The notes under the pieces: model-generated
What the model saw: only the letters and a program-made list of their open reading frames with translations
The model's database searches: none
Told to the model about the DNA's origin: nothing
Program-made: the position numbers and the translations under genes
Source of the DNA: Rhizaria sp. SCN 62-66
Taxonomy: Eukaryota
Assembly: GCA_001724265.1 (NCBI GenBank)
Contig: MEDY01000261.1
Location: 1 to 43,603 of the forward strand
Length of the DNA: 43,603 bases
Direction: 5' to 3'
Part shown: in pieces, positions 1 to 43,603 of the stretch
How the letters are laid out: every line of letters begins with the position of its first letter
How positions within the stretch are numbered: the stretch's first letter is position 1

Positions 1-363
1 TTTGACGATTATTTCACAGAGATTTCTATTGTGGAAGTTACCTGCCGAAAACTGCGTTTTTGGCGTTTTTTAGTTGACGCTACATAGGGGTTACATGTTA
101 TCGTGTATTGTTGATAAGAAATACAATACGAATTCGTACAGTGCTTTATGTAACTTGCAGTAACAGTCGCAATGATATGCTATGTTCTGCTTTTCTCTAG
201 GTAACATGATTGTTTAAGTGACACACTTTAAAGCTATGATCACAGAGACAATAACTTCTAAAAATAATCAAAATTTCGACTGGTTATCGTCACAAATATA
301 TGTTGTGATTTCCGTTCACTTCTCGAAGGTTCATGCCACTCGAGGAGTTTTTTGTTGTTAAAC

Positions 364-3300
364 TTAGCGTCGTAGCGACGCCCTGAACTTACCAAACCGC
401 CTCCTACTCTTACCGCTGTTTTTTGTCTTGCTACTCTTGCGTTTGCTCTTGTTCTTGTCACTCTTTCCCCCACGCGCCCCGGCTAGACGACTGCCATTGC
501 CGACAGCAGCAGGTGTCCCTTCTGTGACGGCGCGCACGAGCAGCTGGAGCGCCTGCGCACGTTCGCCCGGCCAGTCACCGGGGATGCAGGGGCACAGACG
601 CTGAGTCGAGGTGCCGGAGCTGTCGCAGTCCCAGTAGCCCGGATTCGCGTTCAGCAGACACATGCCATCTAAGGGAACCGGATGACCATCGTCGGTTTTG
701 ATGCTGCGCACTTCGTCGGCGACGGTAAGCAGCGGTGGGATCCGCCAATCAAGCCACGGCGACGAGGTTGTCAGAGGACTTACATCCACACCAGCACTAG
801 CATCAACATGTTCACGTGAGGAGGTGTTATATTGTTGATGATGTTGCATCACGGCCGTGACACCATGACGCATCGGCACGTACGAGGGTTTATCGTGGCC
901 TGACACGATAGCGCAACCGCGCTCACAGGGATACACGCGACGCAACGCCTCACACGTATTCACAACCGGCAGTAAACCCTCGTGGCAGGCCCATGTCGTC
1001 GGCGCAGACTGCAGCAGCCGCGAACGCACGTGCGCAACGTCAGCCGCAAACACAGTCTCTGCAGCGGGTGTTCCGACGTTCGGCTCGTTTTGAAGAGTGT
1101 TTGTGGCCAGTGGTGCAACACGCTTTAGACGTGCATGCAACGAGAGCCATTGAGCAGGCCCACCGAGCGCAGCGCACACGTCAGAGCACGAGCGACCGCG
1201 TGGAGCGGGCAGCAGCACAGTTGACAATGGCGGCGGAGAAACGTACGGCAGCGCTGCAGTCACCGTACGCAGCAAACGGCGACGCGCATGAAGCGACAAT
1301 GTACGCTTGTTTGACTGTGACTATACACGTGATTGCGAGTTGGTGATCGACTGGGAAAGCTCGACAAAGACTGCAGCGGTGAACAGCGGCGACGCATCAC
1401 GAGAGCGTGCCTTTAGACGCGGGCGAGTGCGAGTATGGATGCTTGCCTGGTTGGTATGGGCAATTTGAAACGAACGCGTGATTGTGCGTTCATTGAACAC
1501 AGAATCTTGCGTTTTCGCCTCTGGAATAGCGCGTCGTAAGGCGTCAGAAGCATTGTTGTTCAGCGCCAAACCAGCTTCAGCAACACCAGCAACACTCACA
1601 GTATTCCTGTTCATCGCTGCTGATGTCACACTGACGTCACCTGCATGCGAGTCCACTGCTGTGACACTTTCGGTCGCTTGCACGTGCTTACGTGCAGTCG
1701 CAGGCAATGTGGCAACCGCAGCAACAAGAGCCCTCTCGTCAACGTCACGCAACGGAAGAAGCCTTGAAACTGAGTCTAACATTAGCGACGACAGTGGTGA
1801 CAGCCGTTGGTGCGCACGCGCAACTCTATTGGTGTCATTTGTGTTTTTCTTGTTGTGACTGGTAGTGATTGGGGGGAATGTGTCTTCAGTAACACGTGCA
1901 GCAAGTGCAAGCATTGGTGTTGGCGTATAACAATGCGTCGCAAGATGCAGGGCTTTGTTGCCTGCACGCAGACTGCGTGATGACGCACGACACCGCATTG
2001 AGCACACCACAAAAACTGCCGCCGCAGCAGACTCTTGTGTGCCCGCGTTCACAGTATTTGTTGCACCGCTGCGGCTTCCGTTGTTACCGTCATCGTCATC
2101 GTTGTGATTGTTGCCATCGCCTAGCCTGCCGCGGCTGCGCGCACTTATGTCTGCGAGAGTGGGACCCGTAAACAAGCCCGCCTCAGCTGTAGCCACGGCA
2201 AGCGCTACTGCAGCATCGTCCTTGACAGTGTCACCTTTGTCATCGCTTGCATTAGCAGAGGACTGCAGCAACAGACGTGCCGCAACAGTGAATGCATCAC
2301 TGTTGTCGTCCAGTGCAGCAGTCGTGTTCGCTGCACCTCCAAACAGCGCTGCCGCGGCACCAACGCGAGCCTGCAGCGCGCGCCGGGCCGCTGCAGCGAC
2401 ACCAGGCGCGTGCGCGCGCGCTGCGGCCGCGGCGGAGGCTTGGCGTCCCCAGTCGAGCGCATACGGCCCATGCGCAGATGCGACTCGGTGCAGATACTGG
2501 GCGAGAACAGACGCAGCAGCGACGCCGTCTCTGTTAGTATTCGATATAGATAATGTCGTTGCTGAGACTGTGGACAGAGGATGCCACCAGTCCCCACGGA
2601 AAGAACGGAGGCGGCGATGCATTGCCGAAGCACCGGGGAAGCTCGTGTTCGAACTCGAAACACTTGCATACGCAAGGTACTTCGTCCAGTCAAAGTTCTC
2701 CGCATCAGTCTCTCGCGATGACGAGACTGCGTGCGCAAGGGTGGGTGCGTGCATTTGCGCAAGGCAACGAGAAAGACATGACTCGTAGTCGCGACAACAA
2801 CCGAGATCAGAGCGGCAGTCACCGCGAGATGGAGAGCCAAATTCTGAGTTGTTTGATGTGACTTCACTCGCAGCCTTCGGCTTTGTGTCTGCTGCAGCAG
2901 TTGCTGCTGCACGAGTTCCACCATTTGAGGACGCAGACGTTGAGCTTCGTGGCGTCGTTGGCGGGCTCGTGCGCGTGCTTCGGCGAGGACCGCCAGAGCG
3001 GACGGGGAGATAAGTGGCTGGCCCCGAGGTCTCTTTGACGTCACTTGCCGCCGCGGTTGTTGTCGAGGACTCTGCGTTAGCAGCAGCTTGAGTGTTGTCA
3101 GCGAAAACAAACAATCGCCTGGTCGAGCCCACACTCTCACTTGCAGTTGGAGTAACTAATGCAACGTTGGCGCTGATGTCTTGCTGTTGTTTGTGTTTGA
3201 GCTGCTCTCGTTCCCAAGTCAGTGTTAAGCTCTCAGTGTTGGCAGTACTGTCACTGAGCGGCCGTGGATGTGACAGCAGATCTGATAGAGAGCGCAGCTT

Positions 3301-5814
3301 CGCTTGCGCCTGCAGCAGATGTTGTGCTTGCAGTGACGATTGAGAGTACCACGTCGCTGGCTTCCATTGCAGGCCCGCATACGCGTCGTGAGCAACACCG
3401 TCGTTTGGAGGAGACGTCGTCGTACGGGCACTGGGCAACGCAACGCCGCCACCGCCCCACGCCACCAGCTGCAACCGCATCGAATCTGATTCTGATTCTG
3501 CCTGTGACTGCAATTGGGACTGTGGCCGAGAGCCATCAGTGGCACTCGCAGCGTTGCTGTGTGCCGCGCTCGGACAGCAGCCGTTGCGCCGCAGCGCGTG
3601 CAGCGGGCATTCGACGCCGCGCGAGTCGACTGCGCACCGCGCGCCGGACGACCACATGCACCACTCGAGCGACTGCGAGGCGGACTAAGCCTGTGAGTTC
3701 CTCGCAGTTGCATTCACACTCTCTTTGTCTTTGTTGCCGCTCGACGTCGCAGGAGCGCTTGCACTGAAGTCCACGTAGCCACTGAGTCGCTCGCCCGCCA
3801 CGTGCGGCGCGCACCGCGCCGCGGGATCGTTGCCGGCGCGCCAGTCCTCGTTCGCAGCGAGCGGCGCCGTCAGCGGCAGCAGCAGCGGGTGGTGCCAGCC
3901 GCCCGCGCCGCCGCCGCCGGAGAGCCGCAGCGGGCACGATAGCAGGCCCGGGGCCAGCGCGCGCGTCGCGGCCTCGCTTTCGGCTGCGGCTGCGGTCGAG
4001 AGCGCGAGCGGCGGCGGAAGCACTTTCGTTGCCATGGCTGCAGTTTTTGAATCTAAATTATTGGTTGCTGTAGCCGGTGCGCCGAATCGGTGCGCCGCGG
4101 CGGGCACAGCGGCCCCGGTAGCAGTTTCTGTCACAGCAGACACTGCAGCGGCCGCAGCGGCAGCGTACTCGACCGCCAGCGCCCCGGTCGCTGCTAGCCC
4201 CGCCGCCGCCGCCGCCGCCAGGCCGGGCGGCAGCGCGGGTGCAGGCAGCGCGGGCAGAACGAAGGGGAACGCGCGTCCGCCCTTCGCGGCGATTAGCGAG
4301 CCCTTAAGACTAGGCGTTGCAACGCCAGAGGCGCTCCCACCGAGGGCGCTAGCAGTCAAAACACCGCTTTGACTGGCGTTTTGGGTGGCGCCAACGGGGC
4401 ACGTAAGCAGCAGCGGCGCAGCAACCGCGGCAGCAGCAGCGGCGACAGCGGCCGCGTTGGCGTCCGCCGCTGCGACCGCGGCCGCTGCGGCCTTGGTGGC
4501 GGCGGCCGAGGCCGACGGCGGGCGCGGCGGCAGCGGCTGCGGCGGCGCGCGCACCGAGGGCGTGAGGTGCGCCACGGGCAGCGAGAGCGGGCGCTGCAGC
4601 GGCAGCGGCGCGAGGCCGAGCGTGGAGGCGAGAGCGAGCACGGCTGCCGTGGTCTCTGCCGAGTGGCTCTGCACTAAATGGCTCGCTGACTGCGGTTGAT
4701 GCTGAGACGACGCTTGTGACTAGGACTGAGAGTCGCTCAAACCAGTGCCATTCACTGCATCGGTGTGATTGCCGTGGTTTTCACTGCGAAAGTTATCGTT
4801 GTCGTGAGTGACAGGCGTACCGACAAGCATGCGCATCATGAGAGTCGCCAAACTGTCTTTCTCCGCTCCCTTAACTGTTGTCGCAAAGACGGCACTCGCA
4901 TCACCATCAGCAACAACAGCCTTCCTAGCACTCTCGCCGACTGCGGGCGGTGTTGCCGCGGCGACGAACGGGAGCCCTGGAGACAGCAGCCCCTCCGTCG
5001 CCAGAAAACCTGGCACCGCGACCGTGGGCTCCGGGGCCGCCGCAGCCGCCGCGGCCGCGGGCACTGGGGGGGCAAAGCCGCGCCGCCGCGGGGCGGGCCT
5101 GCTGCTGGCGGCAGCAGCGGTGCTCACGGTCAGCGAGTCAGCAGGCAGCAGGAAGGAGAGCAGTGGGAGCAGGGAGAAAAACGGCGACAGCAACGGCGAT
5201 AGCATATGTGTCTGAGAGCCAGAAAAGCCAGACGCAGCGGCAGCAGCAGTGGCATTCGCCTGCGCAATGAGTGCCGCTAGCGACGCGAGACTGCCACTGT
5301 TCCCACTGTTCAGACCACTTGCACTAGCAGCAGCAGCAGCAGCGGTTGCAGCTGTTTCTGCGTCTCTGTATGAATCTGAGTCGATGTGCGCGCCATCAGC
5401 GCCCGCGCTGTTCCAGTTGCCCCACACAAAGGGGAATCTCCACACACTCGCCGCAGTCCCGCCGGCGCCGTTGCCGCTGTTAGCGCTGTACGGCGACGCG
5501 AGCTGGCTCGAAGGCAGTAACACTACTAAGTTTAGCGCGAGGATAGCGAGCACGCACAGAGCCGCGATCAGGCACACGGGCGCGCGCGTGCAACGCAAGG
5601 CAAACAACGCGGCAGCAGCGGTGCGGAGACGCGAGGGTGCTCGTTGGGCCACATACGCGGCGTTGGGGGACGAGGGCAGCATCGCTGCGGAGGGGTCGGC
5701 CACGTCCAATCCGCTCAACGCGGCCTCGTCATCGTCGTCAGCGGGAGTGAAGAGAGAAACAACAGGGGAGAACGGAGGAAAACGGGCCTGCCCCCGCGCG
5801 CGGGGAGCTCGCAT
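364..5814 (-). CDS. SPRING1: SPRING1/C12orf49 (DUF2054)-like type II membrane protein with a C-terminal MGAT5-C-like Cys-rich domain; ~1816 aa read through 3 in-frame TAG codons
   Basis: ORFs 4720-6024, 3685-4674, 1321-3657 and 364-1299 share one frame and are separated only by TAG (4720, 3685, 1321); the last ends in TAA. Domain order: N-terminal TM (VCLIAALCVLAILALNLVVLL); SPRING-type Cys motifs (C..SSGARCAVDSRGVEC...NGCC; CRSDLGCCRDYESCLSRCL; CSMRCRASS...HCY); C-terminal GRSCSDVC...NTCE...C..GC...CL...WDC...RLCPC. This resembles plant/algal SPRING homologs as recalled. Start is uncertain (ATG 5814 or 5682). Confidence 0.72.
1321..1323 (-). other. In-frame TAG, inferred sense codon (probably Gln)
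   Basis: NSQSRV*SQSNKRTLSLHARR; the frame stays open on both sides and the downstream domain has no ATG before GRSCSDVC. Confidence 0.78.
3685..3687 (-). other. In-frame TAG, inferred sense codon (probably Gln)
   Basis: ARNSQA*SASQSLEWCMWSSG; the first Cys of the SPRING domain lies upstream of the next ATG. Confidence 0.78.
4720..4722 (-). other. In-frame TAG, inferred sense codon (probably Gln)
   Basis: LSDSQS*SQASSQHQPQ; falls in the register of an SQ repeat. Confidence 0.78.
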
Positions 5815-6252
5815 GGGGAAACCAGAGCCCGCGGCGGTGGTGCGCGCGGGAGTGGCGAGAGGGTCAGGGGCAAACGGTCGCCTGGGTCTGCACTGCAGCG
5901 ACGCGGATGCAAGAGACTTCGCGAAACAAAGTTCAAGTGAAATAGTTAAAGCAGTAAGTGAACACTGGAAATGCAGGTATTGTAGTTGAAGGACCTTCTT
6001 GTCTGGAGCAATGCGTGAAATCACGGGAGACCGACTGTGGTCTCATAGTCAGGACAGCCACACCAGGTCGATTCGCACCAATCGATGTGAGATTCCCTAT
6101 CGTTATTTAACGGTTGGAGAGTATCCACGGGTTTTCCCGACATGTTTTATCTTTATTATTTTTATAGCACTACAACAGCTCTCGATTATGTCTCACCAGT
6201 CCCTTTTCCCCTTCCTCACACTCTCTCTGCCGCGCTCGTCGCCGCGCAGATC
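5815..6252. promoter_or_regulatory. Probable shared divergent promoter region (SPRING1-like / OSGEP)
   Basis: Head-to-head start codons ~440 bp apart; inferred from geometry only. Confidence 0.5.
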
Positions 6253-7447
6253 ATGTCCAAGCCGTACTTCGTGATGGGTTTCGAGGGTTCCGCCAACAAA
6301 CTTGGTGTGGGCATTGTAAACGAGAAGGGTGAGATCCTGTCGAACCCGCGCGTGACGTACATCACTCCCCCGGGCACTGGCTTCCTCCCGCGCGAAACCT
6401 CTGAGCACCACCGCGCCCACATCCTGGAGCTGACGCACCGCGCGCTCCAGGAGGCCGGGCTGGAGCCCTCGCAGCTGTCGGCGCTGGCCTACACCAAGGG
6501 CCCCGGCATGGGCGCCCCGCTGCAGTCGGTTGCCACGGTCGTGCGCGTGCTGGCGCAGCTGTGGGACAAGCCGATCGTGGGCGTGAACCATTGCATCGGC
6601 CACATCGAGATGGGCCGCGTCATCACCGGCGTCAAGGACCCCATCGTGCTCTACGTCTCGGGCGGCAATACGCAGGTCCTCGCCTACTCTCTTAAGCACT
6701 ACTGCATCTTTGGTGAGACGATCGACATCGCCGTCGGCAACTGCCTAGACCGCTTCGCGCGCCTGATCGACCTGCCCAACGACCCCTCGCCCGGGTACAA
6801 CATCGAGCAGCTCGCCAAGCAGGGCTCCAAGTTCATCGAGCTGCCCTACATCGTCAAGGGCATGGACGTCTCCATCTCCGGCCTTGCCTCCAAGCTCGAC
6901 CAGATTGTCCCGGGCCTCCTCGCCAGCGGCGAGTACACCAAAGCCGACCTCTGCTTCTCGCTCCAGGTATGTGCGCAAACGACGGAAACGGACACATTAG
7001 TCAATGTCAATGGCAATATTATGTCATTTTCCCCCACGATTCCGCTTTATTTCAACATTTGTATTCTTATTTCATTCTATCACTCACAATAATTGTGTTA
7101 TATCCGTGTTTTGTTATTGTTCTTTTCACGCTTCACAGGAGACGATCTTCGCGATGCTTGTCGAGACGACTGAGCGCGCGATGGCGCACTGCGGCAAGAA
7201 GGATGTGCTGCTGGTTGGCGGCGTGGGCTGCAACGAGCGCCTGCAGCAGATGATGGGCACCATGGCGCGCGAGCGCGGCGGCGCCGTGTGCACCATGGAC
7301 TCGCGCTACTGCATCGACAACGGCGCAATGATCGCCTGGGCCGGACTCGAAATGCTCCGCGCGGGCGTCACCACGCCGCTGGAGGAGACCACGGTTACGC
7401 AGCGCTTCCGTACTGACGAGACCGAGTGTGTCTGGCGCGATGATTGA
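6253..7447 (+). CDS. OSGEP: tRNA N6-adenosine threonylcarbamoyltransferase Kae1/OSGEP, 340 aa, 2 exons (6253-6966, 7139-7447)
   Basis: [42 protein letters not shown] (HxxxH), [31 protein letters not shown] across the intron, [19 protein letters not shown]; stop TGA. Confidence 0.97.
6967..7138 (+). other. Spliceosomal intron in OSGEP (172 nt, phase 0)
   Basis: CAG|GTATGT...TTCACAG|GAG; AT-rich; removal restores conserved [11 protein letters not shown]. Confidence 0.95.
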
Positions 7448-7836
7448 GCGGGCCACGAACAGGCGAAGCAAAACGTAAGCGAAACCAATGTTTCCGTGTG
7501 ACAGCAGCTTAGACAACGTGAGATGTATTATTCCGCTGGTTCATTCTGAATTACACATTATTAAAAGTTATTTTCTTTTGTAGTGGTTGGTGACGTGTTA
7601 CAGGGTCTTTGATGCTCTTGATGTGCGTGTCAGCGACTATGCTCTGTGTCTTCAGGGCCAGGCTAATAATCATTGCCTATTTTCATACAAGCTTAAGTAT
7701 TCACATAAATTTAGGCTTTTAATACGATTCATTTTTATCTCCGTTAAAACACTGGAGTTCATTGACATTGAAAATTCACTTTGGCAGTGATTGTATTTGT
7801 TTTCTCTTTATACTTATTTGTGCTCACTAGTATGAA

Positions 7837-9477
7837 TTATTGCATGAACATGTGCCACGCCTCCTGGATTCCGCCCAGCCCGTCCATCGGCGGCCTCTCC
7901 CTGCCCGCGCCCCACTCCTCGTGTCCGAGCCCCTGCTCCTCGGCGGCCTCGGCGTTCTCCCGCGCCTCTGCCAGCGCCTGCGCCCGCTGCGCCCGCGCAA
8001 GCTCGTCCTCGTCCTCGTTACCCTCAGCGCCCTCACCCGGGGGAGCGAAGGAGGCGCCTTCGCCGGCGGCGGCGGGCTGGCCCTCCACCGCGTCGTTCGC
8101 CTGCTGCTGCCGCCGGGCGCGCGCGTCCAGGTGCTGCCTGCGTTCGCGCTCCCACTGCTGCTGCGCGTCCCTCTGTCGGCGCCATTCGCGCTCGCGCTGC
8201 CGCGCGCCCTCCTCGCCGTCCTCCTCGCGCTCGGCCCCGGCAAGGACTGCACACGCGCGCGCGCAGTGGCCCGACACGACCGCGGCGAGCGAGAGCACTC
8301 CGAGCAGCCCCGCGGCGGGCGGCGCGACCAGCTCCGGCGCCGCGGCCCACAGCGCCCACATCAGCGCCAGCGCCGCGCAGGTCAGCACGGGGAACAGAGA
8401 CTGCGGGCGCTCCGCTAGGCGGGCCAGCCGCGCGCCCGCGGAGCGGTACGCGCGCGACACGGGGTTCGACGACACTGCAGCACGAGCAGCAGCAGCACCA
8501 CCACCACCAGCAACAGGGAAAGGGACAGCTGCTGGCCCAAGCGCGGGCGCGGACGCAGGCGCAGGCGCGGGCGCGGGCATTGAGTGCGAAACTACGCGGT
8601 TGCTCCCGTTAACGCCCGCTCGCGGCGCGCCCGATGCGGCGATGGCGGCGGCGGCGGCGCGGGCGTGGGCCGCGGCGGCCGCCATGCCGAGGCTGGGTTG
8701 GGCGGCGGACATGGCCGCTGCGCCGTTGGAGAGCCCGTGGCGCTGGCGCAGCCCGTCGCCGGCGAGCGCGGCAGCCACGGCGGCGCTGTTGCTATCACTG
8801 GCCAGATCGCCAGCATCGGCAGCCGCGGCAGCGACTGCAGCAGCAGCCGCAGAGGCAGAGGCATTGGAGGAGTCCGAGGCAGGGACGGCGTTGCGGGAGA
8901 GGTAGTGGTGGTAGCGGTCGGGGTACGCGGGGTCAACGGGGGCCACGTTATCGTCGTCACCAGAGTCGTCGCCCTCGGCACCATTGCGACGACGGCGGCG
9001 ACTTGCACTGGCGCGGGCGGCGTTGATGTCGATGTCTGCGTTGTCGCTGTCGCCGGCGTAGGGACGGGCCGCGATCGCAGCTGCGAGCGCGGCGGGACCC
9101 ATCGGCCGGCCACTGCTGTTGCTGCTGTGCACAGCGCTGCTGTTGCGGCTGAAATCGCTGTTCTGCTGCTGTTCGTGGTGGTTGTAGTCATTGTAGGCGG
9201 GGGGATTCACTTCTTCGACGATGTGGACGTGAATGACGGCTTTGTCAGTCAGGTTAGGGATCTCCGACACGGGCGCCCGATCGGAGACGCGGCGCCCGAG
9301 GTAGATGTACGTCAGCCGGTCGCCGTGCGCGACGTTATCGGCGAAGAGCTCGGCCGTAGCGCGAGAGAGCGTGTCGTTGGGGGACAGCGCCATCGGGCGC
9401 TTCTGAGGGTGGCCGATCACCATGAAGTTCACGATGATGTCACCTGCGGCCGCCATTGGGGACGCAAACTCAGACAT
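7837..9477 (-). CDS. Ubiquitin-like domain plus two transmembrane helices, TMUB1/2-like, ~546 aa
   Basis: N-terminal UBL pattern (IIVNF...NDTL....ELF...RLTYIYLGRRVSD...IPNLTDKAVIHVHI); hydrophobic hairpin LFPVLTCAALALMWALW-AAAPELVAPPAAGLLGVLSLAAVV; charged tail; stop TAA. Confidence 0.7.
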   Translation of the reverse strand: MSEFASPMAAAGDIIVNFMVIGHPQKRPMALSPNDTLSRATAELFADNVAHGDRLTYIYLGRRVSDRAPVSEIPNLTDKAVIHVHIVEEVNPPAYNDYNHHEQQQNSDFSRNSSAVHSSNSSGRPMGPAALAAAIAARPYAGDSDNADIDINAARASASRRRRRNGAEGDDSGDDDNVAPVDPAYPDRYHHYLSRNAVPASDSSNASASAAAAAVAAAAADAGDLASDSNSAAVAAALAGDGLRQRHGLSNGAAAMSAAQPSLGMAAAAAHARAAAAAIAASGAPRAGVNGSNRVVSHSMPAPAPAPASAPALGPAAVPFPVAGGGGAAAARAAVSSNPVSRAYRSAGARLARLAERPQSLFPVLTCAALALMWALWAAAPELVAPPAAGLLGVLSLAAVVSGHCARACAVLAGAEREEDGEEGARQREREWRRQRDAQQQWERERRQHLDARARRQQQANDAVEGQPAAAGEGASFAPPGEGAEGNEDEDELARAQRAQALAEARENAEAAEEQGLGHEEWGAGRERPPMDGLGGIQEAWHMFMQ

Positions 9478-9943
9478 ATTGGCTGTTAACGTTTTAGGGC
9501 GTCGGTTCCAACACAAGTCTCGGGATGTGGCGTTGCTTTTACTCGAGGCTGCTTGACTTGTTAAGGCCTTCGAGAAGAAGGAATAGTCAAATGAGATTGT
9601 GAAAGATAATGAGGTTTTCTAATAATTTAATAAGAAGACCACATAAAAAGTGGAGAGATACACATTATATGCAAACGATCTTGCGAGTAACGGTTGTTAT
9701 AGCCCACACAAGCTGTGTCTGTATTGGTTTTGTCTAGGTAATCGAGTTCGACCATACACGCGCAGGCGTTGCTGACAAAGCACTCTGTTCACCATCCCCT
9801 ACTGCTTCCCTGTGCTCCGCAACAACACAAAGCTGAGTGACGCACAGTAGCAAGCCAAGATATTGCGTATACAAAGTTGAAGTCAGCGCACATAAGGTCC
9901 CTCGATATGTTTTACACATACAGCTTCAACTCCAACTTTTAAC

Positions 9944-11341
9944 TTAAAGCTCGTCCTTGGCCTCCTTCTTTTCCTCGGTCGCCGCCGCCGCCGCCGCGGG
10001 CGCCTCAGGCGCAGGCACGGCCCCGCCATCGGCCTGGGGCTCGTCCTTGACAAGGTAGAACTGGCGGATGATGTTTGCGCGCATCATGAGCTCTGCGCGC
10101 GCCGCAACGGTGATCGACTCGCTCTGGGCCATGCGGCGCAAGCGGTCCAGCTCCGTCTCCACGAAGCCCATGCCCTTGCTCACCACGGCATTGCCGTAGA
10201 GCGGGTAGTAGCGCGCCATCGCGTTGCCGTCCTCGACGGCCTTAGCGGCGCTGGCCTTGATCACCGGCAGCGTGCCCTGCGCACCCTTGATGTCCCCATT
10301 CAAGACCTTGATCGAGACCTCGTTTGCGAGCGTGTCCAACGTCGCGTCGCGGCCCGCGCGCTGGGTCACGCCGCCGCCGACCGTGCGCTCCAGCCCAGCG
10401 ACGTCGTTCATGTAGTCGACCAGGTCCGCGGCCGCGCGCGAGCCGTGCTGCTCCTCGGGGAACTTGCGCTCTGTGCCCGCGCGGAAGAGCTTCAGCGTGG
10501 GGAAACCCTGCGAGATATACGCAAGCAAAGATGAAGAGGAGATAGAACAAGTGAGAATTATAGAATACAAACTAAGACCATCTATATAATTATCTCATTG
10601 ATGAGTTTGGCTGGTTTCGAAAAATAAGTTAAAAAAAGTTGCACAGAGAAAGTGACGCATGCGTACCTGGATGTCGTACTTGGCGGCAATCATGCCGTAC
10701 TTGTCGCCATCCAGCTCGGCAAACACGACGGAGGACTCGCCCTCGAAGGCCTTGGCGGCGGACTCGTAGCCGGGCGCCATGCCGGTGCAGTGGCCGCACC
10801 AGGGCGCGAAGAACTTGACGAGGACGTTGGCCTTGGGGTTGAAGACGACCTAGTCGAAGTTCTCGTCCGTGAGCGTGACGACGGCCTTGACGGGCGCAGT
10901 GATCACGCCATTGAGCGAAAACTTCTTGTTGAGGAACTTAAGCAGCGCAGCCGCGTTGCGCTTGCCCTCATACTCGATACCGCGGAAGTCGGGGGAGGAC
11001 TTGGCGGGGAAGATCTTGACGGTAGGGAAACCGACAATAGAGAGCCGCTCCATGAGCGGCGACTGCTCGTTGCTGACCTGCGCGACCGTGATGCCCTGGC
11101 GGCGCAGAGCCCGGGCAACCTGCTCGTACTCGGGGATGAACTCCTTGCAGTGCTGGCACCAGGGGGCCGTGAAGGCGATCACCGTGGGCTTGTCCTGCGC
11201 GATGGTGGCCTCATAGTTCTCAGGGGTGAGCTGCAGCACGCCCGCCGCCGCGCTGCCGGCGAGGGCGAGCGAGGGCAGCGAAGTGAAGAGCACAAACACG
11301 GCACAAAGCGCGGCGAAGATGACGCCAGAAACTCCACGCAT
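9944..11341 (-). CDS. Protein disulfide isomerase, a-a'-ERp29c (PDI-D/TigA-like) type, 412 aa, 2 exons (11341-10667, 10507-9944), internal TAG at codon 164
   Basis: Signal peptide; thioredoxin a (APWCQHC...GFPTVKIF); a' ([29 protein letters not shown]...DIQ|GFPTLKLF); ERp29c-like helical domain (YY...KGMGFVETELDRL...RANIIRQF); C-terminal KDEL then TAA. Confidence 0.93.
10508..10666 (-). other. Spliceosomal intron in PDI (159 nt, phase 0)
   Basis: CAG|GTACGC...TCTCGCAG|GGT; AT-rich; restores KYDIQGFPTLKLF. Confidence 0.93.
10850..10852 (-). other. In-frame TAG within the PDI a' thioredoxin domain
   Basis: [28 protein letters not shown]; spacing matches the usual LT..NFDxVV......VLV.[8 protein letters not shown] pattern with one residue at the TAG. 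Confidence 0.9.
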
Positions 11342-11814
11342 GGTGGGCGAGCTTGCGGCTGACAAGAGTCCGTGCAAAAGGTGGATGTAAAGAGGATACA
11401 GTGCGATGGCGGTGAATCAGCAAAGCGTAGTTTTTTAAGAGCGACTACAGAAGACACAGCTCGATTTTACTGATACAAATTTTAGATTGTGTTAAAAACC
11501 AACAGTTTAGTGTAAGCAAAAGCATGCCGTCACTATTGCACGATATTGTAATCCAAACAGCGAGGTAAAACTTTTCCTCCGCTGGAATCTTCTCTGTCAG
11601 TCACCACGAGTCACACTGTCAGCATGGTGATATGGAGAATGATTAGGCAGGTAATTTCAAGTCATTTGACATCATATCTTTATATTTTGACTAAGAATCA
11701 ATTGTATTAGTAATATTCGACTTTATCTCTCTTGCTCATTAGCAATGATACGTCGTAACATTCAACAACACAACACAAACATCAAACATCCCTTCCAACA
11801 CAAACTGACATCAT

Positions 11815-14247
11815 TTAGAAGTCCTCCTCGGCCTCGGCCTCGGCATCAGCGTCAGCGTCAGCATCGGCGTCAGCGTCAGCGTCAGCCTCGTACTCGGCGT
11901 CACTCTCGGCGTCGAGCTCGGACTCAGCGTCAGCGTCGGCATCAGCATCGACGTCAGACTGGCCCTCGACGAAGGCCATCAGTTCCATCTTCCGGATCTC
12001 CTTCGGCAGCTCGTGGTGATCGAAGCTTGCGTTGCGGTTCAGTTGGGCGGCGAGGCTCAGCTCGCGATGCCCAGTGAGGAACTTACTAGTCGGCGGCATC
12101 TCAACCGTCTTTGTAACAGCCTCAATCTCGTCCTGCGTGCGGCGGTTGTGGTACTCGGCGACGCCCTGGTCGTTGGCACGAATGCGGGGCGCGGCGGGCG
12201 TGCCGTCGGCGTTGGAGCGGAAGGTGTACTCGTTGGAGTACTTGTCCTCGATCGGCAGGATCTGGTTGTCGAACGACGTGACTGCGTGGTTGATCATGGT
12301 GAGGATGTCGGAGGTGATGCGCTCGGGGCGTGTCAGTTCGGCGACCTCGGGCAGGGCGTTGGTGATAGTCTCGGTCGAGTTGAGCACGCGCGCGAGGCGC
12401 TTGTTGACCTGGTGGCGCTTGTCGCCGAACGCGGAGCGAATCTCGCAGAAGTTGCCCTTGAAGTCGGCGGGGCAGCGGCACTTGCCGCCGGCGACGCAGG
12501 AGCCGCCGTTGAGGCAGACAACGTTAGTGCAGCGATCAATCTCGCACTCCTTGCCGATGAAGCCGTAGTTGCAGTGGCACTTGCCGTCCTTGCAGACGCC
12601 GCCGTTCTGGCACGAAACCTTGGAGCACTGGTCAATCTCGCAGATAAGGCCCTCGAAGCCGGGCTTGCAGACGCAGGCGCCGTCCTTGCAGACACCGCCG
12701 TTGCGGCAGGGCAGCGTGTGGCACGGGTACGTGGGGTTGACGCCCGCGAACGACACGGCCTCGGGCATCTTGGTGACGATGGCGAGAGTGCCGTTGGCGC
12801 ACTTGCGGTCGACCATGGTGTCGCAGTTGACGGGGTTGCCGGGGAAGTCGCACTGGCACGCGTCCCAGGCGGGCAGCATGGGCACCACCACGTCAGGCTC
12901 GGCGGGCGTCTTCTGAGAGATCTCGCACATGGTGCCGCGCCACTCGCCGTAGCACGTGCACTTGGCGTTCTCGCACTTGCCGCCGTTGTTGCACTTCATC
13001 TGCTCGCACACGTCCTTCTCGCAGCGGTCGCCGAAGAAGCTGTTGATGCACGCACAGCGGCCCGCCTCGCACTTGCCAGAGTTCTGGCACACGATGCCGG
13101 CGCAGGGGTCGACCTCGCAGTACTTGCCGGTGAACGAGTTGATGCAGGCGCAGAAGCCGTTCTTGCACGTGCCGCCGTTCTTGCAGTTGACGTTGAGGCA
13201 CTCCTCGCCCGCGGGGGGCGTGATCTCGCAGCGCGAGCCCTTGAAGTTGCCGAAGCAGGAGCACGAGCCGGTCTCCTTCTGGCACTCACCGCCGTTGAGG
13301 CAGGCGACGTTCAGGCAGCGGTTGCCCGAGTCGACGTCGCAGCGCTCGCCGGTGAAGCCGGTGCTGGGGGTGCACACGCAGGTGTTGCCCTCGCACGAGC
13401 CGTTGACGCAGTTGGACTTGTTGCACGTGACCTTGGTCTCGCAGCGCAGGCCCGTCGTGTCGGCGGGGCAGGTGCAGGTGCCCATGGTGTTGCACACACC
13501 GCCGTTGTAGCAGACCATCGACGCGCACAGCGGGTGCGCGGCGGGCACGGAGACCTGGGGCGCGGGCAGCGAGGCCGCGTTCTCAGGCGCAGTCTCGGGC
13601 ACGAGGGGAGTCATAGGGGTAGTCGGCACAGCGGGCGTCGTGGTCGCAGCGACCGCGGGGGTCGCAGCAGCGGCGGGGTCGTCGCCCGTGGTAAGGAAGG
13701 ACGACGCAGCGGCACCGTTGAAGCGGAACGAAGGGGACCAGGCGGCAGCGCGCTGCTCGACCTGGGCCTCGACCTCGGCGCGGATCTCCTGAGCCAGGGC
13801 GGCCTTGACGCGCTGAGCGAGCTCGGCGACAAGGTCGACACCGGAGGAAACCGTCGCGGTGGCCTCAGCGTGCGTCTCCAGGAGAGACTGTGGGAGTGTA
13901 AGAGGCGAAAGCGGACGGGACAAAGCGGGGGAGACAAGAGAGAGAGGAGAAGAGGAAGGGGGAACTTAAGGTGAGAGGGGGGCGACGGAGGTTTTGAAGG
14001 CCTAACAGAAGGCAAAGTTGTGGTGAAAGAGGAGTCGGAAGAAGGGGAAAAGGTAGAGTAGGGAGGGAAGACGTACGTCATGGCTCTGCATAGCAGGCAC
14101 AGACCCTTCGTGGATCCACATCGCGTCGTCCGTACGACGGATCTCCTCAACCAGCTCAGCGCTCTGCCAGTCCTGTGAAGCGACGAAGGGGGCGAGCCCC
14201 ATCATCGCCACACAAAGACTGATCACTAGCACGAACTTGGTGACCAT
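11815..14247 (-). CDS. Secreted multi-EGF (tenascin/teneurin-type repeat) protein with acidic tail, ~747 aa, 2 exons (14247-14077, 13887-11815)
   Basis: Signal peptide MVTKFVLVISLCVAMMGLAPFVAS; nine C..C.NG/SG.C...C.C...G..C[ED] EGF-like repeats; no TM; C-terminal DA/EA-repeat tail; stop TAA. Confidence 0.88.
11821..11955 (-). repeat. Degenerate hexamer repeat encoding the (DA/EA)n acidic tail
   Basis: GACGCT/GATGCC/GAGGCC units encoding DVDADADADAESELDAESDAEYEADADADADADADAEAEAEED. Confidence 0.85.
13888..14076 (-). other. Spliceosomal intron in EGF gene (189 nt, phase 0)
   Basis: GAC|GTACGT...CCCACAG|TCT; pyrimidine-rich on the coding strand; joins the signal-peptide exon in frame to the EGF exon. 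Confidence 0.82.
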
Positions 14248-14966
14248 CTATAAAGGGCAAAGCAAAAAGCAAGACACGTGAGCGGACAGGATACCAGCCA
14301 ACAGGGTGCAAAACGGGGCGACAAAGGGGAAGGAAGCAAGTCGACAGGGCAAGCCTCCCAAGCGTCATGACCGTCTCTACAAAACGTTACATGCGGACAG
14401 CAAACACACAGCAGATACACCAGACCATAAAGAATGCCCACAGGTATGCGCACTTCCAACGCGCATAATCCGGCTCCTCAAAACACAATTCCTTTCGTCG
14501 CCCAAGCCCCCTTGGCCCTGAAGCCATTCTCGACCGACCGACTATGACTGTGAGCAACTCCCCCTTAGACGGCTGTAAGCACCAGCCGAACCGACCGCCG
14601 TCCAAATTCCGACCGTTCAGCCAGACTGGCTGACTGACCGAACGGATCCACAGCGAGGAGCCCGCCTCGTCCAGGAAGTGCCCGACGCACCCTTAAACCG
14701 TAGTGTTTGAGTGTGTTTTGTCAGCATTTTAAATATTTTATTTTATATTCAAGTCGACCACCCTGTTTTGAATTTTGTTGATTTATTTTTAAGCGTAACA
14801 TCTGAAGACTCATTCCGAGATTCTTTCTGATAGAATTCACATCAGCACTCTCCTCTCACTGTTGACTTGCCTTCCCAACCTACGCGCTTCATTCAGGTCT
14901 AGCTCCACGCAGTCTTTCCCGATTCAAACACGACCCCGGCCCAATATTGCCGCGCTCTGGACCTCT
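14248..14966. promoter_or_regulatory. Probable divergent promoter region (EGF gene / USP48-like) with clustered GACC/GACT motifs
   Basis: Head-to-head genes ~720 bp apart; CGACCGACCGACT, CCGAACCGACCG and GACTGGCTGACTGACCG at 14531-14645. Confidence 0.5.
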
Positions 14967-16499
14967 ATGTCTCACGACTCTGCGGCTCCCCAACCCCCCG
15001 CCGCGGCCTCCGCCGGCGCGTCAGGCGCCGCCGTCTCTGCGCCGTCGTCGTGGCCCGAGCTGTTCGGCTTCGACCGCCCGTCCTGCCTCGAGCCCACAAC
15101 CACGATCTTCCCGCGCACGTCCCGCGCCTGCGGCAACGACCTGCCTCCCGTCGCCGGCCGTCCCGCGGGTGAGGTCGAGGCTTGGACCGCGGGCGGCCAC
15201 CCCAACTGCGTGCACTGGCGCGCCTGCCTCGACCCGCGCGACGGCCAGGGCCTCTGGGGCGGCGCTTCGGGGCTCCGCGCCTTCGCCACGCTCCGCTCCG
15301 CCGTCGTCGGCGCCGCCGCGTCCGCCGCCGGCGCGACGACCGCCGCGTACATGCACCAGCCCGCCTTTGTCGACGCGTCCGCTAATGCTGCCGCTGCATC
15401 ATCGTCCGCAGCTGCTGCCTCGTCATCGTCTGCTGCGAGCAGCAGTGCGATGGTCGACTCCGACTCCGACGCCGCGCTGGCGCGCCAGCTCGCCGCGGAC
15501 GAGGCCGCAGCCGACGCCGCCGCGGTCGTGGCCGCCTCCGAGGCCTCCGTGCTGGCCTCGCTGGCCGCCGTCTCAGTTCTGAGCCCGGAGGCGGCGATGC
15601 TGCCGCCGCCGCTGCGCGCGCGCCTCGCGCCAGACCCGCGGCTGGGGCTCCGCGCCGCGCCCGCCGCCGCGGCGCTGCTTGCGCAGACGGCCGTGTCGGC
15701 CGCGGCCTCGACCGGCACCGCCGCCGCCGCGCTCGCCGCCGCCGAGGCCGCCGCGGCCAAAGCGGTCTGGGGCAAGGTGGCGCGCGCGCTGCCCTCCGCC
15801 GCCGTGGCCGCCGCCATTGCCACGGGTGCTGCGGGGCCCGCAAGCGAGCGCGATGATGGCGAGCTGCATGGTGGCAAGATCTACGGTGGCGCCAAGAGCG
15901 AGTGTGCTGGAGATGTTAGCAGTAGTGTTACCAACGGTGATATGATTGCCCGCGAAGACGCTGTGTGTGTCGGTGTGCCCGAATGCGCGTGGTCCGAGGC
16001 GGTGCCCGCGTCGCGCGTCCCTCTGCCTGGACAAGTCCACAGTGACAACTCAGCTAGCTCAAGCTCTAGCTCAAGCTCTAGCTCTAGTGCGAGTGCGAGC
16101 GCCGATAACGCTCAATGCCACCATATGAGCCATCAGCAGCTTCTGCAGCAGCCACAGCCGCCACAGCAACAGCAGCAACAGCAACAGCAGCCACAGCCGC
16201 CGCAGCCGCAGTACCCCGCGCTGACGATCATTGCCGCCCGTGGCCTCGTTCCCCCCGTTGTCGCCCCGCATCACGATGCAAGCGCGGCGTCGCACAGTGC
16301 GCAGACTGCGGCGGCCGCGGTGGCCGCGGTGCCTTCTGCGCTGGCGCGTCTGGCCGGCGTGGCAAATCTGGGCGCGACGTGCTACATGTCCGCCGTGCTG
16401 CAGTGCCTGTCGCAGGTGCCCGAGCTCGTCGAGTCCGTCATGCACTACAACAACAGCCCCCCCGCGAACCTCCAGAGTTGCAGCACCAACGCCTACGCT

Positions 16500-16550
<51 letters not shown>

Positions 16551-18984
16551 GCGGCCAGCAGGACTGCTGACGCCGCGACCGCATCAGCTGCAAGTGCGAG
16601 CGTCGACTCGACCGAAGCCCGGCTTGCGGCCTTGGCCCGCCTGCGCGCCGCGGCCGCCGCTGCGTCGTCCGCCTCCGCCGCGTCCGCGCGCGGGCAGGCC
16701 GAGCGCGCGCGCAGCGGCCGGCACGCGCGCAGCGTGGCGCGGCTGGCGCGGCGCTGGCGGGCCACTGCGGGCCGGCTCGCCGCCGCGCTTGCGCCCGCCA
16801 AGGCGAAGCAGAGCAAGAGCAACGCGGGTGATAACGGTGACGACGCTTGCGGCGAGAGCGAGTCTGAGGGCGACAACAACGACGGAGACGACGCCGACGG
16901 CCAGGATAGCGACGACGACCTTGACACCGAGGCCGACGTCGACATCGACACCGACTCGCCGGCCAAGTCACAGCCACAGGCGTCGTCTTCAGCTGCGTCA
17001 GAGTCTGGCTCCAGCGCTGCGGGCGTTGTGTCAGCGCCGCCGCACTTCCTGGCGCCGCTGCGGACTGTGCTGGCGTCGCTGGCGCTATCGTTGGGCTCGG
17101 CCGTGTCGCCACGCGCGCTCGCGGCCGCGCTGCAGATGCGCGTCGGCGTGCAACAGGACGCACAGGTACGCCTTGTAACAATCATGAAACACGAGATATA
17201 TCGGCTAATTCTATCCAAAAGCGTAACCTTTATGAATTTTTCTTGATGCTAATTCTATGAACAACCCATTCTACGAAAAATAACGCATGTTTTATCGTTT
17301 ATATCTTTTTATAATTCCCTTTAGGAGTTTTACATCCTGCTGCTGTCTGCGCTGGAGCCGGCCTCGGTGGCGGCACAGTGCCGCGGCGCGACGTATCCGT
17401 CCTGGACGCCGCAGATCACCGTGCAGGCGGGGCCCGACACGGCCGCCGCGGCCGCCGCGACGGCCCCGCGCCGGCCGCCGCTGCCGCTGCCGCTGCCGCC
17501 CGCGGCGCCGCGCTACTTGGTGGGGCCGCCCGCGTTGTTCCGCGGCTCGCTGGGCTACGCGATGCACTGCGCGACGTGCCGCGCCGTCACGGGGACCGTG
17601 GAGGGCATGTACGACCTCCCGCTCTCCATCTCCGGCGCCGTCGCCGCCAACGCCGCGCAGGCCAAGAAGGACAAGGCCAGGTACGTGTCGTCACAAGACT
17701 GCGAAGATGTCACAGATTGGTATTTGAGCAGCTGATTACATTGCATTTCTTTTAGCGAGCTGATTTCGATTTTTATTTTTACTTTTGATGCTTCTTTGTG
17801 TCCATAGGGCTGCATCAATTGCGGCAATGGCTGCGTCGTCAATGTCCGGCGCCAACCTCAACGGTAGAAATACCGCCGATGCTGGCTCCAGCTCTGCCAA
17901 AGGCGGCCGGCGCGGCGGGGGCGGCGGCTCCGGCGACGCCAAGCGCGCCCGCACCGCTTCCGGCAACAGCGGCAACGCGAGCCCCGCCGTCGTGGCCGCG
18001 GTCACCTCCGCTCTCGCCGCCGCCACCGGCTCCACCGCGGCTCCCGGCAGCAGCGGCAGCGGCAGCGGCAGCGGCAGCACAGGATTGACCGTCAGCGCGC
18101 TCGCGCGGCACCGGTTCCAGGCGGAGGAGTTCACCGGCGGGAACCGGTTCATGTGCTCCTCGTGCGGCTGCAAGCGCGACGCGCTGCGGCAGCCGCAGCT
18201 GCGCTCCGCGCCGGCCGTGCTCGCCGTGCACCTGGAGCGCTTCGCCTTCGACTACAGCACGGGCAACCGGCTCAAGGTCAAGGACGGCGTCGGACTCGAG
18301 CCCACGCTAGACCTGCGGCCGTACGCCGTGCGCGGTGCCGGCCGCGGCGCCGGCGAGCTGCTGCGCGACCGCCTCGCGCCGCGGCGCTACCGCGCGCTGC
18401 TAGCCTCGCTGCTGCGCCAGCGTGCCGCCGCGCTCGCCGCAGAGCTTGAGGCGCTGGGCGCGCGCCGGCACGAGCGCGTGGAGGGCGACGCGGCGGAGGG
18501 CGACGCGGCGGCGGGCGACGCGGCGGCGGGCCTAGCGCAGGAGCAGCAGGCGCTGCAGGAGCAGCTGCAGCAGATCCAGAGCGCTCTCGAGAGCGAGAAC
18601 AACGATGACGGGCTTCACAGCGGCAGCGCCGAGGGCGCTCTGTTGTCATCCGCGGTGCTGGATCTGCCGCCGATCTACGAGCTTTTCGCGATCGTCACGC
18701 ATAAGGGTCAGAGCGCCTCTCACGGCCACTATACCGCGGACATCCTCGTGCCCAACGCCGCGGCCGCCCACGGCACCGCCAACACTAACCCCGGCGCACT
18801 CTCTGGCGCGGACGGCGCGAGCAGCGCGGCGGCTGCTGCTTCGGCGACGGCTGTGAGCGACGGCGCGAGCAGCAGCGCAAGCGTGTGGTGGAACATGAAC
18901 GACGTCGTCACCAAGCCCATCGGCGCCGTGCCCACAGTCACCCCCGTCCGCAACCCCCGCGCCGCCGCCGCCAACGCTGCCGCC

Positions 18985-19022
<38 letters not shown>

Positions 19023-22000
19023 TGCTGCTACCGGGGCGGGGCCGGGCGCCGGCGCGAGCAGCGCGTTCGCAGCCTCTGCAGCCGCCGCCGCCGCTGCGGC
19101 CGCCGGCGCCCCAGCGGTGACGTCACGCAGCAAGCGCGGGCGCCCGGCCGACCCCTCGCACGGCGGCGGCGGCACAGGCGCTGAGAACGACGACCCGGTG
19201 GCCGCAGTGGCGCTAGCCGAGGCCGCGGCGGCCGCGGTGACGGCTGCGCTGGCCGCCGAAGCCGCCGCCACCGCCGCCGCCGAGGCCGCCAACGCTGACG
19301 CCGCGGCGCTCGCGCAGCTGCGGCGCGACCTGGCCTCGCCGCACTCGCTGCACCGCCTCGGCACTTCTCCTGCCGCCCCCGCTGCGCTCGGCGCCGGGGG
19401 CGCGGCGGGCGTCAGCTTGGTGGCCGCGGTGAGCGAGCGAGCGAGCGACGTGTTGTGGGCGGGTGAGGCCACTGCGCTGGCGCCAGTTGCGGCCCCCGGG
19501 CTCGCCGACGCCGCCGCGGCCGCCGCTGGGGTGATGGGCAGCTCGACGACGGCATACATGCTCTTCTACCGGCTGCGGCACTTACCGTTTGTGCCGCTTG
19601 AGGAAGGCGCGCCCGCGCTGCAGGGCGGCCGCATCGTCTGGATGGCAGACAGTGCTCATACCTCCGCGATGAGCGACTCGGGCGGTGATGGCGGTGAAGG
19701 CGCTGTGTGCAAGAGCGAGGCGGCTGTCAAGACTGAGGATGGCGCTATGATGGGGGACAACGTAAAGTTCGAGCACGGCTCTTGCGACAAGCACGTCAAA
19801 GACGAGTTTACCGGGGTTGCCGCTGCCACGCAAACCGCGTGCGCGTCTCTCGGAGGTGGCGCAGCTGGCGACGCCGCGGGCGACGTCGCAGTCGCGCTGC
19901 TGCCGAGTCCCCACATCGACCCGCCGCCGCTGCTCTTCACACGTTTCGGCCCCGCGCCCCTCCCCGGCGCCGCTGTCCCTCATCATCTTCCGGACTCCCC
20001 CAACACTCCCAGCGCTGCTGCTCCTGTGTCAAGCGCCAAGGCGGGATCGGGATCTGGGCTGTCACGTCAGTCGTCTCTGACCGCTGCCGTCGCCGCGGAC
20101 GCGACCGCCGCCGCCGCCGCCGCGGGCGCGCTGTGGACCGGCTTCCGCGTGCCGCCCGCGCTGCTGCTGCCCGCGAGCGACACCACGTTCCCGTCGGAGG
20201 CCGCCGCGGCCGCCGCGGCGCGCGCGCTTGCGGCCGGCGCCGCAGCCACCGCGACGGCCGCCACGGACGCTGCGGCGCAAGGCGCCAGGGCCGCTGCGAC
20301 TGCGGCAGACGCGCTCGCTGCTGCTGCGGCCGCTGCAGCGCACATCGCCTCGCTCGCTGCAGGCAAGGGCGCAGCAGCACTGAACAGCACTACGAGTAGT
20401 GGGAGTAATACAGAGTTCGCACTGTGTCTTGGCTCTGCGGCGGGGTTGAACATGCTGTCGCCACCGTCCATCGCGGCTGCCGCTCCCCCCGCCTCGCTCC
20501 TATGGCCGTGGGCGAGCCCCCAGTGGCCGGCGCCGCCTCTGTGGCTCTCCCGCCGGCTCGCGGTCGCCAACGCGCGCGCCCTGCTCAACTGCGTGCGCTA
20601 CGCCGCCGAGTCGCAGTCGCTGCTGCGGCTCGCGCGCCGGCGGCGGCAGCTCGTGCTCGACGCGCTGGGCCTCGGGCTCGCAGCCGCGGCCAGGGTTGCG
20701 GCCGCCAAGGCCGTCGCGCACACGCTCGAGACGCCGCTTCAAGAGCTGCGGCGACAATCGGCTGAGGCCAACGCCGCCGCTGACGCCGCCGAGGCCGCGG
20801 AGGCTGCGGAGACCGCGGACGCGACGGGCGCTGACGGCGCATCTGCCAGCACACGGGCTCGAGGCAGGGCTCCAGCGAAGTCGACCGTGAGTGCGCGTGG
20901 GACCGTGGATGCGCACGCTCCGTCGACTGAGAAAGCGGGTGCGCGGGCCAAGGCCCCCGCGCCTGTGGTGGCCCCCATGGCCGACGTCGACGACGACGGC
21001 GACGGAGACAAAGCCGCCGGCGACGAGAGCGGCAGCAGCAGCAGCGATGACAGCGGGATCGTGATGGTGTCGAGCTCGCTCAAGCCCCGCGTCCGCCAGC
21101 GCTCGTCGGCGATGCTCGCAGCCGCAGCCGCCGCGGCGACTGCGGCCGTCAATGCTGCGGCTGCCGAGGCCGACGCGGCTGCTGCTGCCTCTGCCGCCGC
21201 CGCCACCGCTGCTGCTGCCCAAGGTGCTGCTGCTGCCCAAGGTGCTGCGGCTGCTGCTGATGCTGCCGCGGGCGCGAGTGCGGCAGAGAGTGAGAATGGG
21301 CGTCCTAAACGCCGCGTCACGCGGCCGCGCGACGAGTGGAAGCATAACTCCAATGCCTCCAGCAGCAACAGTAAAGACAGCGCTGATAATGAAGAAGATG
21401 CTGCGGGCGACAAGTCTAATGCGAAGGTTTCTCGATCCAAGTCTGGCAACAGCAGCAGCAGCAACAGCGTAGAGCTTGTTACCGACGTCCCCAACGGGCT
21501 CGCAGTCGACCCGCTGCCTTCCGACGCGCCTCTCCTGCCCCCCCGCGCGCGTTCGCATAGTGCCGACGCGGGCGCAAGTCTTTTCGCTGCGGCCGCCGAC
21601 GATACGGTCGTGATCGAAGCGCGGTGGCTGATGCGCTTTCTCGCCGGCTACGACGAGCGCGGCCAGCTGCAGCAGCTGCCTTCGCGCGCGCAGTCGCAGA
21701 CGGCGCACGGGCAAGTGCAGTCGCAGACGCAACATCAACCGAGCAGCAACAGTAACTGCGCGAGTGCTGTCGCAAGCACTGACTTCGATGACGCGAGTGA
21801 GGATGCGAGTTCGGGTATGAACGATGATAAGGATGCCATTGACCTCGCTGATGATCCAATAATTACCAGTGATGACGCCAATAGCAACGACGCGACTAGC
21901 TCCGCTGCAGCCGCTGAAGCCGCTGCTGCCGGCGACGACGAGTCCAGCCCCGCATCCGAGGTGGTTTCTGCTTCGGCCGCGCCCGCGCGCGACCGCTCGC

Positions 22001-25000
22001 TGTTTCCGCCGCTGTGGCCGGGCGACCTGGTCCGCGCGCAGCGCTCGCTGTTGTGCCCGCACGGCGCGCTCTCCCCGCTGCGCGCCGGCGTCATGAAGCG
22101 CGTGCCCCGCGCAGTCTTCGACGCCGCGGCCTCCGCCGCTGCGGGGCTTGCGCGCAAGGCCGCCGCGCGCCACGCAGCCGCCGCGGCTGCCGCCGCATCG
22201 CACGGTGCGGCTGGGTCTACTGCTGCTGCGAATGTGGCTGCGGCGCGCGATGCGGCGCTGGCGAACATGAGCCACTGGCTGCCCGACAATGCCTCCGGCG
22301 ATGACTCCAGCTCCAGTGCCTCAAGCGCTCGTGCGAGCGCTGACTGCGCCGGCACGAGTACGAGCGCGAATGCCGAGGAGCTGGGCGTTAGCGTGGCCGT
22401 CGTTGACATCCGTGGCCGCATTAGCCACCACGCCACCGCGGCCGCCGCTGCGCGCGCTGCTGCGTCTCTGCAGTCGTCCGTCCCCCCCGCGGCGCTGCTG
22501 CCCGTCGTTGCGCTCCCGGCCCCGTCGCCGCATGACATCTGTCCGCTCTGCGCGGCGGCCGCGGCGTCGCTCCGCGCGCGCGCGCAGTCCCGCGACGCCA
22601 CGCTGACCGCGCTGGCCGCTGCGCTGCCCCCCGCGCGCGCGCCCACGGACCTCGCACCCGTCGCTGCGGCTGCCGCTAAGGCCGCGGCGGCCGCGGAGGA
22701 GGGCGCTACGGGGTTCTGGGTCTCGCGCGCGTGGCTGCGCGACCTCCGGGCCGCGCTCAAGACCGTCGGCCGCGCCACCGCGCAGGCGCAGGACAGCGCG
22801 GCCAGCGCCAAGGAAAACCTGCTGTCGCCCGCCGCGCTCGCGCGTGAGGTGGCTTCGCTCAAGGCCGCGAGCTCCGGCGCTGGAGGCGGTGCCTCTGTTG
22901 CTGCTCCTGCTGCTGCTCCTGCTGTTGCCGACGCCGACACCGACGCCGACGCGGTGGTGTCTGCGGAGCTGCTGCCGCGCGCCTTCTACCCTGTCGGCAC
23001 CGCGACTGTGGCCACCAACGCGACAGTTGACGTCCAGTGCCCTCACGGCGCGCTCTGCGCAGAGCTGGGCAATAAGGCCGTCTCCGTGTCCGCGGTGGCG
23101 TGGGCCGCGATCACCACCGCGCTGCCCGCGGCCGCCGCGTTTGCACTCCCGGCGGCGCAGGCGCAGGCGCGCGGCGAGAGCAAGGGGAAGAAACAGAACT
23201 TCCCGCTGCCCGCAGGCGCGGCCGCGCTCTTCCGCTCGCTCGCCGGCGTCTACAACGAGAGCACTGCCGCGGAGGCCAGTGGGGCTCCGGCGATGGCCGA
23301 CGACGATGATGACCACGCTGCTGTTGCTCCCGGCGGCCGCGCGAGGCGCACCCGCGCCTCGCGCGGCCCCGTCGTGATCCTGACCGCGAACACGGCGTCC
23401 GGCGACGAGAACGATGGCGCCACGGTCTCCGTCCCGGTTTCGAGTGCGTGCTCGCTCTGCGTCTCCGCGGCCGCCGTGGCTGCCGCGGCCGCGTCCGAGG
23501 TGTCTGCCGCGCGCGAGCAAGAACGCCGTCTAGCCCCGCGGCTCTTGCGCCAGTGTGCGCGCGCGGCCGAGTTCCCCGCCGTACAGGACGCGCCGCCCGC
23601 CGCGGGCCGCTACGCGCTCGTGCCGACGCACTGGGCCGAGGCGTGGGCGCGTGCCGTGCAGGACGCGGCCGCGCCGCACCCGGGTCCCGTGGACTTCTCG
23701 CCGTTGCTGTGCGCGCACGGCCGGCTCGCGGCCGCGCCCTACCCGGCCGCGCTGCCGCCGTGCCCGCGCGGCGCCGCCGCGGCCACATGGCGCACCGGGC
23801 CGCGCGGGCCGGCCGCCGCGGTCGCGGGCGTGGCCGCGGGCGTGCTCGTCGCCGTCGATGGAGACGCGCTGCACGCTATCGGCGCGACTCCGGTCTGGGA
23901 CGGGCCAGAGCAATGGCAGCAGCAGCAGCCGCTGTCTGCATCTGCACCTGCAACTACTCCCGCGCCCGTTGCGTCTGCGCCTGCGCCTGCATCTGCACAG
24001 AAAGCTGACGGCTCGGGTTCGCCCTCGGTGTTCCCGTTCTCCACCGCGGCCCCAGCCGCTGCAGTCGCTCCAGACTCGGAGGCGGCCGCTGGCGGCCACA
24101 ATATCTCCGCGATCGGTCGCGAGGAAGTCGCCGCCGCTGCTGCTGCAACTGCTGCCTCTGCCGCCGCCGCTGCAGCCGCGGATTCGGACGAGTCGTCGAG
24201 TCCTGCCGCAGCAAGCACGCTTCCTGCTGTCGCCGCCGCGGGTGATTCTGCCCAGGCTCTGTCTGCCCAGTCGGCGAAGGTGCCCATGAGTGACGAGAGC
24301 GCCGCGGAGTTTGACGCGATGCTGAGTGCGGTGTCGGCGCCCGCTAATCCAGACGACGCTGCCGCCGCTGCTGCCGACGCTACCGCCGCCGCCGCTGCTG
24401 CTGCCGCCGCTGCTGCTGCCGCCGCTGCCGCTGCTGCTGCTACTGCTGCTGCTACTGCTGCCGGTACCGACATTGTAGTCCAAGCTGCTTCTACTAATGA
24501 GCAAGCGCACGTTGCTGATGAGGCTGGCTCAGCTGTTGCTGCTGCTAACGCTGCTGCTTCCGCCGTCATTGTCGATGATGATAAACGTGACTACGTTGCG
24601 AACCCAGTCCCCGTGGTCACGTTGACAGTGCGTCACCACTCTGCCGTTCCTGTCGCCCTCGGCGGCTCTTTAGTCCCCAGCAACAACGCTGCAGGGACCC
24701 CCACCAAGGGCGCGCGCGGCCGCAAGCCTGCGTCTGGCGCCGGTGGTGCGGGCGGCGGCGCAGAGCCCCCCGTGCGCACGTGGGCCGACGCGTGGCTCGC
24801 AACATCGCCGCCCGTCTGCGAGGCCTGCGCCGCCGACAACGCGGCGCGCGCGCTTAGCCGGCGGCTCAACTTCTCGTCGGGTCGCGTGACGGTGCGGCAG
24901 ATGGCGTCTGCCTCCGAGGCCGAGTCGCGCTCGCAGGCCGACGCCGTCGCCGAGGCGGGCATCTCCGACGCGGCCACCGGGACTGCCGCGGGTGAGCGCC

Positions 25001-25473
25001 GCATTGGCTCTCGAACGCGTCGCGCGCGCGCCGAGTTCGTGGTTGACATCACCGCTGCGATGACGATCGAGGAGCTGAAGCTGACGCTTATGACGCACAC
25101 GGAGCTCTCGCCCGCCGAGCAGGCCGTGTTCTTCCGCGGCGAGCGGCTGCGCGACCGGCCTGTGCGCTCGCTCGGTGAGGCCGGGCTGTTCGACGGCGCG
25201 GTCGTCTACATCGCACAGTCGCTGTACGCTCTCGACGACTACTCCGGCTCGCATAAGGGCGCCGAGTCGGAACGCGGCGGCGGCGATGCGGGGTTTGGCG
25301 GCTCCGTCTTCGGCGGCGGTGGGGGCGCTGACAAGAAGGCTGACGCTACGAACGGCCAGTCAGAGGCAGTGACGAGTGAGGGCGAGTGCGGCTTCACAGT
25401 CGAGTGCCCCGGGTGTGAAACACCCAACGCGATCGAGCGCGCGTCATGCAAGGCGTGTGGCATGCGATTTTGA
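14967..25473 (+). CDS. USP48: USP48/UBP26-like ubiquitin-specific protease, ~3406 aa, 3 exons (14967-17165, 17325-17680, 17808-25473)
   Basis: N-terminal HPNC; Cys box GVANLGATCYMSAVLQCL; QQDAQ|EF across intron 1; CATC/CSSC zinc ribbon; LERFAFD; His box YELFAIVTHKGQSASHGHYTADI..WWNMND; AYMLFYR; three DUSP-like segments ending LCPHG/QCPHG/LCAHG; C-terminal UBL then ERG...GFGGSVF; stop TGA. Confidence 0.85.
16500..16541 (+). repeat. (AGC)14 coding microsatellite, poly-Ser
   Basis: Perfect AGC x14 in USP exon 1. Confidence 0.95.
17166..17324 (+). other. Spliceosomal intron 1 of USP gene (159 nt, phase 0)
   Basis: CAG|GTACGC...CTTTAG|GAG; AT-rich; restores QQDAQEF. Confidence 0.94.
17681..17807 (+). 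other. Spliceosomal intron 2 of USP gene (127 nt, phase 2)
   Basis: CCAG|GTACGT...CCATAG|G; AT-rich; phases are compatible with the 2562-aa downstream ORF. Confidence 0.88.
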
Positions 25474-25694
25474 CTTTCTCGTTTCACAGATTAGACAGTC
25501 CGATAATATTTAACCAAGAGGAATCAAGTTTACATTAGTTTTTATTTATCTTGATACGTAGCCAACGAATACAAATGAATAGTGCGTTGTATTAACTTAA
25601 TGCTAATATATTTAATAAATCGTAGTCTATAGTAACTCAGCTTTGTAACATGGTAGTTCTTGCTTATAAAATGAAATATTTTGCAGTTGATATT

Positions 25695-28600
25695 TTAGAT
25701 GAACTTTTGAGCAGACTGTGAGCCCTTACTCTGCACAGCCTGGCGCTGCCTTTCAAGCGTCTTGATCTTCCTCTGTGCTTCGCGACCCGTTGCCGAAGTC
25801 GCCTTTGCCCACTCCAGTGCTTCCGCAGCCGATGACACGGATCCACCGTCGGGCAAGTATTCGGCGGCCCCGCGCACGCCTGCACGCAGCGCGAGAGTGC
25901 GCAGTTTGCGTGTGAGCGCAGTGGCAATGCGGCCTTCGCGTGACTGCACCGCGTCCCAGTCGGAGGCGTCCAGCCACAGCTGCTCATCGGCCGGCGCCGC
26001 CGCCACGCCGACCACAGCGGCTGCACCGACGGGCATCACGGCCGCAGCAGGCACTGCGGACCGCCGCGCCGCCGCAGCAGACGCGCTCGTCGATGCAGCG
26101 TTCGCGGCGGCAGCAGCAGCAGCCGCACTAAATCCGCGCGCACCACTCGCCGGCGTGCGCACTGGGCCACCGAGCACGCCTGCACTCGCAGCTGCGTTGC
26201 TGGCGGCGTTGGCGTTAGTGCCTGCAGCGTCAGCGAGCAAGAAAAGACTATCCTCCTGCCGGCCGCCCCACTCCTTGGGGTCGACGCCGACACCGCGAGC
26301 GCGCAGCTTGGCGGCGGCCTGACGCATCTGCTGGATCTGCTTCTGCTGCGCCGACGTCTGTCGCGCGGCGTGCTGATCCTGCGCAAAGAGCCGCATCCCG
26401 GGCACGGGCGCCTCTTCTTCCTCGGTCGCGTTGATGCACCGCACCGGCGCTGCCGCGGCGTCGAGTGTCGCGCCCCAGTGGCTGCTCAGTCCGCGCGCGA
26501 CCGCGGGGTCGAGCCGCATCGGCCCGCCGCCGCGGTGCGACGTGATGCGCGGGGACTCGTCGTCGTCGTTGTCACCATCGTTCGCTGCACCGCGGCCGCG
26601 ACCACGGGCGCGCGTAGGGGCGAGCTAGGCCGCGACTACGCCGCGCATGCGCTCGACCATCGCGGTGACAGCAAGTCGGCGCTGTGCAGTTGCCGCGGCA
26701 GACGTCACAGTGGCGCTCGAGGCAGCACCCTCAGAGCCGGCGAATGCGACTGAGGGCGGGACAGAGAGTGCAGCGCGGCCATGCGTGGGCGACAGCGGCA
26801 GCGCGACAGTAAGACCAGAGTTCGCAGCCGTAATTGCATCAGCCCCGTCAAGAGCCTCCGTCTTCACTGTGACGGATCTAGTCGCGGCATCAGATTGCGG
26901 CTCACCGAAGAGAGCAGCGGAAGAAGCCGAGGGCGAGTGAGTATGACTGGGAGCTCGATGAACCTTCGGCGGAGCCAGGGTCTTGCTCGCGTTCTTGTCC
27001 CTGAGCACCTCGCCGTTTCCGTCGTCGCCACCATCATCACCAGCACCATCGTAGTCGTTGCCTTTTTCGTCGTCTTCGTTGTCATCGTCCTCCTCCTGAG
27101 TCACCACACTAGTTCTGAACACCATCACTGCGTCCGCCGCGGCAGCCTCTGCGGCAGCGCGCGCCTCCGCCCGAGCTGCCGCCTGCGCAGCAGCGTAGTT
27201 GGGGTCCTGCGCGCGCTCACGCGCACGAGATCGCGCACCGAGCTTGTCGCGCTTTGCGCGCTCGCGCTCCTTGCGCAAGCGCTCAGCCGCGGCCTCAGCG
27301 CTCTCAGTCGCCGCACCACCGGGGCCCGCGCGCGCGCCACCGCCCATCGCGGCCGCCGTCGCAGCGGCCACAGCTGCATGTAGCGAGCCCAGTCCACCCG
27401 CGTGCGCCGCGCCACCGCCGTGCGCGGCAGCGGCTGCCGCGTGCGCCTTGGCTGCGGCCGCAGCAGCAGTCAACGCGGCAACGACAGCGTCCGCCGAAGG
27501 CAGCTGCTGTTGGCCCGCAACGTTTGCCCCCGCGCCAGCGCGCTGCTGCGATGCCTGCTGCTGCAATTGTTGTTGCTGCGGCAGGAATCCGCTCGCGCCG
27601 ACGTCGATCGGTGTGCCGTCACCGCGCGCCACAACCCTGGACTTGGTCTCGCCCATGTAAGTCGCAATGGGACGCGCGTTGCCGTCGGCATCGGCCTCAA
27701 CAGCGTCGGCGTCCGTTGCAAGCGAGCGGAAGATCTGGGCCAGCGCCTGCAGGTCCGCGGACAACAGACCGCGCTGTTGCCGCGCAGCAGCGAGGCGTGC
27801 GCGCGCGGCATCCAGCTCCACGTTGAGCCGGATGGCGTCGCCATCGCAAGTCTCGGCCTCGAGCAGCAGCAGCGAGCGCGGGGATGTGTTCGCGTCTGCG
27901 GTATCGGGCCGCGCTCTCTCAGCCCCCTCCTCGTCCTCTGCATCCGCACCTGTGTCAGCCCCAGGAGCAGGAGCAACAGATGATCTGGGCGAGAAGGAAG
28001 GCTTCCCGTCAGCGTCCTGATGAGAGTCAGCAGCAGAGTCGTCGGTCCCACGCAGCCTGCGCTGCCAAGCACCGCGCTGCTCCTGCTCCAGCTCAGCCAC
28101 CTTAGCCCTCGCGGCGGCGGCCCCAGCGCGCGCGGCGGCGATCTTGGCAACTGCCGCGGCCTCCCGGGCCGCGTCTGCGTCGACGGCCGCGGTGAGCACT
28201 GCGACGCGCTCGAGCCCGCGCACGAGCAGCACCATCACGCGCGTGGACCGCTGGGCCGGCAGCGCGCGCAGCAGGTGGCGCACGCGCAGCGTCAGCTCGG
28301 CTGCGGCCACGACGTCGCCTGCATCGGCGCGCGCGCGGAGTGTATCGATCTCGCGCAGCGTCGTCGCGGCAACGCTCTCGTCTCCGCCCGCGCTCGCGGT
28401 GCCGCGAGACGAGGCGGCCAAAGCGTCAGCGTCGGCGTCACTGGGCGCAGTGGCCAGCAACGCGGGCAGCCAGTGGCGCTGCATCGGCGACGGCTCGGCG
28501 GGCAGTTTCGCGCCCTCCACGGTGCCCGCCAGCGCCGAAATCGCACCCGCGGTGGGCGTGAACCCGGCGTGGAAGGACGTCGAGGGCGACATCGGCCCCA

Positions 28601-31600
28601 TCGCGGGCTCATTCAGCCCGGCAGCGGTTGCAGCCGCCGCGGCCGACGAGGAGACGACGACGGCGGCCGGCGCGCGCGACGGGTACATCAGCTGCAGCGA
28701 GCGCACCTGCGGGCGCGCAAGCGCGGCCGCGGCGGCGGGGCCTAGCGTCGCGATGTCGGTCGCAGTCGAGGACGCCCACGGCAGCGGCTCGGTCCCCGAG
28801 GCTGCACGCGGGCGCAGCCGGGCTGACGCGCCCGAGCCAGTAGCGTTGCTGCCTGCGCCAGGGACGACCAGTCCGAGGCCGAGCCCGCCGGCGGGTGCGG
28901 CGCCGGCGAGCGTGCTGGTGCCCGGCCGCGATGAGTCGATGTACAGCGGCACGGTCGTGAGGTCGCTCGTGCGCGGCCGCGAGAGCGAGTGCGACGACTG
29001 GAGCCGCCCATCGCCGCCCGCGGAGCCTGTGCGCGGCGTGGCGCCCCCGCGCGGAGTCCCGTTGCGGCGGCCGTTGGGCGTGCGCGGCGTGGCGATGCTG
29101 GCGCGGTCACCGGCGGCTCCAGAAGCAGCGGTGGCGTCGCCCTTGCCGCCCGGCGTGTAACCGAGCGAAAACACGGAGAGTTGCGCCAACAGAGCGGCCA
29201 CCTTCTCTGGGTCGGAGAGGTCGACGCCGCCACGGCCGCCCGCGCCGTTGTTGTTGCCGTTGCCGCTTTGACTGGTGGACGAAGAGGCCCAGCCCATTCC
29301 ATCGAGCTCCGCCTCGCGCCGGCGCTGCCGCTCGCGCTCAGCCTCAGCAGCGCGCGCGCTTTGCAGCCGCAGCGCTTGCGCATCCTTGGCACTCATCGCG
29401 CTTGCAGCAACCGCGTTCGCAGCCGCAGCGGCTGCCGCACTCTCTGAGCCTTCACTGTCTTCCGCAGCGGACTTCGAGAACTTCGCAACAGCGACATGCG
29501 AATTGGTTTGGTTTTCACGGAGAAGCTCTGCGATGGACTCGCGCGCCGCCTCTGTATCAACGTCAGCGCCAGTCTGCGCCTCAGCAGCGCGCAGAGCAGC
29601 GCGCGCCTGCACGAGCTCTGCAAGCTCATTTTCTGCAGCTTCGCGGCGCGCGCGGATACCCGCGAGTCGCTGCCGCAGCGCCGTAAGTTCCGCTGCGGCC
29701 TCTGCCCGTGCAGCGCGCCTCGGGCGCCCAGTCAGCCCTGCCGCAGCGGCGACGGCGGCAGCGCTCTTGCGCGCAGCAGCGGGCAGTTCAACAACACCGC
29801 GCGCGCGGCGCGAGACGGCCGCCCCGCCCGAGAGCGCGGCGACGGCGGCGGAGGAGATGCGCTCGGCCTCGTCAAAGCCCTTGCCGCCCGCGCCGGAGAG
29901 CTTGAATGCGCTGCCGACCCAACGCGACTTGTCACTGCGCCGCGCCAGGAGCCCGAGACCCATCGCCGCGCCGCCACCGCCGGTGGTCGCAGCGCTGGCC
30001 GAGCCGCCGGCCGCGCCGCCACCCGCGCCGCCGCCGCTGGCGCCCCCCTCGGCCATGCGCAGCGCGTCGCGACGCACGGCGGCGAAGGTCGAGCTGCGCG
30101 TCGGGAGCGCCTCGACCACTGCGACGAGCGGGCCCAGGCCAGCGGAGCGCATCGCACGCACGCGCGCGCGCGCACCGGCGTCCTGAGTCAGGTCTGACCT
30201 CGCGCCGCTGACGCGCTGCGCAGCGCTCTGCTGCTGTTCGGCAGGCGCGGCCGTCGCGTTCGTCGCCGCAGAGTGCATGCGCGAAAGCACGTGCGGCTGC
30301 GGCGCGGTCGGGCGGCCGGGCCGCACGTCCGGGAAGGCCGGCAGCGAGAGCGCAGCGGCGGCGTGCGACAGCGTGCGGTCCGCCGCGAGCGCCCGCGTGA
30401 TGTAGTGTTGCGCGCGGTTGCTCAATAGCGCCAGGAAGCGCGCCGCGGCCGCGCGCTCGGTGTCGACGCGGGACGTCCAGCCCAACGCAGCCAGCGTCGC
30501 AGCGGCCGCCGCTTCGCCAGCCGCGGCGTTCGACGCAGCAGCGACTTCGCCGTTAGTATCATTCGCCACTGACTCCGGCACCGCAGTGGTGTGGCCGTGA
30601 CCGTCGGGGGCGTTGGCTTCGGCTTCAGGCAGCAGCACGGGCCGGTCGAGGAACGGGATCGCGTACGGCACCGTAAACAGCGGCTGCTTGGGCGCAACCG
30701 AGGCCAGAATGCCCGTCGCCTGCGCCGCAAGCACGCCCGCGTTGGCGTCCGCCGCCGCGCTGGCCGCGGCCCTGCGGGTGCGCGCCGTGCGCACCGCCGC
30801 CGTCTCGCTGCGCGCCTGGACCGCGAACTCGCTCGCGTCGCGCGCGCGCCGCGTCGCAAGGTCGCGCGCCGTCGCCGCGGAGCCCAGTGCGCCCGTCGCC
30901 GACATCGCTGCAGTACCAGTCGCGGTTCCGGACATCTGCGTCCCGGACGGGTTGCCGAGAGTGCTCATGGAAGCCGAGCTGTGCAGCAGAGTGGAGGCCG
31001 TTGCCTCGGCCGCGGCGGTGCGCAGGCGCGCGAGCGGGTCTGTGAAGTGCAGCTGCGGCGGTGGCACGGCAAAGGCAGCCACGGAGCGCGCGCTGACTGA
31101 CTCGAGCCTTTCATCAACGCCACCATGACCGCTACTGGCGTCGGTGCGCATGTAGAAGGGCTCGTTCGCAGCCTCAGCTGCGGCAACGGCGGCGGCGGCG
31201 GCGCGGGCCCGGTTGCGCACGCGGCGCGCCGCGGCAGCGCGTGCGCTCGCGGCGGTAGCGGACTCGACGGCAGCGTTGTGCTGTCCGCCGCGCCCGGTGT
31301 GTTGGTGGCGCACGCGCGCAGAGGCGCTGCCAACGCCGGCCGTGTTCGATTTAAACGCAGAGCGGTCCAGGACGGTCGCAGCAGCCAGCGCAGCCGCGGC
31401 AGCGGAGGAGGTACCGGACGCAGACGCCGCGCCCTCAGCCCCGTCCGCAGATGCACTGAGCGCCGCGTCGTCTTCGTCGTCCTCGGTCGCCGCGAGCTTC
31501 ACGTCGCGCCGCGCACCGCCGTAGAACAGCACGTCCGCAGCCGAGGCGGGCGCGCCGCCGGACTTGAGCTGCGCAGCGGCCCACGGTGCCCAGTCCCCCG

Positions 31601-34600
31601 ACTCGGCGAAGAGCGGGTCTGCCGCGGCCCAGTCGGGCAGCGGGCCGCCGCTCAGACGCGCGCCGCTTCGGCCACCAACAGCGACACTGTTCGTGCTCTT
31701 GTTCATATTCGCGTCGGCGCTCGCAGAGCTACTTGTGGCAAGGCTTTGCGAGCGCTCGAGCACGAAGCGGCGGCCGATGGGCGGCGGAGAGTCGCTGCCG
31801 CTATCGCGATCCTGGTCGCCCTCGCTGTTGATGTTCGCGGCCGCGCTGCCAGAGGTGGCGTTGATCCAAGCGGACACGGTCTCGCGGTAGCCGGTCACGC
31901 CGGGCGGCGGCGCGGGCAGCGCGGGCATTTCCAGCTCCAGCTCTATCTCAGCAGACGCGGCAGCAACAGGCGCAATTGAAGTTGCAGCAGAGTCAGAGAT
32001 TGTGTGCTGCTCAGCGTCATCGGGCTGTGTTATGACAGCATCATCGGTTTCAGTGCCGTTAGCATTGCAACTAACGGTGTCGCCGTCAGTGATGGCGGCG
32101 GCGTCAACGTCGGCCGCTGCGGCTGAGATAGTCTCGCCAGATTCAGCTACAGCCTCAGTCTCAACTTCTTCGTTCTCACCAGCTTCAGCAGCCGCGGCGG
32201 CAGCAACGGCGGCCTCTGCTGCGGCGTTATGCGCAGCGTCAAGTGCCTCGAGCCGCGCAAACTCAGCCTCCATCCACCGGTCTTCCTCGTCTTGCTGCTG
32301 CTGCCGCTGATCAGCAGTGAGTGCGCGCGGACTGCCTGCAGCGGCTGCCGAAACAGCGTCGCCCGCGTTCTCATCGCTGTTACCAGCGGCTGCAGCACTG
32401 TTGCGGCGCGAGGCGGCGGTACTGCTGGCCCGACTACCCTTCGTGCTCTTGTTGTTTGTATTAGCGGCCAGGTCTGTCGTTGACGGAGGGTTGCTCAAGC
32501 CGCGCTTCTTCGGCGTTGCCTTGTTGCTCGAGCTCTCGCTGACAGCGGTAGGACTGCTAGCCTTGCTCTTTGAGCCTGCGCTCGTGCTTGCTTTAGCATC
32601 GGGGGCATCATCGTCGTCATCCGCTTCCTCTTCCCCTTCGACGATCGCTCCCATCGACCGAGCGCCAGCGTGCTTCTGCTTCTGCTGCTCTTGTTGCTGC
32701 GGTTGCATCTCCTCGCAGCTCGCGTCTTCCGCGTCGTCCTGCGGCGTCACTAGCCCGGCCCGTGCCCCGCTCGCGCTGCCCGCGTAACCGTGGCCGTGCC
32801 CGCGGCCGCTGTCGCCCGCGTGTGCGAGCGCGCGCTCCGCCCGGAGGAAGCCCTCGACCTGGCCCAGCCGGTGTTGCGCGCCAAGCCTGCGCCAGATGAT
32901 CGCTTCCACGGTCTGCATGAACCCGTCGTACGCCGCCTTGGACGCGCGCAGCGCGCGCATGCGGGCCTCCACGCGCTCGCGGGCGCCGCGCGCACCCAGG
33001 GCCCCGCCGCCGCCTACCGCACCGGCGCCAGAGGGACCAGAGCCGGTCGCTGTAGCCAGAGCGAACCCCGTGTTACCGGTGCTTACAAGCGAGTCCGCAG
33101 CAAGCGCGCTCGCGCTGCTGCTGCTGCTGCTGCTACCGTCATCAGCGTGAGTGCGAGTCGCTGCCTCGCTGCTAGAACCGCGCTGCGCCGAAGCAGTCGC
33201 GCCCTCGGGCCTGCGCTTGGCGCCCCTGCCCCCGTTCACCGGCGGCACGGCCTCCACGGTGAGCTGCACCACCACGGTGCTGCCCAGCGCGCCGCCCGCC
33301 GAAGCTGCCAGCGCGAAGAACAGCGCACCGGGCAGCGCGAACGCGGGGTGGTTCGCCGGCAGCGTCAGCGCGCCGCTCGCCACCGTGCCCGCGGCCGCGA
33401 CGACCGCAGCCAGCGCCGGCGCCGCCGCGGCAGCAGTGCCCACAGCGTCAGCGCCACTCGCGGCGGGCATAGTCGGCGAGGCAGTGTTGGCGTTGGCGGA
33501 TGGGGACGCGGAGCCGGGCACAGAGGCGCGGAAAGACCATGGCGCGCGCGCCCGCCTCGGGTGCGGCGCGTCCCTGTCAGCACACACGCTCACGGTCATC
33601 CCCGCCAGAGCCTCCGTGGCCGCCGCCACCGCCGCGGCCGTCGACGACGACGACGACGAGTGGCCGTGGGCGCCGTTTGCGGCCTGCGCGAGGGCGGGCG
33701 GCGCAAGAATGGCGGCCTTGAGCTTGAGCGGCGCGTTGGCGAGCCCAGGCAGCTGGACGCTGGCGTACGCCGTGCCGCCGCGCGGGACAGACACGCGCGC
33801 GGTCCACTTAGTCGCGCCCGGGACACTTACTCCGCCAGCGCCGTGCTGCGCGGCCAGAGCCCCGGCGGCGGCGGCGGCGGCGGCGGCGCTGGCGGCCGGG
33901 ACGAGGACGACGTGCTTGGGCTTGTTCGCGGCGTTGGCTTCAACAATACCGCCAACACTGCCAGCGCCACCGAAGCCGCTTTGACCCGGCGAACCGAATG
34001 GAGAAGAGAAGCCGCCGTGGTAGCCGTGGCGGCCGCGGCGCGCGCCGCCGTAGCCGTCACCGCCCTCATAGTCATCGTCGTCGTCATCGTCGTCGCTGTC
34101 GTCATCATAGTCGTTGCTGTCATCGACGTCATCGTCGTCTTCGTCATCCCCGTCGCCGTGATGCTGGTCCCAGTCCCCGCCGTCGCGCCTGCCGCGCCGG
34201 GACGCGGCCACGGCAGCCGCCGCGGCGGCCGCGCCCGCCATGCTGCTCTGGTGGCTAGCCATGTCCTGCGTGACAACGTCGACGGCGCGCATCAGCGCCG
34301 CAAACCGCTGCGCCCTTGCCCACGCGGCCTCGGGCGCAATGTCCGTGCTGCTAAAGCCCGCAGCGGCGGGCAGCGGCTGCAGTTGCGCCGCGAGCAAGCC
34401 CGGCGCGGGCACTGTAGCTGTGGCTGCTGCTGCGGCAGCGCCCGCAGTTGAAGTCGTAGTCGCAGTGGCCACCGCGCCCGCGCTCGTGACTGAGGCAGAC
34501 GGGGCCGTGAGGGCCGAGGGGGAGAGGACTGCGCCCGTCGCGGCGCCGGCGTTGCTGTCTGAGATGTTGCTCTTGTTCTTGCTGTTGTCCTCGAGACGAG

Positions 34601-36206
34601 AGGAGGCGCGAGACTGTGGCTTCTGCGACTGCAGCTGCTGAGCGCCGCTGTCAGTGGCCTTGTCGCGCCCGCCTAGAGCAGCCGCAACGGCCACGGCAGC
34701 GCCCGCAATCACGCGATCGCCCTCGTCATCGTCGTCGTCATCGTCACCATTGACTGCACCGCTGCCCTCACTCTTGCCGTTACTAGCGGAGATGTCGACG
34801 TTGACTGGCGGCACGGCGACGTTCGCGGCCTCAGCTGCCTGCTTGACGTCGAACTCCACAGCGGGCACGACCTGCTCCAGCGCGCGCAGCTGCTCCGCGC
34901 CGCGCTCCCACTGCGCGCGGAGCCGCTGCACGTACCCCACGGCCGCCGCGCGTTGCGCCGGGTCCGCCAACGCGGGGATCTGCGCGCGCGCGTGCGCCGC
35001 GCGGGCCGTCATGTCGCGCAGAAAGCCCCGCAGGCGATGCAGGTGCGCGGCCAGGTCGTCGCGGCGCGCGGCGTGCAGCGCGAGCCGCACGGCGGGCGCC
35101 TCGGCAGACGCTGATGCCGACAAGGCCGCGGTGGCGGCGCGGGCGGCGGCGGCGGCGGCGGGCGTGGGTGCGGCTAGCAGCGACGCGAAGGCGGCCTCCC
35201 ACTGGCGCAGGCGAATCGACACGGGCGCGGGCAGCCACACCGCGGCGGCCGGGTCGCTCGCCGCCGAGGCCGACGTCGCGGCGGCCGCGGCGAAGGACAG
35301 CGCGTCGAAGGACGACGCGGCCGCCGCGGCGCCTGAGACGGCAGTGGCGTCATCGCCGTTAAGCGCGAGCAGTGGCGCCAAGCTGGCCGCCGCCGCGCCC
35401 TGCCGCGCGCCGCCGCCAACCTTGCTCCCGGCGCCCGCGGCGGCGCCGGCGCTGTTGCGCAGGTGCGGGAGGTAAAGCGGGACGCGGTCCGCGGCGGCGG
35501 CCGAGACTGGCGCGGCCGTGTAGAGCGCGGTGCTAGTAACGCCCGCGGTCGCGGCCGCGCGCGCCTGCTCGAGCAGCTCGCTGGGGAGGTTGGGGAAGGG
35601 CGCCGAGAGCGCGCCGTCGTCGTCGGCCGCCGAGGCCTGCGTGACGCCCAGCACGTGACGCAGATATCCGACGAAGAGGCGGAGCTCGCGGCGCGCCTGC
35701 GACGGCAACAGCAGCGTCTGGTCGGACGAGATGCCACCCACGGCGCGCGCGGGGGGCGCCGACGCCGACGCAAGCGTGCCCGGGGCAGCGCCGGGGCCGC
35801 CGGAGCCCGCTGCGCCTGCGTCAGAGGCCGAGGTAAAGGCGGAGGATGAGGAGGAAGAGGAGGCAGAGAGCGCGGGTAGTGTGGCGGGGTAGGGCTGACG
35901 CGGGTCGATGCCGACGCGCGCGGAAGACGACGACAAGGCGCGAAGTACGCCCGGGTGTGCGCCGTAAGCTGAGACAGTCGGCGGAGCGGCAGGACCATAG
36001 GGGGCGCGGCCAGCGCCAGCGGCAGAGGCGGCTGAAGCAGAGGCAACAGACGAGGACGGCGCGGGCAGGGCGTGCTTGTCGGCTGCAGTGAGGCCGGCGG
36101 CAACGGCGGAGGTACGCGGAACAAAGCCACGCGGGTTGGCGCGGTCAAGCCCGGCGAGACGGGACGAGGTGGCCCCGTGGGGCGCCGCACAGGGGCGTGG
36201 AGGCAT
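25695..36206 (-). CDS. Giant Ala-rich protein of unknown function, ~3503 aa, apparently intronless, internal TAG at codon 3194
   Basis: The 3193-codon ORF stops at TAG (26625), but the frame continues in the same GC-rich coding style (VVAA*LAPTRARG...GGPMRLDP) into ORF 25695-26519, which ends in TAA at the switch to AT-rich sequence. Several coiled-coil-like stretches; no confidently recognised family. Confidence 0.75.
26625..26627 (-). other. In-frame TAG, inferred sense codon (probably Gln)
   Basis: RMRGVVAA*LAPTRARG; 309 further open codons to TAA. Confidence 0.75.
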
Positions 36207-37157
36207 CTCCAGCTGTAGCGGTTATATCACAGCCCAGAAACGGCTGGCTGTTGAGGTGGTAAAAGAAGGCTGGAAGTGAAGTGGGAAAAACAAAAGAGTT
36301 AAGGTAAGTATTTGGAATAAAAACACGCAGTGGCTGTGCGTTTGACGGACATTGGAGGGCGTGGGAAGACATTCTCATAATTAGGGTCAAGCACAGGGGC
36401 CGAAAAAACGAAGCGCCACTCGATTGGGCAAACACCCTCAAGTTTGTTGCCAACCCGCAATTTCAGCTCGATTTGTTCTCGCTAGAAGTGGTGCCACTCG
36501 AAACACGCATGTAAGATCGTTAGAACCATAGTTTATGTATGATTTGGTGATTTACTGCGCGCCATTCACTGGTCCTGTCACCGTGTATTCGCCAATAAGT
36601 TGCAGCCCTTTCGCACGAAAGGCGTTCTTGGATGACGGCTGCGAGGAACTTTAAGAGCTTTTTTTGCCACCGGGCGCGCACTGTTACTTACGAGTTTGAT
36701 TTAATTTTTCTATTTTATATCTGTTTGCATTATTCGCTTGCTACATGCACACTTTGCGCGACATGTCGCCTCAATTACAGCAACTTTATCGTACTCGCTT
36801 CCCTTTGACCCTACTTCCATTCTCTAACTCTGTGCACGCGACATGTTTTCTCCTTCTTGGTATAGCCCCTACTTTTCTTTCCAGCTCGCGTTATTTTCTT
36901 CAACCTGATTTTGGTACCCGCGGTTGAGCTCTTTTCCGCCCGTTTCCGCAGGTCTTCGCTTCCGCCTCGCGCCATCTCATCCTACACTGAGCCGGGCATC
37001 AAACCGTGCGTTGTCGGTCTTTCCGCTCCGATCTCTCGGTACCGGCCTTCGAGACCCCCCGTTTCCCCACCCCAGTCCCCGGTCCGTGCATTGCACTCCC
37101 TGCACACCGCCTGCGCTTCCCCTCCGTTTCGTCCCTGTTGTCTCTCTGTGCCAGTGT
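36207..37157. promoter_or_regulatory. Probable divergent promoter region (giant protein / HTH protein)
   Basis: Head-to-head genes ~950 bp apart with a lower-GC core. Confidence 0.45.
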
Positions 37158-39657
37158 ATGAGCCAGCACCGTCCTCGTCGCATCGCCACTTCTGCGGCCT
37201 CGCGCGCTGCAAAGCTCAACTTCGACCCCGCCGACGACACCGCCTCGCCCTCCGTCGTCGTCCCCACCCCGCCTGGCGCCCCCAGCAGCAGCAGCGCCGC
37301 CGCCGGCCACGGCCACGGCCACGCTTTCGGTCATGCCGCATCGACGCCATTCGCAGGTTTCCCTATCTCACCGCCCGTCGGCCTCATGAACAGCGTTGCC
37401 GCCGGCTCCGCGGCCGCTGTAGGCCTGGGCCACGGCGCCGCCGCCACGCCCGCGGGCTACCTCGCCGCGCACTCACAGCTGCAGCAGCAGCAGCAGCAGC
37501 AGTCGGGCTACTTCACGCCCGGTGTCACAGGTCTCGCAGGCTCCAGCGGTGCCACCGGCCAGCCGTCCCCCTCGGCTACCGGGGCTGGCGCCGCGGGCTT
37601 CCCCTCGATCGCTTCGCCCCTCGCAGCCGGCTCCGGCAACGTCATGAGCAGCGGCGGCAACCATAATAGCGAAGTTGGGGGCTTCTACGACTCGTCGGCG
37701 CCGTCCCCGTCCGCCACTTCGGCCGCGGCTGCCGCCGCCGCTGCGGCGTCGTCGCTGCCCGCCTTCGTGGGTTCCGGCGCGGCGAGCGCGACCAACCCGC
37801 TGGGCGTGGCGGGGCTAATGTTCCCTGTGCTCTCAGCCATGGCCACGGCCGGCAACAAGGCCGGCGGGGGCTTCGCGCCGCCGCCGCGCGCCGCCGAGCT
37901 GCCCGCGGGAGTCTTCGCGGGCGACGCCGCGTCGGCCACGGCCGCGCTCGTCGCGCTGCACGCCTCGGCCGTTGACGCCGCGCGCGCGCGGGCCGCCGAC
38001 GCCGCGGGCTCGGCCGCCTCGGCCGAGGTGACCGCTGACGCCGCCGCCGTCGCAGAGGCCTACGCGCAGCTGCTGCAGCAGTACCAACAACCGCAGCTGC
38101 AGCAGCAGGGCAGCGGTGGCTCGGACGCCGCCGCCGACAGCAAGAACAACGGCAACAGCGACAGCAACAGCAAGAACAGTCACAAGGATGACGACAAAGA
38201 CGACTCCAAGGACGACGAGGACGATGCCAACGACAACAAGAGCGACGACGACGAGGCAGACCGGCCTTCTCCCGCGCTTAGCACCTCTGACGCCGCTGCC
38301 GCTGGCAATGGCAACGGCAACAGCAACGGTGGGGTCGACCCGTCTTCGTTCGGCCCTGCGCCGCCCGCCGTGACGAGCCCCGAGGTGGTGGCCCGCGCGG
38401 CGGCGGCGTCCGAGTCGGCCTCCGCGGCGGCGGCGTCGAGCGTGGACCCCGTGACCGTGGCCGTGCCCGCCATGTCGTCGATTCTCACGGCGCCCTCGGC
38501 GCGCGCGGTGCTCGTCGCGCCCGTGGCCGTGCTCATCGAGACCGTGCTGCACGTACTGCGCCGCGACCGCGTGCGCCAAAAGGACCTGGCCGCCTCCATC
38601 GGGCTCTCGGGGTCGACGCTGTCGCCCATGCTGCGCGGCAAGTACCGCCACACCAAGGATGCGCACATGACGCGGCTGCGCGAGTGGGTCTACCAGCGTG
38701 ACAAACTCTTCGTCACCTCCGTCCTCCACCAGGTAAGCACTATGCTGCGAAAACACGATCTGATGAAGCTCTCCAATGCTGTTGTTTATCGTTATATTAC
38801 AATAATAGTTGCGGCTGGTAACTCGTGCCATCGACTTAATGTTGGTTTTTATGTCATAATTCAAATATCATTGTGCTCTATACTCACATATTGTCTCTCT
38901 TTTTGCATTGACGTTTTGTTTTCTCGCCGCGCTCGCGACAGGCCGTGTTGATGGCGTACAACGAGATCACCCTGGCGGCCGTCGTCGGCGTGCCGCGCCC
39001 CGACCTGGCGCGCTGGCTGCGCATGACAATGCCGCTCGACGCGCGCATCGCGATCAACCACAAGGTCTGCGACTGGGTGTCATCGCTGACAGCTGTCTCG
39101 GCCAACCAATCCCACGCGCAGACGACGCACGCACACGCCGCTGCCGCTGCCGCCGCCGCCGCGGGCGCGGGCGCGGGCGCAGGCTTGCCCTCGGGGCTGC
39201 TCATGCCCGGCTCCGGCGCCGGCATGCACGGCGGCGGCCTGGGCGGCGGCATGTCCGCCATGTCCGCCATGGGCGGCGGCCTGGGGGGCTCCATGGGCGG
39301 GGGTGCAATGGGCGGCATGGCCGGGCTGGCCGGATTGGGCGCCATGGGCGGGCCGCTTGGCGTGCTCAGTGGGCTCGGCGGCGTCGGCCCCATGGGCGGC
39401 ATGGGCGCTATGGGCGGCATGGGCGGCGCTTTGAGCCAGCATCTGGGCGCCATGAACGCCATGAACGGCATGGGCGGCATGGGCGGCATGGGCATGGGCG
39501 GCATGGGCGGCATGAACCCGATGCTCGGCAACGCCATGGGTCTCAACGGTATCAGCGGGCTCGGCCAACTGGGTCAGCTGGGACAGATGGGCCAGTTCGG
39601 CGGCCAGATGGGCCAAATGGGCAACATGAACGCCTTGGGCGCTTTGGGGCAGCTTGC

Positions 39658-39693
<36 letters not shown>

Positions 39694-41452
39694 ACAGCAG
39701 CAACAGCAGCAGCTGAGCAGCCAGCTGAGCCAGCTGTCGCAGCTCAACCAGCTCACCCAGACTGGCCAGATTAACCAAATGCAGGCCGCGCACGCAATGA
39801 ACATGATCCTCCAGCAGGACCAGCCACAACAGCAGCAGCAAGGGATGACCCCCGGCAGCGCTCTGGGCAACGGCAGCAACATGGGCTACTTCCCCTCCAA
39901 TGCCAACGCCAGCAGCGGCAACGCCAGTGGCAATAGCAACGGCAGCGGCAACAGCGCCGCGAACGCGCTGACGGCTCTGCTGAGCAACAGCAGCGGCGAG
40001 ACCGCGCAGGCCATCGCTACCGCGCTCGCAGCCGTCGCGGCCAACGGCAATGGCGGCGGCAGCCAGGCCGAGGCACTGAACGCCGCGCTCGCCGCGGCCA
40101 CTGCCGCCGTCGCCAACAACAACGCCAACAACGGCGCGGGTGTGACCGGCCTCGGCCTCAGCATGGGCGGCAACAACCCCACGCCCCCCGCGAACGCCCA
40201 GTTCCCCGGCTCCGCCGCCGCGCGCCTGGCCTCCGCGCTGCGCTCCACGCCGTCCCCGTCCACCAACCCCAACCCCAACGCCGCCCCCACCGCGAACTCC
40301 GGCCCCGGCAGTGCGGCCGCTGCTGCCGCGCTGCTGGCGGCCCGCGGCGGCTACCGCCCGCGCCCCGCCGGCGCCCTCGCAGGCCCCGGCGCCGTCGCCG
40401 GTGCTGGTGTTGCGGGCATGACAGGGGCGGCGCGCGGTGACGCCGACGGCGCGGGCGGCGACGACTTGGCGGCTCCCGGCAACACGTGGGCCGACGCCGC
40501 TGCCTCCCCCATCTCCCCCGCCGGCGCCGCTGGCGTCACCGGCGCTGCTAATGCCAACAGCAACAGCGGCGGCGAGACGAGCGCGGCGGCGGCGAACTTG
40601 CTGGCACTGATTTCGCAGTCCGCCAGCCGCGCCGGCAGCGGCGCCAGCGGCAACAACAGTGGGGCTAATTCGGCGCTGCTGGCTGCGCTCTCCGGCTCGG
40701 GCGCCGGCTCCGACGCCGCGGCCGCCGCACCCGCCGCGCTCGCCAACGGCTCCCCGCTCCCGCCCCAGGTCCAGGCCCAGGTCCAGTCCCAGTCGCAGGC
40801 GCAGGCGAACAGCGCGGCCCGCACGGCTGCCAGCGCCGGTGCTGGTGCCGGTGCAAGCGCTGCCGGCCGCAGCGCCATCACGCCGACCGCGCTGGCGGCC
40901 GCGTCGGCGTCGTTCCTGACCAATTACTCGCAGTCGCTCGACTCGATGCAGCAGCAGCAGCCCTTCGCGGGCCTCGCGCGCGCCGGCAACGCCGCCGCCA
41001 GCCCAGTCTCCGCCCCCATGACTGGCACTGGCGCTGGCGCCGGCACTGGCATTGGGTCTTCTGCCGCAACCGCCGCGCTGCTGGCCGGCCGCGGTGCCGC
41101 CACGCGCCCCATCGGCGCCGGCCCCACCGCTGCTGCCGGAGCCCCTGCGCTGCTGTCCGGCGTCGCTGCGGCGGCCGCATCTGGCGCGCTGCTCGGCGGC
41201 GGCGTCACCGCCAACGCCAACAACAACAGCAACAGAGCCGGGTTCGCGCCCGCTGGGGCATCGCGCACCAGCTCCGGCAATAGCGCGGTCTCCACCGGCC
41301 CCGCGGTCACCCTCACGGTCACCGGTGCTGTTGCCACCGGCGCCGGCGTTGGCGTAGGCGCTGGCACTGGCACCGACGCCGGCGAGGACGACGGCCCGAT
41401 CGAGCAGTCGGTCAAGCGCGCCCGGCTGCACAAGTCACTGCCTCTGCATTAA
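37158..41452 (+). CDS. Putative transcription factor with tandem lambda-repressor-like (Cro/C1-type) HTH domains and Q-, GM- and Ala-rich regions, ~1361 aa, 2 exons (37158-38732, 38942-41452)
   Basis: VLRRDRVRQKDLAASIGLSGSTLSPMLRGKY...LREWV followed by a second copy (NEITLAAVVGVPRPDLARWL...VCDWV); GGM repeats; Q18; basic C-terminal KRAR (NLS-like); stop TAA. Confidence 0.7.
38733..38941 (+). other. Spliceosomal intron in HTH gene (209 nt, phase 0)
   Basis: CAG|GTAAGC...GCGACAG|GCC; AT-rich interior; joins ORFs 36924-38951 and 38945-41452. Confidence 0.88.
39659..39712 (+). repeat. CAG/CAA repeat, poly-Gln (18)
   Basis: 18 consecutive Gln codons in the HTH protein. Confidence 0.95.
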
Positions 41453-43166
41453 GTAACCAGCATGCGTGCGTTCTTTGTTAGGCGCTGCAGTGCGAGTGAA
41501 GCTAGGGTCGACAGCGCCTTTTTTTTTGGAAACCACACATGCAACTCTCATAACGTTTTTTGTTTCTTTTTCTTTTTCTCTTTATGTTTGTATTTCCGTG
41601 AAAGTGAAAGTCAATTTTAAGAATTTCAACTCACTTCCCAGATCATCACAAGAACACACACACACAATTATTAGCCAACAAAAACAAAAACAAACGACAA
41701 AATCAAAATCCCCCAACAAATCTGAAGCTAAAAATATCCAACAACAGACCAAAAATACCCAACTCAAAAGTCAAGATCACCAAAAATATATCACATCTCT
41801 CAGCTCAAAATATCACAAAATTGCCAGTCACAGTCAGTCTCAAGGTTTACGCAAAGTAGCGTACTCTCACACCTTTTCACACACATAACTCACACACACA
41901 AGCTGAATAGCAAGCCCTTCACACGCATCCCGCGCTTTTCTGCACTCGCGCCTTTCTGCGCGTTAGTTGCTTTTCGCACCCATTTCTTTGCGTGTGCAGT
42001 CCCTTTGTTTTAGTCTCCCTCTGTGTGTATGTGCCTGTGTGCTTGTTTGTGCACTGTGGCGCCTATTCATTGTGCGCGTTGTTCTTCTTCCATCCCTTTT
42101 TGTTCTCAGTTCTCCCTGTTTCTGTTATGTTCGACGAAAATTTAGTCACATCGTCTTTTCTTTTTTCTTCTTCATTTTCATTAAAGTTTCGCGTGTGTCT
42201 TGTTTCTCAAACAACATCAATTTTCGTTGCTTCGCTCGTCTGTTTGCACCATTGCACTACTCCTCTTAATTCCTTCTGTCCACCACTTCTCTGTTACTGT
42301 TTCTTCCCTGTCGTACCGTTTGTTGCCTCAAATCTCTGTTGCTCTGTTTCTCTGTCTGTCCACGTTGTTATGCCTCGGTCCCTCCTCGGGATGTAGTGGT
42401 CACAGCAACCAAGCTCGCCATATGGTTGCGTTGATCGTGATCGTTTCATTCTTTATTATTTTTTTCTCAACAGTTTTTGCTGTTGTTGGGATGTCTTCCT
42501 TCCACGAAGTCACATTTTCCGTGCATGCGCGCGGCGATCGCACTTAGCACGCACTTTACACGCACTCTTTCTCTCAAGCTCTGTGCGTGCGCGTGCGCGT
42601 CGCCGCGTTCCATTGCTTCTTGAGCGTGTATGGACTTTAGTTTTTTTTAATCCTCGATTTGTAATGTGCACGCCCGCTATTTGCTTCACTACAACTCACA
42701 TCGTGTTTTTGTCTCAATCCTTTTCGACTCAGTTTTTTTTTTTAAATTTATATTTCATCTCTTTTTCGTGTCGTTATGTGTCGGATTCTCACATCTTTGA
42801 CTGATGATATGTCCTGGTACATCATATGCTCTGCGCGCCATCGCACACACGTCTTGTTTCGGTCCCTGCCTTCAAATCCTTCACTGTATTTCCTCCGAAT
42901 ATTCGTGAGTGCTCACGTTAACGCGCGCGTATGTTCATGTGCTCTAGCTCAAGCACGCTGCCCTTACGATCTCTCCCTGATTCCGCTCCTCTTTTTCTCA
43001 GCCTTCTTTCTTCCGCTCCTACATCCTCCCATCCTCCTATCTCCCTGTCTGTTTGTTTGCCACGTTATTCCGCTTAGCGTGCTTCTGCTCAGTCGTAACA
43101 TAATCCCACCGTAGAGCTACCAGCACCTATCTCCTCTGCATGCTGTCTTTTCATGCTATGCGGTGC

Positions 43167-43331
43167 GTCCTCTCAGCGGCCCCGTGCTGTGCGCGCCCGC
43201 GACTTGAGGTTTCCGACCTCGTCGCGCGCACCGTCGCGGTCCGCGCTGTGAGACTGCCTCTGCGCCGGGCTGCCAGCCAGTCAAACGAACCGTTTGTCGT
43301 CGTCGATGTCGGGAACGATTCTGACTGGCTG
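43167..43331. ncRNA. Candidate structured RNA element, family unrecognised
   Basis: Nested inverted repeats forming a long hairpin plus a perfect 10-bp stem CAGCCAGTCA/TGACTGGCTG in a GC island within T-rich DNA. Confidence 0.25.
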
Positions 43332-43539
43332 CGCTTGTGTTGTAGCGAGCAACAATCATTTCGCAACATACTTATGATGGAAGACATTTTGACTGCTCGA
43401 ATAGCATCAACGACATCAACAGGAATAACGACGACACCGTTTGATTGCAGTCTCTCTTTTTTTTTTTTTCAATCCCATCACCCCACACCCACCCACCACA
43501 CCTCGCCTCTGGATACATGCCACGCATCGCCCCCGCACG

Positions 43540-43603
43540 GACCGACTGACCGACCGACCGACCGACCGACCGACCGACCGACCGACCGACCGACCGACCG
43601 ACC
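43540..43603. repeat. (GACC)n tetranucleotide array running off the window end
   Basis: 16 units, one GACT variant. Confidence 0.95.

Follow-up and report, generated by a model that had tools for sequence, protein, structure and literature searches.

Probable translation of in-frame UAG codons, with UAA and UGA as stops, in an uncultured GC-rich eukaryote

UAG is probably translated as an amino acid in the uncultured, GC-rich eukaryote represented by the window, the whole 43,603-nt stretch of DNA analyzed here, and UAA and UGA terminate; we put the probability of this at about 0.7. A sequence-only reading of the same DNA had proposed a nuclear code in which UAG is sense and UAA and UGA are retained as stops. 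The part of that proposal that stands concerns individual genes: TAG is non-terminating in at least two conserved genes, those for a PDI and a SPRING1-like protein, and TAA and TGA terminate. The extension to a genome-wide code does not follow from five codons found in three of nine genes of one contig.

All five in-frame stops, read as minus-strand codons at 1321, 3685, 4720, 10850 and 26625, are TAG. They occur in the contexts SRV-TAG-SQS (1321), SQA-TAG-SASQS (3685), SQS-TAG-SQ (4720), NFD-TAG-VV (10850) and AA-TAG-LA (26625), and re-reading them returned the same codons and contexts that had been quoted earlier. The gene models comprise 12,248 codons; the absence of internal TAA and TGA from these, also claimed earlier, holds true, in part by construction because open reading frames and exons were delimited by TAA and TGA. 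GC content at codon positions 1-3 is 0.4-1.0 across each of the five TAGs and drops to ~0.2-0.45 past the TAA codons at 364 and 25695, in agreement with the earlier observation that coding composition continues past the TAGs and that GC falls at gene ends. For the TAGs at 10850 and 1321, homologous sequence resumes in the same frame 3' of the TAG inside conserved genes. For those at 3685, 4720 and 26625, the backing for coding on both sides is composition. Three of the five are housed in linkers of low complexity, for which alternative readings cannot be dismissed on homology.

The PDI gene is on the minus strand at 9944-11341 (exon 1, 10667-11341; intron, 10508-10666; exon 2, 9947-10507; TAA, 9944-9946). 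The protein combines a pair of thioredoxin domains with an ERp29-type C-terminal domain and ends in KDEL. The thioredoxin domains match PF00085 in two stretches (E 8e-40) and carry the motifs WCQHC and WCGHC, the ERp29-type domain matches PF07749 (E 1e-10), and database matches of this PDI are labeled PDIA6 or ERp38/TigA. The in-frame TAG (minus strand, 10850-10852) is codon 164, where the second thioredoxin domain starts (..LTDENFD-TAG-VVFNPKANVLVKFFAPWCGHC..), and precedes the WCGHC motif of that domain by 17 codons. On its 3' side are what remains of exon 1, an intron whose GT..AG boundaries are correct, the ERp29-type domain and KDEL, and then TAA. The alignment with 14 homologues is contiguous across the TAG, and in the corresponding column these have Ser (5), Glu (3), Thr (2), Lys (2), Asp (1) and Asn (1), with Gln in none.

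Three TAGs occur in the SPRING1-like gene (minus strand, 364-5814; 1,816 codons, TAA at 364-366), which encodes a type II membrane protein. Its assignment follows from a match to PF10218 (SPRING1) of 38 bits against a cut-off of 22, covering profile positions 51-88 of 131, from a single N-terminal anchor and from collinear Cys-rich blocks. The anchor is the one strong hydrophobic segment (P0001, residues 151-182) and is N-terminal to all three TAGs. The TAG at 1321-1323 (minus strand; P0001 residue 1574) lies in a linker of low complexity that separates two conserved Cys-rich blocks, at P0001 1342-1372 upstream and 1599-1821 downstream. These flanking blocks are collinear within a single polypeptide in all three aligned homologues (P0252, P0253 and P0259; 405-496 aa), and the conserved Cys blocks past this TAG are all intact. 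A single N-terminal anchor is present in four of the five homologues checked (P0253, P0254, P0259 and P0271); P0252 is without an anchor and begins at block a, and it shares a 30,144-nt contig with an 87%-identical OSGEP and a 58%-identical PDI. The linkers of the SPRING1-like protein are several-fold longer here than in its homologues. The TAG at 3685-3687 (minus strand; residue 786) falls between the membrane anchor and the first Cys-rich block, with a weak block match beginning 14 residues downstream. The TAG at 4720-4722 (minus strand; residue 441), in a polar linker past the anchor, is the weakest case among the five.

The fifth TAG (minus strand, 26625-26627) is residue 3199 and the only TAG of a very large Ala-rich gene (minus strand, 25695-36221; 3,508 codons), and is followed by 309 more codons and then by TAA at 25695-25697. 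Homology and family searches found no homologues and no known family for this gene. The OSGEP/Kae1 gene is on the plus strand at 6253-7447 (exon 1, 6253-6966; intron, 6967-7138; exon 2, 7139-7444; TGA, 7445-7447). In-frame TAG is absent from a ubiquitin C-terminal hydrolase (USP) gene (plus strand, 14799-25473; TGA, 25471-25473) with at least two AT-rich introns (17166-17322 and another from 17681), from a gene without a Pfam match (minus strand, 7837-9477; TAA, 7837-7839), from a Teneurin-type EGF-repeat protein gene (minus strand, 11815-13965; TAA, 11815-11817) and from a Gly/Met/Gln-rich gene (plus strand, 36909-41452; TAA, 41450-41452), whose two ORFs are joined over an AT-rich intron near 38.8-38.94 kb. 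For tRNAs in the window, ARAGORN made one call (Ala-GGC) and Rfam none, so none is confirmed. The contig carries no eRF1 gene.

The earlier claim that every gene end is TAA or TGA was borne out when positions and codons were re-read: six ends are TAA (364, 7837, 9944, 11815, 25695 and 41450), two are TGA (7445 and 25471) and none is TAG, a count that covers eight gene ends of this window and is far too small for a statement at the level of the genome. Two of the C-termini are anchored by homology. In PDI, KDEL is followed by TAA, and in OSGEP the TGA follows ..WRDD, the exact endpoint of four of six aligned homologues. TAA is the main terminator although GC3 is ~0.78.

The long open frames past the TAGs are the strong part of the case against chance. 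These frames extend for 344, 787, 318 and 309 codons, and because out-of-frame stops occur at 1.7-2.8% per codon in the same genes, each open run has a probability of ~5e-3 to 1e-10. The frequency of TAG itself is 0.41 per 1000 codons (5/12,248). Because 103 TAGs would be expected from position-specific base frequencies, or ~60 if the TTG/CTG ratio (69/402) held for CAG, and five are observed, the codon is strongly avoided, being 12- to 20-fold rarer than an unconstrained synonymous codon; a deleterious codon would look alike.

The TAG alleles persist from one assembly to another and in at least two strains. A contig of run X4, which comes from another study and a near-identical strain with scattered differences from the window, has no differences over 92-3177, so TAG 1321 is kept; at PDI site 10850 the same run has GAG (Glu). 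Another match (L001) shows 100% identity along 3,272 nt, the PDI TAG included. A PDI N-terminal fragment terminating at TAG 10850 occurs on seven contigs and a SPRING1-like fragment terminating at TAG 1321 on four, and the database entries for both proteins are fragments only. In RNA run X6 the depth at 10852 is 0, and among the RNA pieces listed none lies over any TAG site. The organism occurs in bioreactor and wastewater metagenomes, and in an OSGEP tree the clade of the window consists of 16 environmental sequences with no named member.

Under the standard code, the five TAGs would be genuine nonsense alleles, the product of recent loss of function or, if the protist is clonal or polyploid, of haplotype decay, and PDI and two large genes would be truncated or dead in this strain. 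We consider this unlikely, although several observations are compatible with it. GAG in run X4 and TAG in the window would represent wild-type and nonsense PDI alleles, C-to-T nonsense changes are expected in CAG-rich linkers, and the rarity of TAG is that of a deleterious codon. The exclusive occurrence of TAG, taken alone, is weak evidence for sense, because, with codon usage as GC3-rich as this, random nonsense mutation would yield TAG in 64-65% of cases, and five of five is unsurprising (P ~0.11). However, about 2.2% of single-base changes create stops, as derived from codon counts, and five nonsense alleles therefore imply ~0.6% unselected divergence overall and ~1.2% in the SPRING1-like gene, yet the 12,248 codons contain no frameshift, no TAA and no TGA. 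Truncated genes would also be at odds with the intact Cys blocks after TAG 1321 and with the intact intron boundaries, exon 2 and KDEL of PDI, as well as with a TAG shared by two strains, with TAG alleles on 4-7 contigs from several sources, and with the lack of TAG at all eight gene ends.

That last observation also tells against an ambiguous UAG that terminates in some contexts and is read through in these genes by leaky termination or near-cognate decoding with no dedicated tRNA. Ambiguous codes have been described (PMC4967479; 10.1101/2022.04.12.488043), and such a system would be akin to those of certain ciliates, in which context decides between stop and sense; the very low use of UAG and its placement mainly at tolerant linkers and a variable column are in keeping with it. 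The codons that follow the five TAGs (TCA CAG, TCC GCC, TCA CAA, GTC GTC and CTC GCC) share no motif, however, and three read-throughs in one gene would give a low yield unless decoding were efficient. We regard this explanation as improbable. We consider it very improbable that the TAGs are removed or changed in RNA, through small GC-rich introns or through editing, e.g. of UAG to UGG by A-to-I conversion. In-frame GTACGC..AG intervals (108-177 nt, GC 0.51-0.55) do span TAG 4720, which makes an intron there conceivable, and the same hexamer, GTACGC, forms the 5' splice site of both the PDI intron and the first USP intron. But the four introns checked are 157-172 nt long with GC of 0.31-0.42 and T-rich 3' ends, whereas sequence around the TAGs has GC of 0.46-0.78 without a T-rich tract; the intervals at TAG 4720 likewise show neither the T-rich 3' tract nor the low GC. 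Intron candidates at TAGs 1321 and 3685 open with GTGTGA or GTGCGC and have GC of 0.53-0.67, unlike the checked introns, which open with GTA[CT]G; for TAG 3685 no candidate appears plausible. An intron at TAG 10850 is ruled out by the contiguous homology, and a splice-interval scan around TAG 26625 found no candidate. Editing to UGG would produce Trp, a residue at odds with the PDI column and with the GAG variant alike.

If UAG is sense, we would give about even odds to Gln, about one in five to Glu and about three in ten to all other amino acids together. The earlier assignment to Gln is not upheld by the sole alignable column, which is variable and has Gln in none of the 14 homologues, and the closest strain has GAG there. 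In favor of Gln, the three TAGs of the SPRING1-like gene each fall at the CAR position of local two-codon NCN-CAR (Ser/Ala-Gln) repeats, a context that appears to favor CAG ancestry. CAG is the commonest Gln codon (349/436) and is one transition from TAG, and UAG-to-Gln is the commonest of the precedents reported (PMC11687900). Glu has to be taken seriously as an alternative because one strain has GAG at the PDI site. Leu suits neither the hydrophilic column in PDI nor contexts rich in Ser and Gln.

The precedents that had been named for UAG-only reassignment, Iotanema spirale, the rhizarian exLh and ciliates, are all in print (PMC5304391, PMC11687900), and the two non-ciliates are the only cases outside ciliates that these sources name, exLh being uncultured. 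In I. spirale, a member of the Fornicata, UAG is described as encoding Gln, with UAA still a stop (PMC5304391). UAG is the sole in-frame stop there, as here, and Gln is the meaning that the sequence-only reading had proposed. The case as described for I. spirale was built from numerous transcripts, with conserved columns evaluated by a likelihood test; the present one has five codons, none of them in a conserved column that can be aligned. The present organism, GC-rich, of an aerobic habitat and in an OSGEP clade without a named member, is not known to be a fornicate. In exLh (Sainouroidea), UAG encodes Leu and is the top Leu codon in some of the gene sets reported (PMC5304391). Like the organism studied here, exLh is a non-ciliate protist known from mixed-sample sequence in which in-frame stops are all UAG, but 384 in-frame UAGs were counted in 71 of its genes, against 5 in 12,248 codons here. 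Among phyllopharyngean ciliates, UAG is reported as Gln in Hartmannula sinica as well as in Trochilia petrani and as Leu in three TARA MAGs (PMC11687900). In these ciliates too UAG alone is reassigned, and UAA is the preferred terminator, as TAA is at six of eight ends here; in contrast to the minimal usage seen here, their UAG is described as having 'widespread usage' as a sense codon, with suppressor tRNA genes, and unlike theirs the present genome is rich in GC and has introns of 157-172 nt. In an oligohymenophorean ciliate, UAA and UAG are reported to encode different amino acids (PMC10553269). UAG is decoupled from UAA in that organism as it is here, but UAA is also sense there, whereas TAA terminates six of eight genes in the window. 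UAG in this ciliate is reportedly read as Glu.

By analogy with known cases, the UAG codons would be decoded by a tRNA that reads UAG through a CUA anticodon and descends from a Gln tRNA, and recognition of UAG by eRF1 would be weakened. The rarity of the codon is in keeping with a reassignment that is recent, inefficient or still partly ambiguous. We tentatively suggest, as a possibility that we do not favor strongly, that UAG has been reassigned independently in a GC-rich clade of eukaryotes not yet described, and that the change is early or incomplete. UAG would then have gone from gene ends and returned as a rare sense codon, at a level 12- to 20-fold below neutral, an intermediate step of stop-codon capture that could be polymorphic among strains (TAG and GAG in PDI).

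Codes in which UAG is reassigned and UAA is kept as a stop are rare. UAG-only reassignment is already known elsewhere, and this would be, if true, a further and independent case, in a GC-rich wastewater protist, that informs how UAG and UAA decouple; the low use of UAG might show an early stage of the process. Gene callers that apply the standard code split the genes of this organism at TAG, and if TAG is sense, the current metagenomic annotation of this clade is wrong.

The source organism of this contig probably translates UAG, a reading to which we give a probability of about 0.7 from sequence comparison. The window is a eukaryotic metagenome contig with a GC content of 0.45-0.77 per kb, a GC3 of ~0.78 in the coding parts of its gene models and AT-rich intergenic regions. 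It holds nine gene models, counting a T-rich region beyond 41.5 kb. Three TAGs fall in a gene for a SPRING1-like membrane protein (364-5814, minus strand), which is followed by an OSGEP/Kae1 gene (6253-7447, plus strand; one intron), a gene without a Pfam match (7837-9477, minus), a PDI gene (9944-11341, minus; one intron) and a gene for an EGF-repeat protein (11815-13965, minus). Further along are a ubiquitin hydrolase gene (14799-25473, plus; at least two introns), an Ala-rich gene of 3,508 codons with one TAG (25695-36221, minus) and a Gly/Met/Gln-rich gene (36909-41452, plus; one intron).

Introns were placed at 6967-7138, 10508-10666, 17166-17322, from 17681 and at about 38800-38941. The spliceosomal introns checked are 157-172 nt long, have a GC content of 0.31-0.42, start with GTA[CT]G and have T-rich 3' ends where these were seen; exons, at 0.7-0.77 GC, contrast sharply with them. 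This uniform signature and the exon/intron contrast could be used to bin contigs of the organism. In the open reading frame at 38912-41452 (plus), which matches no Pfam family, Gly/Met-rich repeats (GGMGGM..) are combined with 20 consecutive Gln residues and long tracts of Ala/Asn/Ser, and the product resembles a prion-like low-complexity protein. Next to it, 41500-43100 is T-rich (GC 0.45-0.56 per kb; AT skew -0.47 at 42-43 kb), contains no clear open reading frame and may be the UTR or an intron of a gene extending beyond the contig. The contig terminates in a (GACC)n microsatellite (43540-43603, plus), which probably caused the assembly break. The one tRNA that ARAGORN called, a 97-nt tRNA-Ala (GGC) at 35055-35151 (plus), was rejected as probably false because it lies antisense within GC-rich coding sequence in the large Ala-rich gene, and Rfam gave no match at the gathering threshold anywhere in the window.

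The sequence-only reading had located five in-frame stops, at 1321, 3685, 4720, 10850 and 26625. All five are where it put them, on the minus strand (the first three in the SPRING1-like gene, then one each in PDI and the Ala-rich gene), all are TAG, and the amino-acid contexts it quoted are exact. Its count of zero internal TAA and TGA also stands (TAG 5, TAA 0 and TGA 0 in the 12,248 codons of our exon models), although these zeros arise partly by construction of the models. The argument it drew from five of five being TAG is weak, since 64-65% of random nonsense mutations in this GC3-rich codon usage would yield TAG, giving P(5/5) of ~0.11. The strong argument comes from the frames, which remain open beyond each TAG, in runs of 344, 787, 318 and 309 codons. 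Because stops occur in the other two frames of these genes at 1.7% and 2.8% per codon, each run has a probability of 5e-3 to 1e-10. All codon positions keep a coding-like GC content across every TAG, and GC falls to 0.2-0.45 directly after TAA 364 and TAA 25695. Support for TAGs 3685 and 26625 is purely compositional; a search for long relatives of the large gene's C-terminal 600 residues spanning TAG 26625 found no match, but this counts for little, the list of candidates being crowded with low-complexity words.

The eight gene ends comprise six TAA and two TGA, as stated earlier, and TAG at none. Two of them are anchored by homology: TAA comes after the C-terminal KDEL of the PDI, and TGA comes after ..WRDD in OSGEP, the precise end of four of the six aligned homologues. 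These ends are consistent with UAA and UGA being stops, anchored ends being few, one for each codon.

For TAG 1321, the final 699 residues of the SPRING1-like protein served as the query of a full HMMER scan. The matches include the window's own two fragments, one of which stops at the TAG and the other of which begins after it. A 405-aa homologue, P0252, is a single chain with blocks from both sides, at 63% identity to the block upstream of TAG 1321 (CRxSSRSLRAGNK..HCY) and 46% identity over 255 residues to the Cys-rich domain downstream. It is encoded on one 30,144-nt contig together with relatives of OSGEP (P0005, 87% identical) and PDI (P0128, 58%); this neighbourhood is conserved, and P0252 is likely the orthologue. 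In two of the more distant homologues (P0253 and P0259), aligned to the window's protein with its TAGs read through (P0001), the same blocks occur in the same order. Homology thus makes the sequence beyond TAG 1321 part of the same SPRING1-like protein. A single N-terminal hydrophobic anchor is present in each of P0253, P0254, P0259 and P0271, and that of the window (P0001 residues 151-182) lies upstream of TAG residues 441, 786 and 1574; from this position and the homologue architecture we infer that translation through all three TAGs is needed. P0252 begins precisely at the region of the upstream block, a hint that the relative has a stop or an intron immediately before it. The window's gene has 1,816 codons, against 328-496 residues in its homologues, and its Cys blocks are spaced by Ala/Ser/Gln-rich linkers several-fold longer than theirs, which hold all three TAGs.

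TAG 10850 is codon 164 of the PDI gene, where the second thioredoxin domain begins (..VVTLTDENFD-TAG-VVFNPKANVLVKFFAPWCGHC..). The Pfam matches are two thioredoxin stretches within exon 1 (E 8e-40) and, in exon 2, an ERp29-type domain; the protein aligns unbroken with 14 homologues, including P0128. Homology likewise makes the sequence behind this TAG part of the same PDI protein. The active site of the first thioredoxin domain (within 10667-11341, minus) is CQHC in place of the usual CGHC, which the second domain has; P0128 is called as an unbroken 377-aa protein across the site of the window's PDI intron. Among the best 80 loci of a metagenome scan with PDI exon 1, the sole close relative was a contig identical to the window (L001), and the others were PDIs of other eukaryotes, 26-51% identical. 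One locus, L058 (best segment 49%, GC 0.59), was dropped as a single-domain thioredoxin protein of an unrelated organism.

The DNA recurs in other data. L001 was separately deposited and matches the window at 100% identity over 3,272 nt, including TAG 10850. A 118,568-nt contig carries the same genes. Near-identical DNA is also found among Logan contigs from runs with bioreactor and wastewater metagenome labels, with 0.88-1.00 of sampled window words in three runs (X1-X3) and 0.80 in a run from another study (X4). X2 and X3 are filed under different studies and years, yet their contigs are the same piece for piece; they may be a single data set filed twice and should count once. The N-terminal PDI fragment stopping at the TAG is on seven contigs, and the SPRING1-like fragment stopping at TAG 1321 is on four, from several sources, counts that measure recurrence and not independence because some assemblies may share reads. 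X4 has at most 45 listed differences from the window over 20 kb. Its 3,730-nt contig over 92-3177 has zero differences and so keeps TAG 1321, which is therefore older than the split of the two strains. At 10852 its sole allele is C (plus strand), making the PDI codon GAG (Glu), and this site is polymorphic between strains, TAG versus GAG. With ~11 synonymous and 9-10 non-synonymous differences between the strains, the numbers are too small and too mixed to reveal selection beyond the TAGs. The poly(A) metatranscriptome run X6 matches parts of the contig, but its depth at 10852 is 0 and none of its listed pieces covers a TAG. In the EGF-repeat gene, X6 RNA contigs and one X4 DNA contig differ from the window in tight clusters (12973-13004 and 13837-13861), a pattern more like a paralogous copy of the repeats or a second strain than scattered SNPs.

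The sequence-only reading had UAG as sense, probably Gln, with UAA and UGA as stops. Sense is likely and the stops hold; Gln is unproven, and one contig does not establish a code across the genome. If UAG is sense, Gln has about even odds, some residue other than Gln or Glu is a weaker possibility, and Glu is weaker again. In its favour, each SPRING1-like TAG stands where a local Ser/Ala-Gln repeat of two codons has CAR (e.g. TCT-CAG TCC-TAG TCA-CAA), CAG is the commonest Gln codon (349/436) and a single transition away from TAG, and Gln is the commonest precedent (PMC11687900). Against Gln, the PDI column, the sole alignable one, is variable and hydrophilic in the 14 homologues (Ser 5, including both closest relatives, Glu 3, Thr 2, Lys 2, Asp 1, Asn 1 and Gln 0), and the strain variant is Glu.

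The main rival is a standard code with five nonsense alleles, which we consider unlikely. The TAG/GAG polymorphism in PDI is its best argument, and the repeat slots and the CAG link also fit CAG-to-TAG nonsense changes. It is kept alive by low TAG usage: TAG occurs 5 times against 103 predicted from position-specific base frequencies, and ~60 would be expected if TAG stood to CAG as TTG does to CTG (69/402). However, stops result from only ~2.2% of the single-base changes possible in these codons, so that five nonsense alleles would require unselected divergence of ~0.6% across the gene models and ~1.2% within the SPRING1-like gene, yet nothing else is broken. There is no frameshift, TAA or TGA; Cys blocks, splice sites and KDEL are all preserved; two strains share one TAG; and none of the eight genes ends in TAG. 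The low usage could also reflect a reassignment that is recent, inefficient or still ambiguous, and a UAG that is ambiguous and leaky we regard as quite improbable. Least probable is removal of the TAGs from RNA by an intron or editing. In-frame GTACGC..AG intervals of 108-177 nt span TAG 4720, where an intron is possible, but their GC of 0.51-0.55 is higher than that of the known introns and they have no T-rich 3' tract.

UAG-only reassignment is already documented, and with translation of UAG as the preferred reading this organism would join the known cases. The precedents named earlier are in print: Iotanema spirale reads UAG as Gln and the rhizarian exLh as Leu (PMC5304391), and among ciliates it is Gln in Hartmannula sinica, Trochilia petrani and Protocruzia tuzeti and Leu in three TARA MAGs (PMC11687900). 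One ciliate has different amino acids for UAA and UAG (PMC10553269). A full-text search for literature linking activated-sludge protists, UAG and the genetic code found no paper, and no published account of this organism came to light; supplements may list further UAG-reassigned taxa. In the OSGEP tree the window's sequence belongs to a clade comprising 16 environmental sequences (local support 97), which the tree leaves unplaced among eukaryotes, so we name no taxonomic group; the nearest named sequences are Dermamoeba and Paradermamoeba (72-73% identical). Among genome contigs, the best 80 OSGEP loci are Kae1 genes, 41-51% identical, in 78 archaeal-titled records and 2 bacterial-titled MAGs, with no eukaryotic relative among them, and a scan of viral contigs gave no match. 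In the described cases UAG is abundant: exLh has 384 in-frame UAGs in 71 genes (PMC5304391) and phyllopharyngean ciliates show 'widespread usage' of UAG (PMC11687900), whereas the codon, if sense, is barely used here. The organism would be a further, probably independent, case of UAG reassignment, and the finding is worth analysis at the level of the whole bin.

Follow-up and report, generated by a model that had tools for sequence, protein, structure and literature searches.

Probable translation through an in-frame UAG of a disulfide-isomerase gene on a GC-rich eukaryotic contig

Few nuclear genomes depart from the standard code, and fewer still give UAG and UAA different meanings, the latter being known from no more than a handful of lineages (PMC5304391; PMC11687900). 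Codes in which UAG alone has changed from stop to Gln are found in Iotanema spirale (PMC5304391) and in Protocruzia tuzeti and some phyllopharyngean ciliates (PMC11687900). In the rhizarian exLh (PMC5304391) and in phyllopharyngean metagenome-assembled genomes from Tara Oceans (PMC11687900) the same codon is read as Leu, and in exLh 71 genes together contain 384 in-frame UAGs, located where Leu is conserved (PMC5304391). The green alga Scotinosphaera is described as reading UAG as Ser with UAA retained as a stop (PMC11687900), and Amoeboaphelidium protococcarum and other lineages as reading both UAA and UAG as Gln (PMC5304391). The full-text literature, searched with most subscription journals outside its coverage, yielded no GC-rich non-ciliate eukaryote in which UAG is a sense codon.

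Here we analyze a 43,603-nucleotide stretch of eukaryotic DNA (hereafter, the window) that carries a disulfide-isomerase (PDI) gene with an in-frame TAG, together with four further in-frame TAGs in two other long ORFs (Table 1). The organism probably reads UAG as an amino acid and terminates with UAA and UGA. Judged from sequence comparison, translation through TAG is well supported at the PDI site and at one further site (TAG 1323), and it is plausible at the three remaining sites.

Table 1. Positions of the features discussed in the text; TAGs outside the PDI gene are designated in the text by the higher coordinate of the codon.
Feature	Position	Strand	Description
PDI start ATG	11341..11339	minus	Placed by sequence and translation
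PDI exon 1	10667..11341	minus	225 codons; signal-peptide-like N-terminus, thioredoxin domain 1, most of thioredoxin domain 2
PDI first active site WCQHC	11147..11161	minus	Variant of CGHC; WCGHC in homologs' column
PDI in-frame TAG, codon 164	10850..10852	minus	Ungapped alignment column
PDI second active site WCGHC	10787..10801	minus	W is 17 codons after the TAG
PDI intron	10508..10666	minus	159 nt, GTACGC...TCGCAG, 35% GC, GT..AG
PDI exon 2	9947..10507	minus	187 codons; end of thioredoxin domain 2, ERp29-type domain, KDEL
ERp29-type C-terminal domain in PDI exon 2	about 10058-10303	minus	Pfam PF07749
C-terminal KDEL of PDI	9947-9958	minus	Read directly
PDI terminator TAA	9944..9946	minus	Adjoins KDEL; GC drops from 0.68 to 0.45 across the TAA
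SPRING1-like ORF	364..6042	minus	1892 codons free of TAA/TGA; ends at TAA 364-366
TAG codon 441, ORF 364..6042	4720..4722	minus	TCT CAG TCC TAG TCA CAA
TAG codon 786, ORF 364..6042	3685..3687	minus	TCA CAG GCT TAG TCC GCC TCG CAG
TAG codon 1574, ORF 364..6042	1321..1323	minus	TCG CAA TCA CGT GTA TAG TCA CAG
TAG in 3508-codon ORF 25695..36221	26625..26627	minus	309 further open codons, then TAA

The window matches the pattern of the Iotanema, Protocruzia and phyllopharyngean Gln codes (NCBI table 15 pattern), in which UAG is sense, UAA is a stop and a tRNA with anticodon CUA is predicted; translated with NCBI table 15, the PDI exon is open and residue 164 becomes Q. However, the window differs from these genomes in being GC-rich, in bearing no mark of a ciliate or fornicate, in the extreme rarity of its UAGs, and in that its Gln assignment is putative. 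With exLh and the Tara Oceans phyllopharyngeans it shares the reassignment of UAG alone with UAA as the dominant stop (PMC5304391; PMC11687900). Unlike exLh, its UAGs are far rarer, and there is no hydrophobic residue among 29 homologs in the informative PDI column, on which ground a Leu reading of the exLh kind was rejected. The resemblance to Scotinosphaera lies in the restriction of the change to UAG, in the Ser found in the two closest PDI homologs and in the Ser-rich contexts of the other TAGs, but the TAGs fall in the Gln phase of Ser-Gln repeats and not in the Ser phase. Finally, Amoeboaphelidium is comparable as a non-ciliate eukaryote with a stop codon read as an amino acid (PMC5304391), whereas in the window TAA terminates, adjoining KDEL in the PDI gene and ending six of eight genes at a GC-to-AT boundary. 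A code in which UAA is also sense is ruled out by the TAA that adjoins KDEL.

On sequence grounds, the architecture of the PDI gene is that of PDI-D (ERp38/TigA-like). Like other members of this subfamily (fungal ERp38/TigA; PDIA6-like proteins with an ERp29-type D domain), its product would have two CxxC thioredoxin domains (two stretches, Pfam PF00085, E=1.9e-40), an ERp29 C-terminal domain (PF07749, E=9.6e-11, profile positions 14-95 of 95), a hydrophobic N-terminus (MRGVSGVIFAALCAVFVLFTSLPSLALA, a signal peptide by eye) and KDEL. Matches named 'disulfide-isomerase erp38' and 'tigA' are 33-37% identical to it in alignment. It departs from the subfamily in three respects: its first active site is CQHC and not CGHC, codon 164 is TAG, and the Ala-rich tail ahead of KDEL is longer. 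Exon 1 ends ...YDIQ at the donor CAG/GTACGC and exon 2 starts GFPTLK, and the closest homolog, P0002, is continuous over this junction (..GIQGFPTLKFF..). Completeness of the second thioredoxin domain requires translation of the TAG, from which WCGHC is separated by 16 residues. Predictions of bacterial promoters and terminators near the gene carry no meaning in eukaryotic DNA.

Whether the PDI TAG lies inside translated sequence was assessed with homologs from a word-indexed protein search, which gave 126 matches at E<=0.001 among 1773 candidates. The alignment set comprised 29 of the listed matches, each of at least 337 aa and with PF07749; two short fragments (P0063 and P0069) and matches lacking PF07749 were excluded. 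The initial annotation had pointed to the interval 10790-10885, which covers the TAG and most of the second active site WCGHC, and had placed the TAG 17 codons ahead of that site with no gap and no room for a small intron. The distance is confirmed by the translation, and the lack of a gap by the 29 aligned PDI-D homologs, in which the columns to either side of the TAG run on uninterrupted; P0003, for example, reads TLTPENFDSVVFNAKANVLV here, and the PDB relatives PDIA4 and TXNDC5 also align through the position, with E and D, respectively. Because the alignment is ungapped, no intron could remove the TAG without loss of conserved residues. Moreover, a survey for introns spanning the TAGs of the window found no credible candidate: those considered have at least 52% GC, compared with 35% in the PDI intron and in the approximately delimited Kae1 intron, and for TAGs 1323 and 26627 there is no intron candidate at all. 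Removal of the TAG by an intron is thus ruled out by the ungapped alignment and by the lack of any candidate with the composition of a genuine intron.

Conservation does not fall off beyond the TAG. Identity to P0002 is 74/128 (58%) upstream of it, 40/61 (66%) in the downstream part of exon 1 and 86/158 (54%) in exon 2, and the corresponding values for upstream and downstream exon 1 are 56/126 and 32/61 with P0003, and 46/126 and 34/61 with P0004. Identity after the TAG is therefore as high as before it, which argues that the downstream part is translated. The undiminished identity to P0002, together with the presence of the ERp29 domain, the intron and KDEL-TAA, agrees with the earlier view that the gene is intact 3′ of the TAG and is not decaying. 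Sequence that escapes translation would not retain this level of identity together with an active site, the D domain and KDEL, and this places the PDI TAG within translated sequence. A coding score based on codon usage also gives a strong flag at the PDI TAG alone, although it says little about the other TAGs because the codon bias of their genes differs.

The PDI site is the only one of the five that gives an aligned column for mapping the amino acid, and that column is variable: its 29 homologs have Glu in ten, Ser and Lys in five each, Thr and Asn in three each, Asp in two and Gln in one, with Ser in both of the closest homologs (58% and 45% identity). That the column is polar or charged, as had been anticipated, holds for all 29 and argues against Leu, Trp and Tyr; the accompanying preference for Gln finds no backing there, since Gln occurs in 1 of 29. 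Independent information comes from the SPRING1-like ORF, where each of the three TAGs stands at a place due to a CAR codon in degenerate (TCN-CAR)n Ser-Gln repeats. By this repeat phase the TAGs look as though they derive from CAG, and Gln is mildly favored. Gln is thus the most likely residue, with about an even chance of being the right one, and Ser and Glu are the main alternatives.

The survey of TAGs used frames bounded by TAA and TGA only and sought TAGs within long ORFs, and its whole sample is five sites in three genes on one contig. The ORF at 364..6042 encodes a Cys-rich domain of SPRING1-like type and, beyond long low-complexity inserts, a C-terminal domain similar to the end of GT18; each of the five remaining frames over these coordinates contains 29-66 stops. 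Public gene calls are cut exactly at its TAGs, as P0246 ends at 3685..3687 and P0243 and P0244 are split at 1321..1323. The exhaustive phmmer search with residues 700-1892 that gave these calls also gave P0245, a 405-aa single ORF from a relative, which spans TAG 1323 and matches 64 aa upstream of it at 63% identity and 255 aa downstream at 46%. In addition, the more distant homologs P0247, P0253 and P0259 each combine a SPRING1 domain with the Cys-rich domain at the C-terminus, within a single protein of 418-509 aa. P0247 and P0253 align with the window ORF in collinear blocks, which lie at residues 1076-1096 and 1344-1374 ahead of TAG 1323 and at residues 1599-1820 beyond it, and in P0253 the blocks that flank the TAG abut at residues 246 and 247. 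These collinear homologs imply that the conserved C-terminal domain of the SPRING1-like gene, too, lies 3′ of a TAG.

For TAGs 4722, 3687 and 26627 the evidence consists of frame openness and composition. At TAG 26627 the GC1/GC2/GC3 pattern is unbroken across the codon. A search with the C-terminal 561 residues of ORF 25695..36221 returned none of 8000 scored candidates (proteins of 660-2100 aa) at E<=0.001, leaving this TAG without homology support, and it is the weakest of the five sites.

Eight gene ends were counted in the window, six with TAA, two with TGA and none with TAG. The genes are the SPRING1-like gene, Kae1 (two exons), ORF 7837..9618, the PDI gene, a gene for an EGF-repeat protein, a giant UCH-domain gene with a probable intron near 17.2-17.8 kb, the 3508-codon ORF, and ORF 36909..41452, which also has a probable intron. 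Coding sequence in the window has a GC content of 0.6-0.75, and spacers and introns are AT-rich (GC 0.3-0.45). In keeping with these values, GC in the 150 nt that follow the eight terminators is 0.27-0.45, and after the five TAGs it is 0.61-0.76. The absence of TAG among eight gene ends is a small sample, and if TAG is assumed to make up ~25% of stops its chance is ~10%. UAG occurs five times in about 12,400 codons, compared with 351 CAG and 90 CAA, and hence makes up ~1% of would-be Gln codons and about 0.04% of all codons.

As a separate observation on gene content, environmental relatives of the Kae1 protein show 77-87% identity to it, its best named match is from the rhizarian Amorphochlora at 74%, and named animals and plants are at ~70%; in sequence terms, the Amorphochlora match may be taken as a weak taxonomic hint. 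A search of genome contigs with Kae1 found 192 matching stretches, and the best 80 of the 192 are all archaeal-type at no more than 51% identity, with no relative of the window among them. The Kae1 and PDI homologs P0124 and P0002 are located on the same contig of 30,144 bp, indicating that gene order is conserved in a relative.

Several controls bear on how much weight frame openness can carry. That no in-frame TAA or TGA occurs follows from the procedure itself, which used those two codons to bound the ORFs. A symmetric control counted single stops with at least 300 open codons on each side, and found TAG five times, TGA once and TAA never, in a window whose six frames hold 390 TAG, 970 TGA and 384 TAA. 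Two of these six cases, TGA 22323 and TAG 23532, are spurious, being antisense to the giant UCH ORF, and so frame openness alone is weak in DNA of more than 70% GC, which accounts for the weak standing of TAG 26627. Likewise, total ORF length under alternative codes with one stop read as sense gives no discrimination in DNA so rich in GC.

The rival explanation that survives best retains the standard code and takes the TAGs to be nonsense alleles or consensus errors (C-to-T changes of CAG), with the affected copies null or truncated, as might arise in a heterozygous or population-derived assembly or one made from damaged DNA. Under this explanation TAG is the nonsense codon to be expected from codon usage, with a probability of about 0.67 per event. 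In a null model of random nonsense transitions, the targets for TAG are 351 CAG and 96 TGG codons, compared with 90 CAA, and with 36 CGA plus 96 TGG, for the other two stops; this gives P(TAG)=0.67, and five TAGs out of five have p about 0.13, which by itself is not decisive. The three TAGs at the expected CAR codons of Ser-Gln repeats are also what CAG-to-TAG changes would produce. However, five nonsense changes would be needed in ~37 kb of coding frame without a single frameshift or in-frame TAA or TGA, and five among 356 CAG-type codons would amount to an error rate of ~1.4%, which is implausible for consensus sequence. Moreover, the window PDI is present in a public protein collection as a 163-aa call (P0001, ending ...DENFD) that the collection records, identical, on seven contigs, and this argues against a one-off assembly error. 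Since PDI conservation 3′ of the TAG equals that 5′ of it, and no gene among the eight ends in TAG, we regard nonsense alleles or errors as an improbable source of the TAGs.

A second rival also keeps the standard code and treats the TAGs as leaky stops with programmed or context-dependent readthrough, so that each gene has two isoforms of unequal length; in the PDI case, a single-domain protein of 163 aa with no KDEL would be accompanied by a minor amount of the full-length enzyme. The rarity of UAG would fit inefficient decoding, and stop codons in canonical-code eukaryotes are reported to be read through by near-cognate tRNA-Gln (PMC13192750). Nevertheless, no RNA structure is common to the 90 nt after the five TAGs (Z-scores -1.9, 0.6, 1.5, -0.3 and 1.4), which argues against site-specific programmed readthrough and rules out a shared stimulating structure, and the base 3′ of the TAG differs by site (G, T, T, T and C). 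Furthermore, leaky stops would precede the catalytic CGHC site, D domain and KDEL of the ER foldase as well as the C-terminal domain that is conserved in the SPRING1-like protein, and a codon that terminates none of the eight genes would have to be a stop. This makes leaky termination distinctly improbable.

Correction at the RNA level, by U-to-C editing of UAG to CAG or by unconventional excision, would agree with the resemblance of the TAGs to derivatives of CAG, but it is highly implausible, given that excision at the PDI TAG would remove conserved residues from an ungapped alignment, that no candidate intron of genuine-intron composition spans any TAG, and that we know of no established mechanism by which systematic U-to-C editing of nuclear mRNAs removes stops.

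If UAG is indeed read as an amino acid, the PDI gene would yield a full-length ER enzyme of 412 residues, predicted from its sequence to consist of a signal peptide, domain a0 (CQHC), domain a (CGHC), an ERp29-type D domain and KDEL, and residue 164 would be on the first helix of the second thioredoxin domain. Because UAG would be sense and UAA a stop, a decoder with anticodon CUA would be needed, presumably a tRNA that pairs with UAG and not with UAA. Such a tRNA most likely would have derived from tRNA-Gln(CUG), and recognition of UAG by eRF1 would be weakened, plausibly at the third-position G. The same argument from a CUA anticodon and eRF1 has been made for Iotanema and for the rhizarian exLh (PMC5304391). 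In the 43.6 kb analyzed here no tRNA with a CUA anticodon was found, as the single ARAGORN call is an Ala-GGC within an ORF; an Rfam scan of the whole window gave no matches, and eRF1 is not among the genes identified in it.

At ~1% of Gln codons, UAG is low for a settled reassignment, and its rarity implies either that the reassignment is young or that decoding is inefficient. We therefore also consider, as a speculative and on balance unlikely refinement, that the window comes from a poorly sampled, GC-rich, non-ciliate lineage at an early or ambiguous stage of a UAG-only reassignment, with codon capture in progress. TAG would have been lost as a terminator in this lineage and would now be returning to coding sequence, mainly via CAG-to-TAG changes. 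The new TAGs would have been accepted where low-complexity sequence tolerates them and, in an essential ER enzyme, at a single exposed position. Decoding may still depend on a near-cognate tRNA-Gln and on an eRF1 that no longer recognizes UAG firmly, and a dedicated suppressor tRNA may not yet be present.

Whichever stage the reassignment may have reached, the reading of UAG as sense would have consequences beyond this contig. Standard-code gene calling has already split or truncated proteins in public collections, as illustrated by the 163-aa PDI stub and by the SPRING1-like protein, which appears in three pieces. The PDI site offers a clean test case for the decoding of TAG. If the proposed reading is true, a GC-rich genome in which UAG is rare would inform how reassignment begins, and in particular whether by codon capture or through an ambiguous intermediate.

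Two genes of the window have homologs that lie together in a relative: a single 30,144-bp contig carries both P0124, the Kae1 homolog (87% identity), and P0002, the closest PDI homolog (58% identity). The Kae1-PDI neighbourhood is therefore conserved. Where the window's PDI gene has its intron, the PDI of the relative has none. The first thioredoxin active site of the window's PDI reads WCQHC, and the position of its Q is occupied by G (WCGHC) in all 29 aligned homologs, which are PDI-D proteins with PF07749.

Features discussed, with window positions and the homologs of relatives used for comparison
Feature	Position	Strand	Homolog
SPRING1-like ORF	364-6042	minus	P0245
Kae1	6253-7447		P0124
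PDI	9944-11341	minus	P0002
PDI active site 1	11147-11161	minus	
UCH ORF, first	14799-17246	plus	
UCH ORF, second	17764-25473	plus	
Ala-rich ORF	25695-36221	minus	
tRNA-Ala (GGC) call	35055-35151	plus	
ORF upstream of Gly/Met-rich ORF	36909-38951		
Gly/Met-rich ORF	38912-41452	plus	
T-run and (GACC)n repeat	43537-43603		

The SPRING1-like protein is a giant of about 1,800 aa, in which very long Ala/Ser/Gln-rich inserts separate small, conserved Cys-rich blocks; in other organisms these blocks match a protein of 420-510 aa. A possible membrane anchor is a hydrophobic segment around residues 150-180. P0245, the 405-aa single ORF of a relative, covers the homologous region only from its middle onward, beginning at a point that matches window residue 1340 or thereabouts. 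A stop, an intron or a contig end may thus break up the relative's gene further upstream as well.

Each of two long ORFs holds part of the ubiquitin C-terminal hydrolase (UCH) domain, which implies that they form one gene of >3,300 codons, interrupted by an intron near 17.2-17.8 kb. This gene has a ubiquitin-like stretch close to its end and terminates in TGA. The neighbouring Ala-rich ORF consists of 3508 codons of low-complexity, extremely Ala-rich sequence, with no Pfam match. Frames antisense to it and to the UCH gene likewise stay open for hundreds of codons, so that reasoning based on ORFs is confounded here. Within the Ala-rich ORF, and antisense to it, ARAGORN places a tRNA-Ala of 97 nt, which is probably a false call since Rfam has no tRNA at this site.

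The Gly/Met-rich ORF, named for its long runs of these residues, also contains poly-Gln runs (about 19 Q in succession) and gave no Pfam match. It is probably linked via an intron to the ORF upstream. Beyond it, a T-run is followed by a (GACC)n tetranucleotide repeat that extends to the contig end and may have caused the assembly to stop there.
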